From the IMG/VR virus record IMGVR_UViG_3300027754_000035: a stretch of DNA of 64,000 bases; one strand, given 5' to 3'. Both the position numbers and the translations under genes were made by a program. Positions within the stretch are counted from its first letter, which is position 1. The number at the start of each line of letters is the position of its first letter. The DNA is from a virus. Lineage: Duplodnaviria > Caudoviricetes. Positions 1 through 64,000 of this stretch are shown here, in pieces. The notes below the pieces were generated by a model. The model had not been told where the DNA came from, made no database searches, and saw only the letters and a program-made list of their open reading frames with translations.

Positions 1-1
1 G

Positions 2-127
2 CTTGGTGCTGGCAAGCAGTATCGCATCAAGGTCACCAGCGATGGCAAGGTGTGCTTTCGCCTCACCAGCTACAGCCATGCGTTTCCCTACGATGGTGGC
101 GACTGCTTCTTCAGCGAGTGGCATTGA
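2..127 (+). CDS. 3' end of a hypothetical protein (5'-truncated by window edge)
   Basis: Frame 2 is open from the window start (LGAGKQYRIKVTSDGKVCFRLTSYSHAFPYDGGDCFFSEWH*); C/G-ending codons, clearly more GC-rich than the rest of the window. Confidence 0.55.
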   Translation, partial: LGAGKQYRIKVTSDGKVCFRLTSYSHAFPYDGGDCFFSEWH

Positions 128-164
128 ACCAAGCATGGGGGGGTGCCGTGCAGCAATCAAACCA

Positions 165-325
165 GCCGGGGGGTAGCCCGGGCCCTGTGCCAAAAATACA
201 ACTAACCGGGGGTGCATACGCCTATCCCCTGCTCAAATTGCCAACTAACCGGGGGAGCCCGGGGCGGGCCCTGTGTCAAGTGGTTCTGAACATGCAGGGC
301 CCGGGGCCTTGACACCCGGGGTGAG
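165..325. repeat. Cluster of GC-rich imperfect direct/inverted repeats
   Basis: Recurrent aaccggggg / gcccggg / ccctgtg(c/t)caa units. Confidence 0.6.
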
Positions 326-497
326 AGCTTTGCAACACGCACGGCAGTTTTTGCGGTTCAAAGCAGCATATGTTGCTATGCGGTGTTTATTTGTGGTATT
401 TTGGTGTGTGAGTTATTGAGTATGGGGGCCCTGACATTATTTTTTTATTGTGGTGGTAAAAATTGTGTGTATAATCTACATATGCTTATTGGTATAT

Positions 498-570
498 TGA
501 TTGATTTGTGTGAATGATTGAATGATTGAATGATTGAATGATTGAATGAATGATTGATTTGTGTGAATGA
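498..570 (+). repeat. 8-nt tandem repeat (TGAATGAT) flanked by a direct repeat
   Basis: Four perfect copies at 511-542 plus degenerate copies; gattgatttgtgtgaatga occurs on both sides. Confidence 0.85.
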
Positions 571-889
571 ATGAAGTATATGAAGTATGATATAGAATAT
601 ATGCAGTATGTGTATGGAGTGATGTTTACGGTATTTTTTAATATAGGGCCTATATTTCAGATATTGAGTATAATGCGGTGTCGGTGCAGTCGCAATGTGA
701 GTTACAGTATGTATGTGTGTGGTATACTGGGGCAACTGTGTGTGATACAGTATTTGCGAGTTACGTATGTGAGTGGTATTTTTAATTATATCAACAGTAT
801 CTTGGGAATTGTGTTGAATGTTGTTGTGATTGTGTGTATAGTTATGTATCGGCCTCGAAGCAGGCAATGATACAACTATATATCTAGAT

Positions 890-1291
890 ATGAGATTATT
901 ACAATTTGTTCGTGATATGGTGGACAATGTGCGTTATGGGTGTTGGGGTTGCAATCGCAGCAACATGCGTATGTTCAACACGCAATTTAGTGCGTATATG
1001 TTGCCCAGGGTGACGTATTTGATTGATCATATGGATGTTGGTGGTACTAATGTGCCCGATTTATTGGATCCTGTGAGTGGCAACAGTATTGGCACCATGA
1101 GTGTTGATGAGTGGCGCAATGTGTTGTTAAACATACAATTTGCGTTGCAGTATGATACTACTGGTATAAATTTGCCACGGGGCAACAATTGGGATACTGA
1201 CGAGTATCTGAATAATGAGATGCCCAAGATACGCAGGTTTAGTTTGGGAATGCGGCAATTGGGATTGTACTACAGTTATTTGTGGAATTGA
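890..1291 (+). CDS. hypothetical protein
   Basis: 133-aa ORF with ordinary protein-like composition; no recognised motif. Confidence 0.55.
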   Translation: MRLLQFVRDMVDNVRYGCWGCNRSNMRMFNTQFSAYMLPRVTYLIDHMDVGGTNVPDLLDPVSGNSIGTMSVDEWRNVLLNIQFALQYDTTGINLPRGNNWDTDEYLNNEMPKIRRFSLGMRQLGLYYSYLWN

Positions 1292-1298
1292 ATTGATT

Positions 1299-1586
1299 AT
1301 GAGCGAAATTAAAGTAAGTAAAAACGTCACAATCACCATCAAAGGTCAAACCTTTATTTTGAGTGATTGTGAGGCAATTGAATTGTTTAATAAACTAAAA
1401 GATGCTGGTGTGAACGATCATACGATTAAATATCCGATGAATCCTGCACCTCATATGGATTGGCCTGCATGGCCTGCGCCATTTGTTCCATCGCCTGGGT
1501 ATCCTAGTTCGCCGATTTGGTGCGATGGTGGTGAACGTACTGTGCCGTCGGGCACCAAGTTCTTTGGCGATGGAATTCTTGGTTGA
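1299..1586 (+). CDS. hypothetical protein (Pro-rich C-terminus)
   Basis: ATG 1299 (MSEIKVSK) immediately follows the previous stop; in frame with the track ORF. Confidence 0.65.
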   Translation: MSEIKVSKNVTITIKGQTFILSDCEAIELFNKLKDAGVNDHTIKYPMNPAPHMDWPAWPAPFVPSPGYPSSPIWCDGGERTVPSGTKFFGDGILG

Positions 1587-1588
1587 AT

Positions 1589-1945
1589 ATGACTAAATAT
1601 GTTAAATTGATTGCCAGGCCCAATACTTGGTTTAAGGCGGCAACAGAAGTGTTTGATTATGATTCTGATGAATATGGCAAAAGAATTACGCTTGAGTCAT
1701 ACAATAAATGGTTAGAATCTGGAACTATTTTAGCTAGAGGCATTCATATTAATGAAGATAGTGTTGAAGCTGAGGATGGTGAATTGTGTGGTATCAATGA
1801 ATTTGATATGACTATTGTGGATGATGAAAAGAATATTGCGTGGCCACAGCCATTGGGTGAAATCTTAAAAGAGGCGGGTGTAACCATTGACAAAAAAACC
1901 AGAAAACAAAATTTTGAAGATGGCATACGATATATTCAAGGTTGA
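1589..1945 (+). CDS. hypothetical protein, paralog of 4138..4467
   Basis: Shared KYVKLIARPNTWFKA.TEV.DY N-terminus and DGE.C...EFD motif. Confidence 0.8.
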   Translation: MTKYVKLIARPNTWFKAATEVFDYDSDEYGKRITLESYNKWLESGTILARGIHINEDSVEAEDGELCGINEFDMTIVDDEKNIAWPQPLGEILKEAGVTIDKKTRKQNFEDGIRYIQG

Positions 1946-1970
1946 CGTTCAGGTATTTCCGTGGTAAAGT
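1942..1970 (+). promoter_or_regulatory. sigma70-type early promoter (near-leaderless)
   Basis: TTGACG-17-TAAAGT with TG extension; ATG 6 nt after the -10; near-identical to 2273-2301. Confidence 0.75.
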
Positions 1971-1976
1971 AAGTGT

Positions 1977-2276
1977 ATGAAACATTGTCTTAAACAGAGA
2001 GAAAAACTTAAAAAGAAGTTTACTTTTGTTACAACTGGATTTGATGGCCCGTGGGAAAAAGATGAGGTAACTATTAATTTTCAGAAACAAACGAAGAAGA
2101 AAGATGATTATCATAAATTTTGCTCAAGAATTTCTATGTGGGGAACGGATGATTTTGGTATGGAATTGTTGAATGTTTGTGAAAAAGACTTTCGTGATAT
2201 GATTAATCTATGCATAAAAACAAACAATACTCCATCTATTGATGTTCTGAAAAAAATGGGGTATATCTTTTGTTGA
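1977..2276 (+). CDS. hypothetical protein
   Basis: 99-aa ORF directly behind a promoter. Confidence 0.7.
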   Translation: MKHCLKQREKLKKKFTFVTTGFDGPWEKDEVTINFQKQTKKKDDYHKFCSRISMWGTDDFGMELLNVCEKDFRDMINLCIKTNNTPSIDVLKKMGYIFC

Positions 2277-2301
2277 CGCTCAGGTATTTCTGTGGTAAAG
2301 T
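2273..2301 (+). promoter_or_regulatory. sigma70-type early promoter
   Basis: TTGACG-17-TAAAGT; ATG at 2309. Confidence 0.75.
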
Positions 2302-2308
2302 AACTAGT

Positions 2309-2719
2309 ATGAATCAAGAACTAAAATTTAGAATTTGTTATACCGCACAAAATGGACAAAAGTCACTCATTTATAGTGATAATGAGAGATTTCTAATTAC
2401 TTTAGATGGAAAAGTTCTTGAAAATTACGGCAATGACAAAAGTCCGTGTTGGGAAGCTCCATTTGATGTGGATGAGATACCAATAATCCAACAATACACC
2501 GGCTTGAAAGATAAGAATGGCAAAGAAATATATGAGGGTGATATCATTTATCATAAAAACTATAAAGTATATTGTCAATGTATCTGGGATGTAGAAAGAC
2601 TTACATATCGTTGGGTAGGCAAAAATGTGAGTTTACCTATAGATACCCGTGATGATAATATGACATTAAAAGAAAAAATTGTCGGTAACATCTTTGAGAC
2701 TCCCAATTTGATTAAATAA
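2309..2719 (+). CDS. YopX family protein
   Basis: ELKFR...QQYTGLKDKNGKEIYEGDII...VGNIFE signature. Confidence 0.9.
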   Translation: MNQELKFRICYTAQNGQKSLIYSDNERFLITLDGKVLENYGNDKSPCWEAPFDVDEIPIIQQYTGLKDKNGKEIYEGDIIYHKNYKVYCQCIWDVERLTYRWVGKNVSLPIDTRDDNMTLKEKIVGNIFETPNLIK

Positions 2720-2720
2720 T

Positions 2721-3116
2721 ATGAGAGAATTAAAATTTAGAGTGTGGTCTGTAGACGATAAACAATTTGTAAAATCAATTTATCATGCTCACACTGAATG
2801 TTATATATTCATCCATGCCATGTTTGGAAATCCTGTCATATTTTCTCAATACGGCGAAGAAGTTGAATTGGATGAAACGAAATATATTATTCAACAATAC
2901 ACAGGTTGTCACGATTCTACTAACAAAGAAATTTATGAAGGAGATATACTTGCATATAATCATGGAAATGGAATCAACATCGGTTATGTTGGATTTACAT
3001 CTGGAATTTTCTTTTTGAATTATTCGGATGAAAATAATGATGAACTTGGATATTTGTTGGTGAGCAATATTAAAATCATCGGTAATATTTTTGAGGATCC
3101 CGAATTAATTAAATAA
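2721..3116 (+). CDS. YopX family protein
   Basis: MRELKFRVW...QQYTGCHD..NKEIYEGDIL...IIGNIFEDPELI. Confidence 0.9.
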   Translation: MRELKFRVWSVDDKQFVKSIYHAHTECYIFIHAMFGNPVIFSQYGEEVELDETKYIIQQYTGCHDSTNKEIYEGDILAYNHGNGINIGYVGFTSGIFFLNYSDENNDELGYLLVSNIKIIGNIFEDPELIK

Positions 3117-3117
3117 T

Positions 3118-3642
3118 ATGAGAGAACTAAAATTTAGAATATGGGACAAAGTAGATAACCAATATCTTAAAGAGTTAGGTGTCTATTATTGGCACGTCTC
3201 CCGCAGCTTGGACGGTAAAGAGTTAGAGGGTGAGGCTAATTTATATGATCTATCTATATTGTTGCAGCATGAAAGTTTTGTCGTCCAGCAATACACAGGA
3301 TTGACCGATTGTAAAGGAAACAACATATACGAAGGTGACATAATCAAAGAAACGCATTTTGAAGGCTGGAACGACGCCGTAGGCTTTGATTATTTTGGAG
3401 TAGTTAAGCATGTAGTTTATACTGATGAAACTAGTGGACATCAATTTTCTAGATATTCTTCATTTCCTAAGCTGCAAGCTATGACTGGCTTTGCTGGCAA
3501 TCCGATTGGGGTCAAGTGTGAGGTTGTTGGAAATATTTTTGGATTTCCTTGCAGGCCCGATCATAATGGTGAATGTTTGATTTGCGATTGTTGGTTATCG
3601 GATTGTCCAATGGTAGATTTGGTTAAACTTGACTTGTTATAA
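3118..3642 (+). CDS. YopX family protein with Cys-rich C-terminal extension
   Basis: MRELKFRIWD...QQYTGLTDCKGNNIYEGDII...VVGNIF, followed by a C..DHNGECLICDCWLSDC tail. Confidence 0.88.
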   Translation: MRELKFRIWDKVDNQYLKELGVYYWHVSRSLDGKELEGEANLYDLSILLQHESFVVQQYTGLTDCKGNNIYEGDIIKETHFEGWNDAVGFDYFGVVKHVVYTDETSGHQFSRYSSFPKLQAMTGFAGNPIGVKCEVVGNIFGFPCRPDHNGECLICDCWLSDCPMVDLVKLDLL

Positions 3643-3657
3643 AGTGTGTTGTAAAGT
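3629..3657 (+). promoter_or_regulatory. sigma70-type early promoter (near-leaderless)
   Basis: TTGACT-17-TAAAGT; ATG 6 nt downstream. Confidence 0.7.
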
Positions 3658-3663
3658 AAAGTT

Positions 3664-3852
3664 ATGAAGACTCGCAAGCAATTGAATATATTTGAAATGA
3701 GTGTTGATGAATTTGTTCGACACGAAGAGAAAGAAAGACGGAGGAAAAATCTATGCGACGAATGCCGTGGTTCTGGCAAAATAGCAGAGGCTGGAATCTT
3801 TAGCAAATATTACAAATGTGAAAAATGCAAGGGAAGCGGGAAAAATAAATAA
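3664..3852 (+). CDS. small protein with DnaJ-type CxxCxGxG zinc-finger repeats
   Basis: CDECRGSG and CEKCKGSG. Confidence 0.75.
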   Translation: MKTRKQLNIFEMSVDEFVRHEEKERRRKNLCDECRGSGKIAEAGIFSKYYKCEKCKGSGKNK

Positions 3853-3861
3853 GATTAAATT

Positions 3862-4137
3862 ATGACTAAACCTATAGGAGCTACGCAACAGCATATAAAA
3901 AACAAACCCAATAAAAAAGAACAATTTGATGCATTAAACAAAGCAACTTTACATGCACTTAGGACCGCAGGTTTAACCCGTGAACGCATGGAAAAAACTG
4001 AACAGATGTTAAAGAATAAAGAATTTGTTTCGGGTGAAGAATATGAACAGTATTTATTGGATTGTGAATATTTTCACCGGCACACACCATTAAAAATTTA
4101 CGAACATCTATTTGCTATCAAAAAAATTAAGGATTGA
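3862..4137 (+). CDS. hypothetical protein
   Basis: 91-aa ORF in tight operon spacing. Confidence 0.7.
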   Translation: MTKPIGATQQHIKNKPNKKEQFDALNKATLHALRTAGLTRERMEKTEQMLKNKEFVSGEEYEQYLLDCEYFHRHTPLKIYEHLFAIKKIKD

Positions 4138-4467
4138 ATGAAATATGTTAAATTAATTGCCAGGCCCAATACTTGGTTCAAAGCTGGCACTGAGGTGTAT
4201 GATTACAATAAATACGGCAAGCGGCTCACGCTTGTGGAGCTTGAAAAATGGGCACATGCTTTTCAGGGCTACATCAAAATAGAAAACGACACCATCACGG
4301 CTGTCAAAGGCAGTATTTTAGTTACGGGTATTCGTGTGTGTAAATATGATTATGAATTGGAACTTGGTTACAAGGTGGGTGAAGAGCGACAAGATGGTGA
4401 GCAGTGTAGTCTTGATGAATTTGATATAGAAATTATTGACGGTGAAAAAGTTGTTGACTTTGTATAA
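4138..4467 (+). CDS. hypothetical protein, paralog of 1589..1945
   Basis: MKYVKLIARPNTWFKAGTEVYDY. Confidence 0.8.
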   Translation: MKYVKLIARPNTWFKAGTEVYDYNKYGKRLTLVELEKWAHAFQGYIKIENDTITAVKGSILVTGIRVCKYDYELELGYKVGEERQDGEQCSLDEFDIEIIDGEKVVDFV

Positions 4468-4482
4468 ACTGGGTGGTATATT
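4454..4482 (+). promoter_or_regulatory. sigma70-type promoter
   Basis: TTGACT-17-TATATT upstream of the RNA ligase ATG. Confidence 0.65.
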
Positions 4483-4491
4483 TAGTGTATT

Positions 4492-5505
4492 ATGACTATT
4501 GAACGTAAATTGGCTAGTGTTGTTCGGATTGTGGACATTCAACCCATTGTTGGTGCTGATGCCATTGAGTTGGTCGGTGTCAAGGGTTGGAAGGTTGTGG
4601 TCAAGAAAAATGAGTTCAAGGTGAATGATTTGGCTGTTTATTACGAGATTGACAGCTTTTTGCCAATTCGTCCACAGTTTGAGTTTCTACGCAGAAGTAG
4701 TTATAAGCGTATGGGTGCTGTTGAGGGGTTTCGTCTCAAGACCATTCGTTTGCGTGGGCAGATCAGTCAGGGTTTATTGACTCCGATTCCGGAGGGTATA
4801 ATTGAGGCTCAGGAAGGTGATGACTTGACACAGGCACTTGATATTGTCAAGTATGAGCCGCCAATTTCTGCTCAATTGGCTGGGTATATCAAGGGTGTAT
4901 TTCCGGGTTTTATTCCCAAGACTGATGAAACTCGTATACAGAACTTTGAGGGTGACACAGGCTTTTTGCCACTGGGTGAGCGGGTGTACATCACTGAAAA
5001 GTTGGATGGTACCAGTTTCACTTGTTACTTCAACAATGGAGTATTTGGTGTATGTGGGCGCAACTGGGAATTGAGTGACACTGACGACAACAGTTTGTGG
5101 CGTATGGCTAAAATGTTGGAGTTGCAGGCAAAGTTGACTGCACACGGCAAAAACATTGCGCTTCAAGGAGAACTGATTGGTGCTGGTATCAATGGTAATT
5201 TGTATAAATTGAGCGACCACAAGTTGTATTTTTTTACTGGTTACGATATTGATACTGGCCGCCGTCTGTATTTTGATGAACTAAAGTGGTTGTTGTTTAG
5301 GTTGAATGTACCTATGGTGCCTGTGCTTGAACAGCATGAATATGTGTTGCCTACTGAGAATTTGGTGGACGCCATGTTGCGGTATGCTGATGGCAAGAGT
5401 GTATTGAACGCAGATGTTGATCGTGAAGGTGTGGTGGTACGTGGTCTTGATCGTGAGTTTAGTTTCAAGGCTATCAGCAACACATATTTGCTACAGAGTG
5501 AGTAA
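4492..5505 (+). CDS. ATP-dependent RNA ligase, DRB0094/Rnl2-like family
   Basis: N-terminal RKLASVVRI..I.PI.GADAIE module; motif I TEKLDGTS; LQGELIG; REGVV; FKAIS. Confidence 0.92.
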   Translation: MTIERKLASVVRIVDIQPIVGADAIELVGVKGWKVVVKKNEFKVNDLAVYYEIDSFLPIRPQFEFLRRSSYKRMGAVEGFRLKTIRLRGQISQGLLTPIPEGIIEAQEGDDLTQALDIVKYEPPISAQLAGYIKGVFPGFIPKTDETRIQNFEGDTGFLPLGERVYITEKLDGTSFTCYFNNGVFGVCGRNWELSDTDDNSLWRMAKMLELQAKLTAHGKNIALQGELIGAGINGNLYKLSDHKLYFFTGYDIDTGRRLYFDELKWLLFRLNVPMVPVLEQHEYVLPTENLVDAMLRYADGKSVLNADVDREGVVVRGLDREFSFKAISNTYLLQSE

Positions 5506-5525
5506 CTTGGTGTAAAAACTTACAG

Positions 5526-5550
5526 GCCCCATCTAGCGATGGGGCTTTTT
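5526..5550. terminator. intrinsic terminator between convergent genes
   Basis: gccccatc-tagc-gatggggc followed by a T run. Confidence 0.85.
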
Positions 5551-5554
5551 TATT

Positions 5555-6409
5555 TTAGAATAGATGTGTGTAATCGTAGTTGAACAATTCATTGATTTTC
5601 ATAATTTTATCTGCTCGGCAGAAGTGATGATCTCGGCAGAAGTGATGATCAATGAATTGTTGTATTTTGTTTTCAACTATCCATGTGTGATCTGTGCCCA
5701 GAATGGTACCATCGTATTTTCCAAAAACGTGAGTGTAGCGTTGTATTAATTTATCTTGATCATATAATTTTGCGTGTAACATTATCAAATTTGGGTCATT
5801 TCTACTGAATTCTGAAAATGCAATTTCGTTGCTTGCTGAGTGAAAGCCTGCTGCATAATTCAAAAAGTAGTTAGCAGCTGATGGTTTATCGTATGCGGTT
5901 ATTCTATAGCAATATTGTCGTTGTTGTAGTATGTTGAGGTTGTCATTGAATTTGGATTCTAGCGTGGGAATGTGTATGATGTTGTAGCCTGTGGTGATGC
6001 AGACACGGTGATCTCCAATAAATGGTGACCATTTGGTGTGTCTTTTTGTATTGGCGTCTATATTTGGTCTACAATCTAATTGTTGCAGCAAGTATTGTCT
6101 TAAATTTTGTTGATTGCGTGTCACCAAGAATTCGTCAACGTCCAAATATAAAATGGATTGATATTCATCGACCAAACGAGTTATATGTGTGTCGGCCAAA
6201 TCTTGGATCCACATAATGTTGTATTTGTTGGGAGTTGGATTGAATGCTGGTATTACGTTGGCATCAATATTGGTTGTGGAGCCGTCGGAGGTATTATCGT
6301 CCAGAATGTATATGTCTTGTGCGTCAAAATAATTGCGATAGTATTGCAACCATTTTGGCAAAAAGTATGGTTCATTTTTTACGGTTGTGAGCAAAGCGAT
6401 TGGTTTCAT
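5555..6409 (-). CDS. glycosyltransferase family 2-like (Glyco_tranf_2_4 type)
   Basis: IALLTTVKNEPYFLPKWLQYY, ILDDNTSDGST, YLDVDEF. Confidence 0.85.
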   Translation of the reverse strand: MKPIALLTTVKNEPYFLPKWLQYYRNYFDAQDIYILDDNTSDGSTTNIDANVIPAFNPTPNKYNIMWIQDLADTHITRLVDEYQSILYLDVDEFLVTRNQQNLRQYLLQQLDCRPNIDANTKRHTKWSPFIGDHRVCITTGYNIIHIPTLESKFNDNLNILQQRQYCYRITAYDKPSAANYFLNYAAGFHSASNEIAFSEFSRNDPNLIMLHAKLYDQDKLIQRYTHVFGKYDGTILGTDHTWIVENKIQQFIDHHFCRDHHFCRADKIMKINELFNYDYTHLF

Positions 6410-6415
6410 AATTAT

Positions 6416-7210
6416 TTAGAATAGATGTGTGTAATCGTAGTGTATAAGTTGACTCAAATGGTGTACGCTACCATTGAAGCGTTGGGGAAAGTGATAATCT
6501 AAAAACTGTTGTGGTTGATTATCTATTATATACAAATGATCTGAGATTGGTGCGCCAGGCTCAAATTTGCTGAATTGGTGTAATACTTGTTGATATCGTT
6601 GCGCTGTATATTGCATATCAAACAATTTGGCGTGTAGCAGCAAAGCACCTGCGTCGTTGCGTTGATGTTGTGAGTGCCATTGTTCATTGGTTGCCGAGTG
6701 TTGTCCAGTATTGAATTTCAATGCATAGTTAGCGCAGTATGGTTTGTTATATGGTATACAATCATTGGCATATTGTCGTTGACTCAAAATATTTTTGGTA
6801 AAGTCGAATGTTGTTTCTCCTTTTTCTGGATAATGGATTATGTTCCAACCTGTTGATATCAAACAATTGATACCATTATTGATTTGTTGTTCAATGTATG
6901 ATCGTAGATTTGGGTTGTGTGTTGGCACAATAAATTCATCAACGTCCACGTACATCACGTATTTGTAATCGTGCAGTAGAGTTTCAAATTGCAATCGTAC
7001 ATGTTGTGTCAACCATTGCCAGTCAAGGTTGTGGTTACCAACGAGCAGTTGTGTACGTATGTGTATATTATTGGTGCAGCCGTCATCACTGTTGTTGTTG
7101 AGCACCAACATGTCTTGGAGATCAAAGAACTGGCTGTAGTATTGAATCCATTTTTTTAGAAAGTAGGATTCGTTCTTTACGACGGTAAATATGGCAATAT
7201 CTCGTTTCAT
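6416..7210 (-). CDS. glycosyltransferase family 2-like, tandem paralog of 5555..6409
   Basis: IAIFTVVKNESYFLKKWIQYY, YVDVDEF; identical C-terminus YDYTHLF. Confidence 0.85.
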   Translation of the reverse strand: MKRDIAIFTVVKNESYFLKKWIQYYSQFFDLQDMLVLNNNSDDGCTNNIHIRTQLLVGNHNLDWQWLTQHVRLQFETLLHDYKYVMYVDVDEFIVPTHNPNLRSYIEQQINNGINCLISTGWNIIHYPEKGETTFDFTKNILSQRQYANDCIPYNKPYCANYALKFNTGQHSATNEQWHSQHQRNDAGALLLHAKLFDMQYTAQRYQQVLHQFSKFEPGAPISDHLYIIDNQPQQFLDYHFPQRFNGSVHHLSQLIHYDYTHLF

Positions 7211-7237
7211 ATAACAACAATACATATGTATGTGTAT

Positions 7238-8419
7238 ATGTTTGATAAAAATGCCAGTTGTGTTTTGATATCTGTGAGTGATCCGTTGTTGATGTATATA
7301 CGAATACTTAATTGGCGCAATAGGCTACAATACTTGTTTGATAATTTGTTTATTGCTGTGAGTCCAGGTCCAACTGATAGAGATGCTGCTGAATTGACTC
7401 AGGTACGGCAATATTTTGATCAACTCACACAGAATGATCCCAGAATCAAGATTGATTATTTGGATATAGGTGAAGGTAATCATGGTGTAAATATACGCAC
7501 TGTGTTGAGTAAAAATTGGGATCAAATACGTGACATTGTTTTGATCATGGAGGATGATGATTTTATTGTCAACACTGATACGTTGCAGATGTATATGGAC
7601 AAAATCAGAAATGGTGATGTTGATTATGTGGGTGAAGTGCGTGGGTGTACCAACAACAATGATTTATTGGCGTTTGAGCGAAAGATTGGTATTGAAGATA
7701 ATCTTGTTGAATCTGGTTTGAAAAATGATTTGTATTGTTTGCATTACCATCCGACTCATTTTTTGATTCGCAAGCAACATCTACGACCCGACGATATATT
7801 TGAGGCACACAATCTTCCTGTGGGATCTAAAATCAATATGCGGGGTCGTGAGTTTTCGGTGGACATGGATACTTCTATGGACACGTTTGTGTATTTCAGC
7901 ATTAATTTGATGAATCGCATAAATCGTGGCTATGAGCATTGTATGTATCAACAAAACATATCTGAATACAGTGACAAATTTGCGTACTGCTTTTATCAGG
8001 GTATTCATCATCCTTGGTTGCAAGATGGTGGTGATTTTGAACAGATGGCTACAACTCGCTATCATTTTCATATTGGGTCAGCGACGTGTTTGGGTAGATT
8101 CGGATTTGAGACTCACAGTATTTTGACCCAACCAATGTTTGAAGAAATGGATAATTATCGATATGATTCGGATTTGCAATACACCGTAATTGAAATTTAT
8201 CGTAGATATTATGTATATAAATGCGCATTTGATACTGTAAAAGACGATGTTGAGTTTGTTCCTTTTGTTAAAACTTACAATCAAAATTTCACTCAAGCCG
8301 AGCAGTATTTTGAAAAAATAGACTTTGATGGTATTCTAAAAAGTAAAGACCAAGTATTTATATCTAAGAAAGTATATGAAGTTGTATTCAAACACATTGC
8401 TGGCACATATTCGCTCTGA
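7238..8419 (+). CDS. putative GT-A fold glycosyltransferase-like protein
   Basis: Long ORF with a VLIMEDDDFI (DxD-like) motif, adjacent to GT genes. Confidence 0.55.
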   Translation: MFDKNASCVLISVSDPLLMYIRILNWRNRLQYLFDNLFIAVSPGPTDRDAAELTQVRQYFDQLTQNDPRIKIDYLDIGEGNHGVNIRTVLSKNWDQIRDIVLIMEDDDFIVNTDTLQMYMDKIRNGDVDYVGEVRGCTNNNDLLAFERKIGIEDNLVESGLKNDLYCLHYHPTHFLIRKQHLRPDDIFEAHNLPVGSKINMRGREFSVDMDTSMDTFVYFSINLMNRINRGYEHCMYQQNISEYSDKFAYCFYQGIHHPWLQDGGDFEQMATTRYHFHIGSATCLGRFGFETHSILTQPMFEEMDNYRYDSDLQYTVIEIYRRYYVYKCAFDTVKDDVEFVPFVKTYNQNFTQAEQYFEKIDFDGILKSKDQVFISKKVYEVVFKHIAGTYSL

Positions 8420-8477
8420 TCGATTTTTGTAAAGAACTATTGTTTTATTACTATTTATAGTAACATAGGTTAATAAT

Positions 8478-9992
8478 ATGAATTCTACACAATTACATAA
8501 GATAGTAAAAAAACTACAAGATCAAATCTTGACTGAAAGTCACGATCTTGTTTTGCAACAAGCTGGCGCAGCTTTGAATAAAGCTCATACTGCTGAAGAT
8601 TTTATGAGAGGGTTTGTTGGAAAGAGGCTGAAAGATTTGTTGGATGCTGGAAGCTTTGCCAATTTGTATGTGATGAACAAGTATGGTATTGGTAGTGAAT
8701 ATGATGAGCAAGATGATAAGGTATTGTTGAATAAATTATGGCAAGCTGCTACTGGATTTATCAACAATCGTGTTTTGGAACCAATCAGCAAGCAACGCAA
8801 GGTTTGGGATGCTGAAAACTATGCAAAGCCAGAATATATAGATTGGAAAAAGCAACGTGCTTTGGTTGGTAAGGCATATAGAGATGCTAGAGACAGTGGA
8901 AGTGCGGATGCTGATGAATTGAAAAAACAATATTTCAAATTAATCTCGGAAGATCCTACACTGGGTGATTACAGAAACATGATGGATGATATGAAAATAG
9001 TGGTTCAGCAATTTCATAATAAACGATTAACGTTGAAAGATGTATTACCAGCGTCGGAGGATACTGAGCAAGACAAAAAGAATTGGGCGTCTGTCGAAAA
9101 ATTATATTCAGATTTTCGTAAAAATACAATTAAAGAACAATCATCTATGCCTACAAATTATCCTGCTGTTAAAGTATTTGTGTCTACTGTTGGTGGAATT
9201 CGTATATTGATGTGGAAGCAACAAAACTTTGACCGAGAAGTTGGTAGCGATGCTAATGTAAAAACATATGGTAATTTTGCAAGCTTGATTCGCAATCTTG
9301 GTGTTGATCCCAGCAAATTAATGACATCGGATCGTGATGCTGTGCAAGTATTAAAGTTTTTAAGTTCCAGTGAAATTCGTCAACTCACCAACAAAGAAAG
9401 TGTGATCACCACAAGCATACCACCAGAAATTATGGATAAATTCAGTACCGATAAAAATTTACAAGAAACCAATTCTATGACCAAAAACCAAAAATTCAAA
9501 AAACTCATTCGCTCAATTATTGCCGAAGAGTTCAAAGGAAACCCCAATGATGCAGCTGAAGTAGAAAGCGACAAACTTACTGCGCATTTAAGTGAAGATT
9601 CTGTTGCTGATGATATCAAGGATTTGGAGGCATTGTTGGCAAATCCAGATGCATCCAGAGCAAAAGATTATGGCAGCATTGAAAACTATAAGAAAATGTT
9701 GCGCAGCAAGATTGCACGTTTGAAGGGTGATGAAACTGGTATGGGCCCGGAATATCGTGTACGCAGTGATGAACCAGCACCATTTGGATATGGTCTTGAT
9801 GAAAAAGGTGATGTCAAGAAGGTGAGTGCCAAGGCGTTGGATCAAACCAAGGATGGTACAATCGATACTGGAGATGCTGTGGTTGCATCAAGAAAAGAAA
9901 AGATTGCATTGAGCACGGGCAACAAAGCAGATGCTGCATTTTACAAAAAGATCAAAGCTATTGTAAATAAACACAAAGGTCGTAAAGTATAA
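8478..9992 (+). CDS. hypothetical late protein (possible internal head protein)
   Basis: 504 aa; preceded by TATTTATA; L/I-x-E motifs (ILTES, HLSED). Confidence 0.75.
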   Translation: MNSTQLHKIVKKLQDQILTESHDLVLQQAGAALNKAHTAEDFMRGFVGKRLKDLLDAGSFANLYVMNKYGIGSEYDEQDDKVLLNKLWQAATGFINNRVLEPISKQRKVWDAENYAKPEYIDWKKQRALVGKAYRDARDSGSADADELKKQYFKLISEDPTLGDYRNMMDDMKIVVQQFHNKRLTLKDVLPASEDTEQDKKNWASVEKLYSDFRKNTIKEQSSMPTNYPAVKVFVSTVGGIRILMWKQQNFDREVGSDANVKTYGNFASLIRNLGVDPSKLMTSDRDAVQVLKFLSSSEIRQLTNKESVITTSIPPEIMDKFSTDKNLQETNSMTKNQKFKKLIRSIIAEEFKGNPNDAAEVESDKLTAHLSEDSVADDIKDLEALLANPDASRAKDYGSIENYKKMLRSKIARLKGDETGMGPEYRVRSDEPAPFGYGLDEKGDVKKVSAKALDQTKDGTIDTGDAVVASRKEKIALSTGNKADAAFYKKIKAIVNKHKGRKV

Positions 9993-9995
9993 CAT

Positions 9996-11240
9996 ATGAA
10001 GATGTCTCGTATCGAACTAAAACAAATTATCAAAGAAGTTGTAGACTCAGTATGCAACGAGGTTCTGAGTGAAGACTATTTTGCCAGAGTAAAAGCCACG
10101 CCACTTGATAAATTTGTGGCTCAAGAGTTAAGCGAGGCTGATATGCTTGGTGCCACAACAAAGGCAATGACTCCAGATGAAATGCAGGCATATTTGCAAA
10201 AGGTTCGTGGTGAGCCTGTTGTGAATAAAAAAACAGGGTTACCTAAGTTAGATAAAAATGGTAATCCTGTATATGTGTCCACGGCTGACAAGGTGGATAA
10301 ATATAAAATGCCGTATGTTCACCGAGGCAATATTAAAATCAAGGATGAAAGTGACCGCACGTTTGATTTGGATAAACTAAAGGCAGCAATCACACAACGT
10401 CCAGACAAGATTCTGAAGCAGAACGAAAAGATCACGCACAGTGGTGGCGGCAGCACAATGTATTACAACATTGGTTTACCGGCACTGAAAGGCTTGGCGG
10501 TCAATGAAAAGACTGGAGAATTTGTGGTGGTGGATACATGTCCTGGTGCTGGTGCTTGCAAAGTATATTGTTATGCCAAAAAAGGTGGATATGTTCAATG
10601 GAAGGCAAGTTCGTTGTCACAAACACGATTGTTGAACTTTTTGTTGAATGACCCACAAGGATTCAAAGCCAAATTGGAGAGTGAGTTGTCCGCAGCAAAA
10701 AGCAAGTTTGGTAAGAAAGGAACAAAAGTTGTGGTACGCTGGCATGATGCTGGTGACTTCTTTAGTCCAGAGTATGTGGATTTAGCATACAGTGTAGCCA
10801 AAGACTTTCCAGATGTTGATTTTTATGCTTATACCAAGATGGCCGGTGTGGCATTGGGCAACAAACCAAACAACTTCAAGATGAATTTCAGCATGGGTGC
10901 CACCCCAGATCAAGAAAAACAAATTAATTTCAGTAGCACCAAACATTCAACTGTTGTACCAAAACCAATGTTTACCGATTTGATCCTCAAGGATGCGGAT
11001 GGTAAATTGGTAAAGGTTGATGGTAAGATGCAATTCAAATCACCAGATGCAGTGGAAACATTGAAGCAGAAGTTGGCGGCGAAGTATGGTGTGAACAAAG
11101 ATAGTGTGATCACTTACGACGAAATGATGAAGATTCCAGTTGGTGACAAGCCTAAATGGAATGTGATCATCAAGCCTGGTGATGGTGATGATGCCGCAAA
11201 TCGAGCAGACGTGATTGGGTCGTGGTTATTGATTCACTGA
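9996..11240 (+). CDS. phage GP88-like (radical-SAM-related) protein
   Basis: DTCPGAGACKVYCYAKKG Cys triad, VRWHDAGDFFS, FYAYTK. Confidence 0.8.
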   Translation: MKMSRIELKQIIKEVVDSVCNEVLSEDYFARVKATPLDKFVAQELSEADMLGATTKAMTPDEMQAYLQKVRGEPVVNKKTGLPKLDKNGNPVYVSTADKVDKYKMPYVHRGNIKIKDESDRTFDLDKLKAAITQRPDKILKQNEKITHSGGGSTMYYNIGLPALKGLAVNEKTGEFVVVDTCPGAGACKVYCYAKKGGYVQWKASSLSQTRLLNFLLNDPQGFKAKLESELSAAKSKFGKKGTKVVVRWHDAGDFFSPEYVDLAYSVAKDFPDVDFYAYTKMAGVALGNKPNNFKMNFSMGATPDQEKQINFSSTKHSTVVPKPMFTDLILKDADGKLVKVDGKMQFKSPDAVETLKQKLAAKYGVNKDSVITYDEMMKIPVGDKPKWNVIIKPGDGDDAANRADVIGSWLLIH

Positions 11241-11294
11241 AAAAAACTTAAAAAAGATTTGATGTTTTTCAATTTCCAAGATAGTTATTCGTAT

Positions 11295-11372
11295 ATGACA
11301 CCAGTTTGTGTACAACATATTAAGCGTGAATGGTATAATACAACCTTTGATAAAAGAAAGGTTGGCGGCTGA
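11295..11372 (+). CDS. leader peptide 1 (MTPVCVQHIKREWYNTTFDKRKVGG)
   Basis: 25-codon ORF whose 3' end overlaps the antiterminator segment; codons match array-1 tRNAs. Confidence 0.8.
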   Translation: MTPVCVQHIKREWYNTTFDKRKVGG

Positions 11373-11440
11373 TATTTTGTATACATAACTAATAAAAAAA
11401 CAATATCAACCGTCACCCAGAAATGAGTGACGGTTTTTTG
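11341..11440 (+). promoter_or_regulatory. transcription attenuator upstream of tRNA array 1
   Basis: 1:2 hairpin caaccttt/aaaggttg (11341-64); 2:3 antiterminator 11360-75 with 11403-18 (14/16 pairs); 3:4 terminator aaccgtcac/gtgacggtt plus U-tract. Confidence 0.8.
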
Positions 11441-11469
11441 TTTGAAAATGTTGGTAAAAAAATGATGTT

Positions 11470-11580
11470 GACAGTTACAGAAAGGGTGCTAAAGTAATAA
11501 CAGTTGCGAGACAAAGCGCAGCAAAGAAAAACGAAAAGAAAAAAAAGACAGTTGACAGCGATAAAAAGTGTGATAGACTG
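11470..11580 (+). promoter_or_regulatory. tandem sigma70 promoters ahead of array 1
   Basis: TTGACA-16-TAAAGT near 11470 and TTGACA-16-TAGACT near 11553. Confidence 0.6.
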
Positions 11581-11602
11581 TTAGAACAATTTAAGAAACG
11601 AA

Positions 11603-11735
11603 GGCTTGAAACTCCATCTGTTGAGCCTCCGCCAGTGAGTTGGGAAACCAACAATAAGGTAAAGTCTGGAAAAATCAATTGATTGGTCAACGGGTGTTAT
11701 GCTGCAATACAGAACCCGTATGGCGATGAAATTGC
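11603..11735 (+). ncRNA. putative structured ncRNA, copy 1 (homolog at 24875-24975)
   Basis: Shares an identical 26-mer (gggtgttatgctgcaatacagaaccc) and a conserved-loop hairpin with copy 2. Confidence 0.65.
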
Positions 11736-11770
11736 GATTAAGATCGTTATTTTCTTTATATGTATATGAT

Positions 11771-12379
11771 ATGGGTATACTACATGAATTAGGAACAAAA
11801 TATAATACGGATAAAGCTTGGTGTCACAGATACATGGATTTTTACGAACAATTTTTTGCGCCGATTAAAAATGATGTTAAAAAAATTATTGAAATCGGTG
11901 TACAATGTGGCGGAAGCATACAAACATGGTTAGAATATTTTCCAAATGCAACCGTGTATGGAATTGATTGTGCGCCTCGACCAGAAGTTTTGCAACATGA
12001 ACGTTTTGTTTTCATTACAAAAGACGCTTTGAAAGAAGACGTTTATGGTATGTTTTCTGATGGAGACATTGATATCGTAATTGACGATGGTAGTCATTAC
12101 ATGTCGCAGCAACAAGATGCAATAAAATATTATTGGTCAAAAATAAAACCCAATGGTTATTTTGTAATGGAAGATTTACACACATCATTTGCGGGTGAAT
12201 CACACAATCCACAATATATTGATAGATTACCAACAACATACGATTTTCTCGCAAACAATCTTGATTCGCAAGATGTCGAATTGAACGCAATTCGAAAACA
12301 ATTTTATGAACGACACCACTACAACCGTGATGGTGGATTGCATATCAATGCAAGTCTTACGTGTGTGATCAAAAAGTAA
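11771..12379 (+). CDS. class I SAM-dependent methyltransferase
   Basis: LGTKYNTDK.W.H.Y..FY, IIEIGVQCGGS..TW..YFPNA.VYGID, IVIDDGSH, YFVMEDL. Confidence 0.88.
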   Translation: MGILHELGTKYNTDKAWCHRYMDFYEQFFAPIKNDVKKIIEIGVQCGGSIQTWLEYFPNATVYGIDCAPRPEVLQHERFVFITKDALKEDVYGMFSDGDIDIVIDDGSHYMSQQQDAIKYYWSKIKPNGYFVMEDLHTSFAGESHNPQYIDRLPTTYDFLANNLDSQDVELNAIRKQFYERHHYNRDGGLHINASLTCVIKK

Positions 12380-12390
12380 TATATAATTTT

Positions 12391-12466
12391 GCCACCTTAG
12401 CTCAGTTGGTAGAGCATCAGTTTTGTAAACTGAGGGTCGTCGGTTCAACCCCGACAGGTGGCTCCA
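12391..12466 (+). tRNA. tRNA-Thr(UGU)
   Basis: Full cloverleaf, loop TT-TGT-AA, CCA end. Confidence 0.95.
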
Positions 12467-12474
12467 GTTTTAAT

Positions 12475-12550
12475 GTTGGATATCCTCTATGTAGTAAGAG
12501 CATTGCCTGTGAAGCAATCAAAGGGAGTGCAAATCTCCTTATCCACCCCA
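12475..12550 (+). tRNA. tRNA-His(GUG)
   Basis: ATTGC CT-GTG-AA GCAAT; C73; T-loop TGCAAAT. Confidence 0.85.
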
Positions 12551-12558
12551 AATTTAAT

Positions 12559-12637
12559 GGCCTTATCGTCTACGAATGAAATAGGATTCTGGATTCTCAA
12601 TCCGGAGAACTCGGTTCAACTCCGAGTGAGGCTACCA
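12559..12637 (+). tRNA. tRNA-Glu(CUC)
   Basis: CTGGA TT-CTC-AA TCCGG; GGCCTTA/TGAGGCT acceptor; CCA. Confidence 0.85.
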
Positions 12638-12646
12638 ATTTACAAT

Positions 12647-12721
12647 GGTCTATTCGAACATCAGCTAGTTCGCTAGTTTTTCAAACTGGAAAAGTGGGGG
12701 CAGCACCCACATAGACTACCA
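12647..12721 (+). tRNA. tRNA-Glu(UUC)
   Basis: CTAGT TT-TTC-AA ACTGG; atypical T-loop GGCAGCA; CCA. Confidence 0.85.
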
Positions 12722-12726
12722 TTTAC

Positions 12727-12802
12727 GGTCCGGTGGTGAAACTGAATATCACACAACATTACGAACGTTGAATTTAGGGTTTAACTCCCTACTGGACCAC
12801 CA
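12727..12802 (+). tRNA. tRNA-Arg(ACG)
   Basis: CAACA TT-ACG-AA CGTTG; GGTCCGG/CTGGACC; CCA. Confidence 0.85.
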
Positions 12803-12901
12803 ATTTAGTTGTCAGATGCAAAATTCTGAGTTCCGTTATATTCAACTACCGAGAACAGGCATCAGGAGCGATCATGCTCTGCCAACTAATTAATTTATGA
12901 T

Positions 12902-12977
12902 ATCCGCCCATGTTCCAAGGCAGGCGACAGAGACTCCAAATCTCAGTGGGAAAGTTCGATTCTTTCGGCGGATGCCA
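12902..12977 (+). tRNA. tRNA-Trp(CCA)
   Basis: GAGA CT-CCA-AA TCTC; ATCCGCC/GGCGGAT; G73 CCA. Confidence 0.85.
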
Positions 12978-12988
12978 ATTTAACAAAT

Positions 12989-13064
12989 GCACATGTAACT
13001 CAGTTGGTAGAGTGCGAGTTTTCCAAACTTGCTGTCGTGAGTTCGAATCTCACCATGTGCTCCA
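12989..13064 (+). tRNA. tRNA-Gly(UCC)
   Basis: Canonical cloverleaf, TT-TCC-AA, U73 CCA. Confidence 0.95.
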
Positions 13065-13190
13065 ATTTCCACTAATATAAATGAGATAAATAAAAAACGG
13101 CATGGTCTCATGTAATGGGTTCGATTCCCAACCCGCTGATGAAAATCAGAAGTGTAAGCCTGTATTATGTGAAGTGGAATCAATTTTTAT

Positions 13191-13267
13191 GGGATTGTAA
13201 GAGAATGGCTTCATCGCTTATCCTGTCACGATAAGAAAGTCGGGTTCAAATCCCACCAGTCCCGCCA
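13191..13267 (+). tRNA. tRNA-Asp(GUC)
   Basis: TTATC CT-GTC-AC GATAA; G73 CCA. Confidence 0.85.
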
Positions 13268-13558
13268 TTTTTCAAATACATTAGGTGAAGGCAACGAACG
13301 TAGTTTAATTGGTAAAACAACCGCACGAATAAGCGGTGATCATTCAGTTCGAGTCTGAATCAACAGTTGAAGTAGTAAGTAATGTATTGACACTGATAGA
13401 CATTGAATGTTATAATCTGACGAGATTATGATTAGTAAGTGGAACAACGTGAAATCCAGTAAACACTTTTGAAAGAGAGTCGGTTGAAGTCCGAACGGAA
13501 GTGCAACGCACCCTAAGTAGTGGTAAGAGAATCCACGCTTTCAAATCAATTTTTTAAT

Positions 13559-13632
13559 TCCCGAGTAGTGTCAAAGTAGCACGGAACGCTGTTAACGTTC
13601 TTGTGAGGGTGCGAGTCCTTCCTTGGGAGCCA
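13559..13632 (+). tRNA. tRNA-Asn(GUU)
   Basis: GAACG CT-GTT-AA CGTTC; G73 CCA. Confidence 0.9.
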
Positions 13633-13640
13633 ATTTCAAT

Positions 13641-13715
13641 TCCTATCTAGCACAACGGTAGTGCGTCAAACTGTTAATTTGATGGTTCTTGGTTCAAATC
13701 CAAGGGTAGGAGCCA
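13641..13715 (+). tRNA. tRNA-Asn(GUU)
   Basis: TCAAA CT-GTT-AA TTTGA; G73 CCA. Confidence 0.93.
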
Positions 13716-13724
13716 ATTTTTAAT

Positions 13725-13813
13725 GGTAGTGTATCCAAACTGGTGAAGGAGATCGACTGTAAATCGATTGCCATGTGCTAAACTTGTAGGTTCAAATCCT
13801 ATCGCTACCACCA
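13725..13813 (+). tRNA. tRNA-Tyr(GUA)
   Basis: ATCGA CT-GTA-AA TCGAT; long variable arm; CCA. Confidence 0.9.
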
Positions 13814-13894
13814 AATTTCGTGTAATAACGAACAGATAGGTTAAACCGCTAAACTTCTAGAAAGCTAAAGTTTTATCTATCTGACAATTTTAAT

Positions 13895-13979
13895 GGGAGT
13901 ATCGCATAGCGGCAATTGCAAGACGCTGTAAACGTCTCGGTTCACGCCTTCGTAGGTTCGAGTCCTACTGCTCCCACCA
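13895..13979 (+). tRNA. tRNA-Tyr(GUA)
   Basis: AGACG CT-GTA-AA CGTCT; long variable arm; CCA. Confidence 0.93.
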
Positions 13980-13985
13980 TTTTAA

Positions 13986-14093
13986 TCTGTGTGTAGTTCA
14001 GTAGTAGATCAAAGCACTGCTATGATGGTAAATGACACCGCAAAAGGGCAGAAGAAGCTTAGGCCGTTGGTGCAAATCCAACCACACAGATCA
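13986..14093 (+). ncRNA. tRNA-like RNA with expanded anticodon arm
   Basis: TCTGTGTG/CACACAGA acceptor, D-arm and T-arm GTTGG-TGCAAAT-CCAAC are intact; the central arm is about 45 nt. Confidence 0.6.
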
Positions 14094-14205
14094 ATTTATA
14101 CATTTGGAAATAATATGCAACAAAATATATTGAAAAGGTTGCATGGTGTAAGGTAACATACTCAATCCTATTGTTTGAGAGATTATTAACCACATAATGT
14201 AGTTT

Positions 14206-14277
14206 TTGACAGATGACGTGGTAAAGACCCCGATTCATCATCGGGGTCGGAAAGGTTCAACTCCTTTAATCTGTCAA
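14206..14277 (+). ncRNA. minimal tRNA-like RNA (reduced D-arm)
   Basis: TTGACAGAT/ATCTGTCAA closing stem, GACCCCGA/TCGGGGTC arm, T-arm AAAGG-TTCAACT-CCTTT; no CCA. Confidence 0.5.
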
Positions 14278-14289
14278 TTTATTTTTAAT

Positions 14290-14365
14290 CCGGATTAAGC
14301 TAACTTAGTAGAAGCGTCTGTTTGAAGAGCAGAATGAGTCAGAGCGTAACTGACAATCCGGGCCA
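14290..14365 (+). tRNA. tRNA-Phe(GAA), atypical
   Basis: CCGGATT/AATCCGG acceptor, TCTGT TT-GAA-GA GCAGA, T-loop AGCGTAA, G73 CCA. Confidence 0.65.
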
Positions 14366-14470
14366 ATTTTAGTAGTAATCGCACTTGGTATCGCCCAAGT
14401 TTAACATGGATGAATCGGAGTATATCTATGGATCTGTGGTGTCACGGAGCGGTGAATGATTTAGAAACAT

Positions 14471-14872
14471 ATGATTATAAATACAGTTCCAACGGTACCA
14501 AAACTTATTGCCGCAATAGCAAATTGTTTGCATCCAAAATTGTTGAAACCCGAGTATCGGCAAACAAATGCAAATAATCCTATGTATGGACATTGTTATG
14601 TTGCTACCGAGGCGTTGTATTGTTTGATGAATAAATTTTCATTGACTGATACGTTCAAGCCATTTCAAGCAAAAGATGAAAACAACGTGAGTCATTGGTG
14701 GTTGCAAAGTCAAGACGGAGTGATCATTGACATAACAGCATCGCAATATACGAGTGTTGGTAAAACGCCGCCATACAGCAATGGCAAGTCAAGATCTTTC
14801 ATGTATCCGTCACCATCAAAAAGAAGCAGAAACGTGATGGAAGCGGTTCTGAAAAAAGTTGTTGACCTATGA
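14471..14872 (+). CDS. hypothetical protein with possible Cys-His-Asp (papain/transglutaminase-like) triad
   Basis: GHCYVATEA...SHWWL...IIDITASQY. Confidence 0.75.
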   Translation: MIINTVPTVPKLIAAIANCLHPKLLKPEYRQTNANNPMYGHCYVATEALYCLMNKFSLTDTFKPFQAKDENNVSHWWLQSQDGVIIDITASQYTSVGKTPPYSNGKSRSFMYPSPSKRSRNVMEAVLKKVVDL

Positions 14873-14928
14873 CGAATGTGTGGTAAGATGTTTATAGTTC
14901 GTTGACAACAGCAGATACAATTTTTAAT

Positions 14929-15006
14929 GGATGTGTAACTCAACTGGATTAGAGTATTCGGTTCTTACCCGAAAGGTTGTGGGTTCAAATCCCACCACAT
15001 CCACCA
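14929..15006 (+). tRNA. tRNA-Lys(CUU)
   Basis: TTCGG TT-CTT-AC CCGAA; CCA. Confidence 0.92.
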
Positions 15007-15013
15007 ATTTAAT

Positions 15014-15089
15014 GGGTAACTGACCCCATAAGTGACTGCCGACCGGTACATTCGGTAAAACACAGTGACAGCTTGGAAAGACAGCACCA
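15014..15089 (+). ncRNA. CCA-terminated non-cloverleaf RNA
   Basis: Has tRNA-style spacers and ends GCACCA, but lacks a canonical T/D arm. Confidence 0.45.
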
Positions 15090-15096
15090 ATTTAAT

Positions 15097-15171
15097 GGGA
15101 TTCAAGCTTTAATGGTGAAGCAACTGGCTTTTAACCAGTGGAACACGGATCGTTACCGTGGAGTCCTACCA
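15097..15171 (+). tRNA. tRNA-Lys(UUU)
   Basis: ACTGG CT-TTT-AA CCAGT; T-loop ATCGTTA; CCA. Confidence 0.85.
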
Positions 15172-15362
15172 ATTTAGTTATTTGACAAAGCTAGTCAAGA
15201 AGGTTTGTATTGGGTCGCCCCTGATACTTTTTCCTTGAAGATAGATACGAATGTAGTTTAAGAGAAGAACGCCCGCCGTAGAAAGCGGGAGATTTAAGGT
15301 GCGACTCCTTAACGAATGTAGAACACATTTTATCGTGAAATCCTTTCAAAAATCCAATTTAT

Positions 15363-15441
15363 GGGGGTATGGTGTAACTGGTTAACATCGCACACTGTCA
15401 CTGTGCAGACTTGCTCGGTTCAAATCCGGCTACCCTCGCCA
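15363..15441 (+). tRNA. tRNA-Asp(GUC)
   Basis: GCACA CT-GTC-AC TGTGC; G73 CCA. Confidence 0.88.
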
Positions 15442-15448
15442 TTTCAAT

Positions 15449-15522
15449 TGTCTCTTAGCTTAAGAGTAAAGCCCACAACTGATAATTGTGTGACGACGGA
15501 GCGTTACCGTCAGAGACAACCA
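15449..15522 (+). tRNA. tRNA-Ile(GAU)
   Basis: CACAA CT-GAT-AA TTGTG; T-loop AGCGTTA; CCA. Confidence 0.85.
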
Positions 15523-15718
15523 ATTTTTTGAGATAGCTGATAAGGTCTGAAAAACATGATAAGTAAGACACAAACTGAATAGTAACAAAGATCATCTTTA
15601 GATTTACAAAGGCTTAGTAAATCGATATTATGTGAGTGAAATTTGAGGAAAGCAACTAAGCAACAAGTTTCTGATTACATAGGATCTGTGTATGAAGGAT
15701 TTTTCAAAATATTTTAAT

Positions 15719-15795
15719 GCATCCGTAGCTCAAATGGATAGAGCTTCCGGTTTCTACCCGGACGGCTGTAGGTTCAATTCCTACCGGATGCACCA
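15719..15795 (+). tRNA. tRNA-Arg(UCU)
   Basis: TCCGG TT-TCT-AC CCGGA; CCA. Confidence 0.95.
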
Positions 15796-15799
15796 TTTT

Positions 15800-15997
15800 T
15801 GATAGAGTAGTGTAATGAAAGCACGTTACAGAGGTTAGCTGTAGCTGGGATGATCCAAATTTATTTGGGTAAATGTAAACGACGACTACGGAATAACCTA
15901 TATTTTAGATGTATTAATTCTCATGATTGTCATGTCGATAAACTCCAGTAAGGTAATAAAACTTGAGGTTTGGGTTTGATTCCCAACTCTATCACTA
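15800..15997 (+). ncRNA. about 200-nt tRNA-mimic with a large internal insertion
   Basis: TGATAGAG/CTCTATCA closing stem, D-arm GTGT-AATGAAA-GCAC at the 5' end, T-arm TTGGG-TTTGATT-CCCAA at the 3' end. Confidence 0.6.
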
Positions 15998-16052
15998 ATT
16001 TATAATTGTATTCTATATATGATTGATATTTATTTGTAACAACCATAACAAT

Positions 16053-16409
16053 ATGAAGAAAAAACTATTTGAGAATATCGGCAACAACACATTCAAACTC
16101 AGAAGCAATCTGAATGAGAGCGTTCTTAAGACAAGAATGACACTCACCAATCCTAAAACTGGTGCTGAGTCGGATGTTGATCTTACGGTAACATACACCG
16201 CTACTAAATCATCCCGTGGGGAACGTGAACGTGGTACAGGTCTTCAGTTGTCGCCTGATGATGAAGGGTCAATTGAAATTGAAAGCGTAAAAGATTCAAC
16301 TGGTCAAGACGTTGTTCTGTCAGACTCTGAATTAGAACAACTAAAGGCCGACATCGACGAGCGTTTGTCAGATGCTCACAATGATTACGATGAACCAGAT
16401 AATCTGTGA
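16053..16409 (+). CDS. hypothetical protein
   Basis: ORF preceded by a TATTTAT motif; acidic C-terminus. Confidence 0.75.
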   Translation: MKKKLFENIGNNTFKLRSNLNESVLKTRMTLTNPKTGAESDVDLTVTYTATKSSRGERERGTGLQLSPDDEGSIEIESVKDSTGQDVVLSDSELEQLKADIDERLSDAHNDYDEPDNL

Positions 16410-16538
16410 AGTAATTTCACATTTTTGACGATATGTATAAGAGTGTTTGGTGTTAACCGCACTTTTTATCGTTTCGTGTGTGTGAGTAGTTGATGAAGGA
16501 GAACGAATTGACAAATCAACTAGCACCAAACACATTTT

Positions 16539-16615
16539 GCTCACATAGCTAAATTGGAGACAGCACTTCGGTCCTAACGAAGCGATTGAAGGTTCAAATC
16601 CCTCTGTGAGCACCA
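16539..16615 (+). tRNA. tRNA-Arg(CCU)
   Basis: CTTCG GT-CCT-AA CGAAG; CCA. Confidence 0.88.
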
Positions 16616-16672
16616 CTTTTGTATTGACGTTTTATAGGAACGTAGCAAGATGACTACAGTTCTTTTATTAAT

Positions 16673-16749
16673 GGGCGTGTAACTCAACTGGATAGAGTGC
16701 GAGTCTTCGAAACTCGAAGTTGCAGGTTCAAATCCTGCCATGCCCACCA
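16673..16749 (+). tRNA. tRNA-Arg(UCG)
   Basis: CGAGT CT-TCG-AA ACTCG; CCA. Confidence 0.95.
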
Positions 16750-16907
16750 CTTTTTGAACACAAGGCGAATATTTGTCGCTAAGACGACTGGAAAACGTAT
16801 CCAGCTAACTGCCGAGTGAAGTATCCACGGTGCGACTCTGAATCGCAACTGGCTCTGAGAATTGATACTATGTTGGTATAAATAATCCAACTGTGTTCAA
16901 AATAATT

Positions 16908-16984
16908 GCCTTATTAGTATAAGTAGTTTATTATGCAAGTTCGGTAAACTTGAGAATCCAGTGCAAGTCTGGAATAAGGCTCCA
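16908..16984 (+). tRNA. tRNA-Thr(GGU)
   Basis: CAAGT TC-GGT-AA ACTTG; GCCTTAT/ATAAGGC; T-loop TGCAAGT; CCA. Confidence 0.8.
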
Positions 16985-17005
16985 CTTTTACATATTTATT
17001 ACTAT

Positions 17006-17476
17006 ATGATACTATTAAAAGATTTGTTGAATGAAGCACAACCCGAGTTGACTGTATACAGAGGTGTTAATCCCACATACGGTGATATAGGGTTGGGTAT
17101 AAACAGCACCAAGATTGGTGACAAGTTAGTGGCTACACTGGGACCAAATCATACAAACAATATAGAAGTTGCAAAAAAATTTGGTAAACAAATAACAACT
17201 ACTAAGTTAAAAGGGCCTGGATTAGAATTGTCGCATTACAATGATATAATTAAGTTGTATAAACAGTATGAAAACATGTTGCCCGTTGGTCTTGCTGGTA
17301 AAATTAAAAATAGTAATGGACAAGCTCAATTAGATTTAATACAATTAGCTGGTAAAGATCTGCGCAATATATTGAGTAAGAGATATGGATACATCAAAAG
17401 TCCTCTTGCAATTAGTGATGCTAGTTATTTGAGTGAAAAAGGTCTGACTGGTGATCTGTATATTCCATTGAAATAA
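17006..17476 (+). CDS. putative ADP-ribosyltransferase-fold protein
   Basis: TVYRGV and HTNNIEVAKKF motifs; MILLKDLLNE N-terminus; late motif upstream. Confidence 0.6.
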   Translation: MILLKDLLNEAQPELTVYRGVNPTYGDIGLGINSTKIGDKLVATLGPNHTNNIEVAKKFGKQITTTKLKGPGLELSHYNDIIKLYKQYENMLPVGLAGKIKNSNGQAQLDLIQLAGKDLRNILSKRYGYIKSPLAISDASYLSEKGLTGDLYIPLK

Positions 17477-17497
17477 TTTTTGTTGAGATTCAATTTT

Positions 17498-17572
17498 GCC
17501 TCCTAAACATAGATAGCGATGTGTTAGTTTCGTAAACTAAAGAGGACAGTGCAAGTCTGTCATGAGGCTCCA
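17498..17572 (+). tRNA. tRNA-Thr(CGU)
   Basis: TTAGT TT-CGT-AA ACTAA; CCA. Confidence 0.85.
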
Positions 17573-17580
17573 ATTTTAAT

Positions 17581-17655
17581 TGACACTTAGCGTAATAGAA
17601 ACGCAATCGGCTCTGACCCGAAAGATTGTAGGTGCAAGTCCTACAGTGTCAGCCA
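17581..17655 (+). tRNA. tRNA-Gln(CUG)
   Basis: ATCGG CT-CTG-AC CCGA; TGACACT/AGTGTCA; G73 CCA. Confidence 0.88.
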
Positions 17656-17662
17656 ATTTTAT

Positions 17663-17746
17663 GCATCGTTAGCCAAATGGGAAGGTTGCGGTCTGCAAAA
17701 CCGTAGTGGCAACACAGAGTTAGTTCGATTCTAACACGATGCTCCA
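17663..17746 (+). tRNA. tRNA-Cys(GCA) with long variable arm
   Basis: GCGGT CT-GCA-AA ACCGT; GTG-GCAA-CAC extra arm; U73 CCA. Confidence 0.88.
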
Positions 17747-17860
17747 TTTTCATATCGCACCCACCAAATTTTATATTGCCTTATTAGTTGGGGTCATCAT
17801 TTTAATATTAATTATTTCAATAGCACATATATACTTATATATTAAACGAGGTATATATCT

Positions 17861-18268
17861 ATGATTATTGATTGGGCAATTTACTATCAGCAAAACAAAC
17901 ATCTTCCATATAATACTATTATGGAGGGCTACAAAAAGCATTTGCGTGAGTATCAAGAACGGCTGACTCATATAAATCAAATAAACCAAGCTCCAGGATG
18001 TGGACCAGCAGGCCCAGCAGATCTACCAAATCCTACACCTAGTGTAACTCCTAGTGTAACACCTAGCTTGACTGCAACTCCTAGTGTAACACCTAGCTTG
18101 ACTGCAACACCAAGTGTAACACCTAGCTTGACTGCAACACCAAGTGTAACACCAACTAGAACTGCAACACCAAGTGTAACACCAACTAGAACTGCAACAC
18201 CAAGTGTAACTGCAACACCTAGCTTGACTGCAACACCAAGTGTAACTCCAAGCACATCTACTCTGTAA
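17861..18268 (+). CDS. small protein with a Thr/Pro/Ser mucin-like repeat tail
   Basis: TPSVTPSLTA / TPSVTPTRTA repeats over the C-terminal half. Confidence 0.8.
   Translation: MIIDWAIYYQQNKHLPYNTIMEGYKKHLREYQERLTHINQINQAPGCGPAGPADLPNPTPSVTPSVTPSLTATPSVTPSLTATPSVTPSLTATPSVTPTRTATPSVTPTRTATPSVTATPSLTATPSVTPSTSTL
18032..18255 (+). repeat. coding tandem repeat (TPSV/TPSL/TA units)
   Basis: Repeated acacctagcttgactgcaac and acaccaagtgtaac units. Confidence 0.9.
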
Positions 18269-18291
18269 CACATAGAAGTTGACAATTTACA

Positions 18292-18328
18292 AAGAGCCAC
18301 AAGCCTTAAAACTTGTGGCTCTTTTTTT
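18292..18328 (+). terminator. intrinsic terminator
   Basis: aagagccacaag/cttgtggctctt plus T run. Confidence 0.85.
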
Positions 18329-18370
18329 ATGATCTTGGTTCAGCATTTTTCTCTACTTATTATAGAGAGT

Positions 18371-19633
18371 ATGATTAAACTTAAACATTTGCTATTAGAA
18401 AATCCGGATACTGTTGTCTACAATAGTAAATATTACAATTATAATAGCAATCACAATCGTAGTGCGTTTTTGGTGTATGATGATACTGTGAGCAAGCGTG
18501 AGAATTATTTTGGGTATGATCGTGACACCAATAAGTTTTATAGCAACGACGCCGATGTGATAAGTGACGTGATACGGATGGAGGATCTACCCCCTAACGA
18601 ATCGCCGTATGCGACGGAAATCATTAAATCTATGCGGCGCAACAAGCGGGGTGGAGGTCACAATGATTTGTGGACAATATTGCAAGAACTGGATAGAGGC
18701 GACAGATGGCCGGAAAATCGAGGTCGTTTTTTTGAAGTACCCGATGATACCAGACCAGCCGGCGAAGTGACCATCATGACATTTTGGTCCAACAAAGAAA
18801 ATGCTGCTAAGTATAAAGATACGTGGGATAAAATATGTGGTGAATTGCGATTGAATCCCAAGGAGATATTGTATAATCCCGGCAGTCGTCTGTTCACATA
18901 CGATGAATTTTATGAAACTGGCAAGCAAGATAAACCCGTATCAACTGGTGGTTCGTCTCCTGTAAGTATGTATGGGTTGGGAACCACTGGTGAGACACTA
19001 AAGGTTGGAGACACTGTTAAGGTCACTGGGTTGGGTACTTATAGTCCTATTGGAAGCATAGTGAGCGTGGGTAATGATGGTAAAGTTGCAAGAATTAAAA
19101 TTATAGACAACAACAACTTTGATTCGGTTCGAGTGGGCAGTGAAATAGAGTTTCCCACCAACACATTGAATAAGGTTGCGGCACCAACTACTCCTGTGCC
19201 TGTGCCTGTACCCGACACTGGTGAATTGGATCAAATGATACGGGAGAAAGACGAGCAGTACAGTCAAAAGAGTGCAGATTTGCATGTAAAGGGAGCAACT
19301 TTGCCGCCAGCACAAAAGCGACAATTGCAAATTGAAGTAGATAAGTTGGCTGCTGAGATTGAGTATTTGGAAGCGGCTAAAAAAATGGCTACGAGTCTCA
19401 ATATATCAATGAAGCGGGATGATGTGTTTTTAGTTAACGGAATGAAGATTGCGGTCGAAAGGGCGATGGCGAAGCGAGATCATGGTCAGAAGTATGATTT
19501 GAATGTTGAGTTGGAACGAGTATTTCCAAACATGAGTATTGCTCAGATACGGCAAAAATTTGGTCGTCTTGGAATACCTCTTAGAAAGATGGTGAAAGAG
19601 GTTATGAAACATTATTTGAAAGTGGGAAAGTGA
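18371..19633 (+). CDS. hypothetical late protein (MIKLKHLLLE leader; SH3/KOW-like middle segment)
   Basis: Long ORF; TLKVGDTVKVTG segment; late motif upstream. Confidence 0.78.
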   Translation: MIKLKHLLLENPDTVVYNSKYYNYNSNHNRSAFLVYDDTVSKRENYFGYDRDTNKFYSNDADVISDVIRMEDLPPNESPYATEIIKSMRRNKRGGGHNDLWTILQELDRGDRWPENRGRFFEVPDDTRPAGEVTIMTFWSNKENAAKYKDTWDKICGELRLNPKEILYNPGSRLFTYDEFYETGKQDKPVSTGGSSPVSMYGLGTTGETLKVGDTVKVTGLGTYSPIGSIVSVGNDGKVARIKIIDNNNFDSVRVGSEIEFPTNTLNKVAAPTTPVPVPVPDTGELDQMIREKDEQYSQKSADLHVKGATLPPAQKRQLQIEVDKLAAEIEYLEAAKKMATSLNISMKRDDVFLVNGMKIAVERAMAKRDHGQKYDLNVELERVFPNMSIAQIRQKFGRLGIPLRKMVKEVMKHYLKVGK

Positions 19634-20034
19634 TGAAGAATACCGATTCACAATTGGCTGAGGACATCAAACGTGGAAAACCTGCGGTCAAGCGTAGTCC
19701 ACAGTGGGGTTCTGTGAGAAAAAAACATTTGAAAAATAATCCGGTGTGTGCTGCGTGTGGTGCAAAGATCGGTGTTCAGGTACATCACATTCGACCATTT
19801 CATTTGTTTCCGGAACTGGAATTAGAGCCTAGCAATTTGATTACGTTGTGTGAAACATTTATTGATAATGGTGATATCACAGATGATAACCATCATTTGC
19901 ATTTGGGTCACAAGGGAGATTTTCATAAAAATAACAAAAAAGTTTTGGAAACTGTAGATGCTTATAGGCAAAAAAAAGCCAAGTTGCCAAAGCTGGAAGG
20001 TTACGATTTTCAGTCTCTCAAAAAGATTTTGTGA
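19630..20034 (+). CDS. HNH endonuclease
   Basis: CAACG...VQVHHIRPF...NLITLCE...HHLHLGH. Confidence 0.9.
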   Translation: MMKNTDSQLAEDIKRGKPAVKRSPQWGSVRKKHLKNNPVCAACGAKIGVQVHHIRPFHLFPELELEPSNLITLCETFIDNGDITDDNHHLHLGHKGDFHKNNKKVLETVDAYRQKKAKLPKLEGYDFQSLKKIL

Positions 20035-20179
20035 ACAGCTTACACCACAAAAATATCAATAACTGACGGTCAACGGCACCGACGGAAGTCTCACGCCAAA
20101 CACTCTTCAAAATTTGGCCACCAAATTGTTGGCTGATTTGTTGTATTCTAGAATATTTATATGTTAAATCTAGCATCAT

Positions 20180-23100
20180 ATGACAAAATTTAAGCAACTG
20201 GCACAAGATACCGTGGTCCGCAATGTAATCACTGAGTTTATTGCGACACAATACACACAAAACCAATTAATTTCCGAGACATATCATGGTGTGGACCCGA
20301 AATCCAATCTACATTATGCTATCCAATTGGGTGAACAGATCGGTAAAGATATTCAGATAGATATGTTATGTACATATCTTAATGAGCACCCAGTTCTAAA
20401 GGAAGACATTTTTCAGCGTGGTTTGGCTCGTACCAAGGCATATTTGACCACGCCACTGGGTCGAGGTTTTGGCGACGCCAAGAATCAACAGATGATCAAC
20501 AATCTGTTTAATACATTCAAAAAGAATACCGATAAAGTTGTGGGTCATGGTCCCAGTCCATTTACACCCAGCGAGGAAGATCAAAAGAATGCTCCAGCAC
20601 GTATTCAACAAATTTCTGCTTTGTTTGGTAAGCGTTTTGCAAATATTCAAACAAATCCAAAGTTGGTGAAACAACCAACGTCGGCGGAAGCTCAGGCTGG
20701 TATGGGTCGTATTCAACAGATGTTGGATCAATTGCGTAGTTCTGGATTTGTAAAGGGTGCTGATAATGTAATTGATGAAATTGGTATTTTTGCTCGTCAA
20801 CATCCAGTATTGACCAACAGCATTGTTGCTGGTTTGGTTGCTGTTATGACACTTGTAGCTGCGCCTGGTTGGCTTGCAGGTTTACCATTACTCAAGAAGT
20901 GGGTAATTGGTACAGCACTCAGAACTTTGATTGGTGTTCTTAAAGGAGAAAAACCAACTCAGGCAGCTGCAAAAGGTGCTGCCGTATCTGGTACCGGTAT
21001 TGCCATTGGTAAGCTGCTAGGATTATTTTATGATCAGTTGGCTGCGTGGTTGAGTGGACCCACGGATGGTTCACCATTACCAGTTCCACAACCTACAACG
21101 CCATATCAACCAGTTGCAATGGATGTGGACACAAGTAATTTGGGTCAAGAAGAATATTTGTCGAGTTACAGAGGCGATTTGATCAATAAAGCATTAAATG
21201 CGGCCAGTGCGGAAGAATATCAAACTTACATACAACAAGTTAAAAATTTGGATGCTCAATTTCAATTCAATGGCGACATTCCCCCATATGATGCAACATC
21301 TGCTAGTGGTCAATTACCAGTAGCACCAGTAGCACCAGTAGCACCTGCACAAGTGTCACCTGGTAATGTGTTACCACAACAACCAACTGTTACTGGTGTG
21401 GATATTCCACAAGCACCGGCACCGCTTAATTTGACACCAAAGATTAATGCGTTGAATTCATTGATTAGTTCAACGGATGTAAAAGGTGCTACGGCACCAG
21501 CGGCACGCACAGCTGTTCAAAATTGGGTCAATGGTGTGACTCAACCAGAAGCACAAGCAATGTTGCAAAACCCAAATCTTGTGAATCAACTGATGCGCAA
21601 AGGAGCGTTGGGGATGTTGAAGCAAAAGTTTGGTATAAATGAAGTTAGTGTATCAAAGGAGCAAGCTGAATTGGATTATTTGAAGGCAGAATTGATGGGC
21701 GGGGCAGCTGCACTTACATTGGTAAATGAAGCCAATCCATTTACAACCGCAAAGAACTTTATGTTGGGTGGTCCAAAAGTAGGCGGCGACAATAGTCGTT
21801 TGGATTACAAACAAGTTGAAAGTGATTATTTGAAATTCTTGAATAACATGGAGACTCAACTTGGCACCAAGACAGAAAAAGATACTTTGGACTCATTGAA
21901 ACGCTACGACAAAGTATTTCCAGGCGTTTATGATTATGTGTCTAAAGTCAGAACTTGGTTGTATGGACCAGAACCAGCATCCAACAAACCATTACCGGAT
22001 GCAGTAGTAGTTCCACCAAATGAAACGCCCACACCAAGCAATCCAAATCCAGATCCAGCACATCCTACAGATCCAAAAACAATTCCGTCAGATCCTCCAA
22101 AGCCAGGAGATGCGCCGGTTGCGCCTCCAACGGCACCAGTGCCTGGTGCTTCAGAAACCGAATTGGATGCAAATAAGATCCGAAATGTTAAAGTATTCTT
22201 GTCACGTATGATTGACTTGGGTGATTTGTTGAATCGTACAAATCCAGTAGCATTGACCAAGACTGCATTGCGTGATTTAGCGACTAGTGTGTATACCATT
22301 GGTGATGTCATGGTCAATAAAAAAGTTGATGGTAAAATCAATCCTATTGTTGATAAAGCAACTCAAGGTTTAGATTTGCTTGGAGCACAACCAGAAATTA
22401 AGCCTGCAAAACCAATGTCCAATGTATTTGCCGAAGCTGATACAACCGCACAAGCTGGTTACAACAACCCAGAATTGAGTAAATTGATTGGTGCGTTGAA
22501 GAACGATGTTGTGTTCAAGAATTTGGCACAACGTTTGGGTGTATTGATGGTTGCGAAACCAAATGATGCACGTAGTCTCATGGCACTGCGTAGTTTCTTG
22601 AGTTCTATAAATCGTATCATCTCTCGCAATTCGGCAGCGTTTCAACAAAGTGTTGGTAATCCTGTTGCCGTTAAAAAGGAACTCGAAAGTGACAAGGAAT
22701 ATCTCAAGGAAGCGACCAGTCAAGAAATTATGGCATTTAATGCTGAATTGACCAAGGCTGTTGCAAATCTTGTTGCAGTTGCTGGAGCGTTGCGCCAAGC
22801 ATTTAATCGTAAAAATCCAAAGAGTATCTATAATGTAAAAGGTGCAGCACCGACATCTGCACAAGCGGCCGGTTTTACTCCAGAAAATAAATTGGTAATT
22901 TATGCAACCAAAGAAGACACTGGTTTGATACCATCAAGAGTATATCAATTCTTTGGTGGTAAGTGGAATATTATAGCGGCCAATGGATTGCAACCACTTG
23001 ATCCAGTTGGAGCAAAGAATGCGATTATCAAATTGAATCAATTGGCAAAAGCACATCGTAACGATCTTGACAAGGTTATAAACTTAACCAAGACAAATTC

Positions 23101-23191
23101 AAAGGACAAGGGTGCGGGTGTATCATCAGACGTGGCAAATCAAATCAAAGAAATGTTTGGTGTCAGCGACTACAAAAAGTTCTTTGTATAA
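20180..23191 (+). CDS. large hypothetical late protein with a hydrophobic segment (possible ejected/internal virion protein)
   Basis: 1003 aa; hydrophobic SIVAGLVAVMTLVAAPGWLAG...GIAIGKLLGLF stretch; Pro-rich linkers; TATTTATA upstream. Confidence 0.8.
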   Translation: MTKFKQLAQDTVVRNVITEFIATQYTQNQLISETYHGVDPKSNLHYAIQLGEQIGKDIQIDMLCTYLNEHPVLKEDIFQRGLARTKAYLTTPLGRGFGDAKNQQMINNLFNTFKKNTDKVVGHGPSPFTPSEEDQKNAPARIQQISALFGKRFANIQTNPKLVKQPTSAEAQAGMGRIQQMLDQLRSSGFVKGADNVIDEIGIFARQHPVLTNSIVAGLVAVMTLVAAPGWLAGLPLLKKWVIGTALRTLIGVLKGEKPTQAAAKGAAVSGTGIAIGKLLGLFYDQLAAWLSGPTDGSPLPVPQPTTPYQPVAMDVDTSNLGQEEYLSSYRGDLINKALNAASAEEYQTYIQQVKNLDAQFQFNGDIPPYDATSASGQLPVAPVAPVAPAQVSPGNVLPQQPTVTGVDIPQAPAPLNLTPKINALNSLISSTDVKGATAPAARTAVQNWVNGVTQPEAQAMLQNPNLVNQLMRKGALGMLKQKFGINEVSVSKEQAELDYLKAELMGGAAALTLVNEANPFTTAKNFMLGGPKVGGDNSRLDYKQVESDYLKFLNNMETQLGTKTEKDTLDSLKRYDKVFPGVYDYVSKVRTWLYGPEPASNKPLPDAVVVPPNETPTPSNPNPDPAHPTDPKTIPSDPPKPGDAPVAPPTAPVPGASETELDANKIRNVKVFLSRMIDLGDLLNRTNPVALTKTALRDLATSVYTIGDVMVNKKVDGKINPIVDKATQGLDLLGAQPEIKPAKPMSNVFAEADTTAQAGYNNPELSKLIGALKNDVVFKNLAQRLGVLMVAKPNDARSLMALRSFLSSINRIISRNSAAFQQSVGNPVAVKKELESDKEYLKEATSQEIMAFNAELTKAVANLVAVAGALRQAFNRKNPKSIYNVKGAAPTSAQAAGFTPENKLVIYATKEDTGLIPSRVYQFFGGKWNIIAANGLQPLDPVGAKNAIIKLNQLAKAHRNDLDKVINLTKTNSKDKGAGVSSDVANQIKEMFGVSDYKKFFV

Positions 23192-23210
23192 ACCATAATA
23201 AATCGACACG

Positions 23211-23244
23211 AAAATACATCTGCTTTCTGGCGGATGTATTTTTT
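23211..23244 (+). terminator. intrinsic terminator
   Basis: aaaatacatctgc/gcggatgtatttt. Confidence 0.8.
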
Positions 23245-23249
23245 CTTTG

Positions 23250-23277
23250 TTGACAAACAACAAATATCTGATAGACT
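23250..23277 (+). promoter_or_regulatory. sigma70-type promoter
   Basis: TTGACA-16-TAGACT. Confidence 0.65.
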
Positions 23278-23285
23278 GTATGAGT

Positions 23286-23600
23286 ATGAATAATAACATG
23301 ACAAAGCAAGAGTTGGCAGCATTTGTCTTTAATGATGAATTGAAGGCAGCTGTGCGCAACACTTTGACAAACCATTATGGAGTAAAAGAAGTCAACTATC
23401 GTCTATTGAATTACGGTATGGGTATCGAAATTTCAGGCAGCGACAGTTTCACTTTCATTCGAGACGCAATGACCAAGGTATCTGGACTAGCAGTTGAAAC
23501 CTTTAGTATATTGGGTGAAAATGCAGAAAAGGGTACTGCTTTTTATGTGTATCTCCCAGAAAAAGATCGGGTCTTACAGAAGAAATTGAACAAAAAGTAA
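23286..23600 (+). CDS. hypothetical protein
   Basis: ORF behind a promoter. Confidence 0.72.
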   Translation: MNNNMTKQELAAFVFNDELKAAVRNTLTNHYGVKEVNYRLLNYGMGIEISGSDSFTFIRDAMTKVSGLAVETFSILGENAEKGTAFYVYLPEKDRVLQKKLNKK

Positions 23601-23688
23601 TAAGTATATAAATGTAAAAGAATGTAATTTATAACATTATTACATACTATATATTTGGTACAACAATCACTCTTAGAAAGAATACACT

Positions 23689-23817
23689 ATGTTAAATTTT
23701 TTGCGCAATCTAATCAAGAATCTTTTTGGAAATAGTAGCGGGTGCTGCAAACTTCCAAAAAACGGAGAACTGGCAAATGTACCTCAAAAGGGTTATTTTA
23801 ACCAAAAGTCATATTGA
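23689..23817 (+). CDS. small protein (42 aa), amphipathic N-terminus
   Basis: MLNFLRNLIKNLFGNSSGCCKLPK...; below the ORF-track cutoff. Confidence 0.45.
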   Translation: MLNFLRNLIKNLFGNSSGCCKLPKNGELANVPQKGYFNQKSY

Positions 23818-23869
23818 CAATATTGGCAGTTCACAAACAACAAACAAACAGAAAAGAGAAAAATAAATT

Positions 23870-24571
23870 ATGAAGAAGTTACTAACATTCGTATTGTCAC
23901 TATTGACGGCATTGACCGTTGTTACCGCAGCAGACATCGCAAGCATTTCGCTTGACACGGGTTACAACAACCACTACGTCGTTGATGGTGTCTCCTACGC
24001 AAAGCAAACCCCATACGCTGGTATTGGTGCTGTAAAGTCCCTCAAGTATGCCGATGTTTATGTGGGTGGACTGTATGTGTCTGATGGCACCAAGGATCAG
24101 TCTCATTGGCTTGTGGGAGCAGGCAAGACCGTTTCCGTGAACAAGGACTTTGGTCTGCGTTTGGACGGCACTGCGATTCGTCACCAAACCGCTGCAAGTG
24201 GTTTGCCAAACTCAACTGAACTGAGTCCCAAGTTGGCATTGCAAAATGATTGGGTCACTCCATACATTCGTGGTTCATTCAATCTGGATCTACACCAAAA
24301 TGGTTACTTTGTTGGTGCAGAGCGTGTGCAGAAGTTGCCTTTGGGCTTTACTCTGACTCCCGCTGTTGAATGGGGTCGTGTCACGGATTATGACGCCGTT
24401 CATGTCAAGGGTACGTTGGCTCGTCCATTCACTACAGGATTTGGTACAGTTACTCCATTTGCCGAGGTGGGTTGGTTCGACAACAGCCTCAAGAATGCAA
24501 AGTCTGTGTATGCAAATAATGTGTTCGACAACACTGTTGTGTACAACGTTGGTTTGCGTGTATCGTTCTAA
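23870..24571 (+). CDS. outer-membrane beta-barrel protein (TorF/TIGR02001-like putative porin)
   Basis: Signal peptide MKKLLTFVLSLLTALTVVTAA; alternating beta-strand pattern; C-terminal VYNVGLRVSF ending in Phe. Confidence 0.8.
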   Translation: MKKLLTFVLSLLTALTVVTAADIASISLDTGYNNHYVVDGVSYAKQTPYAGIGAVKSLKYADVYVGGLYVSDGTKDQSHWLVGAGKTVSVNKDFGLRLDGTAIRHQTAASGLPNSTELSPKLALQNDWVTPYIRGSFNLDLHQNGYFVGAERVQKLPLGFTLTPAVEWGRVTDYDAVHVKGTLARPFTTGFGTVTPFAEVGWFDNSLKNAKSVYANNVFDNTVVYNVGLRVSF

Positions 24572-24594
24572 TCCAACATAGAATAAACAAAATT

Positions 24595-24626
24595 AAAAGC
24601 TGCTGGAGAAATCCAGCAGCTTTTTT
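24595..24626 (+). terminator. intrinsic terminator
   Basis: aaaagctgctgga/tccagcagctttt. Confidence 0.85.
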
Positions 24627-24676
24627 GTTGAAAAAAATTCATGTTTTTCAAATTTACGCAATATGTATTAGAGAAC

Positions 24677-24736
24677 ATGAAGTACAGTCTACAACCATCA
24701 TCGTTAGCAGTAGCGGGTCAACCTAGTTTGACCTGA
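24677..24736 (+). CDS. leader peptide 2 (MKYSLQPSSLAVAGQPSLT)
   Basis: 19-codon ORF directly before antiterminator/terminator; codons match array-2 tRNAs. Confidence 0.8.
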   Translation: MKYSLQPSSLAVAGQPSLT

Positions 24737-24807
24737 TACCGATGGTTTACTTTTGAATACAAACTCTCAAGCTAACCGTTGGTCTCAAAAAGACCAACGG
24801 TTTTTTG
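24693..24807 (+). promoter_or_regulatory. transcription attenuator upstream of tRNA array 2
   Basis: 1:2 aaccatc(24693-99)/gatggtt(24741-47); 2:3 accgatggtt(24738-47)/aaccgttggt(24774-83); 3:4 12-bp terminator aaccgttggtct/agaccaacggtt plus U-tract. Confidence 0.8.
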
Positions 24808-24834
24808 TTTGAAAAAGTATTTTCAAAAGGCCTG

Positions 24835-24862
24835 TTGACAAACGATGAAGGTGTGGTATATT
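24835..24862 (+). promoter_or_regulatory. sigma70-type promoter ahead of array 2
   Basis: TTGACA-16-TATATT with TG extension. Confidence 0.65.
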
Positions 24863-24874
24863 GATTACATGTTC

Positions 24875-24975
24875 GGGGTTGAAACTCTATCTGGTGTCCC
24901 CAACGAAGGTTAAAACACTTGATCGGTCACTGGGTGTTATGCTGCAATACAGAACCCAACTGGCGATAAATTTGG
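24875..24975 (+). ncRNA. putative structured ncRNA, copy 2 (homolog at 11603-11735)
   Basis: gggg/cccc stem around the same ttgaaactcYatctgKtg loop; identical 26-mer at 24932-24957. Confidence 0.65.
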
Positions 24976-24997
24976 TAATAGATAAATACAATTTAAT

Positions 24998-25073
24998 GGG
25001 CGGGTAGTTTAGCGGCTAAAATATCACATTTACACTGTGACTATCGGGGGTTCGAGTCCCTCCTCGCCTACCA
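24998..25073 (+). tRNA. tRNA-Val(UAC)
   Basis: TCACA TT-TAC-AC TGTGA; CCA. Confidence 0.93.
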
Positions 25074-25102
25074 TTTTTCGATGAATGCAAATTCATCATT
25101 CT

Positions 25103-25173
25103 CGGTCCAAAGTGTTACGGTAGCATACGTGCTTTGGGAGCATGGGGACAGAGTTCGATTCTCTGTGGGCCGA
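25103..25173 (+). tRNA. tRNA-Pro(UGG), CCA not encoded
   Basis: CGTGC TT-TGG-GA GCATG; CGGTCCA/TGGGCCG A. Confidence 0.8.
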
Positions 25174-25200
25174 GGGAATTTTTTTGATTAACAAATCAAT

Positions 25201-25274
25201 CGGTCATAAGTGTTGAAGTAGCATACGTGCTTTGGGAGCATGTGGAGCCGGAGCGTTACCGGCATGGCCGACCA
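25201..25274 (+). tRNA. tRNA-Pro(UGG)
   Basis: Same anticodon arm as the previous Pro; T-loop AGCGTTA; CCA. Confidence 0.85.
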
Positions 25275-25289
25275 TTTTACCAATATTGT

Positions 25290-25976
25290 ATGAGATTGAG
25301 AGACATAAAGAAAAATCTAGAAAGCAACGTAAAAGAACTTGAGTTGATAGTAGCCAAGTCCAAATCGATAACCGATCTAATGCGACATTTTAATTTTCCC
25401 GAAAATGGAAAACAAACCAAGTATTTTTGGGAGTTGATTAAGCGACACAACATTGATACAAATCATTTCTATGATAGTAAAGTGTTGACATCGTGTGGAC
25501 AATGTAGAAAGACGATTAAAGTTCGTCAAAAAATTATCAACAATTCACGATGCAAAAAAGCATTCTGCGGTTCGTCTTGTTCGGCAAAATACAACAACCA
25601 TCATAAAACAAAAGGAACTCGTCGTTCCAAATTGGAAGCATGGTTGGAGAAAGAGTTGAACAAAAAGTATCCTAGTTTAGTGATACATTACAATCGCAAA
25701 GATGCAATAGAAGCAGAACTGGATGTTTACATACATTCGTTGAAGTTGGCGTTTGAGTTGAATGGCATTTTCCATTACCAACCAATCTTTGGTGAAGACA
25801 AGTTAAAAGACGTTCAAAAAAACGATGTTGAAAAGATACAAACATGTGTGGACAATCAAATACAGTTGTGTATAATTGATACATCGTCGCAGAAGCATTT
25901 CAAAGAAAGCAATTCGGCAAAGTATTTGAATATGATGACGAAGATCATTGACAATAGAATTTTAATGGTGACGTAG
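25290..25976 (+). CDS. Vsr/DUF559-like PD-(D/E)xK putative homing endonuclease with zinc-binding module
   Basis: CGQC...FCGSSC; SKLE..L; ELDVYI..LKLAFELNGIFHY; D..K...C; inserted within a tRNA array. Confidence 0.85.
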   Translation: MRLRDIKKNLESNVKELELIVAKSKSITDLMRHFNFPENGKQTKYFWELIKRHNIDTNHFYDSKVLTSCGQCRKTIKVRQKIINNSRCKKAFCGSSCSAKYNNHHKTKGTRRSKLEAWLEKELNKKYPSLVIHYNRKDAIEAELDVYIHSLKLAFELNGIFHYQPIFGEDKLKDVQKNDVEKIQTCVDNQIQLCIIDTSSQKHFKESNSAKYLNMMTKIIDNRILMVT

Positions 25977-26044
25977 ACCAACTGGAAGGAGTCATGAGGT
26001 TGAGAACTTCAGTAGTGCAGGTTCGAATCCTGTCGTCGCTACCA
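25967..26044 (+). tRNA. tRNA-Leu(GAG), short variable loop
   Basis: TGAGG TT-GAG-AA CTTCA; A73 CCA. Confidence 0.85.
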
Positions 26045-26048
26045 AATT

Positions 26049-26132
26049 GGGCATGTGATGTAATAGAAGCCATGCGAGTCTTAGAAGCTCGTCCCGAAAG
26101 GGGTGTAGGTGCAAGTCCTACCATGCCCACCA
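26049..26132 (+). tRNA. tRNA-Leu(UAG)
   Basis: CGAGT CT-TAG-AA GCTCG; CCC-GAAA-GGG variable arm; CCA. Confidence 0.92.
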
Positions 26133-26142
26133 AATTTTTAAT

Positions 26143-26220
26143 GGCTATGTAGTCCAACTGGAAGGAGACGCTACTCTCAGAAAGTAGATAGTGTAGGTTC
26201 GAATCCTATCATAGCTACCA
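26143..26220 (+). tRNA. tRNA-Leu(CAG), short variable loop
   Basis: CTACT CT-CAG-AA AGTAG; CCA. Confidence 0.87.
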
Positions 26221-26228
26221 AATTTAAT

Positions 26229-26306
26229 GGCACCGTAGACCAACTGGAAGGAGTCGTCTCACTCAAAATGAGAATAGTGCAGGTTCGAATCCTGTCGGTG
26301 CTACCA
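26229..26306 (+). tRNA. tRNA-Leu(CAA), short variable loop
   Basis: TCTCA CT-CAA-AA TGAGA; CCA. Confidence 0.87.
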
Positions 26307-26335
26307 AATTTTAGTTGTTCTTTTGAAATTTTAGT

Positions 26336-26420
26336 GGGCATGTGGTGAAATTGGTATACACGTTTCGCTTAAGACGAAATCCCGAAAGGGGTGCTGGTTC
26401 GAGTCCGGCCATGCCTACCA
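26336..26420 (+). tRNA. tRNA-Leu(UAA)
   Basis: TTTCG CT-TAA-GA CGAAA; variable arm; CCA. Confidence 0.93.
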
Positions 26421-26587
26421 CTTTGCTAGTTTAGACGTATTCACGCCACAGTGAACGAGGGGCGAAAACCCTGCTTAGACGCATTCAAACAAATTTGAAT
26501 GGTAAGACGGCTCTAAACGGTAGAAATTTTATTTGTAGTTGACATCAGCAAGTATGCGTGTATACTATGTATAGTTCTTTTTAACAT

Positions 26588-26679
26588 GGAGAGGTGGCTG
26601 AGTCTGGCTTATGGCGACGGTCTTGAAAACCGTAGGGGCCTAAAAACCCCCGGGGGTTCGAATCCCTCTCTCTCCTCCA
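26588..26679 (+). tRNA. tRNA-Ser(UGA)
   Basis: ACGGT CT-TGA-AA ACCGT; long variable arm; CCA. Confidence 0.93.
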
Positions 26680-26961
26680 ATTTAATACAACTCCACTTGA
26701 CAATGGAACCGAAGACTGATAATATCGTCTCTTGAAGAAATCGGAGATTGTCTAAATTTTACCATCTATATATAGATGGTTGCAAAATGATTACCGATAC
26801 TAGTATTCCAGAATGAAGATCATTCCGGTTCGCTTATCAAAAAAAAGTAAGTACTTGATTGTACTGAAAGATAAGAAAGGTGGTACGACCGAAACAGTGC
26901 TATGGTAGCTCTACGAATCAATAGAGCAAGGTCAAAACAAATATCATTTTGTAACTTTAAC

Positions 26962-27054
26962 GGAAGTGACGTAGATAGTTAGTTTTCTACAGCAGTTTGC
27001 TAAACTGCCGTGCCCTAAAAAGCACTGAGGGGGCAGCACCCTTCGCTTCCGCCA
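26962..27054 (+). tRNA. tRNA-Ser(GCU)
   Basis: GCAGT TT-GCT-AA ACTGC; long variable arm; T-loop GGCAGCA; G73 CCA. Confidence 0.85.
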
Positions 27055-27060
27055 TTTTAC

Positions 27061-27136
27061 GGGCCAGTAGCTCATCTGGTAGAGCATCTGCTTTGCACGC
27101 AGAATGTGGCAGGTTCGAGTCCTGTCTGGTCCACCA
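27061..27136 (+). tRNA. tRNA-Ala(UGC)
   Basis: G3:U70; TCTGC TT-TGC-AC GCAGA; CCA. Confidence 0.95.
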
Positions 27137-27142
27137 ATTTAT

Positions 27143-27216
27143 GCGGGTATGATGTAGTGGTAGCCTTCGACCTTGCCAAGGTTGATGTGAGGGTTCGATT
27201 CCCTCTACCCGCTCCA
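27143..27216 (+). tRNA. tRNA-Gly(GCC)
   Basis: CGACC TT-GCC-AA GGTTG; U73 CCA. Confidence 0.93.
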
Positions 27217-27223
27217 ATTTAAT

Positions 27224-27297
27224 TGCCCGATAGTGTAATGGTAGCACAAGAGACTTTGACTCTCTTTGTATTGGTTCAAATCCAGTTCGGGCAACCA
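27224..27297 (+). tRNA. tRNA-Gln(UUG)
   Basis: AGAGA CT-TTG-AC TCTCT; CCA. Confidence 0.93.
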
Positions 27298-27408
27298 ATT
27301 TTGACGGACGTAAGTTAACTTTCATATAGCCCACGATGATTAAATGATTGCGATTTTGTGGGAGCTAGAAGCAATCAGGTTAACCTTAGTCCGTTAGACA
27401 ATTTATAT

Positions 27409-27494
27409 GCTAGCTGCAATCTGGTGAGAACGTTGGCTTAGGATTGAACTTAAGTTATCAGCGGTGATGGGTTCGATTCCCGTAGTTTGCACCG
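27409..27494 (+). ncRNA. degenerate tRNA-like RNA with elongated central arm
   Basis: T-arm ATGGG-TTCGATT-CCCGT; weak acceptor GCTAGCT/AGTTTGC; ends ACCG. Confidence 0.45.
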
Positions 27495-27849
27495 TTTTTT
27501 GATTTAACAATGTGCGTGTTGGGTGGAAACGTCCAACAGCGTGAGGGACACGATACACCCCTGTATGTCTGACCCGGACGAATCTGATCCAGATAGGATA
27601 GGGTTGAATTTTTAGATTTGATTGTTAGTGTATAGAATTATAGCACAATACCCGTGTGAGGGTATAGGAGACTGACGTTGGTGGGTTAGACAGTAATGGA
27701 ACGTTTTTCGTGAGATCCCCATATATTCGCAAGTCACAGTCATCCAATTTAACACAAACACCCGATAGGAGGATTCCGTAAGGGTTTGGGCGCATGTGCC
27801 GCATTGCTTTTTAGCGTATAATAGCACGGTTTGTGTTTTTAGATTTACA

Positions 27850-27877
27850 TTGACAAACAATAAAATTGTGGTAGACT
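27850..27877 (+). promoter_or_regulatory. sigma70-type promoter (near-leaderless)
   Basis: TTGACA-16-TAGACT; ATG 6 nt downstream. Confidence 0.7.
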
Positions 27878-27883
27878 GTGTAT

Positions 27884-28111
27884 ATGAAAAATGTTTTATG
27901 CACCATGATTTTGATTGGTGGATTTGTATTTGCTGGTGAGATTGTGAAACAAGACACTACACTACCGATTACTGTGTATATGATACGAAATGGAGACACA
28001 GATCGTACTATTCATCGTGTGTTTTTAACAGAAAAAGCTGCTAAACGTTATGTTAATGATTATAAAGAGAGTCACGCATACGAATATGAAGCAGTCTTAC
28101 TCAAGGAATAA
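27884..28111 (+). CDS. small protein with signal-peptide-like N-terminus
   Basis: MKNVLCTMILIGGFVFAG. Confidence 0.7.
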   Translation: MKNVLCTMILIGGFVFAGEIVKQDTTLPITVYMIRNGDTDRTIHRVFLTEKAAKRYVNDYKESHAYEYEAVLLKE

Positions 28112-28152
28112 CTATTTATTGAGAGTGGTGGGTTTAATTTTTAAGGTATAAT

Positions 28153-28224
28153 TGCTGGGGCTTCGGCAAGCGGTTGATCCTCATAAGATCGGTCAAGCGG
28201 GGTCGGCACCCGTACCAGCAACCA
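28153..28224 (+). tRNA. tRNA-Met(CAU)-like, degenerate D-arm
   Basis: TTGATC CT-CAT-AA GATCGG; TGCTGG/CCAGCA; A73 CCA; T-loop GTCGGCA. Confidence 0.65.
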
Positions 28225-28246
28225 TTTTTGTTCTTTGTAAATTTAC

Positions 28247-28634
28247 GGGCGTGTACTGGTTTCGATTTGAGTATACGTTCATTGTATGCACGCAGAAGAT
28301 GATGGTTGGCTTCTCTAAAGACCCATTAAAACATTAACCGCTGAGGAAAATGTAGTGAGCTACGACTTCTCTTACGAGAACGTCGGCGCAGTTGCAGCCT
28401 AATATTGGTTGCCCGTTTGTTCGGTGAGAGTTCGGTAATCGAAACAAATGTCATTTACGGACTAGAACTGAAAACAGTGATTTGTGGTTTCAGTTGACAT
28501 CTTACAAATCTTAAGAACAACATTTTTTGACAATATTAGATTGTTGTTCCTAACAAATTCAAAATTGTAAAAGCGTGTAGAGTGCGATGATACAATAGTC
28601 AAAGACGAGGGTTCAACTCCCTCCACGTCCACCA
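28247..28634 (+). ncRNA. ssrA: tmRNA
   Basis: GGGCGTG...CACGTCC-ACCA acceptor with G3:U70; 5' ctggtttcgat; 3' T-arm gagggttcaactccctc; tag reading frame 28340-28402 AEENVVSYDFSYENVGAVAA*. Confidence 0.92.
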
Positions 28635-28640
28635 ATTATG

Positions 28641-28678
28641 AGCCACGACATTACTTAAAAATGATGTCGTGGCTTTTT
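28641..28678 (+). terminator. intrinsic terminator after tmRNA
   Basis: agccacgacat/atgtcgtggct plus T run. Confidence 0.85.
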
Positions 28679-28701
28679 ATTTTCTATATCTATTTATAGT
28701 T

Positions 28702-29160
28702 ATGAGCGATTTAACCACCGAAAAAAATGATAGATGTGTGCGGATTGCCAAGCGCAAATACAAAAAATGGCCTAGCGCATATGCAAGTGGTGCTGTAGTC
28801 AAATGTCGTCAAGGCAAGATTTGGAAAGGCGTCAGCGAAGAAGTTGTGGATGAAGGTGGATTCAACAAAGAAAAGTCGCAAGGACTGCATGGTTGGTTTG
28901 CTCGACGTGGTGGTAAAGGTGGCAAAGGTTGGGTAGATTGTAATACATGTAGAAAAGATCCCAAGACTGGCCAAAAGAAATGCAAAGCGTGTGGTCGCCA
29001 AGCAGGTGAGAAGCGAGCCAAATATCCAGCGTGTCGTCCAACACCAAGTCAATGTACCAAAACCGGAGTCAAGAATAAAAAGGGTCCAAGCACAGCTTCT
29101 TGGAAACAAAAAAACGAAACCCTTGATTACGCAACAATAGCCAAAGAGTTGTATTTGTAA
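28702..29160 (+). CDS. basic Cys-rich conserved phage protein (DUF5872-like)
   Basis: KYKKWPSAYASGAVVKCR; LHGWF; CGR..GEKR.KYPACRPT. Confidence 0.75.
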   Translation: MSDLTTEKNDRCVRIAKRKYKKWPSAYASGAVVKCRQGKIWKGVSEEVVDEGGFNKEKSQGLHGWFARRGGKGGKGWVDCNTCRKDPKTGQKKCKACGRQAGEKRAKYPACRPTPSQCTKTGVKNKKGPSTASWKQKNETLDYATIAKELYL

Positions 29161-29165
29161 TTTGT

Positions 29166-29579
29166 ATGAGAATCTACAGTTTGCTTTATGAGACCAGCAT
29201 ATATGACTATTTGATTTGGGAACCCCAAGGCAAACTTAAGCATATTGCGGACACACTTGACACATTCAATAAATTTACATCCAATGATTTGTTCAGAGGC
29301 ATGTCCAAAAAAGAATTGGGTGTATTGCAACGCCATGGTAAAGTGACTTCCAAGGGCAAGGGCAACACCCGCAACATCTATGGGAGTTATCTTGCGAGTG
29401 ATTTCAAATTGAGTGCGAGATTTGCTTTGGTAAACTACAGAGACAAAGGTGAAGGTGTTGTGATCGTAGTGGATAAAAATAAGTTACCAGACTTAAAAAC
29501 TGTTGATGATGGTAACTTTGTTACTACTTATATTCCGATAGAAGCAGTCAAACAAATTATAGATTTATCAAAGTTATGA
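29166..29579 (+). CDS. putative ADP-ribosyltransferase-fold protein
   Basis: LFRGMSKKE...GSYLASDFKLSARFA...GVVIVVD pattern. Confidence 0.65.
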   Translation: MRIYSLLYETSIYDYLIWEPQGKLKHIADTLDTFNKFTSNDLFRGMSKKELGVLQRHGKVTSKGKGNTRNIYGSYLASDFKLSARFALVNYRDKGEGVVIVVDKNKLPDLKTVDDGNFVTTYIPIEAVKQIIDLSKL

Positions 29580-29770
29580 GCAATACAATTAAAATTTCAA
29601 AAGCAGATGCACAAAAGAAGGTGTATGAATTGACCGAAACGTTGCTGTTCACCAAAAAGGATTTTAAGGATGTGGCAACTGGATACAAGGAACGTATCAA
29701 AGAAATTGAAAATGAAATCAAGGCTGTGGTAGAAGAGTCTGGTACTGTTACACCAACATCTACACCATAA
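29576..29770 (+). CDS. small coiled-coil protein
   Basis: Overlapping start/stop; heptad-like KERIKEIENEIK. Confidence 0.75.
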   Translation: MSNTIKISKADAQKKVYELTETLLFTKKDFKDVATGYKERIKEIENEIKAVVEESGTVTPTSTP

Positions 29771-29775
29771 AAATC

Positions 29776-29806
29776 AAGACACGCTTTTTTTACGGCGTGT
29801 CTTTTT
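29776..29806 (+). terminator. intrinsic terminator
   Basis: aagacacgc/gcgtgtctt plus T run. Confidence 0.75.
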
Positions 29807-29873
29807 CTTTTTAGACAGCTTTGATTCAACAGGTTTTTTATCAACTAGAATGCTCTGTATAAATTTTTTAACG

Positions 29874-29901
29874 TTGACTTTCAGACTATTTGCCATATAA
29901 T
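29874..29901 (+). promoter_or_regulatory. sigma70-type promoter
   Basis: TTGACT-16-TATAAT; ATG at 29910. Confidence 0.7.
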
Positions 29902-29909
29902 TAAATAGT

Positions 29910-30305
29910 ATGGTGAAAGTTAAAACCACGACACAAAAGTCTAGAAAAAAACAACAAGAAATTGTTGTTGATAATCAAATATCTAAACTGTCCAAAAGTT
30001 TGGAGATAGTGTGGATCAGCTACACACCAAATAGTTCAAAATATTTGGTGTACAAAAATATTCCGCTTGAGTTGCTTGTGGATGAAACCACAGAAAAGGG
30101 TCGTAAAGTAATGGTATCTATATATCCAGACGGTCACGATGTATATTTGGTTGAATACCAAAGACCCGGCACAAAATCTTTTCCATTCGGCGGAACCAAA
30201 ATTTACAATAAGACACTGGGAGAAAGTAGATATGTTTATCCTGCGGCTGTAGTCAAACACAAGGATATTCAATATTTTAATCGTATAATTGACGATTCTG
30301 ATTGA
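29910..30305 (+). CDS. hypothetical protein
   Basis: 131-aa ORF behind a promoter. Confidence 0.75.
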   Translation: MVKVKTTTQKSRKKQQEIVVDNQISKLSKSLEIVWISYTPNSSKYLVYKNIPLELLVDETTEKGRKVMVSIYPDGHDVYLVEYQRPGTKSFPFGGTKIYNKTLGESRYVYPAAVVKHKDIQYFNRIIDDSD

Positions 30306-30382
30306 CATCTGTGAACCTGTGTATTATTGTGGTAGACAACAACATGTATTAGTACTAACAACAAACCCAATAGGTAGTAATT

Positions 30383-30601
30383 ATGCAAATAAAACATAAG
30401 AAAATGGATAATAACATTGAGTCGAGTGAGGCACCAAGAGATCGGTATGCTGTGTTTCGCAACGGAGCCAGAGTATCAGATGAAGAATATTCCAGTCGAG
30501 CAGATGCTCAAGGTGAGTATGATCATTGGAATCGTGTGATCACACGCTGGCCAGATAATAGCAAGTTGGAAATTGTCAACCTAGCAAGAAAGGGTAAATA
30601 A
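30383..30601 (+). CDS. hypothetical protein
   Basis: 72-aa ORF. Confidence 0.7.
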   Translation: MQIKHKKMDNNIESSEAPRDRYAVFRNGARVSDEEYSSRADAQGEYDHWNRVITRWPDNSKLEIVNLARKGK

Positions 30602-30604
30602 TAT

Positions 30605-30826
30605 ATGGGACTACGAGAACAAATCAAAAACGCAACATCGGATACTGAAGTCACACAACTACTCGCAACTGGTAAATCATACGAGTTTGCATCTGATAGA
30701 ACCCAAAGCTCATGGAGATCCACTGCCACGTTCCGCCTCGCTGAATTGAGCAATCCGACTCCCGCACAAACCCCAAATAAACCGACTGAATCAAAGAAGG
30801 GCAAGAAACCCAAAAAGTCGGCCTGA
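30605..30826 (+). CDS. hypothetical protein, basic C-terminus
   Basis: 73-aa ORF followed by a terminator. Confidence 0.75.
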   Translation: MGLREQIKNATSDTEVTQLLATGKSYEFASDRTQSSWRSTATFRLAELSNPTPAQTPNKPTESKKGKKPKKSA

Positions 30827-30854
30827 ATAAATAGTTGATACAAGTTGTTTAATT

Positions 30855-30891
30855 GAAGAAGGGCATCAAATAATGGTGCCCTTCTTCTTTT
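30855..30891 (+). terminator. intrinsic terminator
   Basis: gaagaagggca/tgcccttcttc plus T run. Confidence 0.85.
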
Positions 30892-30912
30892 AGTTTTGGC
30901 TATTTATTAGAT

Positions 30913-31305
30913 ATGGCCAAGCCAAAAACGTTTCACCAAACATTGGAGCTACCATCGGCGTTTAGCGTGATGGATGATTATATCGGCAAACATAAGTCAA
31001 AACTGACAGAGCAAGTTGTTGCGTCGATTGAGTTTGCGATCAATAATGATTTACCAACTGTAGAAGTGTTTAATTTTCAAGGCTCGGAATTTATGGTGGT
31101 ATTAAGTTCATCCACGTTCAAAGAGAACTTGGACAACATCATGGCCTACTATATCAGTACGGAACAATATGAGTTCTGTGCCCGTGTTACTAACGTTCAA
31201 AAACTACTCAACAATGAAAAAACAAATGAGCAAAAGAAAAGACACAAGCCCAAAAATTCACCAAAATCCAAAAATAAAGGATACGATTCAGATCAAGACT
31301 GTTGA
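30913..31305 (+). CDS. hypothetical protein
   Basis: TATTTATT upstream; overlaps the phoH start. Confidence 0.75.
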   Translation: MAKPKTFHQTLELPSAFSVMDDYIGKHKSKLTEQVVASIEFAINNDLPTVEVFNFQGSEFMVVLSSSTFKENLDNIMAYYISTEQYEFCARVTNVQKLLNNEKTNEQKKRHKPKNSPKSKNKGYDSDQDC

Positions 31306-31936
31306 GTTGACTGAAAAGCAAAAACAACTTATAGAAATTTTAAGAGACAAAAATACAAAATTGGTATTCATATCTGGCCCAGCTGGTACTTCAAAAACGT
31401 ATACGTCTATTTTGGCTGGTTTACATTTGATCAATGACAAACGTGTCAGTGAGATGGTATATATTCGATCTGCTGTAGAAAGCAGTGACAGTAAGCTAGG
31501 ATTTCTACCGGGTGAAATGGATGACAAAATGTTGCCATACATACAACCTTTGATTGACAAGTTGGAAGAGTTGTTGCCAAGATGCGACATTGAAAAGTTA
31601 AAAATGGAAGAGCGTATTCATGGTGCGCCTGTCAATTTTTTGCGTGGTCTGAATTGGAATGCTAAGTGCATCGTTGCGGATGAAGCACAAAATATGACCA
31701 GAAAAGAGTTGATCACACTCATTACTCGGGTTGGAGAATTCAGTAAATTATTCGTGTGTGGTGATCCAGATCAAAGCGATATCAACGGAAAAAGTGGGTT
31801 AACCGGCATTGTTAATCTGTTTGATGATGATGAAAGTCGAGCCAATGGAATTCATATCTTTAAGTTTGACGAAGAAGATGTAGTTCGTAGTGGTTTGGTA
31901 AAATTCATACTAAAAAAACTCAAAAAGCTAACTTGA
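31226..31936 (+). CDS. phoH: PhoH family ATPase
   Basis: SGPAGTSKT Walker A; LGFLPG; FLRG; ADEAQN; GDPDQSD. Confidence 0.95.
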   Translation: MSKRKDTSPKIHQNPKIKDTIQIKTVELTEKQKQLIEILRDKNTKLVFISGPAGTSKTYTSILAGLHLINDKRVSEMVYIRSAVESSDSKLGFLPGEMDDKMLPYIQPLIDKLEELLPRCDIEKLKMEERIHGAPVNFLRGLNWNAKCIVADEAQNMTRKELITLITRVGEFSKLFVCGDPDQSDINGKSGLTGIVNLFDDDESRANGIHIFKFDEEDVVRSGLVKFILKKLKKLT

Positions 31937-31958
31937 TTCATAATTATATGTATAACGT

Positions 31959-33878
31959 ATGTCAATATTGTCAAATAAAGGAAGAGTAATCCCAAGTCTC
32001 GACAATTATGCAAATCCAGCCAGTGGGGATTTGCTGATTGTGCAAGACATGGCACGTAATAAAACCAAGAACATTACATTCTCTCAGGTATCAGAAACTT
32101 TAGTAGGGTTGTTGCAAGGTGTCCCCGTAAATTTCACAGACACCGATAATAAATTTACTGGCTCATTCAAAGGTGGATTTGCCAAGTTTGATTCTTATTT
32201 GACTGCATTGGAAACCGAACCCGGGTTGTTATTTTCTGTAAAAGGTACTGCCTTTTCTGCAACGGGTTTTCAAACAATCACGTTGGGTGGTACATCAACC
32301 ATTACTCTGAATTCACCAACCGTTGTGGTTGGGCAGATTTTGAATGTTGGTGGTTTATTAACTGCATCCGGCGGAGTCGCTGGTAATCTCACTGGTAATG
32401 TATCGGGTAACTTAACTGGCAATGTCGTGGGCAATGTCGTGGGTAATGTCACCGGTGATGTAAAAGGTGACATTTATGATAATGGTGGCACTCAAAAAAT
32501 ACTAGACAATCGCACCAACAGAACAGCACTATTCAGAGGTAGCAGTAGTTATGCGAGTCGATCACTATCTTCAAGTCATGCGCGTGTTGCTGACTTGACC
32601 TATACTTGTGTAAGTCATACAACCACTGCGGACTTTGCAACATTGGCACGTAGTGCTAGTTATGCCAGCCAATCAAGATCGTCTTCATATTTGCGATACA
32701 CAGGAATTCCGAATGGTAGTTCAAGCTATGCATTGAGATCCGGTCTTGCTGATGTTGCGACATTCGCGTTGAGTATTGGTAATGCCAAAACAGCTTCTTT
32801 CTTGGCGTGGGTTCCAGGTCAAGTTAACGGTACAGCAAGTTATGCTAGATCCGCAAGTGTATCACGCAGTTCCAGTTATGCGCTGTCATCAAGCTATTCA
32901 TACAGTGGAAGCTATGCCACCAGCGCAAGTTATTTACCGATCACAACCATAAGTAAATTGTTAAACCAAACCCAGGGAGCTATCAATGTAAGATATCCGT
33001 TGGGAAATATTACGTATGGTAACTATCATTATTTTGTAAACTATGGTCGGGATAATGTTGGTCACTTGTTGAGACACAATATATTGACGAATCAAGTCGA
33101 GATGATTGCATCGGGAGCAAGTAGCGGTCTTATTATTGGTGGTCATATTTCTATACATAACTTCGATTATGGTGCTGGAGCACTGGATCACTTGGTTATG
33201 ACCCAAAATGGGTGGATCTATGTTTTGAAAGAACCGGGGTCTGCAACTCCAGTGATGTTGCCACCAATCAATGTCAGTGGCGACTTTCACCAACATCGAT
33301 GTTTATATGTGAATACTGTTCCAACAACATACGATACGTCGGCCAGTGTCCTACATCCGACTTTTTATGTGGGTGTCAGCAGCAATGCTTCTGATTGTAC
33401 AAACATGTATCTCTACAAGATATATTGGACGGGTGCGGCATATACTTATGTGCTAGTCCCCAATAACTGGAGCATGTTTACTACTACAATTGCAAATTCA
33501 ACTACATTTAGAAATATTGTGGGAACAACTCCGTTTAATCTATTGACCCAGATTTACAACCCGATTAAGAAGCGATTGTATTATTCCGAAAATTCTGTAG
33601 GATTGCTTCATATTTTTAATATTTCGGGTTTTGTTGGTGGTGCAAATTTGGGAGAATGGTGGAATCAAGTCAATGCTACTAAACTGCCACAATTGACATA
33701 TGAAAAAACAATTGCAATTTCTATTCCTGGTAGTAATTTTTGGACAAATGCTGAATGGGAGAGTTTTTCTCTGGAATATAATACAACTACAGGCGACGAA
33801 AAATTCTTATGTTGGAACCGAATTGGATACGACAACGGTACAGGCACAGTTGGTCGAGTTGCTTGGATAGAATCATAA
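31959..33878 (+). CDS. tail fibre / virion structural protein
   Basis: GNLTGNVSGNLTGNVVG and S(A/S)SYA repeats; C-terminal globular domain. Confidence 0.75.
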   Translation: MSILSNKGRVIPSLDNYANPASGDLLIVQDMARNKTKNITFSQVSETLVGLLQGVPVNFTDTDNKFTGSFKGGFAKFDSYLTALETEPGLLFSVKGTAFSATGFQTITLGGTSTITLNSPTVVVGQILNVGGLLTASGGVAGNLTGNVSGNLTGNVVGNVVGNVTGDVKGDIYDNGGTQKILDNRTNRTALFRGSSSYASRSLSSSHARVADLTYTCVSHTTTADFATLARSASYASQSRSSSYLRYTGIPNGSSSYALRSGLADVATFALSIGNAKTASFLAWVPGQVNGTASYARSASVSRSSSYALSSSYSYSGSYATSASYLPITTISKLLNQTQGAINVRYPLGNITYGNYHYFVNYGRDNVGHLLRHNILTNQVEMIASGASSGLIIGGHISIHNFDYGAGALDHLVMTQNGWIYVLKEPGSATPVMLPPINVSGDFHQHRCLYVNTVPTTYDTSASVLHPTFYVGVSSNASDCTNMYLYKIYWTGAAYTYVLVPNNWSMFTTTIANSTTFRNIVGTTPFNLLTQIYNPIKKRLYYSENSVGLLHIFNISGFVGGANLGEWWNQVNATKLPQLTYEKTIAISIPGSNFWTNAEWESFSLEYNTTTGDEKFLCWNRIGYDNGTGTVGRVAWIES

Positions 33879-33909
33879 ACACACAACCAATTTCCACAAA
33901 TTATAACAT

Positions 33910-35166
33910 ATGGCAAGCCCTTGTAATAGTCTCAATGTTCAAACCGTCAAAGTGAGTCAGCTTAGTAGTATCAGTCGTACTATTAAACCGAGTGACAGCT
34001 TTTTGGTGATTCAGAATGATGCTACCAAAACGTCCCGCAAAGCAACATTTGCAAATCTATTGACATTTTTGTCAACTGTGCCGACGGGATCATATTCTGG
34101 TAGTTTCAGCGGCAGTGCCCGTGGTCATTTTACTGGTAGTTTTACTGGTAGTTTCAAAGGCTATATGAGTGCGTCGAATGCATTCCACAACAAAGTTGCA
34201 TTTCATGGATCAGCAAGTTGGGCAGCAAATGCAAATCACGCATTGACGGCCGACACTGTAATTGGTTCAACAACAGGAACGGGAACTGTAAATCAGTTTA
34301 CATATTGGACGGGACTAAATACATTGGGTTCTACTCCGTATTTGACCATCGATTCCACAAAAAATAACATCAGTCAGACAAATCTGCCGGGTCGTATAAT
34401 GGTTAATCGACCATTTGATTTTGGAAGTAGCGCAGCCAGTGAGATGCCGCAAATCATTCAATACTCACAATCATACGAATTGTATGAAGTTGGTCTACAG
34501 GCAGCCAACAACTACATTCGCACTGGTAAAAACTTTGCAATCTTTTACTCTGGTTCTTATAGCGTTGGTGCCACTGATGGTGGTAAAGAAGCAATTTGGA
34601 GTCCAGATAAATCCGTAAATGTTGGAAAAAGTGGTTGGACAGTTGTGGGTGTGAGACAACGTTTGTTTGGTATTGGTCATTTTCCAAAATCGAGTCAAGT
34701 GAATGCGCAGTGTCATGTGCATTTGAGTAGTTCATTTGGTTGGCCAGGAGGTTATGATCCAAACGCCAATGTTTGGTTAGTTACATCTGGTAGTAGTTTC
34801 ACTAAGTTGGCGAGACTGAGTGGAGCCGGGCAATTGGACGTTAAGGGTGATATCGTTGCATATTCAACGTTTGCATCATCCGACGCACGTCTTAAAAATG
34901 ATATTCAACCAATCGAAGATGGTTATGATAAATTGAGTAATTTGAACCCAGTTTCGTTTACTTGGGAGTCAAATGAGCGTCCAGATTTTGGTTTGATCGC
35001 ACAGGAAGTTGAAGAACTGTATCCAGAGTTTGTCAAAGAAGACATGAATGGATACAAAGCGGTCAAATACAATTCTTTCATACCATTGTTGATCAAAACT
35101 GTACAAGAACAACAAGAACAAATTTTTGATTTATTGAAACGTATTGAATCATTGGAATCTGAATAA
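33910..35166 (+). CDS. tail fibre protein with C-terminal peptidase S74 intramolecular chaperone
   Basis: GDIVAYSTFASSDARLKNDIQPI...LNPVSFTW...GLIAQEVEE.YPE.V...coiled coil. Confidence 0.92.
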   Translation: MASPCNSLNVQTVKVSQLSSISRTIKPSDSFLVIQNDATKTSRKATFANLLTFLSTVPTGSYSGSFSGSARGHFTGSFTGSFKGYMSASNAFHNKVAFHGSASWAANANHALTADTVIGSTTGTGTVNQFTYWTGLNTLGSTPYLTIDSTKNNISQTNLPGRIMVNRPFDFGSSAASEMPQIIQYSQSYELYEVGLQAANNYIRTGKNFAIFYSGSYSVGATDGGKEAIWSPDKSVNVGKSGWTVVGVRQRLFGIGHFPKSSQVNAQCHVHLSSSFGWPGGYDPNANVWLVTSGSSFTKLARLSGAGQLDVKGDIVAYSTFASSDARLKNDIQPIEDGYDKLSNLNPVSFTWESNERPDFGLIAQEVEELYPEFVKEDMNGYKAVKYNSFIPLLIKTVQEQQEQIFDLLKRIESLESE

Positions 35167-35169
35167 GGT

Positions 35170-37062
35170 ATGTCCAACGTTAATCGACTCAATAGAAGTG
35201 GACCATTGTCATTTTCAGAATTGACATTGGGATCTCCATATAGTTCCATCAGTGATTTATTGAGCAATATAGAAAGTGTACCCACACAAAACGTATCTGT
35301 CTCAGCGTCGTTGTCGTTGCTGCGATCATGGACCGGTGATCCAACGGATAACACCAAAACATTATATGGTGTTGGCACTGGTCTTGTTAGTTACGATAGT
35401 GTTGTGGATGCCAAGCTGAGTGAATTCTACGGTGCAAATTATTTGAGCGCATCTATCAAACCAAATGGTAGTGGGCGTTGGGACGTTAAAATCTGGCCAG
35501 ATAGTGTAGTATACAATTCCAATTATTTAACACAAGAAACGTCGAGTCGAGTGTATCGGTACAGTGTGTATTCAAAACCACTCACAGGAACATCGTTTGT
35601 AAAACAGTCTGCGTATGTAAAATCAAATGTGGCGGAACAGTCTGTTGTGAATTTAACATCGGACCGAATCTATAAAGTTGTATTGAAGGATGTTGTTTCA
35701 AACGCTTTCACCTCTAGTTTTTTCACGGGTTCGTGTGGAGTTCCAGCGGGTAGTGTTGGTAGTAATGTGTATTTAGATTCTGGAACTACAACGACTATCG
35801 CTGCCGCCAGAGATGCGATTATTGCTGGAATTTCTAAATCTGGTTTGGATTCAAATCGCCAATCCGATGTTATTCAAATCGCAAAAATTTTGGCAAATTT
35901 TGTTGACCAACCGAATACATTATCACTCACTGGATATGTTCGCAATGCAACATCAACAACTAGTTGGCCGGCCGGTGGCACCCGCAGCTTTGATTTTGAG
36001 GGATTTATTAGTAGAATAGTGCAAGGTGGAAATTACTATGCTGGGCTAGTAACTTGTAGTGGTGGAAATTCTTTTGTTGGAAACCCTGCGACAACTTATC
36101 AATACGGTATAGATCAAGTGTATACGACATCTGGTCAATCTAGTATGGTCATATTTGCGTTGGCACCAGTGTCTTCGATTTCTGGCTGTTCGGCTTTACC
36201 AACCGACGCAATTTCAAACATAGTTGTGACCCAAAATTGTTTTTCACCAGCACAAACAATTAATCCATTAGTTACTACAGCAGATGTCAATTTTACTGGT
36301 AGTGCAATATTTGTGAATCCAAGCACCAATGCACATTCAGCAACATATACACTAAATGCTGATTGGATCAATACCGTAAATAATAAATCTTTGTACGATG
36401 GCAATCAACAGTTGTTACCAGCATTTTCACCAAGTACGTTTACTTTATCTGTGGGTCAAAGTAAAAAAGTGACCTATGCGTTTGGTAAAAATTATTGGCA
36501 CAATGCCATTCAAAGTTCAAGCTTTTCAACGAGAGGATCTTTCACCGCAGTATTTAGTGGTGGAGCCACACTGGTTGGGTATATAACATCCACAATGGAT
36601 AAAAATGTTTGTATGGGTAGTGGTGGTCAAGGTGGTGGCGGAGGATGTCCTGCTGCGTGGCAATTGATGGAAACAAAAGAAAGAGGGTTTATTCCAGCAA
36701 GAGAAATTGTTGTGGGTATGCACTTGCGTGATCCACAAATTGGTGTTTGGAATAGAGTAAATGTGGCATATGTTAGTCGTGCTCCAATTTACAGAACCAT
36801 TATTGATGGTGTTGCGTTTGATGTTGATAATAGCCATAAATGGCCTGTTGGTAACGACACTTGGAAGCAAGTGGTTGACATCAAACCGGGTGATACTCTT
36901 GAAGGTGTTAATAACAAGACGTTATTTGTCAACGATAATTATTTATTGCTTAAGGATGCTGAGTACATGCATTTGAATTGTGATAATCACAGATTTGTTA
37001 TGGGATCGGATGTTATTGGTCATAATGGAAGCGCATCTTGGTTGGTGACCAAAAAATTCTGA
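35170..37062 (+). CDS. virion structural protein with C-terminal Hint (intein-like) domain
   Basis: GGGGG|CPAA...IVVGMHL...DNSHKW...IKPGDTL...IGHN. Confidence 0.8.
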   Translation: MSNVNRLNRSGPLSFSELTLGSPYSSISDLLSNIESVPTQNVSVSASLSLLRSWTGDPTDNTKTLYGVGTGLVSYDSVVDAKLSEFYGANYLSASIKPNGSGRWDVKIWPDSVVYNSNYLTQETSSRVYRYSVYSKPLTGTSFVKQSAYVKSNVAEQSVVNLTSDRIYKVVLKDVVSNAFTSSFFTGSCGVPAGSVGSNVYLDSGTTTTIAAARDAIIAGISKSGLDSNRQSDVIQIAKILANFVDQPNTLSLTGYVRNATSTTSWPAGGTRSFDFEGFISRIVQGGNYYAGLVTCSGGNSFVGNPATTYQYGIDQVYTTSGQSSMVIFALAPVSSISGCSALPTDAISNIVVTQNCFSPAQTINPLVTTADVNFTGSAIFVNPSTNAHSATYTLNADWINTVNNKSLYDGNQQLLPAFSPSTFTLSVGQSKKVTYAFGKNYWHNAIQSSSFSTRGSFTAVFSGGATLVGYITSTMDKNVCMGSGGQGGGGGCPAAWQLMETKERGFIPAREIVVGMHLRDPQIGVWNRVNVAYVSRAPIYRTIIDGVAFDVDNSHKWPVGNDTWKQVVDIKPGDTLEGVNNKTLFVNDNYLLLKDAEYMHLNCDNHRFVMGSDVIGHNGSASWLVTKKF

Positions 37063-37106
37063 GTTATTTTGTCCAAGAAGAAGCGTTCTTGTTGATATTT
37101 ATATTT

Positions 37107-38216
37107 ATGATTAAATTCAAACATCTAGTGATTTTCACATCCATGCTGATTGCGGGCTGTGCTGCATTTTTTAGTGTATACGGTATTGGTCTTTTGTTTT
37201 CTGGAGCTATTGTTGCCGCAATGATAATGGCCAGTGCATTGGAACTTGGCAAGCTAGTAACAACATCGTGGTTATTTCGCTATTGGAACATTGCCAATAG
37301 ATTGATGAAAGTTTACATGGTAACTGCGGTTATTGTGTTGATGTGCATTACATCTCTGGGTATTTTTGGATATTTAACCGCAGCATTTCAAAAGAGTTCG
37401 TTGGAAACTGAATTGAGCATGACCAAGATTGTTGCCTTGGAAACTCAAAAGACACAAGAGTTTAAGAAAGTTGACAATGTTAGAATTACTATTGACAAAC
37501 TATTGAGTTTGCGTAGTTCACAAGAATCTAGATTGAGTCAAACCCTTACCAACGCAATCATCGCTCGCAATCCGATTCAGATGCAAAATATTCAGAATCA
37601 GATCAATGATCAAATTTCTGATCTAAATAAACAGATCGATGCGGAAAATACCAAGTTGAAGGATGCTGGTGATAAGTCTACCAAGATAGACGATGAAATT
37701 TTCAAACTCAAAATTGACAACAGTCAAAAGAAAGATATTACCACATTCAAATTTGTTGCGGATGAGTTTAATACCGATATTCGCCACGTTGTTAAGTGGT
37801 TTATTGTTGTGTTGATCACGGTTTTTGATCCATTGGCTGTGGTGTTGTTGTTGGCATACAATATGAGTTCCAATACACGCCAAAATAGCGAGCAAGATTT
37901 TCAAATGTATGGTGAAGAAAAAGTAGCTGCACCAGCACCAGTTGAACCAGCACCAGTTGAACATGAAAATATCAGAGAGGTTGAGAAAATCGTTGAAGTT
38001 GAAAAGCCAGTAGACAGAGTTGTTGATCGTGTTGTTGAAGTGGAAAAGCCTGTGGATCGTGTTGTTGATCGTGTTGTTGATCGTGTTGTTGAAGTGGAAA
38101 AGCCTGTGGATAGAATTGTTGATAGGATCGTTGAAGTGGACAGACCCATAGTAGAAACCATCGTAAAAAAAATTAAAAACAAAACTCAAGGCGGCCGGGG
38201 ATTGTTTAGTTTCTAA
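37107..38216 (+). CDS. membrane protein with coiled coil (conserved in T4-like large phages)
   Basis: Three N-terminal TM segments (AAFFSVYGIG..F; ALELGKLVTTSWL.RYW), coiled coil, VFDPLAV TM, VDRVVEVEKP repeats. Confidence 0.85.
   Translation: MIKFKHLVIFTSMLIAGCAAFFSVYGIGLLFSGAIVAAMIMASALELGKLVTTSWLFRYWNIANRLMKVYMVTAVIVLMCITSLGIFGYLTAAFQKSSLETELSMTKIVALETQKTQEFKKVDNVRITIDKLLSLRSSQESRLSQTLTNAIIARNPIQMQNIQNQINDQISDLNKQIDAENTKLKDAGDKSTKIDDEIFKLKIDNSQKKDITTFKFVADEFNTDIRHVVKWFIVVLITVFDPLAVVLLLAYNMSSNTRQNSEQDFQMYGEEKVAAPAPVEPAPVEHENIREVEKIVEVEKPVDRVVDRVVEVEKPVDRVVDRVVDRVVEVEKPVDRIVDRIVEVDRPIVETIVKKIKNKTQGGRGLFSF
37975..38160 (+). repeat. coding repeat VEVEKPVDRVVDRVV
   Basis: Repeated gttgatcgtgtt and gaagtggaaaagcctgtggat units. 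Confidence 0.85.
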
Positions 38217-38275
38217 AATAAAAATTCGTTTCTCACAGCGGGAACTATATATTACTATGTTAGAAAGTCCCACAC

Positions 38276-38410
38276 ATGAATAACGAAGAACTTTTAGAAT
38301 TGCGGCGAATTTTGCTAGAAGCAAACGAAAATAACGATTGGTTCGCTATACACGATGCTGTTGAATTCATAGACGAATTCATCGAGTGGGGTGACCAAGA
38401 AGAAGTATAA
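38276..38410 (+). CDS. small acidic protein (44 aa)
   Basis: MNNEELLELRRILLEANENNDWFAIHDAVEFIDEFIEWGDQEEV*. Confidence 0.65.
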   Translation: MNNEELLELRRILLEANENNDWFAIHDAVEFIDEFIEWGDQEEV

Positions 38411-38421
38411 TATCAAAATAT

Positions 38422-38916
38422 ATGATTACATCAATTCCTCAAAATGCGCTTATTGCGCTAGTTATAACAACCGTGCTGTTTCTAGGGAGCAGCATTTTTC
38501 TTTATATAACCCTAAGAAAATCTGAGTCACAGCTTGTTGAAAATCAGAAGAAGTTGGCTGATTACGAATTAGCATTCAAGGCTCAAAAAGATCTTTCGCA
38601 AATTATGACAACTGGAGTTGCAACATTTTTGCAAATTTCCGTGAATGAATCTTTGAAGCGGGTGGAAGATTTGGAGATTCAACTCAAAGAATTTGATACT
38701 ACAAATTCCGAATTGACTCAGTGGGTTACCGATTTTCAAAAACTTACAGGAAATGTGTATAAACAGTTGAAATCTATCGATGAGCGTGGTATGTTTGAAA
38801 AAGATGATGACGTTGGCTTCCTTTTCCAGGATATGTTGGGGATCATCACCGAATATAACAGAAGGGTTAATTTTAATGATAATAATACCGCCGATGAAAA
38901 ACAAACGCAAAAGTAA
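38422..38916 (+). CDS. single-pass membrane coiled-coil protein
   Basis: N-terminal TM; GMFEKDDDVGFLF motif. Confidence 0.78.
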   Translation: MITSIPQNALIALVITTVLFLGSSIFLYITLRKSESQLVENQKKLADYELAFKAQKDLSQIMTTGVATFLQISVNESLKRVEDLEIQLKEFDTTNSELTQWVTDFQKLTGNVYKQLKSIDERGMFEKDDDVGFLFQDMLGIITEYNRRVNFNDNNTADEKQTQK

Positions 38917-39919
38917 GGTATCTTCCGCTAAAGTGAAGACCGCAAAACTTTTGTCAAAAACCAAAAAAGACAAAAAGCAGAAGACTACTGTAGTTTACAA
39001 AGTAACTGATACTAAGAAAATCAAGAATGTAAAAAAGATTAAAAACGCTAAACCGGTAGATACCAACGTCGAAGTCGTCGCAACCGAGGTGATTGACTTA
39101 CCTATTCAGACGATTGTTAAAAGCATAGAAGTTCGTAGAGATGTTGATGTTGAACCGCTGGTAAATACTGATAGTGGTGATGATGACACAGCCGATACTC
39201 TAAACGAGGATGGTACTAGGAAAGTGCGTCGTCGTGGTAGAAATAAGAAAAACAAGATCTACTTTAGCAAAGCTACTGAAGATGCCATTATTGAATTCAA
39301 CGCTGAAGAAGATATGGATAAGCGTAACCTTATCTATAATGAGCGAATTAAGTTTAGTTTTGAAAAGCTGGTCGAAAACATTTATAACACATTCAAATTC
39401 ACGTATTTTGACACCGGCCCAATTGAAGTTCAACGTGAAACAGTTTCACATCTGGTAACAAACATACACAAGTTTCAAGCGGGTAAAGGCAAAGCATTTA
39501 GCTATTTTAGCATTGTTGCAAAGAACTATTTGATCTTCCACAACAACAATAACTACAAACGATTCAATCAACATGTGGACATCAGTGAAACACCAAGTGA
39601 AGACTCAGTTTGTTTGCAAACTGAAGACAAGCATCATTATGATGTGCAGACCAAGGAATTCATGAAACTGCTGATTGACTATTGGGAAAAAAACGTTACC
39701 AAGATCTTTAGTAAAACGAAGGATTTGAATATTGCGTATGCTGTTATTGAGTTGTTCCGTAACTGCGAACGCATCGAGAACTTTAACAAAAAGACACTGT
39801 ATCTGTTGATTCGGGAAATCAGCAATTGTAAGACGCAACAGATTACCAAGGTTTTGAATAGGATGAAGGGTTATCAATCCCAAATATCACAGAACTATAC
39901 TGATCAGGGTGTAATTTAA
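38894..39919 (+). CDS. phage sigma factor (late-transcription, gp55/sigma70 region-2-like) with basic N-terminal extension
   Basis: YFSKATEDAI...FEKLVENI...HKFQAGKGKAFSYFSIVAKNYLI; C-terminal helix-turn-helix-like segment. Confidence 0.75.
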   Translation: MKNKRKSKVSSAKVKTAKLLSKTKKDKKQKTTVVYKVTDTKKIKNVKKIKNAKPVDTNVEVVATEVIDLPIQTIVKSIEVRRDVDVEPLVNTDSGDDDTADTLNEDGTRKVRRRGRNKKNKIYFSKATEDAIIEFNAEEDMDKRNLIYNERIKFSFEKLVENIYNTFKFTYFDTGPIEVQRETVSHLVTNIHKFQAGKGKAFSYFSIVAKNYLIFHNNNNYKRFNQHVDISETPSEDSVCLQTEDKHHYDVQTKEFMKLLIDYWEKNVTKIFSKTKDLNIAYAVIELFRNCERIENFNKKTLYLLIREISNCKTQQITKVLNRMKGYQSQISQNYTDQGVI

Positions 39920-39947
39920 CCATTGCCACAATTTTAAGTATAAAAAC

Positions 39948-39976
39948 AAAACCAATCGACAAAACGATTGGTTTTT
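39948..39976 (+). terminator. intrinsic terminator
   Basis: aaaaccaatcg/cgattggtttt. Confidence 0.75.
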
Positions 39977-39989
39977 CTATTTATTGAGT

Positions 39990-40340
39990 ATGGATACAAA
40001 CTTTGAAATTTACAAAGGCAAGAACTTTTCGGGTCTTTGCAAAGATATTGTTAAAAACTCTGAGAGCAAGAAGGATCAAATTGATATTCTTATCTCTGAG
40101 TTACGTTCTTTGATCAAAACTGTGAATGATGCCATTATTATTGTGCCTCTCATTAAAGACTATTACGACGTGGGTGTGAAGAATGACGAGCAACTGGTGA
40201 AGCTGGCATCTATCGTTCAAAAATTAGTAGCAAAGGGTGAAGCTAGTGGTGAAGGTAATGGTATGATTTTAAGCGAAGACGAACGTAGACAGTTGATGGA
40301 AGACGTTGTGTCTATCGCAGGTGTATCCAAAACTAAATAA
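39990..40340 (+). CDS. conserved hypothetical late protein
   Basis: TATTTATT upstream; VKNDEQLVKLASIVQK. Confidence 0.8.
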   Translation: MDTNFEIYKGKNFSGLCKDIVKNSESKKDQIDILISELRSLIKTVNDAIIIVPLIKDYYDVGVKNDEQLVKLASIVQKLVAKGEASGEGNGMILSEDERRQLMEDVVSIAGVSKTK

Positions 40341-40342
40341 TC

Positions 40343-42055
40343 ATGGCTGATTCATCTACCAACATTGAAAGATACGTTCAGACTCAAAATCCGTCTGGTC
40401 GTGGCAGCGACCCACTCAATTTAGTTGGAGCCAATCCAAACTTCCAACTTGCGGTTGTTGTTGATATCATTCTAAATGATCAACACCCATTCTTCAGTAA
40501 AGAAGCTGATAATCTGCGTTCAAAAGGACCTGTTACCGTGGGTCCACAACAGATTCCCGTAAACTACAACAACGATGTACCAAACAGCAGGGACATCGAT
40601 TATAGTTATATTGGTAGAGCCAAGATTCGTATTTTGGAATTGGAAAAAAAGACGCCTGTGGAAAAGTTGCCATGGGCAATTCCTCTGGATAATACCATTA
40701 CTCAATATCCATTGTTGAATGAACAAGTTTTGGTTTTGAAAGTAGGTGGAAATTTCTACTATACAAAACCGTTTAACAAATCCAACTTCGTTGGAGCCAA
40801 TGTTGATTATGTTACCGAAGAGTCGTTGAGCCAAGATCACACATCGGCATCACCGGTAAATCCCGATGCACTCCGCAAGAGTTATTTATCACATCCATAT
40901 TTCAAAGCTATAACCAAAACTGGTTATTTGGGCAACTACTTTATACTCAATCCTTTTATTCGTAGTGTTCGTAAATTTGAAGGTGACACTGTGGTCGAAA
41001 GTCGATTCGGTCAAAGCATCAGATTTACGGCGTATGACGTTGATAGAAACAATGATAAATCTACAAACCCATCATACGCACTCAACGCTAATCTGTTTAG
41101 AGAGTCAGTGAACGGTGGATATGGTAACCCAAGAATTATTTTGCGCAACAGACAGCGCAATATTGCGTTGGATAAGCCACAAAAATTACATCCAAAACTA
41201 CCACCAATCCCGGTGATAACTCCCCGTGAAAAAAACTACGGTGGACAAATTGAAGAAGACATTAACAACGACGGTACCACGGTTGAGATTAACAGTGGGC
41301 CTGCTGTGAGTAGATGGGTTACCACCGTATACAAAAGCATGTTTGGTGTTGGTAAAGATCAAAAACCAATGGAGGAACAACCGATGTTTAATCCACAAGG
41401 ATCAACATCATACCAGATGCCTACATTGAACGGTGATCAATTCATTCTTAATACAGATCGTATAGTGTTGAGTAGTCGGTTTGCAGAAACATTACACTTC
41501 AGCAAACGTCGGTATGGTATTGTTACGGATTCCGAATATACAGTTGATGCTAATGATCAGATTGTACTTACTACCAACCGAGCAGCGTGTTTGAATGCTC
41601 CGCAAATATTTTTGGGACAATACGGTGAAACCAACGAACCAGCTTTGATGGGGCAGACCACTGTGGATTGGTTGTATGATCTTTGTAATTGGTTATTGGA
41701 TCACGTTCATTGGCACCACCACGTACATCCACATCCCCATGGGCACGAAGATGCTGGTCAAATCGATAACACCAATACCAATGATGCAAATCCAGATCAA
41801 ACACAAATCCCCGTGCAACAGATCAAGCTAAAATTGTTGCGAGACAATCTTCACAAAACACTGAGTCGCCGTGTATTTCTTACAGGTGGTGGATATGCAC
41901 CTGGAGCCAATGGTGTTAAACCTATTGGTAGTGCTGGCGAATGTGTAGCACCAGTGCAAATCAACACGGTTACTGGTGAGGGTGTACTGGGCGAGTTCAA
42001 GGGTAGAAATCGTCGTGAAGGTCCAGTACAGATTGAATTTGAATTTGAAAATTAA
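40343..42055 (+). CDS. baseplate hub/central spike (gp5/gpV-like) protein
   Basis: N-terminal OB-like YPLLNEQV; EGD.V.ESRFGQSIRF; GDQFILNTDRIVL; His cluster HVHWHHHVHPHPHGH. Confidence 0.7.
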   Translation: MADSSTNIERYVQTQNPSGRGSDPLNLVGANPNFQLAVVVDIILNDQHPFFSKEADNLRSKGPVTVGPQQIPVNYNNDVPNSRDIDYSYIGRAKIRILELEKKTPVEKLPWAIPLDNTITQYPLLNEQVLVLKVGGNFYYTKPFNKSNFVGANVDYVTEESLSQDHTSASPVNPDALRKSYLSHPYFKAITKTGYLGNYFILNPFIRSVRKFEGDTVVESRFGQSIRFTAYDVDRNNDKSTNPSYALNANLFRESVNGGYGNPRIILRNRQRNIALDKPQKLHPKLPPIPVITPREKNYGGQIEEDINNDGTTVEINSGPAVSRWVTTVYKSMFGVGKDQKPMEEQPMFNPQGSTSYQMPTLNGDQFILNTDRIVLSSRFAETLHFSKRRYGIVTDSEYTVDANDQIVLTTNRAACLNAPQIFLGQYGETNEPALMGQTTVDWLYDLCNWLLDHVHWHHHVHPHPHGHEDAGQIDNTNTNDANPDQTQIPVQQIKLKLLRDNLHKTLSRRVFLTGGGYAPGANGVKPIGSAGECVAPVQINTVTGEGVLGEFKGRNRREGPVQIEFEFEN

Positions 42056-42061
42056 TATACT

Positions 42062-52100: not shown

Positions 52101-53706
52101 TGGTAACATCGACAAAATCAAAGTTTTTACTGATACTCTATCGACCGATGATTTCGGTGAACATAGCTATAACGTCGATAGTATTTCTACGCCTGATAAG
52201 AACACTGTATACAGAAATCTGTTGTACTTCTGGAGCTTTGATACTCCTATAGATTTGTGGTCGCACACATCATCCATCGACTATAAGTGGGTACCTAACC
52301 AAAATGTTTATTACCAATTGTCTGGTAGTCCGCACACAAACGCATTCAAGGCATATAATTTTACTGGAGAATTGGTGACACAGCCATACCCATCATGTAT
52401 ACCAGCAATACAATCAAAGTTTCCATATCAATTTGATAGAATTGTTATTAAACAGGCCATCAACGCAAACAATTTTGGGCCCAACTATAAGAACAACGTC
52501 AAGATCAACAAGATCAAAGAGTTTGCAACATCCAACTTGGTGCCTTATGATTATAGCACCAAGACGAATGACATTGTTGGTAGTGATAGTAACGTAGTAG
52601 GGTTCTATATTAGCCCATACACATATCTTGAAAATAAGATTGAGAAATTCCTTGGTAAAGATGGTATCACTGATGTTATTGGTGATCCAAAATATCTGAC
52701 CAGTCAAAACTATCCAGAGCTAAAGCAATTGCAATTGGATTTTTCATTGACCAATCAAAAGTATATCTACCCACAAGAATTTTACAGCACCTACAAGTTC
52801 TACATTGACTTCTCAATCTTTGATTATTTACAAAATGTTGTTCCAAACCGTGCGTCTTTGAAACGTGGGTTGTTGATTGAACCGTCGTTGTTGGAACGTA
52901 AGAAGTTCAACTATAAAGATCTAACTTATACAGTTCCAACATTCACAACCTCAAGTTTTTCTCTGAGTAATATCGCATCATTTAGTGCAAGCTATACCAC
53001 GGGCGGCTTGATGAGCATTGCCGTTGGATCGGAACCTGTGTATAGTGGGGATCATAATACATACAATTTCTCAAGGTTTGAGATTCCGGACATCATTGAT
53101 AACCGAGACTTCATGTTTGCTAAGTATGGTAAGTATATATTTACCGATGTGAATGGTTTCAACATTCGAGACACACACAACATACCCGATCATGAATACT
53201 ATCAAGCTGTCAACAACAATGGTAAAGTAGTTGGATTCACATCAAGTTTTGATAGAGTGGAAGTTATTGGATCAGGATCAATTACTGGGTCTGGTGCTTT
53301 TACCAACAGATATTACGGTTTACAAAATAGCGGTTATTCACAACGCCACTTAAGCAAAATTAATATGCCTGGGTCTCGCTATCGCTATCAAGCAGTTAGT
53401 GGTAGCAATTACATTATACTCAATGGTGTAAAAACTTTGGCACCAGCAAAAACTAGATTCTATACTTATATTAAGGGTAAGAATGATTATACTACGACTG
53501 TAAATCGTAACGGTTTACCAAACGGTTCACAACCAGTGATCACCATTCCCGGATTCTTGAGTTTCAATATCAGCAGCAGCACATTCCCAACAAACGGCAC
53601 AACAACTGGGTCAATTGATAGCCCAAATAGTCTGTTTGTTCAAGTACCACTGACAGCATCAGTACAAAATAGTGCCAGCCTGAATATGTATATCATGAAT
53701 TTATAG
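49195..53706 (+). CDS. large baseplate/tail protein (gp7 / P2 tail-protein-I-like core)
   Basis: 1503 aa; FTSMVGHFFDNI; NNLPYIYKTKGT...L..LFGIP...IREYG. Confidence 0.8.
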   Translation: MPYSYLTFDDTSLNSGIASGSYFPQNLQELYEQKFVNKERYFGTADSDLIEFSLYNSAQEVVAFNRVVPTVSYSVISGTYYDINNKLSYYNFAKPFTNFVKYNNELLLNTQNNLKKVQISPGLYYVLYNFVRNVAGNNKNKLVIKEISPSRTELRLSFAFNPTLSANGALDATKTSAFADKKYLFLQISTLVNQVIDNNPISQNFVNNTGNFNYVKIAQNLGLKSTAELQTFINDTYIGFDKIQNLSTVVDQTILQTSKFIGIDDQLKNFTYTYNSTEFSEADILLAFKTIVTKVSQDRILQKTSINSVQLQNILDLFVKVIYTDWLLPQMTMLLDDYANRFFGLYKNALNFDSGELIKILTHTSYLNPADGRTNVQIKLDAPLPLNFDVQTTCWISNISIAPVYFKTNLFVDPISRKVYLNGVNFDVVVDTANPTNDKFANHTVDTLTSAKANLQQKINDLLIDYDAFNNFIVYSSAELRTKIAKNKILEYNKKENQKNAIAARADSANSTISASYSLEKQSLVQDQINLLTSFDEYESYLFFNTSSIDDKIADGVAYDKDNLDSLINQLPAYIQEDGNSADYLKFTSMVGHFFDNILVYIKKFPKTYPLGVSELSDYPKNFLDELLNSFSWNTNNFKLQNSDLTQYLFNQSQASGSLSSSYFDYGKTLLNRFANNLPYIYKTKGTATSLELLTSLFGIPSELIQIREYGSTDVNVNRVNYFDYDDVLYLTKLDSNKYLTFNYTGSEYKYVVNSPYTITNPSLTTPDTIISLTSSRGEVEEFSGFNTFEGTFRFKSNNYYADQKIPVVKKVRNGKIDWFVYIKKTKQTDSGILVFDFHPDTGLASTNFTSSLKTDELPFLNGNMFTFMVTRDFLPGATYDTLPNVVNATAPITYTIGATTYTAITSSYTSSNSAKFAPLNYTLSVNQYEGSLLNFHSERTRTLTFAQNQYFSSGSYYIGNYNSNVEFRGNIDKIKVFTDTLSTDDFGEHSYNVDSISTPDKNTVYRNLLYFWSFDTPIDLWSHTSSIDYKWVPNQNVYYQLSGSPHTNAFKAYNFTGELVTQPYPSCIPAIQSKFPYQFDRIVIKQAINANNFGPNYKNNVKINKIKEFATSNLVPYDYSTKTNDIVGSDSNVVGFYISPYTYLENKIEKFLGKDGITDVIGDPKYLTSQNYPELKQLQLDFSLTNQKYIYPQEFYSTYKFYIDFSIFDYLQNVVPNRASLKRGLLIEPSLLERKKFNYKDLTYTVPTFTTSSFSLSNIASFSASYTTGGLMSIAVGSEPVYSGDHNTYNFSRFEIPDIIDNRDFMFAKYGKYIFTDVNGFNIRDTHNIPDHEYYQAVNNNGKVVGFTSSFDRVEVIGSGSITGSGAFTNRYYGLQNSGYSQRHLSKINMPGSRYRYQAVSGSNYIILNGVKTLAPAKTRFYTYIKGKNDYTTTVNRNGLPNGSQPVITIPGFLSFNISSSTFPTNGTTTGSIDSPNSLFVQVPLTASVQNSASLNMYIMNL

Positions 53707-53752
53707 TATCTATTTTGGAAAAAAACCGAATTCATTTGATAATTATTTGTAT

Positions 53753-54394
53753 ATGGCATACTTAGACAACAACGTAATTACGATTAACGCCGTTTTGACA
53801 AAAAAGGGTCGTGAAATCCTAGCAAAAGCTGGAGGTTTGAATATCACAGCATTCGCACTGGCGGACGATGAGATCGACTACACACAATTTAACCCAACAC
53901 ATCCATTGGGTAGTGCGTATTATGATATTGCCATCCGTAACACTCCGGTTATGGAACCAATCACCGACGAGACCCAATTGATGAAATATAAGTTGGTGAC
54001 TCTCAATGAGGGCGTGACCGCAGTTCCAACGATCAGCGTTGCACAAACCGTCATTACGGTCTCTCGTGATTATACAGGAGAAATCTCAATCAGTCCAAGT
54101 ACCAACCCAACATACAATGTTACGTTGGGATATACAGCAATTCTATCCAACAAGAATGTGGGTACGTTGATTGTCACCGAAACCAACAGTTTGAATTCTA
54201 CAACGGCAACGGTTCCCTCATTTGCTGGCGATTTAACATCACAAACTTCTCAGGCTGTTGTTGGTAATAAGTTTAGATTTGTTCCAAATGCATCTTTGGC
54301 AAAAACAACAACAACCAACATCACTGTCATTGGTAATGAAAGTGGTGGCAACACAGCAATTACAGTGACGGTTACCGTTCCATCATCAAACTAA
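53753..54394 (+). CDS. virion structural protein (tail-collar/fibre-attachment-like)
   Basis: AVLTKKGREILA...ITAFALADDEIDY. Confidence 0.8.
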   Translation: MAYLDNNVITINAVLTKKGREILAKAGGLNITAFALADDEIDYTQFNPTHPLGSAYYDIAIRNTPVMEPITDETQLMKYKLVTLNEGVTAVPTISVAQTVITVSRDYTGEISISPSTNPTYNVTLGYTAILSNKNVGTLIVTETNSLNSTTATVPSFAGDLTSQTSQAVVGNKFRFVPNASLAKTTTTNITVIGNESGGNTAITVTVTVPSSN

Positions 54395-54402
54395 ACTAGA
54401 CT

Positions 54403-55509
54403 ATGATTTTTAGCCAATTTACAGCAGACGACATTGTAGTGGGAAGAATAAACCAAGTATCATCGGGTCTATTCGGATCTGGAAGTTTGTATTTGAGCCA
54501 ATCTGCGTTCACCACATCTTCAGCCCAAGCCAATACGATGATTGGTGCAAACCAATTTGACGTGCGCAATGGTCAATATTATACCAACGTATATGCCGGT
54601 GGAGATCTCTACTTTTCTATTGCTTATGGTGATTATGCAAATACTGGTAGCTCAAAGTATGACAGTACTGCGGTCACTGCGGCAAGTAGGGTTTTGACCA
54701 ACGAAACCAAGGTAATTTATTCTCAATACAGAAATACTCTGTTGCAACCCGGCGACAACTTTTTCTCGTTTGCATCTGGTAGCGTGTCTACACCACAAGA
54801 CAGCCAAGCAATTTTTGTGATGAATTTTGCATCTGACAAGATCAAGGACCAAATTGATCCAGGTCAAATACAAATCAATTTCTTGGGAACTAAAGGTCAA
54901 TATTCTTTTATTGACGATTCATCGGTTGTAAATAAGCAACAAAGTGTGTATAATCTGATCTCTGGATCTGTTGTCAGTGGTGTACCAACACCATACACTA
55001 ATAATGGTGCATTCGCCGCAAAATATGAGGGTATTGGTTTATTTTATCCAACAAACGGTGTAGTTGTTTTCAATGCTTTGAATTTACAAGCCCGTGTTGG
55101 TATTAACGCTGCTATTGCAGATCGTGCGGGTAATTCAAATAATGGATCAATTACATTCCAAAGTTTCTGGCGTGTTTGGACCCACGATTTATTTTTAAGA
55201 CTTAAACAAAGCACAAAGCCAATGGCTGTGCGTAAGAGTGAATTTGTTCCCAGCACCAATTATTTCGTGCGTGTCAAGAACAAACAGTTCAATTATAGTA
55301 ATAATCCAACATTTGTGTCGGATGGTACCGATGGTAAGACTAAAGGTACCATTGTTTATCAAGATTTGATCAATAACCCACGAACATACATCACTGGGGT
55401 TGGTTTGTATGATACAAACAATGAATTGATTGCTATTGGTAAAGTCAGTAGACCAGTTCAAAAGAGCTTTGATTCTGAACTTTTGTTGAAAGTCAGAATT
55501 GATTTCTAA
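54403..55509 (+). CDS. virion structural protein
   Basis: C-terminal TYITGVGLYD.NNELIAIGKVSRPVQK. Confidence 0.8.
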   Translation: MIFSQFTADDIVVGRINQVSSGLFGSGSLYLSQSAFTTSSAQANTMIGANQFDVRNGQYYTNVYAGGDLYFSIAYGDYANTGSSKYDSTAVTAASRVLTNETKVIYSQYRNTLLQPGDNFFSFASGSVSTPQDSQAIFVMNFASDKIKDQIDPGQIQINFLGTKGQYSFIDDSSVVNKQQSVYNLISGSVVSGVPTPYTNNGAFAAKYEGIGLFYPTNGVVVFNALNLQARVGINAAIADRAGNSNNGSITFQSFWRVWTHDLFLRLKQSTKPMAVRKSEFVPSTNYFVRVKNKQFNYSNNPTFVSDGTDGKTKGTIVYQDLINNPRTYITGVGLYDTNNELIAIGKVSRPVQKSFDSELLLKVRIDF

Positions 55510-55532
55510 GATGACATCCTATTTATATTGGG

Positions 55533-57143
55533 ATGATCAAATTTTTTAGAAATCAGGACATTATTGTCACTGCGTTTACGATTGCCAAGCAACAAACACT
55601 CAATAGTGTTGTAAATGACTTGATTCTCGCAAACGATGGCGACGATCTATTTCCATTGGTTGCCCCAATTCTTGGTTGCAACGATAATGTTTCTGGTAGC
55701 TGTGAATCCAACGGTGTAGATGGGTATTTGGCACTAACTCAATACGGCGACCCAATTGATTTTCAAATCGGAAAATACGTACCATCTAGTTCAGTTTTTT
55801 ATCCAAGTGGTAGTACCAATTTTAATGTTCAAAACAATCCGTTGAACTTGGATGGTACTTATCAACGCCAAGTTTATAATACAGCCAAAAAGATGTATTA
55901 TAACAACTACAACAATGCCTACAATATTTTTGGATTTGATGGATATGATACCAGCAAAGCATCATTGGATCTGACCAATGAATTTTCCGCAGTTAATTTA
56001 CGCATCAATCAAACGGGCGATACCATCCGCCCAAATACATTGGTGATCAACAACCAGACAGGCGATATTGTTGCAGATATAATTGATGACGGTAATTATA
56101 ACTTAAAACTATCCGGATCATTTTTTATCGATAAATACGAGCTTGATCCAAGCTCATTGGATTTGACCCGACCAACTGGACTATGTGGTTTGGGTGGATA
56201 TTTGGTGAATAGTGCATCGTGTGGCCCATGTGTGAGTCCAACGCCAACACCAACACCAAGTTTAACACCCACACCAAGTTTAACACCCACACCAAGTTTA
56301 ACAGCAACGCCAAGCTTAACACCTACGCCCACTCCAACTCCAAGCTTGACCGCAACTCCAAGCTTGACCGCAACTCCAAGCTTGACCGCAACTCCAAGCT
56401 TGACTGCAACACCTAGTGTGACTGCAACTAGAACAGCAACTCCAAGCTTGACTGCAACACCTAGTGTGACTGCAACTAGAACAGCAACTCCAAGCTTAAC
56501 AGCAACTCCAAGCTTAACAGCAACACCTAGTGTGACTGCAAGTCCAGCAGCAAGTCCAGCAGCAAGTCCAGCAGCAAGTCCAGCAGCAAGTCCAGCAGCA
56601 AGTCCAGCAGCAAGTCCAGCAGCAAGCTTGACACCTACTCCAAGCTTGACACCTACTCCAACACCCACAGCAAGTCCAGCAGCTGCGGCGTTCTTCTACA
56701 TCGAATTGGAAGCAGCTGGTAGTTGTTCATATGAACCCGGCAGTGATCCACAAACTTTTTGTGACGCATCTGTGGCTGTTGATACCACGGTTAATAACTA
56801 TTCGGTGGGTGCGGCCGTAATGCAAGTGGTAAGCAGTGGCATAGCAATACCATGCACGGTCTCCGGCGCCGGCAACTCGGTAATTACTGCTACACTTAAA
56901 TATACGACTGGATTTGTATCAGTGTCCGATTCCGGAACCGCGTACACATATACAATACATAATTCTGTTACTGGTGGTGATCCATCGGTTTGTGGTATTC
57001 AAGATTTTGGTCCGAACAACATATCATATGATACTTTGATTAATAAAATAACCTATGCCGAAACCTACCCTGGCTTAATGCCAGATGGAATAACGGCTCG
57101 GGATGGTAGTAGCGCGCGACCATACTTAACTTCGCTGATATAA
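55533..57143 (+). CDS. virion-region protein with a central Thr/Pro/Ser mucin-like repeat
   Basis: TPSLTA / [10 protein letters not shown] / (ASPA)x7 block between two globular domains. Confidence 0.82.
56235..56680 (+). repeat. coding tandem repeats (TPSLTA; ASPA x7)
   Basis: gcaagtccagca x7 at 56538-56621; ccaagcttgaccgcaact units. Confidence 0.92.
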
Positions 57144-57211
57144 ATTGAGTAATATAAAAATAATGATGGGGGTGGTGGTGTATATGTAAATTAGAACACA
57201 TTAACACTGTT

Positions 57212-59824
57212 ATGCCCAAAATATTTATTCAAATTGCTAGTTATAGAGATCGTGAATTAATTCCAACGATCAAAAATTGCATAGAAAATGCAAAATACCC
57301 AGAAAATTTAGTGTTTGCATTGGGTTGGCAGCATGACGAAACAGAGACTCTGGGTGAATATGCTACAGATCCACGATTCAAAATTATAGATATTCCCTAC
57401 CAAGAGAGTCAGGGTGTTTGTTGGGTCCGACACCAATTGAATTTGTTGTATTCCGATGAAGAATATTGTTTGCAGTTGGATAGTCACCATCGGTTTGCCA
57501 AAAATTGGGATGAGCAGGCCATTGGAATGTTACAAGATCTACAAGCCGCTGGATATGCTAAACCTCTTTTGACTGCATATATTCCATCATATGAACCAGC
57601 CAATGATCCTGTTGGTAGAGGTACTGAGCCTTGGATGATAGGTTTTGATCGGTATTTACCCGAGGGACCAATATTTCCATCACCATCGGTTATACCCAAC
57701 CATAAAAATCTGACTTTGCCAATCCCGGCAAGATTTTTCTCGGGTCATTTTGCATTTGCACATGGATCTTTTGTGAAGGAAGTTGTATATGACCCAAATC
57801 TTTATTTTCACGGCGAAGAAATCAACATGTCGGTTCGTGCGTATACCCACGGATACGATTTGTTTCATCCACACAAGGTCATAGCATGGCATTATTATCA
57901 CCGAAATGGTGCTGTAAAGCAGTGGGACGATGACAAGATTTGGGGCGAAAGAAACACATCATCACATTTGCGCACCAGAAAACTGTTTGGTATGGATGGT
58001 GAAACCCAAAATATTGATTTTGGTATTTATGGTTTTGGTACAACCAGAACTCTTACCGATTACGAAAACTATGCGGGTGTTAGATTTAGAGATCGTGCCG
58101 TGCAACAATACACATTGGATAGAAATATTGCGCCGAATCCTATTATTACAGATGCGGCTGAGTATGCAGCGTCGTGGTTGCACATTTTCAAGTTCTGTAT
58201 TGATATGCACGTTGATAGTGTTCCAGACAACGATTATGATGCGTGGATCATTGCTTTCAAAAATGTGGATGGTGTAGAAATTGTTCGCTGCGATGCCGAT
58301 GAAAATGAAGTTAATTCTTTTAAGGCATCAAATCCATCGGATAAGTGGTATAGAATTTGGCGAACATTTCACACAAAGGAGGTACCACACACTTATGTGT
58401 TCTGGCCTCACAGCAAATCAAAGGGATGGATGGAAAAAATTGAACGGATTATTCCCGGACCAACAAAATTGATTCCTCGTTCACCAGATCCTGTGAGTTT
58501 GTGGAAAGGTAAAGGTTCCGAAAAAAAGGATCAACCTAAAAAGGTGGTGTTCAATAAAAATCCAAACAAACGCAAAATATTTGTACACATACCAGCATAC
58601 AGAGATCCCGAATTGTTGCCCACAATTGAAAGTGCATTAAAAAATGCAGCTCATCCAGACCGATTGGTTTTTGGTATATGTCATCAATCCAACAAGAGTG
58701 ATAAGTTTGTCACCGACATTGATAAGTTCAGATCTGATCCTAGATTTAGAATTATTGATATGGACTATACAGATGCAAAGGGTCTTCCGTTTGCTAGATA
58801 TCAAGTCAATACAATGTTGCTTAATGAGGAGTATATTTTGCAATTGGATAGCCATCACAGATTCAATGTTGGTTGGGATTCTACACTGATTGAAATGCAC
58901 GATGGTCTCAAAGCTGCTGGTGTCAAAAAACCACTTTTAGGTGGATATCTACCGTTCTACGATCCCGCAAATGATCCTGCGTTGCGAACCAATGAACCAT
59001 GGCAATCAGTGGCATCGTGTTTTTATCCACACGGAACCTTGTTCATAAGACCAGCGGGCTTTAGAAACTTGGTTGATCTTAAAGAACCAGTACCGGCAAG
59101 ATTTTTATCGGGGCATTTTTGTTTCGGCGACAATCATTGGGCTACCACAATTAAGCACGACTCAGATATATTCTTTAGTGGCGAAGAAATCAATCTTACG
59201 GTCAGATCATATACACATGGTTATGACATCTACCATCCACACAAAGTTGTTATTTGGCATTCAATGGCTAGAAAAGAACGTGATGGTATACTTGTGTGGG
59301 ATGATCAAGCCAAACGTGGTGAAAATTGGTCGGACTCTCAAAACAAATCCCGAGCAAAAATCAGACAGTTGCTTCAGACCGAATACAATGGTTATGATTT
59401 GACTGGATACAATCTTGGTAAAGACCGAACGCTGCATGATTATGAGTTGTATGCTGGTATTTGCTTCAAGGAAAAGTCAATGCAGCAATATACGATGGAT
59501 AATCATCTACCACCAAATCCACCGATGTCTGAACAAAAATGGAAAGATTCACTGAAGAAGTCTTTTTATTATCTAGTTACCATTACGAGACAACAACTGC
59601 CCGGTGACGATTATAGTAGTATTTTGGTGGCATTTGATGATGATCAGGGCAAGGCCGTGGCCAGTAAATACATTACCGGCAAACAATTGAGCGACTTCGT
59701 GCAAAATAAGACTAATATTCACTATGAAGAATATTTTTCGGCTGATAGATGGCCAAGTAAAGTTGTGTATTGGGGTCTAAGCACATCAAGGGGTTGGGCA
59801 GAACGAGTAGAAATAAAACTATGA
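57212..59824 (+). CDS. tandem-duplicated GT60-like (PF11397 GlcNAc-type) polypeptide glycosyltransferase
   Basis: Two copies of IF..I.(S/A)YRD.EL.PTI...LQLDSHHRF...WD...PARFxSGHF.F...F.GEEI...VR.YTHGYD..HP. Confidence 0.88.
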   Translation: MPKIFIQIASYRDRELIPTIKNCIENAKYPENLVFALGWQHDETETLGEYATDPRFKIIDIPYQESQGVCWVRHQLNLLYSDEEYCLQLDSHHRFAKNWDEQAIGMLQDLQAAGYAKPLLTAYIPSYEPANDPVGRGTEPWMIGFDRYLPEGPIFPSPSVIPNHKNLTLPIPARFFSGHFAFAHGSFVKEVVYDPNLYFHGEEINMSVRAYTHGYDLFHPHKVIAWHYYHRNGAVKQWDDDKIWGERNTSSHLRTRKLFGMDGETQNIDFGIYGFGTTRTLTDYENYAGVRFRDRAVQQYTLDRNIAPNPIITDAAEYAASWLHIFKFCIDMHVDSVPDNDYDAWIIAFKNVDGVEIVRCDADENEVNSFKASNPSDKWYRIWRTFHTKEVPHTYVFWPHSKSKGWMEKIERIIPGPTKLIPRSPDPVSLWKGKGSEKKDQPKKVVFNKNPNKRKIFVHIPAYRDPELLPTIESALKNAAHPDRLVFGICHQSNKSDKFVTDIDKFRSDPRFRIIDMDYTDAKGLPFARYQVNTMLLNEEYILQLDSHHRFNVGWDSTLIEMHDGLKAAGVKKPLLGGYLPFYDPANDPALRTNEPWQSVASCFYPHGTLFIRPAGFRNLVDLKEPVPARFLSGHFCFGDNHWATTIKHDSDIFFSGEEINLTVRSYTHGYDIYHPHKVVIWHSMARKERDGILVWDDQAKRGENWSDSQNKSRAKIRQLLQTEYNGYDLTGYNLGKDRTLHDYELYAGICFKEKSMQQYTMDNHLPPNPPMSEQKWKDSLKKSFYYLVTITRQQLPGDDYSSILVAFDDDQGKAVASKYITGKQLSDFVQNKTNIHYEEYFSADRWPSKVVYWGLSTSRGWAERVEIKL

Positions 59825-60648
59825 ATGTTGATATTAGCAACATACGTTTTGTTTACTTTACAAACGAGACCAATATTCCATTGTTAAAATTGACATTGCC
59901 GAATTTTTTCAAATATAATGATTTGGAGAATATAAAAGTCAGTGTTATATCCAATAATTATGCGGATGACATTTTACCTTATAGTAATGCGGTTCAATAT
60001 TTGAATGGTAGTACACCATTTCATACAAACGGAAAGCATTTTAGTAATTCTTTGAAAAATACTCTATCTAAAATACAAGAAGAGTATATTTTTTTATTGC
60101 TTGACGATTTCTTTTTCATAAATGACACCAAATTTAACGATTTGCAAAAATTAATGGAATTTATAGTTGCTGAGAATGTTGATTATTTTGGATTTGATGA
60201 TGTGGCGGGAACTGAAATATACGATTGGTCTCCGTATGAAAAGGAAAATTACCCATTTGGAAAAGGGTCTCTTTATTATAGAGACAACAATTATAGATAT
60301 TTACACAGTTTGCAACCAACAATTTGGAAGCGAAAATCACTAATGGCATTGTGTGACAGATGGGAGTTTAGTGTAAATGAGTTGGATGAAACTCTACCAC
60401 AAATTAAGCAAGAAAATAAGTTGAAGTGTTTTGGTAACAATCAACTATCACATTTTACATACACATCGCCGGGCGATTACTTTGTTATAGCTTACGTGGA
60501 AATAATACGCCATGGTGTATTACAACACTACAAAAATGGATTCGCAGGCACAGATTATCCTGTATTTAGTTTTATTGACCAATTGATTAATGAGCATGAT
60601 TTGTTGAATAAATCCGAGTATCAAAAAATATTACACAACATCACATGA
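59821..60648 (+). CDS. GT-A fold glycosyltransferase-like protein
   Basis: EEYIFLLLDDFF; YLHSLQPTIWKR. Confidence 0.72.
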   Translation: MNVDISNIRFVYFTNETNIPLLKLTLPNFFKYNDLENIKVSVISNNYADDILPYSNAVQYLNGSTPFHTNGKHFSNSLKNTLSKIQEEYIFLLLDDFFFINDTKFNDLQKLMEFIVAENVDYFGFDDVAGTEIYDWSPYEKENYPFGKGSLYYRDNNYRYLHSLQPTIWKRKSLMALCDRWEFSVNELDETLPQIKQENKLKCFGNNQLSHFTYTSPGDYFVIAYVEIIRHGVLQHYKNGFAGTDYPVFSFIDQLINEHDLLNKSEYQKILHNIT

Positions 60649-61607
60649 ATTTAGACATCGTATATGAATTTGGAGGAACGGAGTGGGTGTACAAATCTGT
60701 ATTTGAAAAATACTCAAAATATTGTGTTGAAAATCTTAAAGATATTGATGTTCAAATCAAAAATAGCAGACGTTACGATCCAACGTGTGGTACCAACAAT
60801 AAGTATGGGCCATTTTACATGATGGTTGTTAACCGAGATACTAAAAAGTATATTTTAATCTCGTATTGGGATAAACTGGTAGATGTTGTTAGACATAATA
60901 ACGTTACAAATTTTGATTTGGAAAATTGTGTGGAAATAATAACGAGTGCTGGAACGCACGAAAATGATTTTTGTTACACACCAATAAATTTTGACTACAC
61001 ACCGTTTAGTTATATTGGCAATATAATTACAAATGAAACTGAAATTGATCGATTGTATAACTCATGTGTAGAAAAAACTCATGAAGACCGCCTAAAATTC
61101 AGAGGATACTTATATGGGTTCCGAGATTTTTTAAGTAACGATACTAGATTTGATATAATTGACTGTCGAGGTCCAAACCAATACAGACACAATAACGATT
61201 ATGTCAGAGAACTATCCAAATCAACAATCAATTTAAGTCTAAATGGTGCCGCCGAAATTTGTTATCGAGATATGGAAATATTAGGTTTGGGAAATGCGTT
61301 GTTTAGATTTGAGTTATCAACCAAGTTTCACAATCCACTTATTCCCAATCACCATTATATATCCGTACCACACAGCGACATAAAATATAATCCCGGCGAC
61401 GTATTTGAATATTACAAAAAATTGAGTGATAGATTGTTTGATAGATTTGAACAAGTAAAAAATCAACACGACTTTATAAAGTTTGTGTCAGATAATGGTA
61501 GGCGTTGGTATATAGAAAATGGCACTGTGGACGCAAACGTGAAGCTGCTGACGCAATTAGTAGATTTTACCAAATTAAAAGAAATCTATCAACTCAATCC
61601 GCCATAA
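60645..61607 (+). CDS. glycosyltransferase-like protein (GT-B C-terminal signature)
   Basis: YVRELSKSTINLSLNGAAEICYRDMEILGLG...NHHYI. Confidence 0.65.
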   Translation: MNLDIVYEFGGTEWVYKSVFEKYSKYCVENLKDIDVQIKNSRRYDPTCGTNNKYGPFYMMVVNRDTKKYILISYWDKLVDVVRHNNVTNFDLENCVEIITSAGTHENDFCYTPINFDYTPFSYIGNIITNETEIDRLYNSCVEKTHEDRLKFRGYLYGFRDFLSNDTRFDIIDCRGPNQYRHNNDYVRELSKSTINLSLNGAAEICYRDMEILGLGNALFRFELSTKFHNPLIPNHHYISVPHSDIKYNPGDVFEYYKKLSDRLFDRFEQVKNQHDFIKFVSDNGRRWYIENGTVDANVKLLTQLVDFTKLKEIYQLNPP

Positions 61608-61637
61608 CTATAATAGTTGTTCACAAATTAAAAATGT

Positions 61638-64000
61638 ATGAGTTATAATAATCCTATTACGAATGTTGCTTCCGATACTTTACACTATATAGGCAAAAAC
61701 TACAGTGATACGTTTGTCGTCCAAATTGGGGCGATGGATGGTATTAACTTCGACGATACCCGTGGTTTTTTAGATATGTACAAGTGGGACGCATTGTTGG
61801 TCGAACCGATTCCAGCAATCATGGACGAATTGCGAAAAAATTTCGCACTCATAACAAATTACAGATACGAACAATCAGCAATAACTGAATCGGATGGTGA
61901 AACTGTGATGTTGACTATTCCTACCGATGTTATTGAACGGGAAGGTTTACATCCCGGATATAAAGGTATGAGTGCGCTGTACCCTTTGAAAAATGGATTT
62001 GGTAGCGACTATCAGCGGGATATCGATGTTAAATCTAACTTTGGTGTGGATGTAAAAGTCAATACGTTGACATTGAAATCTTTATTCAATAAGCACCAAG
62101 TACAAAAGGTAGATGTATTTATTTGTGATGCTGAGGGGTATGATTGGAAGATATTCCAACAGTTCGATTTCAGCGTATTTCGTCCAAAATTTATTAGATT
62201 GGAGTATATCAACCTTTCAGACGATGAGAAGAAATTGGCGGCTGAGAAGTTTGAACAAAATGGGTATCTGGTTGAAATTGGTCAAAATATTGATTGTGTT
62301 GACAAGGAAATTTGGAGTAAAATTAAAAATGTGGATTCTTCTACTACGACTTCCATATCCGATTTGACTGTGGTCACGGGGTTGTGGAATATCAACCGAG
62401 TTGGTAGACCATTTGATCACTATATCGAAAATCTAAACAAATTGTTAGATATTGATGCGAATTTGTTTTTGTATCTACCAAAAGAATTGGAACCTTTGGT
62501 GTGGAAAAAGAGAACCAAACAGAATACTGTTGTCAAAATCTATGAATTGAACGATATTCAAAACATGTACAAACCATTCTGGGATAAAACTCAAAAATTG
62601 AGAACCGATCCAGCATGGATTAATAAGGCCGGATGGCTTGCAGCTTCACCTCAGGCTTCACAAGAATGGTACAATCCAATTGTGCAATCCAAGATGTTTT
62701 TGTTGAATGACGTTACCATTTGGAATCCTTTTAATACCAAACACTTTATGTGGTTGGATGCTGGTATCACCAACAGTGTATACGAAAAATACTTCACAGA
62801 CAACCGAGCACTGGATAAGATTGCGCCATATCTAGAACAATTCTTGTTCTTAAGCTATCCATATGAAGCCAACTCGGAGATCCACGGATTTGATTTTGAT
62901 GCTATCAATAGATACAGTGGTAAGAAGGTAACTTACGTTTGTAGAGGTGGATTGTTTGGTGGTACCAGAGATTCTATCAATCAAGCAAATGCAACCTACT
63001 ATTCTCTTTTAGATAGAACGTTGAGCGACGGATACATGGGTACAGAAGAAAGTGTATTTACCATCATGTCATATTTGGAACCCGAGAAGTATAGACGCTA
63101 CTCTCTGGATTCAAATGGTTTGATTGTGAAGTTTGCACAAGCACTACTGGACAATAAAGTTGAGCTTGAGCCTGTTCCCAAAGACACAAACACATACACT
63201 CCCAGAAAGTTTGTTAATCCCGACAAGTTGAAGTTGTCGGTGTATATGTTGACATTTAATTTTCCACATCAACTTGAACACACCATACAAACATGGTTAC
63301 AACATCCTAAGTGGATCACCAATACTAAAAACATTCTTATTGATAATTCCACAAATGAGGATGCTAGAATTGCCAATGCTAAACTCTGCAAAAAGTACAA
63401 CTTTGAGCACATCATTAATAACAAAAATGATGGTATCAATGGTGGTAGATTAAAAGCAGCACAACACTTTCAAGAATCCGACAGTGATTATTATGTGTTT
63501 TTGGAAGATGACATGGGTTTACATCCGCCGGGTCACAATTTTTGTCGCAACGGATTCAGAACTTATGTTCCCGATTTATACGATAAAGTGTTAAAAATAA
63601 TCGGCGGTGATGTGGATGTAGACTTTTTGAAATTCTCGTATACCGAGGTGTATATGGACAACAATATTCAAGTTTCTTGGTATAACGTACCCAAGGTGGT
63701 GCGAGCGGAGGTTTGGCCAAATTATACCAAATTGCCTGTGTCTGGTCTTGATCCTAACTGCCCACGCACCAAGTTTGATACCATAGAGGTTGTGGATGGA
63801 TTGAGTTATATCAAAGGTGACGTGTATTATGCAAACTGGCCAATGATTGTGGGTAAAAGTGGCAATAAAAAGATGTTTTTGGACACTACATGGGCATATC
63901 CATATGAACAAACTTGGATGAGTCACATGTTCCAAGAAACAAAAAAAGGTAACTTGAAACCGGCTGTTCTACTAGCAAGTCCTATCCACCATAACAGAAT
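61638..64000 (+). CDS. FkbM methyltransferase / HtrL(WlaTC)-like / GT-A multidomain protein (3'-truncated)
   Basis: Absent from the ORF track but open to the window end: VQIGAMDG...LVEP...ICDAEGYD; TVVTGLWNI...WLDAG...MGTEE; YVFLEDD. Confidence 0.85.
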   Translation, partial: MSYNNPITNVASDTLHYIGKNYSDTFVVQIGAMDGINFDDTRGFLDMYKWDALLVEPIPAIMDELRKNFALITNYRYEQSAITESDGETVMLTIPTDVIEREGLHPGYKGMSALYPLKNGFGSDYQRDIDVKSNFGVDVKVNTLTLKSLFNKHQVQKVDVFICDAEGYDWKIFQQFDFSVFRPKFIRLEYINLSDDEKKLAAEKFEQNGYLVEIGQNIDCVDKEIWSKIKNVDSSTTTSISDLTVVTGLWNINRVGRPFDHYIENLNKLLDIDANLFLYLPKELEPLVWKKRTKQNTVVKIYELNDIQNMYKPFWDKTQKLRTDPAWINKAGWLAASPQASQEWYNPIVQSKMFLLNDVTIWNPFNTKHFMWLDAGITNSVYEKYFTDNRALDKIAPYLEQFLFLSYPYEANSEIHGFDFDAINRYSGKKVTYVCRGGLFGGTRDSINQANATYYSLLDRTLSDGYMGTEESVFTIMSYLEPEKYRRYSLDSNGLIVKFAQALLDNKVELEPVPKDTNTYTPRKFVNPDKLKLSVYMLTFNFPHQLEHTIQTWLQHPKWITNTKNILIDNSTNEDARIANAKLCKKYNFEHIINNKNDGINGGRLKAAQHFQESDSDYYVFLEDDMGLHPPGHNFCRNGFRTYVPDLYDKVLKIIGGDVDVDFLKFSYTEVYMDNNIQVSWYNVPKVVRAEVWPNYTKLPVSGLDPNCPRTKFDTIEVVDGLSYIKGDVYYANWPMIVGKSGNKKMFLDTTWAYPYEQTWMSHMFQETKKGNLKPAVLLASPIHHNR

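Follow-up and report, generated by a model that had tools for sequence, protein, structure and literature searches.

Two short leader ORFs, each followed by an intrinsic terminator and lying ahead of one of the two tRNA gene blocks of an uncultured lake-water giant phage, are best read as parts of two ribosome-mediated, trp-type transcription attenuators, each of which would gate read-through from its own promoter into one tRNA array (probability about 0.65). The in silico features all fit the original prediction that ribosome stalling on leader codons controls read-through into the matching array, whereby both translation of the leaders and regulated read-through are predicted.

The tRNA arrays

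The window, that is the whole stretch of 64,000 nucleotides of phage DNA that was analysed, comprises two tRNA gene arrays and a tmRNA gene:

12391-17746, + strand: tRNA array 1, with Thr, His, Glu, Arg, Trp, Gly, Asp, Asn, Tyr, Phe, Lys, Ile, Gln(CUG) and Cys
24998-27297, + strand: tRNA array 2, with Val, Pro (two), Leu (five), Ser (two), Ala, Gly(GCC) and Gln(UUG)
28247-28634: tmRNA, downstream of array 2

ARAGORN at default settings recovers Thr, Arg, Trp, Gly, Asp, Asn, Tyr, Phe, Lys, Ile, Gln and Cys in array 1; His and Glu(CUC) appear only at a relaxed threshold, and Glu(UUC), at about 12643-12722, only by eye. In array 2, ARAGORN identifies Val, two Pro, five Leu, Ser(UGA), Ala, Gly and Gln, with the second Ser(GCU), at about 26960-27058, read by eye. 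All 14 amino acids first attributed to array 1 are retained with these qualifications, and so is the content first attributed to array 2, one Ser by eye, except for Met, for which neither ARAGORN nor Rfam gives a tRNA in that array. The partition between the arrays is conserved among related phages. It separates family-box tRNAs (Val, Pro, Leu, Ser, Ala, Gly, Gln-UUG) from mostly split-box tRNAs, which is a regularity in its own right.

The leader ORFs and their proposed attenuators

As originally proposed, each array is preceded by a short ORF and a putative trp-like attenuator, with both ORFs, both terminators and the alternative helices found. Cassette 1 comprises the following elements:

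11259-11287, + strand: promoter-like site of leader 1, TTGATG, 17 nt, TAGTTA, with the -10 element ending 7 nt before the ATG
11295-11372, + strand: leader ORF 1, 25 codons, ATG at 11295 and TGA at 11370-11372, with homologues in 15 other contigs
11303-11323, + strand: segment 1, within the ORF, partner of segment 2
11361-11390, + strand: segment 2, which includes the stop codon TGA 11370-11372
11400-11441, + strand: segment 3 (11400-11417), terminator stem (11408-11435) and T-run

Relatives display TTGACG-17-TATATA at the promoter position, 5-9 nt from the ATG. Re-reading the ORF gives the same composition as first described, namely 17 different amino acids in 25 codons, with only Ala, Leu and Ser missing; all 14 amino acids of array 1 are included (P = 5.6e-5 for a random 24-mer of phage composition). 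The type-1 peptide also carries a CxC motif.

Cassette 2 has its own start, since a bidirectional terminator closes the upstream gene (23870-24571):

24595-24624, both strands: bidirectional terminator at the end of the upstream gene
24638-24667, + strand: promoter-like site of leader 2, TTCATG, 18 nt, TATGTA, with the -10 element ending 9 nt before the ATG
24677-24736, + strand: leader ORF 2, 19 codons, ATG at 24677 and TGA ending at 24736
24693-24699, + strand: segment 1, AACCATC, codons 6-8
24734-24747, + strand: segment 2, which starts at the stop codon
24774-24808, + strand: segments 3 and 4, an intrinsic terminator (24774-24802) with T-run

In relatives, the leader 2 promoter reads TTGAYT-17-TATATT. 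Leader 2 places 15 of its 18 residues in the array-2 set (P = 9e-4) and contains all seven array-2 amino acids. The claim that 15 consecutive codons of each leader are read by the adjacent array stands (codons 8-22 of leader 1 and 4-18 of leader 2). The match at the codon level is imperfect in leader 1, where CAA needs Gln(UUG) and GGC needs Gly(GCC), both located in array 2; leader 1 also has three codons for Val and one for Pro.

Alternative RNA helices

Both leaders are followed by an intrinsic terminator with a T-run and can form mutually exclusive 1:2, 2:3 and 3:4 helices. For the type-1 family, RNAalifold returns the 2:3 core helix and the terminator, the terminators being kept through compensatory changes, and mean duplex energies are -13.7 kcal/mol for 1:2 and -19.1 kcal/mol for 2:3, compared with -7.6 for shuffles; in the window itself the 1:2 duplex of attenuator 1 reaches -17.6 kcal/mol. 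For type 2, RNAalifold returns 1:2 and the terminator with 10 pairs altered on both sides; the terminator displays five pairs with both sides changed, and the column pair 21:70 of segment 1 is UA in four sequences and AU in four others. The cognate 2:3 duplex of type 2 amounts to -15.0 against -7.5 for shuffles, and that of attenuator 2 to -17.0 against -8.0 for non-cognate pairs. The terminator variant shared by the window and contig L122 pairs much more strongly with its own partner than with those of others, and complementarity between segment 2 and the left terminator arm persists across three terminator variants.

In cassette 1 the stop codon falls within segment 2, in cassette 2 at the 5' edge of that segment, and throughout the family it is located in segment 2 or next to it. 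When six family members were folded under constraint, they gave the terminator/antiterminator switch that the model requires: (i) naked RNA forms 1:2 and the terminator, (ii) RNA with a ribosome stalled in the ORF forms the 2:3 antiterminator, and (iii) RNA with a ribosome at the stop codon forms the terminator alone. At E<=1, none of the Rfam leader models (Trp_leader, His_leader, Leu_leader, Thr_leader and others) finds a match in positions 9000-30000, nor does the T-box riboswitch model in the same interval.

The match between leaders and arrays

The cross-table of set-exclusive residues, [[17,4],[3,12]], gives a Fisher P of 5e-4. Among the 449 short ATG ORFs of the window, leader 2 alone has the array-2 run of 15. 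The complete array-1 set of 14 is present in three ORFs, of which one is in the leader 1 frame and two are longer, with 32 and 34 residues following the start. About 25 related IMG/VR phage contigs carry homologous cassettes, all of which adjoin tRNA arrays of the same partition, and the leader/array match whose presence in homologous phages had been posed as a check is found there. In the type-1 family, 86% of residues fall in the set against a background of 64%, with 11-14 of the 14 amino acids covered; for type 2 the values are 85% against 45%, with 6-7 of 7 covered. These sequences share kinship, so pooled P values overstate their independence. All 20 exact matches to the type-1 leader pattern in IMG/VR are contigs of this tRNA-array phage family, the downstream array being confirmed where flanking sequence is present.

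Within the leader cores, zones picked after seeing the data, in-set residues amount to 213/214 in type 1 (14 distinct peptides) and 116/119 in type 2 (10 distinct peptides), and the ORF ends outside them show background composition. The subtype shared by the window and contig L125 places Cys, Tyr, Glu and Asp differently from the main subtype of leader 1, and all 14 amino acids are still present in the window leader and in four main-subtype sequences. Type-2 peptides are of low complexity and vary freely within their set. Leaders remain full samplers in relatives with seemingly smaller arrays, so the match does not demonstrably extend to a close tracking of what each array contains.

These patterns bear on what the switches would read. 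Attenuators responding to another signal, such as the overall translation rate, transcription-translation coupling or, for type 1, a small molecule acting through a TnaC-like arrest peptide, are an improbable source of the pattern: any slowdown of elongation would flip the switch alike and the order of the type-1 peptide is conserved, but a general sensor needs neither two complementary array-matched codon sets nor the core purity given above, and the conserved order is explained by constraints of RNA structure. Equally doubtful is a reading of each cassette as an independent micro-protein gene that has a promoter, a product of 17-27 residues and a terminator serving only to close the gene and to insulate the array promoters, in which case the composition match would be due to chance or another cause. 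Strong array promoters do come directly after the strong terminator of each cassette, which starts from a promoter of its own, and the type-1 peptide has a well conserved order and the CxC motif; against this, a plain terminator has no need of a segment 2 complementary to the terminator arm through three variants, the stop codon keeps its place in or next to segment 2, the type-2 peptides are of low complexity and vary freely within their set, the in-set rule is confined to the core, and each of the two unrelated peptides fits the array behind it but not the other one.

Coding signal and a hint of expression

No in-frame stop interrupts the 16 type-1 and 10 type-2 leaders; ORF length, start and stop are kept in all 26 sequences, and the ATG follows the -10 element at a fixed 5-9 nt. 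Synonymous changes account for 130/373 in the type-1 frame compared with 47/340 and 56/359 in the shifted frames, and for 40/209 in the type-2 frame compared with 16/233 and 34/221, the latter a weak coding signature. A Shine-Dalgarno sequence is absent from 29 of the 33 long ORFs of the window, so leaders that lack one are nothing unusual in this phage. It is very unlikely that the cassettes specify small non-coding RNAs (about 130-150 nt) or act as simple transcriptional insulators, with incidental ORFs, for even though conserved helices take up the greater part of each ORF, ORF length, start and stop are conserved, type 1 shows an in-frame synonymous excess, and amino-acid set membership is held where nucleotides differ.

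Metatranscriptome contigs from two studies have their first base at 11304-11316 (leader 1) and at 24682 (leader 2), 5-21 nt past the ATGs, and bridge both terminators; another RNA contig at leader 2 starts at 24707. X15 shows a depth of 29, and the upstream gene one of about 4. Neither RNA ends nor RNA levels can be read from contigs, and as evidence for expression of the cassettes they give a weak hint only.

Sigma70-like promoters and pseudoknotted RNAs downstream of the terminators

The region between each terminator and its array comprises the following elements:

11468-11579, + strand: two tandem sigma70-like promoters, TTGACA-16-TAAAGT (11468-11495) and TTGACA-16-TAGACT (11552-11579), position conserved in relatives
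11602-11729, + strand: long form of a conserved pseudoknotted RNA, heading the array-1 transcript
24835-24862, + strand: sigma70-like promoter after terminator 2, TTGACA-16-TATATT with TG extension, conserved in relatives
24875-24969, + strand: short form of the conserved pseudoknotted RNA, heading the array-2 transcript

The two promoters of cassette 1 and the one of cassette 2 are near-consensus sigma70-like, and the arrays themselves contain additional sigma70-like promoters, at 13387, 25849 and 26539. Since such strong promoters follow the terminators and sit within the arrays, the attenuators can only be one input among others to array transcription; the attenuated promoter does not qualify as the main or only array promoter, and the contribution of read-through may be small. 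Array transcription arising entirely from downstream sigma70 promoters had been named at the outset as evidence that would tell against attenuation, and promoters of this kind are indeed present. Neither form of the pseudoknotted RNA has an Rfam match.

Proposed mechanism

From the sequence, its conservation, the alternative pairings and the composition match, which are direct observations, we infer translation, coupling, regulated read-through and feedback as follows. Transcription would start at the leader AUG or within about 3 nt of it, as judged from promoter spacing, and a ribosome would translate the leader of 19-25 codons. With prompt decoding, the ribosome would reach the stop codon and mask segment 2, allowing the 3:4 terminator to form and the transcript to end ahead of the array. 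With a charged tRNA in short supply, a core codon would be decoded slowly and the ribosome would stall on or beyond segment 1, the 2:3 antiterminator would form and the polymerase would enter the array; with no translation, 1:2 and 3:4 would form and transcription would stop. Given that each leader core consists almost entirely of amino acids of the array behind it, the read-through product would relieve its own stall, resulting in negative feedback on tRNA supply in two circuits, one for 14 amino acids and one for seven. Anticodon nucleases and starvation are conceivable triggers, offered as examples only.

More broadly, we lean slightly towards a picture in which ribosome-read negative feedback governs phage tRNA arrays, the one-of-each leader peptides gauging decoding and opening the array when it fails, for on-demand tRNA replacement (e.g. 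after cleavage or decay of host tRNAs), with the pseudoknotted RNA as a further, undescribed element of the same control region.

Comparison with known systems

Leader-peptide attenuators control enterobacterial amino-acid operons (trpL, hisL, leuL, thrL and pheL, with the multivalent ilvGMEDA and thr leaders), and pheST is attenuated in E. coli. The phage cassettes resemble them in the short ORF, whose translation is predicted here, the intrinsic terminator, the exclusive 1:2/2:3/3:4 helices and the codon enrichment tied to function; as in the ilv and thr leaders, several amino acids would be sensed together. In contrast, the phage-encoded cassettes would target tRNAs instead of biosynthetic enzymes, their leaders are one-of-each samplers of seven or 14 amino acids and not single-codon runs, the transcript probably begins at the AUG, extra promoters lie between terminator and target, and no Rfam leader sequence matches.

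The T-box riboswitch binds tRNA directly and needs no ORF. Like it, the phage elements would report the charging state of tRNAs via a terminator/antiterminator switch, but with a switch geometry that depends on an ORF.

The mechanism of enterobacterial leader-peptide attenuation is summarised in PMC4007540, where aminoacyl-tRNA synthetase and amino-acid genes of Deinococcus deserti are predicted targets of attenuation by leaderless leader peptides. The phage cassettes share with these the placement of translation-apparatus genes behind a leader peptide and the proposed transcription start at the leader start codon; whereas D. deserti and pheST involve protein genes and one amino acid each, here RNA genes and many amino acids are concerned and the product decodes the leader.

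Phage tRNA sets can stand in for host tRNAs that defence nucleases have cleaved (PMC10264068, PMC11555353, PMC11464382), and why phages carry tRNAs, whether for codon compensation or to replace tRNAs destroyed by host defences, and what sets the supply of these tRNAs, is an active question. A search of PMC10264068, which deals with phage tRNA function, gave nothing on attenuators, leaders, promoters or terminators, and no published account of leader-peptide attenuation of tRNA genes was found. Replacement systems of this kind provide a reason for tRNA output to track demand, as it would here. If the attenuation reading is true, no earlier case of tRNA genes controlled by attenuation would be known, and these would have output tRNAs that decode their own leader and would form a compact sensor of decoding capacity across many amino acids, offering synthetic biology a natural multi-codon sensor.

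Leader peptides and their tRNA arrays

Both tRNA arrays in the window are preceded by a cassette comprising a short leader ORF and a strong intrinsic terminator, in agreement with the original prediction; each cassette also has a promoter-like site of its own, and the working model is a ribosome-mediated, trp-type attenuation of each array. The elements are:

11295–11372 (ATG to TGA), leader 1, 25 codons, 17 different amino acids, devoid only of Ala, Leu, and Ser
11408–11435, strong intrinsic terminator after leader 1
12391–17746, array 1: Thr, His, Glu, Arg, Trp, Gly, Asp, Asn, Tyr, Phe, Lys, Ile, Gln(CUG), and Cys
24677–24736 (ATG to TGA), leader 2, 19 codons
24774–24802, strong intrinsic terminator after leader 2
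24998–27297, array 2: Val, Pro x2, Leu x5, Ser(UGA), Ala, Gly(GCC), and Gln(UUG), with Ser(GCU) added by eye

The amino-acid composition foreseen for leader 1 is borne out on this ORF, and the content of array 1 is as claimed, with His and Glu(CUC) seen only at a relaxed ARAGORN threshold and Glu(UUC), which displays an odd T-arm, read by eye. The predicted content of array 2 stands for Val, Pro, the five Leu, the two Ser (one by eye), Ala, Gly, and Gln tRNAs, but not for the Met tRNA, which was not found.

The proposed mirroring of array content by the leaders exceeds chance expectation when the amino-acid composition of 26 long ORFs in the window is taken as background. Specifically, (i) all 14 array-1 amino acids would occur within a random 24-residue peptide with P=5.6e-5; (ii) 15 of the 18 residues of leader 2 belong to the seven-residue array-2 set (P=9e-4), with all seven amino acids represented; and (iii) the cross-table of set-exclusive residues, [[17,4],[3,12]], gives a Fisher P=5e-4. 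Among the 449 short ATG ORFs in the window, leader 2 alone contains a run of 15 array-2 residues, and full 14/14 coverage of the array-1 set is reached by three, one being the frame of leader 1 and the other two longer. When codons are compared, 15/18 positions of leader 2 and 17/24 of leader 1 fit the respective array, the misfits of leader 1 being Pro, three Val, CAA, and two GGC; CAA and GGC correspond to the Gln-UUG and Gly-GCC tRNAs, both encoded in array 2.

Conservation of the match in related phages

Relatives were retrieved from IMG/VR by (i) protein searches with the genes preceding the two leaders, yielding 487 related stretches for leader 1 and, for leader 2, five, all next to tRNA arrays; and (ii) a pattern derived from the conserved element downstream of both cassettes, yielding 66 stretches, with ca. 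45 true copies and about a third of the matches due to chance. The short ORF and terminator ahead of tRNA arrays, expected in related phages, do recur in IMG/VR contigs, in a layout that runs from a promoter through the short ORF and the terminator to one or two strong promoters, then a structured RNA, and finally the tRNA array; the tRNAs are also shared out over the two arrays in a conserved manner.

Leaders homologous to leader 1 (type 1) share the sequence M(R/K)V(Q/H)YT(H/N)IKRW(D/N)TFTNCEC..DIV, with variants in the window, in the related locus L125, and in the lineage of the related locus L083, whereas those homologous to leader 2 (type 2) are exemplified by MILSSQPSLVSQAPSGY, MLNNVQPSASSQSPNGD, and MNLSVQSSVASGQPSPSLLPSAS. 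The 20 exact matches of a type-1 leader pattern in IMG/VR all reside in contigs of this tRNA-array phage family, the downstream array being confirmed where flanking sequence is present. Pooled over the family, residues served by the cognate array account for 86% of type-1 leaders against 64% in the background, and for 85% of type-2 leaders against 45%, with coverage of the cognate set of 11–14 out of 14 and 6–7 out of 7 amino acids, respectively. The ORF cores comprise in-set residues at 213/214 positions in type 1 and 116/119 in type 2, and the ORF ends, comprising the three codons that follow the start and a few at the 3′ end, show background composition, in zones that were chosen post hoc and in sequences related to one another.

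The positions of Cys, Tyr, Glu, and Asp in leader 1 differ between the subtype of the window and L125 and the main subtype; nevertheless, the leader of the window and four main-subtype sequences contain all 14 amino acids. As judged from these sequences, a complete set at differing positions points to selection acting on the amino-acid set rather than on the peptide sequence. The more distant L083 lineage (L083 2664–2735 and 9569–9751) displays a Leu TTG codon in leader 1 and both Leu(CAA) and Leu(UAA) in array 1, a single anecdote of a leader following array content.

Predicted leader promoters and translation

In all 26 sequences the ATG follows a −10 element of the form TATATT or TATATA by 5–9 nt, and TTGACG or TTGAYT precedes this element by 17 nt; with such a spacing, transcripts should start at or beside the AUG. 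The leaders carry no Shine-Dalgarno sequence, as is the case for 29 of the 33 long ORFs of the window; for leader peptides of the leaderless kind, Deinococcus provides a precedent (PMC4007540). Pairwise codon differences among type-1 leaders are synonymous in 130/373 cases in frame, compared to 47/340 and 56/359 in the shifted frames, with variation highest at the third codon position; for type 2, the in-frame value of 40/209 represents a weak signal. A reading of the TGATATATATT motif as a phage late promoter was ruled out, since relatives display a normal −35 element (TTGACG) 17 nt upstream and the motif is not general across the window.

A proposed RNA switch

The alternative RNA pairings involve four segments, with 1:2 competing with 2:3, the antiterminator, and 3:4 forming the terminator. 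In type 2, RNAalifold discloses the 1:2 helix, ACAACCW with WGGTTGT, in which one pair is UA in four sequences and AU in four, together with the terminator, in which five pairs show two-sided changes. In type 1, RNAalifold reveals a TGATATTGT/ACAATATCA helix stacked on the terminator; through GGCGG this helix reaches into the left terminator arm and hence represents the antiterminator.

Six family members were folded with parts masked. The naked full-length RNA folds as 1:2 plus terminator, ribosome stalling at codon 6, 10, or 14, with the 3′ arm of the terminator unmade, leaves the 2:3 pairing (−10.6 to −28.0 kcal/mol), and a ribosome at the stop codon leaves the terminator alone. This codon falls within segment 2 in cassette 1, and in cassette 2 it sits at the 5′ edge of that segment. 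The core of the ORFs is the region where a stalled ribosome would keep segment 2 free. Type-1 duplexes reach −13.7 kcal/mol for 1:2 and −19.1 kcal/mol for 2:3, compared to −7.6 kcal/mol for shuffles, and the cognate type-2 2:3 duplex reaches −15.0 kcal/mol versus −7.5 kcal/mol for shuffles. The type-2 terminator occurs in three sequence variants, with segment 2 varying in step; the 2:3 energies of the variant shared by the window and the relative L122 are −17.0 and −23.8 with its own partner versus means of −8.0 and −9.0 with those of the others, a specificity that is small in the remaining type-2 sequences.

Expression and further promoters

Metatranscriptome contigs from two studies cover the cassettes. 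Those of cassette 1 start at 11304 (X15), 11313 (X18), and 11316 (X17), 9–21 nt past the ATG of leader 1, span the terminator, and reach the structured RNA and further, with a depth of 29 in X15 versus ca. 4 for the upstream gene; those of cassette 2 start at 24682 (X17) and 24707 (X15), and both span the terminator. These are assembled contigs, from which true ends, termination efficiency, and levels cannot be read, in which uncovered parts are uninformative, and whose libraries may contain DNA, so that they hint only weakly at activity of the leader promoters and at some read-through.

Near-consensus sigma70-like promoters are located as follows:

11468–11495 and 11552–11579, in tandem between terminator and array, cassette 1
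24835–24862, between terminator and array, cassette 2
13387–13416, 25849–25876, and 26539–26566, further sigma70-like promoters inside the arrays

The post-terminator promoters are conserved in relatives and, resembling rRNA promoters, are preceded by A/T-rich tracts. Given promoters both after the terminators and inside the arrays, the attenuators can only add to array transcription. As a rationale that we infer, when ribosomes are starved of charged tRNA, promoters of the stable-RNA type may shut and the attenuated route would open.

A conserved pseudoknotted RNA at the array heads

Directly downstream of the array promoters lies a conserved RNA:

11602–11729, long form, array 1
24875–24969, short form, array 2

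Its 33 distinct copies, two in the window and 31 in related loci (L087–L151), comprise (i) a short P1 stem with a loop that forms a pseudoknot by pairing to sequence further downstream (ATCTGKTG with CAMTTGAT), and (ii) a long irregular hairpin with the conserved internal loops GGTGWTAT and AGAACC, with compensatory changes in every helix; the long form contains an extra inserted domain. No Rfam family matches this RNA, and its 20-nt core has no exact match in IMG/VR, where a looser 5′ pattern did find copies. A gapped pattern run against bacterial genomes returned 117 stretches, all chance matches except L188 and L265, which look like mis-binned phage fragments, and gave no host origin or clue. 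The RNA is not strictly promoter-proximal, because in some relatives it is preceded by the first tRNA and by a small ORF. A putative processed stable RNA or processing signal seems most likely.

A methyltransferase ORF (Methyltransf_24/FtsJ-like, 11699–12379), situated between this RNA and the first tRNA of array 1, constitutes an insert absent from most relatives; its first ATG falls within the conserved RNA, which makes a true start further downstream probable.

Unusual tRNA genes and genomic surroundings

The window, which belongs to an uncultured phage, encodes 31 tRNAs at default settings and one tmRNA, and its proteins include tail-fibre, HNH, and GP88-like proteins. Unusual T-arms (e.g., GGGGGCAGCACCC and GGAGCGTTACCG) are observed in the tRNAs at 12643–12722, 15097–15171, 15449–15522, 17498–17569, 25201–25274, and 26960–27058, which are scored low or overlooked by ARAGORN and include the by-eye identities Glu(UUC), Thr(CGU), and Ser(GCU). 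In addition, tRNA-like genes at 13986–14092, 15247–15320, 27409–27493, and 12559–12637 display odd anticodon regions, including a 32-nt insert, an 8-nt loop, and a four-base anticodon call (tagg), with the homologue of the last gene in relatives also receiving a four-base call (ctct). An HNH/homing-endonuclease-like ORF (25227–25976) begins within the divergent second copy of tRNA-Pro(UGG) at 25201–25274, which suggests an endonuclease insertion with target duplication within the array. In RNA-contig depth, the tmRNA (28247–28634, tag AEENVVSYDFSYENVGAVAA) ranks first within the region in one metatranscriptome (X17, 122.8).

DNA near-identical to the window is present in freshwater and lake metagenomes, and blastn detected no nucleotide match to either cassette in cultured phages. 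The GP88-like neighbour protein matches, by tblastn, actinophage proteins only, at 28–33% identity, too weak for naming a host. A/T-rich motifs, TATAACAT- or AATAAT-like, precede many ORF starts of the window, and short-period (12/18-nt) coding repeats (family D1/D6) are common to two distant genes (18028–18281 and 56222–56683).

Comparison with known systems

The cassettes match no Rfam leader family and no T-box. Full-text literature searches retrieved no paper that connects tRNA genes, of phages or otherwise, with attenuators or leader peptides; a key paper on the tRNAs of phages (PMC10264068) is silent on how they are regulated. In their operation, the cassettes would resemble the multivalent leader-peptide attenuators known from the ilv and thr operons and, likewise, the leaderless leader peptides that have been proposed to act on synthetase genes (PMC4007540).

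Follow-up and report, generated by a model that had tools for sequence, protein, structure and literature searches.

A candidate leader-peptide transcription attenuator ahead of a tRNA array in an uncultured freshwater phage

The interval 11241-11439 of the window, by which we mean the whole 64,000-nt stretch of phage DNA analysed here, is probably (we would put it at about 65%) a ribosome-mediated, leader-peptide transcription attenuator of the trp/ilv type that heads the first of the phage's tRNA arrays. Whatever its exact role, the architecture of this unit (unit 1) is real, conserved and selected. Our evidence comprises its anatomy and conservation, a coding signature in the leader, mutually exclusive pairings that change in a coordinated manner, linkage to the tRNA array and, at the level of the family, a matching amino-acid composition.

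The phage is large and uncultured, and the window holds 31 tRNA genes called by ARAGORN and one tmRNA. Neither 9996-12400 (megablast) nor 11241-11700 (blastn) matched any GenBank phage, leaving the phage without a close relative there, and the DNA runs that contained at least half of the sampled words of the stretch were freshwater metagenomes from several studies. The element lies between a Gp88-like gene (9996-11240; PF17338) directly upstream and tRNA array 1 (12391-17746), whose first gene is a tRNA-Thr at 12391 and which reads Thr, His, Glu, Arg, Trp, Gly, Asp, Asn (two), Tyr (two), Phe, Lys (two), Asp, Ile, Arg (three), Thr, Gln and Cys; the element, the array and all other parts described below are on the + strand. 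A relaxed ARAGORN scan added His(GUG) at 12476-12550 and Glu(CUC) at 12559-12637 to this array, and no tRNA-Glu(UUC) was found in array 1, the relaxed scan included.

The putative promoter of the unit, P1, could be read directly as an UP-like A-tract followed by a -35 box, TTGATG at 11259-11264 (together 11241-11264), and a -10 box, TAGTTA at 11282-11287, which lies 17 nt past the -35 box and ends 7 nt short of the ATG. The A-tract and TTGAYG are equally spaced from the ATG in relatives, and those inspected carry an A-tract and a TTGAYG-N17-(TGn)TATATA promoter, with TG-n-TATATA in the place of the -10 box, that ends 7-9 nt before the ATG. The P1 transcript is predicted to have a 5' leader of 0-2 nt and should thus be leaderless or nearly so. 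The lack of a Shine-Dalgarno sequence at leader 1 is normal for this phage, because a Shine-Dalgarno core precedes only two of the window's 43 genes.

Leader ORF 1 (11295-11372) had been proposed from the sequence before our analysis, and direct reading bears it out: it runs from the ATG at 11295 to the TGA at 11370-11372, comprises 25 codons and the stop, encodes MTPVCVQHIKREWYNTTFDKRKVGG and has a putative sensor core at about codons 7-21. Judged by its pattern of variation, the ORF is translated. In the 11-codon core Y-T-[HN]-I-K-R-W-[DN]-T-F-T, six of the eight distinct single-base differences are synonymous and two nonsynonymous; the ATG is conserved among the copies, and indels within the ORF are all multiples of three while the length of the spacer after the stop varies freely. 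The peptide itself is strongly conserved (YTHIKRW[DN]TFTNCEC), with a Trp that is invariant in all 45 distinct peptides. The sensor codons occur once or twice each with no tandem runs, and sensitivity to any single tRNA may therefore be low.

The sequence-only reading had described a full set of alternative pairings (1:2, 2:3 and 3:4) for this RNA, and most of it was recovered at the same places. An 8-bp hairpin, caaccttt (11341-11348) with aaaggttg (11357-11364), had been offered as the 1:2 element; the hairpin is real, but the element is larger than described, since an outer helix formed by 11302-11326 and 11368-11391 encloses it. Segment 1, the 5' arm of this outer helix in the minimum-energy fold (11302-11326), lies within codons 3-11, and its duplex with 11368-11391 has an energy of -19 kcal/mol. 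The inner hairpin (11341-11364) sequesters the 5' end of segment 2, and in the minimum-energy fold of the window copy the two helices together hold the whole of that segment. Segment 2 (11360-11391) spans the stop codon and pairs with segment 3 through 11360-11376 and with segment 1 through 11368-11391. The lower part of segment 3 (11401-11418), at 11401-11408, pairs with TGATATT of segment 2, and the upper part serves as the terminator's 5' arm. The 2:3 pairing that had been claimed, of ggttggcggctgatat (11360-11375) with atatcaaccgtcaccc (11403-11418), indeed comprises 13 Watson-Crick pairs, one G.U pair and two mismatches. The intrinsic terminator (11408-11439) was also as claimed, with aaccgtcac (11408-11416) and gtgacggtt (11427-11435) followed by six T (11434-11439), and its stem is extendable to 12 pairs. 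The region as a whole folds with a z-score of -5.6, and none of 200 shuffles was as stable. The 2:3 duplex of the window, at -15.7 kcal/mol among the weakest of the family, was better than any obtained when segment 2 was shuffled 300 times (p = 0.003, the lowest value that this test can give).

Constrained folds with the ribosome footprint masked codon by codon, the check that the sequence-only reading had suggested, gave the outcome that attenuation predicts. In models of the nascent RNA of the window copy, in which segment 4 is not yet made, the terminator's 5' arm was paired upstream with a probability of 0.20 without a ribosome, which rose to 0.54-0.82 with the ribosomal A site at codons 2-20 and fell to 0.00-0.01 with the ribosome at codons 22 to the stop, the last value being in line with the earlier proposal that a ribosome at the stop would mask segment 2 and favour termination. 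At the modelled equilibrium of the full-length RNA the terminator of the window copy was favoured at every position (at least 0.57), so that control there would need to work kinetically, as it does in the trp leader. For the relatives L185 and L089 the predicted full-length equilibrium does flip to the antiterminator, with stalls at codons 9-16.

Homologous copies were collected from viral and metagenome contigs with two queries, segment 3, which is biased toward the element, and the conserved non-coding block downstream, which is unbiased with respect to it. They comprise 76 distinct copies with 45 distinct peptides, from phage and lake metagenome contigs. The element was directly downstream of the Gp88-like upstream protein in only one of 80 loci and is thus not tied to that gene. 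Every copy with downstream sequence precedes a tRNA array, which starts Thr, His, Arg, Glu, Trp, Asn, and the order in these copies is the element, one or two sigma-70-like promoters, a structured RNA block and the array. As far as the contigs can be read, the unit travels with the tRNA array and not with the upstream gene. No Rfam 15 family reached its gathering score for the element or the downstream block (11240-11800), where the best scores were 24.3 bits for SQ2397 (gathering score 100) and 24.8 for STnc240 (gathering score 55), and T-box (RF00230) gave no match at the gathering threshold over the window or at E values up to 5 over 11240-11800.

The copies allowed the competing helices to be followed through the family. 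Among the first 19 copies the 2:3 duplex ranged from -12.7 to -24.2 kcal/mol, beat shuffles of segment 2 in all 19 (p 0.003-0.007) and covered 8-11 nt of a terminator 5' arm of 9-11 nt; the 1:2 and 2:3 pairings have 15-19 nt of segment 2 in common. Across 54 distinct combinations of segments the 2:3 duplex had energies of -15.7 to -26.6 kcal/mol, and cognate 1:2 and 2:3 duplexes came to about -20 kcal/mol, as against about -10 for swaps with the paralogous unit described below. Positions 0 and 2-7 of the arm pair with segment 2 in at least 48 of the 54 combinations and with segment 4 in 53-54 of them, and where the arm has changed, both partners have changed with it: a G to A in the arm is met by U in both, a U to C (eight combinations) by G in both, and alternation among G.U, A-U and G-C is also seen. 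RNAalifold retains the inner hairpin, the lower half of the 2:3 helix and the terminator, in a structure with 96.6% of cells paired (29-48% when slid) and ten pairs changed on both sides, as against 2.8 +/- 1.2 in shuffles, of which none of 500 reached ten. For the terminator alone, 98.7% of cells are paired across relatives, with three compensated pairs, and the equivalent of the inner hairpin has five pairs changed on both sides.

The part of the 2:3 helix that is specific to the antiterminator required separate treatment. Column covariation of this upper helix in a MAFFT alignment was dropped because the two types of segment 2 align one register apart, and register-aware tables and swap tests were used instead; in the former the upper 2:3 helix is 75% canonical, as against 25-56% when slid. 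The outer 1:2 helix is present in every copy, its arms being lineage-specific and yet complementary. Segment 2 stays conserved even though lineages differ in the frame in which it is read (GGC-GGC-TGA in the window, G-GCG-GCT-GAT-ATT-GTG-TAA in other lineages), and the stop codon lies either inside it (the window, L120 and L148) or at its 3' edge (the main clade).

In the mechanism that we propose, P1 would start an RNA whose 5' end is at the AUG or within 2 nt of it, and a ribosome would be on the 25-codon leader while RNA polymerase makes segments 2 to 4. Were the leader left untranslated, segment 1 and the inner hairpin would hold segment 2 and the 3:4 terminator would form; were the ribosome to run to the stop codon, segment 2 would be covered and the terminator would form again. 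A stall in the core, at about codons 7-21 (Gln, His, Ile, Lys, Arg, Glu, Trp, Tyr, Asn, Thr, Phe, Asp), would instead cover segment 1 and free segment 2, which in a 2:3 helix of 15-17 bp could take up the whole 5' arm of the terminator and let the polymerase read on toward the tRNA genes. Since nearly all amino acids in the core are served by tRNAs of the array, the unit would raise transcription of the array when those aminoacyl-tRNAs are scarce and, once the supply is restored, would shut itself off. We infer the start of transcription, the coupling of ribosome to polymerase, termination that answers to stalls and a meaningful read-through on top of the downstream promoters.

A paralogous unit 2 (24677-24806) heads the second array of the window. 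Its leader ORF (24677-24736) encodes MKYSLQPSSLAVAGQPSLT, its segment 2 lies at about 24737-24752, and its terminator at 24774-24802 is followed by a T-run. Downstream come a promoter, a paralogue (24868-24975) of the structured RNA block of array 1, and array 2 (Val, Pro, Leu (five), Ser, Ala, Gly and Gln), with tRNA-Val first. Relatives of unit 2 have 12 distinct peptides and are likewise followed by Val, Pro, Leu, Ser, Gly, Gln and Ala tRNAs, with a tmRNA after those tRNAs in loci long enough to reach there. The peptide of unit 2 differs much from leader 1, being variable and of low complexity, and the architecture of the two units is alike. The 2:3 pairing of unit 2 is subtype-specific, its 1:2 pairing was no stronger in the swap test than pairings across units (-11.3 against -11.3), and in several copies of unit 2 the shuffle test on 2:3 was non-significant; on these two grounds its RNA switch is less well supported than that of unit 1. 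A third cassette considered at 27850-28112, before the tmRNA, was rejected, as it consists of a promoter and an ordinary 75-aa ORF, and the nine larger gaps of the arrays in the window contain no unit of mini-ORF and terminator.

The match between leader codons and tRNA arrays is weak for the leader 1 of the window alone and strong at the family level and for unit 2. Codons 8-22 of leader 1 had all been assigned a tRNA of array 1 in the sequence-only reading; a cognate was detected for 14 of these 15, and codon 12 (GAA) is without a detected cognate phage tRNA because Glu(UUC) was not found and Glu(CUC) was called instead. In the window 20 of the 24 residues of leader 1 belong to the array-1 set (binomial p = 0.04), a match that is not significant after shuffling of the leader's own nucleotides (p = 0.065-0.10) and is weak because array 1 covers 14 of the 20 amino acids and 65% of residues. 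Over the 45 distinct peptides of the leader-1 family, in contrast, the 15-residue core around the invariant Trp has 669 of 675 residues (99%) in the array-1 set, as against 263 of 418 (63%) in the flanks. Among minority residue types 51 are in the set and three outside it, when 66% would be expected from mutational neighbours (P = 9e-7, a value that ignores relatedness), and the residues outside the set fall in codons 2-6 and at the C-terminus, parts whose sequence is constrained by RNA pairing. Leaders of unit 2 have 75-94% of residues in the array-2 set, as against 44% expected. The enrichment persists for the window's leader 2 after mononucleotide shuffling (p = 1.6e-4) and codon-position shuffling (p = 1.5e-3) and for the unit-2 leaders with relatives after nucleotide shuffling (p = 2.6e-5 to 1.6e-3), and a Fisher test of leader 2 on exclusive classes gave p = 5e-4. 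The two leader cores jointly cover 19 amino acids with zero overlap. Between genomes the content of leader and array tracks too partially to serve as evidence: L017 and L191 fit, but L185 keeps Tyr, His, Asp and Glu codons while its complete array is without those tRNAs. Colinearity of leader residues with the order of the tRNAs was tried and rejected (Kendall tau 0.2, p = 0.45 in the main clade; -0.08 in the window).

We suggest, tentatively and at somewhat less than even odds, that units 1 and 2 are on-demand sensors of tRNA supply, each of which would sample the amino acids of its own tRNA block codon by codon and boost that block on any shortage. Such shortages could come from host tRNAs that are ill-suited to the phage's codon usage, or from depletion by host defences or phage-induced turnover.

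Attenuated genes are expected to have no promoter of their own, whereas here two promoter-like sites of sigma-70 type, TTGACA-N16-TAAAGT at 11468-11495 and TTGACA-N16-TAGACT at 11552-11579, lie between the terminator and array 1, followed by a conserved, structured non-coding RNA block (11586-11740) with two helices that show compensatory changes. Promoters in this place are kept in relatives, some of which have one rather than two, and are present in every copy; they can drive array 1 independently, and the array thus does not depend on read-through. These downstream promoters, the single-copy sensor codons and the conserved peptide are our main reservations about an attenuation that is itself read from sequence.

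Three lake metatranscriptome runs gave RNA contigs that start at 11304, 11313 and 11316, reach 11753-12120 across the terminator, and have depths of 29, 10 and 18 where the upstream gene has 4, 0 and 13 in the three runs; strand, exact ends, levels and single molecules cannot be read from such contigs, and poly(A) libraries may favour the internal A-tract. As a weak hint only, they fit a start near 11295 and some read-through. Contigs that cross the terminator may mean that natural termination is leaky or that the contigs are not single transcripts. That no contig ends at the terminator is uninformative, short RNAs being lost from such libraries, and the end at 11316, which in one run is fused to an adapter, may reflect either RNA processing or an artefact.

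Several other explanations deserve consideration. The unit could be a self-contained small gene in which P1, the mini-ORF and the terminator yield an always-terminated RNA of about 145 nt that acts through its 25-aa micropeptide, as a trans-acting sRNA or both, the pairings serving to tune its own translation or stability. The strongly conserved peptide, the promoter and terminator that the unit owns, the promoters 3' of the terminator that relieve the downstream genes of any need for read-through, and the precedent of trans-acting attenuator products (PMC7298713, PMC7968998) all speak for such a gene. We consider it unlikely all the same, since it leaves unexplained why complementarity to segment 2 has been maintained along the entire 5' arm of the terminator, with coordinated changes, why the stop is always in or just after a segment 2 that is kept in two frames, and why each of two unrelated leaders precedes a tRNA array and draws on the amino acids of that array; the RNA contigs that bridge the terminator also count against it. 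That the element is nothing but the ordinary intrinsic terminator of the Gp88-like gene, accompanied by a chance ORF and chance complementarity, is hardly credible. There is no other terminator between the stop of that gene (11240) and the element, and the A-run and T-run flanks make the hairpin look bidirectional, but the linkage is to the tRNA array and not to the Gp88-like gene, and a conserved promoter of its own, the coding signature, the covariation and the shuffle controls are all foreign to a plain terminator.

Two further explanations keep the attenuator and change what it senses. It might respond to general translation status (ribosome availability, coupling or global stalling) rather than to particular tRNAs, with the amino-acid match a by-product of constraints on RNA or composition. 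Each sensor codon occurring only once or twice, the non-significant composition test in the window copy, the partial tracking of leader and array, and a partition between the arrays that roughly equals that of split-box and family-box codons, so that leader and array could share a bias for unrelated reasons, fit this well. The family core at 99% in the set with flanks at 63%, the 51 of 54 minority types in the set against a mutational expectation of 66%, and the enrichment of unit-2 leaders that survives nucleotide and codon-position shuffling make it quite unlikely in our judgement. Alternatively, the peptide with its invariant Trp could act in the exit tunnel to stall the ribosome when it meets some ligand or state, and so drive the switch, in the manner of TnaC, SecM or ErmCL. 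Conservation at the level of peptide sequence, with Trp in 45 of 45, would be expected of an arrest leader, and stalls at codons 9-16 are those that favour the antiterminator. Against this stand the same architecture in unit 2 with a quite different, variable and low-complexity peptide, and the replacements in unit 1, which are free within the array's amino-acid set; we recognise no known arrest motif in the leader 1 peptide, and regard arrest as very improbable.

If the attenuation reading is correct, the phage would measure decoding speed directly and feed it back on the transcription of its tRNA genes, and classical attenuation would be widened to include RNA genes, viruses and a leader able to sample a dozen amino acids together. 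If the sensor reading also holds, a trp-type attenuator would have become a viral homeostat of the decoding apparatus. The family is large (76 distinct copies) and would offer a small natural module with which tRNA supply could be sensed. The usual view of phage tRNA arrays is that they are constitutive patches for codon usage or spare parts against tRNA-targeting defences. A full-text literature search found no description of leader-peptide control for tRNA genes or phage tRNA arrays. What appears to be new, on the strength of the sequences, is the application of classical attenuation to viral tRNA genes and a multi-amino-acid 'sampler' leader.

Among known systems, the T-box riboswitches found in Gram-positive bacteria involve neither a ribosome nor a leader ORF, since they themselves bind uncharged tRNA by means of a specifier loop and the T-box sequence. 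The phage unit resembles them in a choice of terminator or antiterminator that would report tRNA status and in the control of translation-related genes, but it has a leader ORF, and no T-box match was found in it. In Sinorhizobium meliloti, rnTrpL and peTrpL, a terminated attenuator RNA and its leader peptide, can act in trans (PMC7298713, PMC7968998). The relevant likeness is that the phage unit has a promoter and terminator of its own and a conserved peptide, whereas the linkage to an array and the match of leader to array composition have no known counterpart there, and a trans target is neither known nor predicted for the phage unit.

Close parallels are found in the enterobacterial leaders trpL, hisL, leuL and pheL, and in the multivalent leaders of ilvGMEDA (Ile/Leu/Val) and thr (Thr/Ile). 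Shared with these are a short leader ORF, exclusive 1:2, 2:3 and 3:4 pairings of which 3:4 is an intrinsic terminator, segments 1 and 3 that are similar to each other and both complementary to segment 2, a stop at which a terminating ribosome would cover segment 2, and the use of several amino acids in one leader. The phage unit differs in having viral tRNA genes rather than biosynthetic enzymes downstream, a leader with about 12 amino acids once or twice each rather than runs of one to three, a predicted mRNA that is leaderless or nearly so and without a Shine-Dalgarno sequence, a peptide conserved as sequence, and strong promoters between the attenuator and the genes that it would control. 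A further parallel is the E. coli attenuator of pheST, the genes for phenylalanyl-tRNA synthetase, whose pheM leader senses Phe through a run of Phe codons. There a cellular system responds to one amino acid and controls protein-coding synthetase genes, and here the genes are viral and encode tRNAs, but in pheST, as would be the case here, leader-peptide attenuation governs a translation gene and makes the capacity for decoding depend on how fast decoding proceeds.

Each of the two tRNA arrays in the window is preceded by its own version of a conserved structured non-coding RNA block, and the two versions are paralogous. The block of array 1 (11586-11740) lies between the post-terminator promoter or promoters and the first tRNA, and that of array 2 (24868-24975) occupies the same interval behind a post-terminator promoter. 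Comparison across relatives, in which the block is found for example at 2270-2420 of locus L089 and 3220-3345 of locus L185, revealed two helices with compensatory changes. No Rfam family matched this conserved RNA upstream of the arrays, which could be a precursor-processing element or a processive-antitermination element.

In the other relatives the block abuts the tRNA, but in the window and in locus L148 only, an ORF for a SAM-methyltransferase (PF13578/PF01728; 11699-12379 in the window) is inserted between the block and tRNA-Thr. The first-ATG call of this ORF (11699) overlaps the conserved RNA, and its true start is probably near 11772; the comparison with L148 suggests initiation at MGILHELG. 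Across the whole window, a Shine-Dalgarno core preceded the start codon in only 2 of 43 genes (long ORFs) and the sequence upstream of gene starts was A/T-rich, which together suggest a host that uses Shine-Dalgarno-independent initiation.

In many relatives, ARAGORN read a recurrent tRNA between tRNA-His and tRNA-Arg as having a four-base anticodon, CUCU, in an 8-nt anticodon loop (L089, 2645-2720; L098, 1847-1922; L169, 3310-3385; and others), and its homologue in the window (12559-12637) was called as Glu(CUC), under relaxed settings only. The tRNA region of another relative, L200, includes a tRNA with anticodon CUA (661-736; 'Pyl' according to ARAGORN) that would be an amber suppressor. 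Rfam tRNA matches that ARAGORN did not call were found at 13987-14090 and 15247-15320 of the window; one of these Rfam-only matches, with a length of 104 nt, may contain an insertion, and the score of another equals the gathering threshold. In the region from about 27330 to 27497, neither program called a tRNA-like T-arm that ends near 27495. The arrays of the window may therefore hold slightly more tRNAs than listed.

For the proposed attenuator before array 1, one metatranscriptome contig (run X16) was fused to Illumina adapter sequence at about 11313-11316, within codon 7 of the leader ORF. The adapter-fused end at 11316 may represent an abundant RNA end (a processing site) or an assembly artefact. 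In one relative (locus L219), the leader of the paralogous unit before array 2 (about 8800-8900, minus strand of the locus) lacks its own ATG and is apparently a continuation of an upstream open frame. This leader may thus be fused to the upstream gene; if it is, the attenuator would take its input from the translation of that gene. Array 2 is closed by a phage-encoded tmRNA (28247-28634; tag AEENVVSYDFSYENVGAVAA), as it also is in relatives L185, L197, L204, and L223, and the nearness of this ribosome-rescue RNA to the proposed stall-sensing leaders is perhaps no coincidence.

Follow-up and report, generated by a model that had tools for sequence, protein, structure and literature searches.

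A conserved, covariation-supported RNA element next to the tRNA arrays of uncultured lake phages

We find that a 64,000-nt stretch of DNA from an uncultured large tailed phage (the whole stretch is here called the window) carries two diverged copies of an RNA element that almost certainly represents a genuine structured RNA family. In the usual case the element sits between a promoter and the first tRNA gene of an array, has a fold supported by covariation, and is conserved. The way in which its sequence varies indicates that it acts as RNA of the + strand and is non-coding. Large phages carry dozens of tRNA genes, and the transcription and handling of their long untranslated arrays are little known. 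Here, a clade of uncultured lake phages keeps a covariation-supported RNA domain, in two diverged copies, before such arrays. At about 100 nt the element is easily synthesised, and it offers an object for asking whether phages use RNA to control stable-RNA operons.

The window contains a baseplate-wedge gene and tail-fibre genes, and at the protein level its only cultured relatives are Xanthomonas and Stenotrophomonas jumbo phages with ~40% identity. The DNA runs that contain the element region are freshwater and lake metagenomes. Two arrays, 12391-17746 and 24998-27297, together hold 31 tRNA genes, and a tmRNA gene lies at 28247-28634. The tmRNA scores 122.8 bits in Rfam, has the tag peptide AEENVVSYDFSYENVGAVAA, is flanked by an apparent TG-extended promoter-like site of its own (27850-27877) and a strong terminator (28640-28675), and is covered at a depth of 123 by a contig of one lake RNA run. 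The Rfam tRNA model also marks three extra tRNA-like stretches that have no ARAGORN call (12559-12634, 13987-14090, and 15247-15320), the second of which, at 104 nt, may hold an insertion or intron. Directly 3' of tRNA-Pro (25102-25174) there is a second, Pro-like tRNA 5' half (25195-25275) whose 3' half appears disrupted and which runs into the beginning of ORF 25227-25976 (249 aa, without a Pfam match); this copy may be a degenerate tRNA or the target of a mobile gene.

A sequence-only reading of the window had reported one shared structured RNA, present in two copies on the + strand, and both the alignment of the copies and a covariance model bear this out (Table 1). With filters off, the covariance model gives at most 10.6 bits anywhere else in the window, and only the two copies stand out. 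They align end to end, except for a block of ~30 nt found only in copy 1. The 26-mer that the reading described as identical in both copies is exact and occurs exactly twice, at 11692-11717 and 24932-24957 (0 expected in 100 shuffles). The block TTGAAACTCYATCTGKTG also has two occurrences in the window, and its closing stem does change from GGCT/AGCC in copy 1 to GGGG/CCCC in copy 2, as had been noticed. The extra GTTGG-GAAA-CCAAC hairpin described for copy 1 is present as well, inside a larger hairpin (P2) that also encloses a conserved AAGGTAAAG stretch. Other parts of the early description needed amendment. Copy 1 was correctly located, but extends past position 11735, where it had been ended, because there is an extra conserved hairpin, P5. 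Similarly, the closing stem and extra hairpin had been seen while P5 and the P4/P3 pairing were missed, and the P1-loop block and the block ending in CAMTTGATYG had both been listed without the pseudoknot pairing that joins them.

Table 1. Coordinates of the two copies of the element, their parts, and their promoters in the window
Feature	Position	Strand	Details
Copy 1 (type A)	11602-11753	+	covariance model, 122 bits
Copy 1 promoter	11552-11579	+	TTGACA, 16 nt, TAGACT; TG before second hexamer
Second promoter-like site, copy 1	11468-11495	+	
Copy 1 P1 hairpin	11602-11628	+	strands 11602-11606 / 11624-11628
Copy 1 P1 loop		+	invariant L1 11607-11613, then pseudoknot 5' strand 11614-11623
Copy 1 P2 hairpin (type A only)	11632-11669	+	11632-11636 with 11665-11669
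Copy 1 P2a, variable, inside P2	11639-11643 / GAAA loop / 11648-11652	+	
Copy 1 pseudoknot 3' strand	11675-11685	+	partner of 11614-11624
Copy 1 3' domain	11686-11724	+	contains 26-mer; variable apical loop
Copy 1 P4	11686-11689 with 11721-11724	+	
Copy 1 P3	11691-11695 with 11714-11718	+	
Copy 1 P3b	11698-11701 with 11710-11713	+	
Copy 1 invariant tail GAU	11725-11727	+	
Copy 1 P5 hairpin (type A only)	11728-11753	+	UAAG loop
Copy 2 (type B)	24875-24967	+	covariance model, 95 bits
Copy 2 promoter	24835-24862	+	TTGACA, 16 nt, TATATT, TG-extended; 11/12 matches
Copy 2 P1	24875-24901	+	24875-24878 with 24898-24901
Copy 2 P1 loop		+	L1 24880-24886, pseudoknot 5' strand 24887-24897
Copy 2 A-rich linker, short	24902-24914	+	no P2
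Copy 2 pseudoknot 3' strand	24915-24925	+	
Copy 2 3' domain	24926-24967	+	GAU tail at end
Copy 2 P4	24926-24929 with 24961-24964	+	
Copy 2 P3	24931-24935 with 24954-24958	+	
Copy 2 P3b	24938-24941 with 24950-24953	+	

To derive the fold we used RNAalifold and manual inspection, which agree, and scored the result on 82 distinct sequences. From 5' to 3' it consists of P1 (4-5 bp), a pseudoknot formed between the 3' half of the P1 loop and the downstream block CAMUUGAUYG, an optional P2, and a 3' hairpin; type A alone adds P5. In the 3' hairpin, which is long and irregular, a 1x2 internal loop separates P4 (4 bp) from P3 (5 bp); beyond P3 come a conserved bulge, an A-G mismatch, and then P3b, capped by a tip that varies. 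Across the 82 sequences standard pairs occupy 97.7% of cells (87.6% in shuffles) and two-sided changes occur at 14 of the 33 pairs. The covariation score of 0.195, compared with 0.055 in shuffles, is reached by none of 500 shuffles, upholding the covariation that the sequence-only reading had proposed from two copies. As a control, sliding the partners by 1-3 columns lowers pairing to 46% or less. The support is spread over several helices. For instance, the P1 pair at columns 6-26 is C-G in 43 sequences, G-C in 24, U-A in 14, and U-G in 1. P2 is known with three unrelated stems (CCAGU/ACUGG, GAGAU/AUCUC, and GGAUU/AAUCC) and has two-sided changes at 4 of its 5 pairs. The helix of the 3' domain is 99.1% paired with two-sided changes at columns 94-126, 96-123, 97-122, and 106-115, and the closing pair of P3 takes the states G-C, G-U, U-A, C-G, A-U, and U-G. 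Among 45 type A flanks, P5 is conserved, its loop is YGAG or UAAG, and its stems show covariation. The minimum free energies of the single copies are unremarkable (z-scores of -0.98 and +1.30), so energy alone gives the structure no support.

Of all the helices the pseudoknot has the weakest support. Six of its 9 pairs are invariant, its covariation amounts to few independent events, and the energy of its duplexes is modest. Nevertheless, cognate duplexes are more stable than cross-type ones, the pair at columns 22-83 changes without a single exception (U-A 48, G-C 27, A-U 7), and the pair at columns 25-80 is A-U in 48 sequences and U-A in 34; the A-U state of columns 22-83 was recovered only by the scan that leaves the 5' domain free. 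The unpaired segments L1, G99/W100, and the GAU tail are invariant in both paralogs, part of this apparent invariance arising by construction since both of the pattern scans that collected the sequences fix some bases; the covarying positions are unconstrained in at least one of the two scans. Helices adjoin one another with no intervening nucleotides, and the fold is probably rigid, with P1, the pseudoknot, P4, and P3 stacked coaxially. By eye, the conserved internal loops do not fit K-turn, loop-E, or hammerhead-core readings.

Two features of the variation bear on strand and coding. G-U pairs at columns 21-84 and 92-128 are invariant, which makes the + strand the functional one. The apical loop carries indels of 1 and 2 nt, the linker carries indels that are not multiples of 3, and variation in the stems is compensatory. 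Such frame-breaking indels exclude a coding reading, and we therefore reject the two ORFs that overlap the element (11699-12379 and 24861-25007) as explanations of its conservation, the variation not being frame-preserving. The first of these ORFs encodes a Methyltransf_24 / FtsJ-like protein that resembles phage methyltransferases only from the residue encoded at 11771 onwards, which makes the longer reading frame with its start at 11699 a probable artefact. Its first 24 listed codons overlap the RNA, and relatives have frame-breaking indels there.

A homolog search of the kind that the sequence-only reading had put forward as a check yielded at least 160 instances with 82 distinct sequences, among the matches listed, all from uncultured phages in IMG/VR and metagenome contigs and mostly from lake and freshwater metagenomes; covariation is present among them. 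Instances were found by one pattern scan for the conserved P1-loop block and an independent second scan for the 3' domain only. They fall into two types. Type A is ~150 nt long with a P1 of GGCU or GGUU and the extra P2 and P5, and heads an array that begins with tRNA-Thr. Type B is ~95 nt long with a P1 of GGGG or GGGC and a short A-rich linker, and heads an array that begins with tRNA-Val. Many contigs carry one of each, ~10-13 kb apart, which argues that the duplication is old and that both copies have been kept. The element is phage-specific, and types A and B are old paralogs. Among cultured phages, a blastn search of both regions against 50,697 phage records gave no match. The exact 26-mer is absent from the viral_contigs and genome_contigs sets, because relatives differ in the apical loop. 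Synteny with the GP88-like neighbour protein is no guide: among 80 loci with this protein (L006-L085) the covariance model finds the element only in L007 and L022. In cellular genomes the combined 5' domain pattern has no match, and the 3' domain pattern has 55, of which 53 are chance matches and 2 are true elements. The latter (L312 and L347) are identical ~3-kb phage fragments with the element and tRNAs that ended up in MAGs of Phycisphaerales and Woesearchaeota, presumably by mis-binning, and the cellular matches accordingly hold no clue to the host.

We then compared genomic contexts, counting 90 non-redundant ones and defining a promoter as TTGAC(A/G), N15-19, TAnnnT. A TG-extended sigma70-type promoter ends 11-23 nt 5' of P1 in 83 of the 90, and the element would accordingly start at about +6 to +18 of the transcript. 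The sigma70 promoters that had been noticed upstream of the two window copies are both TG-extended, and end 22 and 12 nt before P1 (copies 1 and 2, respectively). A tRNA follows the element core by 20-55 nt. In type B the interval is a variable AU-rich spacer of 17-31 nt that ends U-rich at the tRNA 5' end (in the window, 30 nt followed by tRNA-Val at 24998), and in type A it is P5 and a spacer followed by tRNA-Thr. The claim that the element heads tRNA operons is true of both arrays in the window, but it is not universal: in the GGGC subgroup the promoter is followed first by tRNA-Val and a conserved 54-aa ORF and only then by the element, which is thus internal, with tRNA-Pro or tRNA-Val next. 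Copy 1 does lie upstream of its array, as had been said, although the methyltransferase ORF (probable start 11771) comes first and tRNA-Thr follows at 12391. The order of element and then methyltransferase is also seen in L125 and L232.

The 54-aa ORF (MENNVDKD...) lies between tRNA genes in L114 (2957-3118), L149 (12317-12478), L004 (8330-8491), and L096 (9142-9303). It is probably a real small protein, and some of the differences between its L114 and L149 copies are, by eye, synonymous. We rejected it as a dedicated partner of the element, since it is present in L004, which has no element, and absent from the window.

Several observations concern how the arrays may be expressed. On the + strand, no strong intrinsic terminator is found inside the arrays of the window, and G is at least as frequent as C, making this strand a poor Rho substrate. 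Around the two copies, the only terminator-like sites are the strong hairpins at 11408-11435 and 24774-24802, both of which are upstream of the leader promoters; the second, together with the array-2 promoter, is kept in relatives without the element (L004, L114, and L149). No element accompanies the strong promoters internal to the arrays (13387-13416, 26539, and 26697), nor the tmRNA promoter (27850). The first of these is a 12/12 match to the sigma70 consensus with TG, inside array 1, and between it and tRNA-Asn at 13559 there are ~140 unannotated nucleotides that might be another, unrelated leader. L004, a more distant relative, keeps homologs of the terminator, the promoter, and tRNA-Val but has no element, from which it follows that an array can be expressed without it. 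In two lake RNA runs, contigs cover 11316-11753 and 24682-25122, with DNA carry-over possible; these are assemblies that begin upstream of the promoters, and hence no start, end, or expression can be read from them.

The sequence-only reading had suggested an antitermination leader, a processing leader, or a stable small RNA, and all three stay candidates. Based on position, fold, and conservation, we propose that the element is a leader that acts in cis while nascent. It would be transcribed on the + strand from a strong early-type sigma70 promoter, ahead of any other structured part of the tRNA-array precursor, would fold on leaving the polymerase, and would influence array expression in cis. 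Most probably it would bind RNA polymerase during elongation, or else a factor that travels with it, and transcription would thereby become resistant to pausing and termination across a long, largely untranslated array, as with putL and putR of phage HK022. RNase P cutting at the first tRNA would then free the element as a discrete leader fragment. Because put acts without a tether, this cleavage would not stop such an action. A put-like cis action on array transcription is our best guess and ranks first, although we hold it tentatively and at something short of an even chance. The maintenance of both paralog types side by side in many phages speaks for it, and the invariant unpaired segments (L1, G99/W100, and GAU) look as would be expected of a contact surface. 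In addition, the DNA of the invariant L1, GAAACT, may be read as a hexamer that weakly resembles a -10 element and lies between about +13 and +23; for comparison, a -10-like hexamer has been proposed to cause a sigma-dependent pause in putL. There are real objections. With no strong + strand terminators in the arrays and a poor Rho substrate there is little to antiterminate, and the internal promoters and the tmRNA promoter do without the element, as does the relative L004. We also count against a put-like action the position of the element inside the array in the GGGC subgroup, a fold that differs from the V of put, and the few independent covariation events and modest duplex energy of the pseudoknot. 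It is conceivable, though on the unlikely side, that the element defines a new factor-independent class of RNA that reprograms host polymerase (by anti-pausing and antitermination) specifically for phage stable-RNA operons, through a pseudoknotted fold unrelated to put, or else a decoy RNA, derived from a tRNA precursor, that takes a host factor out of action in infected cells.

The main rival to a put-like leader is a stable small RNA that is transcribed from the strongest of the early promoters, is released by RNase P at the first tRNA, and acts in trans as a decoy, sponge, or cofactor that binds a host or phage protein or RNA, with tRNA 3' processing freeing the internal copies. There are precedents in species 1 and 2 of phage T4 and in the 3'ETS-leuZ spacer of an E. 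coli tRNA precursor. A compact pseudoknotted fold with unpaired segments identical in both paralogs would suit such an RNA, as would the accessory nature of the element, which is absent in L004 and at internal promoters. Copies internal to arrays would be excised on both sides, and the lake metatranscriptome contigs over both copies are weakly in its favor. However, an RNA acting in trans need not come first after a promoter, as it does in 83 of 90 contexts, nor always lie directly before a tRNA run and nowhere else in the window. The RNA contigs, which start upstream of the promoters, make no discrete transcript visible. We regard this rival as rather unlikely. Less probable still is that the element serves the precursor itself as a module for processing, folding, or stability, in which a rigid coaxial stack of P1, the pseudoknot, P4, and P3 would shield the end of the transcript, prevent upstream RNA from pairing wrongly with the first tRNA, or serve to attract RNase P, RNase E, or an RNA-repair enzyme of the phage. 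Its location ~20-55 nt before a tRNA, with an AU-rich unstructured spacer between, is consistent with this, and the abutting helices could stack. Yet protection by a 5' hairpin in the classical form described in E. coli sits poorly with the ~5-17 unpaired nt predicted 5' of P1, which is long for that purpose. Moreover, the element is internal in the GGGC subgroup, relatives and internal sub-arrays mature their tRNAs without it, and a passive clamp needs less than such strict conservation of loops.

It is improbable that the element is a riboswitch-like sensor that tunes array expression in response to uncharged tRNA, an ion, or a metabolite. Its attractions are the pseudoknotted conserved core with invariant internal-loop nucleotides, the 5' leader position, and, in type A, P5 directly 3' of the core. 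Nonetheless, the two types have no expression platform in common (type B has no such hairpin, and P5 is not scored as a terminator), no competing alternative pairing is seen, and neither a riboswitch nor a T-box model matches. The least probable of the alternatives is a new self-cleaving ribozyme that trims the precursor. By its strand order of hairpin, loop-to-downstream pseudoknot, and hairpin, the element loosely recalls the pistol ribozyme. It is also small, pseudoknotted, phage-borne, present in multiple copies, and adjoins tRNAs, as theta ribozymes do (PMC10879173). Against self-cleavage, no ribozyme model matches at E<=10 and the strand order is not that of an HDV-like nested double pseudoknot. 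A spacer that varies from 17 to 31 nt means that cleavage could not define the tRNA end, and the RNA contigs pass unbroken through the element, which weighs weakly in the same direction. Were the released-RNA reading true, tRNA precursors would yield functional by-product RNAs.

The family is new, but its general kind is familiar: a structured leader or phage non-coding RNA. At the gathering threshold, Rfam 15 finds only tRNA and tmRNA in the window, and at E<=10 it gives nothing for copy 1 and two chance matches (11 and 9 bits) for copy 2, in agreement with the sequence-only reading, which had recognised no known family. Full-text literature searches returned no description of the motif. It is a candidate new Rfam family, for which a seed alignment and covariance model are ready. 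Individual known classes were also considered. There is no T-box match at E<=10 and no terminator in or after the element, which sets aside a T-box leader, defined by a stem I with specifier loop and an antiterminator/terminator switch. Nor does the element fit an intrinsic terminator or attenuator, which would need a GC-rich hairpin and then a U tract: no such site is found within it or immediately 3' of it, and P5 is not scored as a terminator. Neither ARAGORN nor Rfam makes a tRNA or tmRNA call at 11600-11753 or 24873-24970.

Four known systems come closest. The stable RNAs species 1 and 2 of T4 (rnaC and rnaD) are encoded in the T4 tRNA cluster and their function is unknown. Like them, and likened by description only, the element is a small structured RNA co-transcribed with phage tRNAs; a phage with a T4-type baseplate and release by tRNA processing would be further shared features. 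Unlike the element, species 1 and 2 lie at the promoter-distal end of their cluster. The rRNA operon leader (boxB-boxA-boxC, bound by NusB/NusE) secures read-through and aids RNA folding and processing. It resembles the element in lying between a strong promoter and a long untranslated stable-RNA operon. Its boxA, however, is a single-stranded protein site of 8-12 nt (PMC3177189), whereas the element is a large folded domain with no boxA consensus common to types A and B; a boxA-like match in the GGGC subgroup only is, by eye, at chance level and absent from other types. Theta (minimal HDV-like) ribozymes are likewise small, pseudoknotted, and tightly linked to tRNA genes of uncultured tailed phages (PMC10879173). 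They cleave at the tRNA 3' end and fold as the nested double pseudoknot of HDV (PMC10879173), with helices P1, P1.1, P2, P3, and P4 and the cleaved site at the 5' end of the ribozyme. The element, in contrast, lies 5' of the tRNA behind a variable spacer and has a different strand order (P1-5', PK-5', P1-3', optional P2, PK-3', hairpin, with no P3 hairpin inside P1). Given these differences in strand order and position, and no HDV-like match in Rfam, we do not assign the element to the HDV-like or theta ribozymes.

The comparison with putL and putR of HK022 is the one on which our preferred reading draws. These are nascent antiterminator RNAs in two similar copies, downstream of PL and PR, each of ~70 nt with two adjacent stem-loops that form a V shape with a short triplex (PMC9378689). 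put binds the zinc-binding domain of beta' and suppresses pausing and termination without protein factors. Its first copy begins at about +3, and it acts over at least 10 kb without a tether to the polymerase (PMC9378689). The element differs in having a loop-to-downstream pseudoknot and one long 3' hairpin in place of the two-stem V, in showing no sequence similarity, and in heading tRNA arrays where put heads the protein-coding early operons of lambdoid phages. We do not count it as a put RNA, as it departs from the structural definition and its binding of polymerase is hypothetical. The likeness is in the arrangement: the element too is phage-encoded, occurs as two similar copies each downstream of an early sigma70 promoter (the GGGC subgroup excepted), with the first starting within a few nucleotides of the transcript start, and forms a folded domain of ~70-150 nt with conserved unpaired bases. 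If a put-like action is its true role, the element would show that a second, structurally different RNA can achieve put-like control of the polymerase.

Follow-up and report, generated by a model that had tools for sequence, protein, structure and literature searches.

We consider it likely that positions 24677-24807 of the DNA analysed here encode a ribosome-mediated leader-peptide transcription attenuator, which gates read-through from an upstream promoter into an array of phage tRNA genes (array 2); neither translation of the leader nor regulation by it has been shown. The DNA (the window) is a stretch of 64,000 nt from a member of the Caudoviricetes, deposited as IMG/VR record IMGVR_UViG_3300027754_000035. 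The predictions of a ribosome-mediated attenuator that could be put to a clear anatomical or comparative test all hold true, and the attenuator postulated here in a sequence-only reading of the window is supported by the conservation of its short ORF, by the existence of two leader families which mirror two tRNA arrays, by a terminator that is always present, by an antiterminator that covaries with it, and by RNA contigs crossing the terminator. If the interpretation is correct, this would be the first leader-peptide attenuation of tRNA genes, and also the first sensor leader of a one-of-each type. So far, no published leader-peptide control of tRNA genes has been found in full-text searches of the literature; the one paper in which a tRNA operon is mentioned together with leader peptides proved irrelevant.

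The source of the window is an uncultured large or giant freshwater phage which carries two tRNA arrays and a tmRNA; the DNA and RNA runs that contain the stretch are lake or freshwater metagenomes, and a blastn search of a cultured-phage collection with positions 23800-25300 gave no match. Array 1 spans 12391-17746. Array 2 (24998-27297, plus strand) begins with tRNA-Val at 24998 and encodes, according to ARAGORN, Val-tac, Pro-tgg (twice), five Leu isoacceptors (Leu-gag, Leu-tag, Leu-cag, Leu-caa, and Leu-taa), Ser-tga, Ala-tgc, Gly-gcc, and Gln-ttg. A Ser-gct-like gene at 26962-27054 also belongs to array 2; it was called neither by ARAGORN, even with lowered thresholds, nor by Rfam. It folds into a cloverleaf with a long variable arm and agrees with the Ser-gct tRNA of a related locus (L001) in the anticodon arm and at the 3′ end; the D and T loops are atypical. 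The tmRNA gene is located 3′ of array 2 (28247-28634) and encodes the tag AEENVVSYDFSYENVGAVAA; relatives of the phage also have a tmRNA, with slightly altered tags. On the other side of the attenuator, a gene for a protein of 233 aa (23870-24571, the stop codon ending at 24571) is found, for which there is no Pfam or PHROG match. It is kept beside array 2 in relatives, and the C-terminus of its product (...GLRVSF) has a terminal Phe, which recalls outer-membrane beta-barrel proteins. This gene is closed by an intrinsic terminator of its own (T0, 24595-24627, plus strand), a 13-bp stem followed by a T run that was found in both the terminator scan and the hairpin scan, and which insulates the leader unit.

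The leader ORF (24677-24736, plus strand) starts with the ATG at 24677, ends with the TGA at 24734-24736, and comprises 19 sense codons (MKYSLQPSSLAVAGQPSLT); on re-reading, every codon in the list given earlier was correct. Codons 4-18 specify Ser, Leu, Gln, Pro, Ala, Val, and Gly only, exactly the seven amino acids of array 2, and all twelve codons from 4 to 15 can be read by array-2 tRNAs through Watson-Crick or standard wobble pairing if the Ser-gct-like gene is counted. The assertion that array 2 serves these codons holds with respect to amino acids and anticodons; the tRNA-Ser(GCU) cited there corresponds to the uncalled Ser-gct-like gene at 26962-27054. That the three Leu codons sample three Leu isoacceptors, as was also pointed out, is true for the leader of the window phage but is not a feature of the family. 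Each amino acid is represented once or a few times rather than in runs, from which a low sensitivity to any one tRNA is predicted. Among 539 ORFs of 15-31 codons starting with ATG on either strand of the window, two contain a run of at least 15 residues from the set of seven, the next best run being 12; the two records, which were not individually listed, are most likely the leader ORF and its in-frame upstream extension.

Such an extension is conceivable, as in-frame ATGs are present at 24641 and, for the leader preceding array 1, at 11262; both lie in a box (ATGTTTTTCAA) shared by the two leaders of the window, where they would read MFFKF and MFFNF, respectively. This box was considered as the start of an extended ORF (MFF...) and rejected: in relatives, the place is taken by a -35/-10 promoter, conservation does not extend to the upstream ATGs, and the region lies outside all RNA contigs. 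The two ATGs, which fall into the -35 region of relatives, are probably not start codons.

The leader promoter of the window (24638-24667, plus strand) consists of TTCATG and TATGTA spaced by 18 nt, and ends 9 nt before the ATG. Its hexamers are weak; it is homologous to the promoters of the relatives, which conform to TTGACN-17-(TGn)TATATA and often contain the TG before the -10 element. When the upstream flanks of 25 leaders are anchored at the ATG, the distance from the -10 element to the start codon is 7-11 nt, mostly 8. Because the leader promoter ends so close to the start codon, the leader mRNA probably has little or no 5′ untranslated sequence, the start of transcription itself being inferred. 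No Shine-Dalgarno motif is to be seen in front of the leader ORF; however, the protein genes of this phage do not have one either, being preceded by A/T-rich sequence instead (e.g., upstream of 8478, 9996, 33910, and 48720), and its absence is no argument against translation of the leader.

The intrinsic terminator of the attenuator (24774-24806, plus strand; -18.5 kcal/mol) consists of a 12-bp stem capped by a loop of 5 nt and followed by TTTTTT; in the stem, the 5′ arm (segment 3) occupies 24774-24785 and the 3′ arm (segment 4) 24791-24802. Segment 2, the 5′ strand of the antiterminator (ACCGATGGTT, 24738-24747, plus strand), starts 1 nt after the stop codon. Its proposed ability to pair in two ways was confirmed: it forms 7 bp with AACCATC (segment 1, 24693-24699, plus strand), which is part of the Gln-Pro-Ser codons of the leader and complementary to part of segment 2, or 10 pairs, two of them G-U, with the 5′ arm of the terminator. 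The latter duplex is worth -15.4 kcal/mol, and 3.5% of shuffled sequences do as well. A sister attenuator (attenuator 1, 11295-11448, plus strand) is situated ahead of array 1. Its leader (MTPVCVQHIKREWYNTTFDKRKVGG) samples Thr, His, Ile, Lys, Arg, Glu, Trp, Tyr, Asn, Phe, Asp, and Cys; its antiterminator strand is contained within the last leader codons, its terminator lies at 11408-11435, and the antiterminator duplex (-15.7 kcal/mol) is matched by none of 200 shuffles.

The way in which the attenuator would operate involves steps that are inferred, namely where transcription starts, that the ORF is translated, that ribosome and polymerase are coupled, and that the system responds to the supply of tRNA. 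RNA polymerase is presumed to start at the ATG (24677) or a few nucleotides upstream of it, which would result in a leaderless or near-leaderless mRNA. A ribosome would then translate the 19 codons, of which codons 4 to about 16 would each demand an amino acid and an anticodon supplied by array 2. If decoding is fast at every one of these codons, the ribosome should reach the UGA and cover segment 2 (24738-24747), allowing the hairpin at 24774-24802 to form and transcription to stop at the T run. If decoding is slow at any of them, for lack of its charged tRNA, the ribosome would lag behind and leave segment 2 free to pair with the 5′ arm of the terminator; the polymerase could then continue through a second promoter (P2) and the conserved 5′ element into the tRNA genes. 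The predicted outcome is that ungated transcription from P2 is supplemented on demand and in a self-limiting manner; attenuator 1 may act likewise for array 1.

The 1:2 pairing (7 bp) is formed in the full-length MFE fold of the window leader and is not consistently predicted in relatives. Full-length equilibrium folds in which the ribosome was represented by masks were uninformative, as the terminator was always favored. Instead, a crude simulation was used, in which the transcript was truncated before the 3′ arm and the ribosome footprint was masked. In the truncated folds of free RNA, the 5′ arm of the terminator is sequestered in some loci and not in others; a footprint at the last codons or at the stop codon frees the 5′ arm in most loci, while stalls early or in the middle of the leader leave it sequestered. 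In the leader of the window, the effect is modest in this simulation, sequestration of the 5′ arm decreasing only from 1.0 to 0.7 with a ribosome at the stop codon.

Related loci were reached by two routes. Via a neighboring gene, whose product is 53-62% identical, five loci were found (L001-L005), in all of which a short ORF, a terminator, and a promoter precede a Val-Pro-Leu-Ser array. Further, a 60-nt repeat that occurs downstream of both promoters in the window was employed as a handle, and its loop matched 66 stretches in IMG/VR; in every one of the 32 distinct stretches with tRNA genes downstream and enough sequence upstream, a short ORF is followed by an intrinsic terminator. Detailed analysis was confined to 25 distinct leaders, and at all 25 loci a promoter, a short ORF (17-28 codons), an antiterminator, and a terminator are present ahead of the array. 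The leaders are phylogenetically related, and the pooled counts given below are descriptive and overstate independence. The family is widespread in lake metagenomes, where dozens of distinct loci were found. Other handles were less productive: an exact-pattern search with the loop of the second hairpin of the 5′ element found no match in IMG/VR, the pattern of the terminator tail was present in only eight IMG/VR stretches, four of them unrelated or coding, and among 80 loci reached through a GP88-like neighbor gene, a tRNA array was adjacent in L022 only, L006 having just one tRNA, which makes this gene a poor guide to arrays. The sequence-only reading had also noted that both attenuators stop on UGA and end in the same tail; the tail (TTTTTTGTTTGAAAA) does follow each of the two attenuators and occurs nowhere else in the window, but neither trait is general in relatives, where the tail sequence varies and the stop codon is TGA at 11 loci, TAA at 8, and TAG at 6.

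The position of the antiterminator relative to the stop codon differs between the two types of leader, those preceding arrays similar to array 2 (type 2) and those preceding arrays similar to array 1 (type 1). The type-2 strand lies at +0 to +20 from the stop codon, beginning 0-7 nt downstream of the first base of that codon; in type 1, the strand consists of the last few codons (about six in most loci) up to the stop, and can also pair with a conserved CAATATC just upstream of the terminator stem. Pairing of the strand with the 5′ arm of its own terminator is possible in all 25 leaders, with a mean of -17.9 kcal/mol for cognate versus -11.1 kcal/mol for non-cognate combinations. Compared with shuffled sequences, Z-scores range from -0.85 to -6.6; in 24 of the 25 they are -2.1 or lower, beating at least 96% of the shuffles, and the one locus which is not better than its shuffles is L156 (Z -0.85). 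Compensatory changes between antiterminator and stem are visible by eye in the aligned leaders of L123, L133, and L097, and likewise between the window and L001. In the alignments, the paired fractions are 0.81 and 0.74, as compared to 0.26-0.55 when the partner column is slid.

The amino acid composition of the leaders reflects the arrays that follow. Type-2 leaders (MKYSLQPSSLAVAGQPSLT in the window; MILSSQPSLVSQAPSGY and MNLSVQSSVASGQPSPSLLPSAS in relatives) precede arrays for Val, Pro, Leu, Ser, Ala, Gly, and Gln, and type-1 leaders (MTPVCVQHIKREWYNTTFDKRKVGG in the window; MRVQYTHIKRWDTFTNCECVGGDIV) those for Thr, His, Arg, Glu, Trp, Asn, Tyr, Phe, Lys, Asp, Ile, and Cys. In the type-1 leaders taken together, amino acids from the set of array 1 (T, R, W, N, Y, F, K, I, H, E, D, C) account for 270 residues and those from the set of array 2 (V, P, L, S, A, G, Q) for 72; in the type-2 leaders, the corresponding numbers are 30 and 170. 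The tRNAs called downstream by ARAGORN split almost alike; tRNA-Val and, rarely, those for Leu, Gly, or Gln also follow type-1 leaders. The two families represent two separate solutions, which divide 19 amino acids as the arrays do. At the codon level, 64-69% of the sensing codons can be read by arrays of the matching type as opposed to 3-6% by arrays of the other type. Within synonymous codons, Val is encoded by GTA at 13 of its 15 occurrences in the type-2 leaders, located ahead of Val-tac, versus 13 of 37 in type-1 leaders (background, 0.26), Thr by ACA in 31 of 43 (background, 0.33), and Leu by CTA in 8 of 20 (background, 0.10); codon choice in the leaders leans towards codons read by the phage tRNAs.

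The pattern of substitutions, which includes synonymous changes at third positions, points to selection on the peptide and bears on whether the leader is a coding sequence at all. In the conserved block of type-1 leaders, four variable sites are at the first, none at the second, and five at the third codon position, and the replacements due to first-position changes are by other members of the set (His to Asn, Asp to Asn, Lys to Asn, and Arg to Cys). One could suppose that the region is merely a non-coding spacer, made up of a terminator for transcription from upstream and of promoters for the array, with the ORF being a chance frame; the ORF is very short and without a Shine-Dalgarno sequence, after all, and cassettes of terminator and promoter are common in phages. 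However, the frame is open at all 25 loci despite diverged nucleotides, the substitutions just described never fall on the second codon position, the composition is seen nowhere but at the leader locus among the 539 short ORFs of the window, and the upstream gene is already terminated by T0, so that we regard this possibility as very improbable.

The leaders are not uniformly constrained. Residues from the proper set make up 90% of the sensing positions versus 59% of the non-sensing positions in type 1, and 87% versus 74% in type 2; those outside the set are mainly found at codons 2-3 and among the last codons, where a stall could not sway the switch. Within a family, no fine tracking of the individual array was detected, the fraction of codons read by a leader's own array versus other arrays of the same type being 0.69 versus 0.66 (type 2) and 0.64 versus 0.65 (type 1). 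One relative has lost Lys, Asp, and Glu from both leader and array; counter-examples are a relative whose array 1 comprises just five tRNAs and whose leader still has Tyr, Asp, Lys, His, and Phe codons, and another with four Ser codons in the leader and no detectable tRNA-Ser. It is this lack of tracking, the retention in some phages of leader codons for tRNAs no longer encoded, and the use of single codons rather than runs which leave room for an attenuator of identical anatomy that reports general translation capacity (the availability of ribosomes, global shut-off, or overall starvation), the composition of its leader being historical or secondary. Such a device would not need two leaders dividing 19 amino acids in the way the two arrays do, nor a bias for cognate codons such as that for GTA, which is confined to the leaders in front of Val-tac; we therefore think it unlikely, though it cannot be dismissed as readily as the spacer.

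RNA evidence for transcription across the attenuator comes from lake metatranscriptomes of three studies, in which contigs begin at 24695, 24697, and 24703, all inside the ORF, and reach as far as 24861, 24960, and 25105. These contigs extend across the terminator and the interval before the start of P2, and only by read-through can that interval be transcribed. Positions 24572-24694 are covered in none of four RNA runs, while the whole stretch is contained in DNA runs; parts uncovered in RNA runs are, taken alone, no evidence of absence. The contigs fit a start of transcription near the ATG and some read-through, which has to be considered weak evidence as they are assembled, their strand and ends are unknown, and carry-over of DNA is not excluded.

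P2 (24835-24862, plus strand) is a near-consensus promoter of the sigma70 type, with TTGACA and TATATT separated by 16 nt (11 of 12 matches) and a TG before the -10 element. Promoters like it were recognized between terminator and array in those related loci that were read by eye, and in most of the other related loci one is present just ahead of the 5′ element. Due to the location of P2 downstream of the terminator, the attenuator gates only transcription begun at the leader promoter or further upstream; and since the array can be transcribed from P2 without passage through the attenuator, the latter can only add to transcription of the array and cannot fully control it, the gated share being unknown. 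With a promoter and a terminator of its own in front of an array that has P2, and with peptide families that are conserved, the leader could also be a stand-alone small gene for a micropeptide of 19 residues, the terminator simply ending its transcript and the pairing of segment 2 shaping or stabilizing the 3′ end of the mRNA. This we judge a slim possibility: the peptides are short, of low complexity, and variable in length and order with only the composition kept, which moreover is most tightly kept at precisely those codons where a stalled ribosome could influence the switch; the strand adjacent to the stop covaries with the 5′ arm of the terminator, a feature for which a mere 3′ end has no need; a tRNA array invariably follows the unit; and the terminator is crossed by RNA contigs.

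Between P2 and the first tRNA gene, a conserved RNA element of two hairpins is located (24871-24975, plus strand). It is about 100 nt long, is also present at 11598-11740 and in the loci L088-L156, contains four stem pairs with compensatory changes, and has invariant loops (TTGAAACTCYATCTGKTG and GTTATGC...CAGA). No Rfam family matches it. In one lineage, the element is situated between tRNA-Val and tRNA-Pro.

Ribosome-mediated attenuators which respond to more than one amino acid are known from enterobacteria, where the ilvGMEDA leader contains Ile, Leu, and Val codons and the thr leader Thr and Ile codons. Like these, the phage system has a short leader, translation of which is inferred here, with regulatory codons for more than one amino acid, slow decoding of which would lead to read-through, and an intrinsic terminator in competition with a mutually exclusive antiterminator, whose 5′ strand is at or near the stop codon. 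In contrast to them, the phage system controls tRNA genes and not biosynthetic enzymes, its regulatory codons match tRNAs instead of the end product of a pathway, its leader samples seven amino acids (twelve in the sister), mostly once or twice, rather than two or three in runs, its mRNA probably lacks a 5′ untranslated leader, the terminator is succeeded by a second promoter which is not gated, and the system is encoded by a phage. The attenuator of pheST, with its leader pheM, controls phenylalanyl-tRNA synthetase and resembles the phage system in that a component of the translation apparatus linked to a single tRNA species is attenuated; it differs in being bacterial and chromosomal, in acting on a protein gene, and in reporting one amino acid only. 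With the tRNA region of T4, which is a phage tRNA cluster transcribed from host-type promoters, the arrays described here share both the phage-borne cluster and the host-type promoters; to our knowledge, no leader-peptide attenuator is known for other phage tRNA clusters such as that of T4.

The leaders of the trp, his, leu, and phe operons (trpL, hisL, leuL, and pheL) constitute the class described in a modelling paper (PMC1183508). The alternative 2:3 and 3:4 pairings and the placement of segment 2 with respect to the stop codon are similar in the phage leader; trpL, hisL, leuL, and pheL, however, employ runs of a single codon and a conserved 1:2 protector hairpin, the counterpart of which is not consistently predicted for the phage leaders. 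T-box riboswitches also sense the status of tRNA and switch between terminator and antiterminator upstream of translation-related genes, but they bind uncharged tRNA directly and need no ORF, and neither a T-box nor a specifier structure is present in the phage leader; in Rfam searches, no T-box match was obtained for 24600-25000 even at E values up to 10. Nor did any of the Rfam leader families (Trp, His, Thr, Leu, Phe, and Bacteroid-trp, RF01692) match at its gathering score; the best sub-threshold match was Bacteroid-trp with 23.1 bits (cut-off 49, E = 3.1), and sub-threshold matches are at chance level.

What the attenuators are for is less certain than that they are attenuators. We lean towards the view that, by means of two panel-type leaders which together represent 19 amino acids, these phages gauge the usable tRNA pool of the cell in real time and raise transcription of an array only when its own panel of codons is decoded slowly, for example, early in infection, upon decay of host tRNA, or under attack by a host anticodon nuclease. 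Phage tRNA genes are mostly discussed in terms of their repertoire and not of the tuning of their expression. If the view is right, phages would regulate tRNA supply by demand, classical attenuation would extend from metabolic operons to the tRNA pool, and the leader would constitute a natural multi-amino-acid reporter of decoding speed. It also bears on why large phages carry near-complete sets of tRNA genes and on how they meet depletion or cleavage of host tRNA.

Some further properties of the window were observed in passing. In array 1, tRNA-His(gtg) and tRNA-Glu(ctc), at 12476-12550 and 12559-12637, are both missed by ARAGORN at default settings; the former is detected only when the threshold is lowered, and the position of the latter is flagged as tRNA by Rfam. 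Several more matches in array 1 (13987-14090, 15247-15320) were also obtained with Rfam only, which suggests that they are non-canonical tRNAs or tRNAs that carry introns. A gene for a methyltransferase (FtsJ-like/Methyltransf_24, 11785-12379) lies downstream of the conserved 5′ element and ahead of the first tRNA gene of array 1, and may encode an RNA-modifying enzyme that is co-transcribed with the tRNAs. Within array 2, at 25201-25976, the second copy of tRNA-Pro(tgg) is directly followed by an ORF which matches HNH/homing endonuclease PHROGs; it looks like a homing endonuclease has been inserted inside the array. The combination of genes without Shine-Dalgarno motifs and canonical sigma70-like promoters may help to narrow down the host of the phage. 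Lastly, a tandem repeat with units of 12/18/30 nt (18013-18276) is found within the ORF at 17861-18268, the product of which is a repeat protein rich in Thr, Pro, Ser, and Val.
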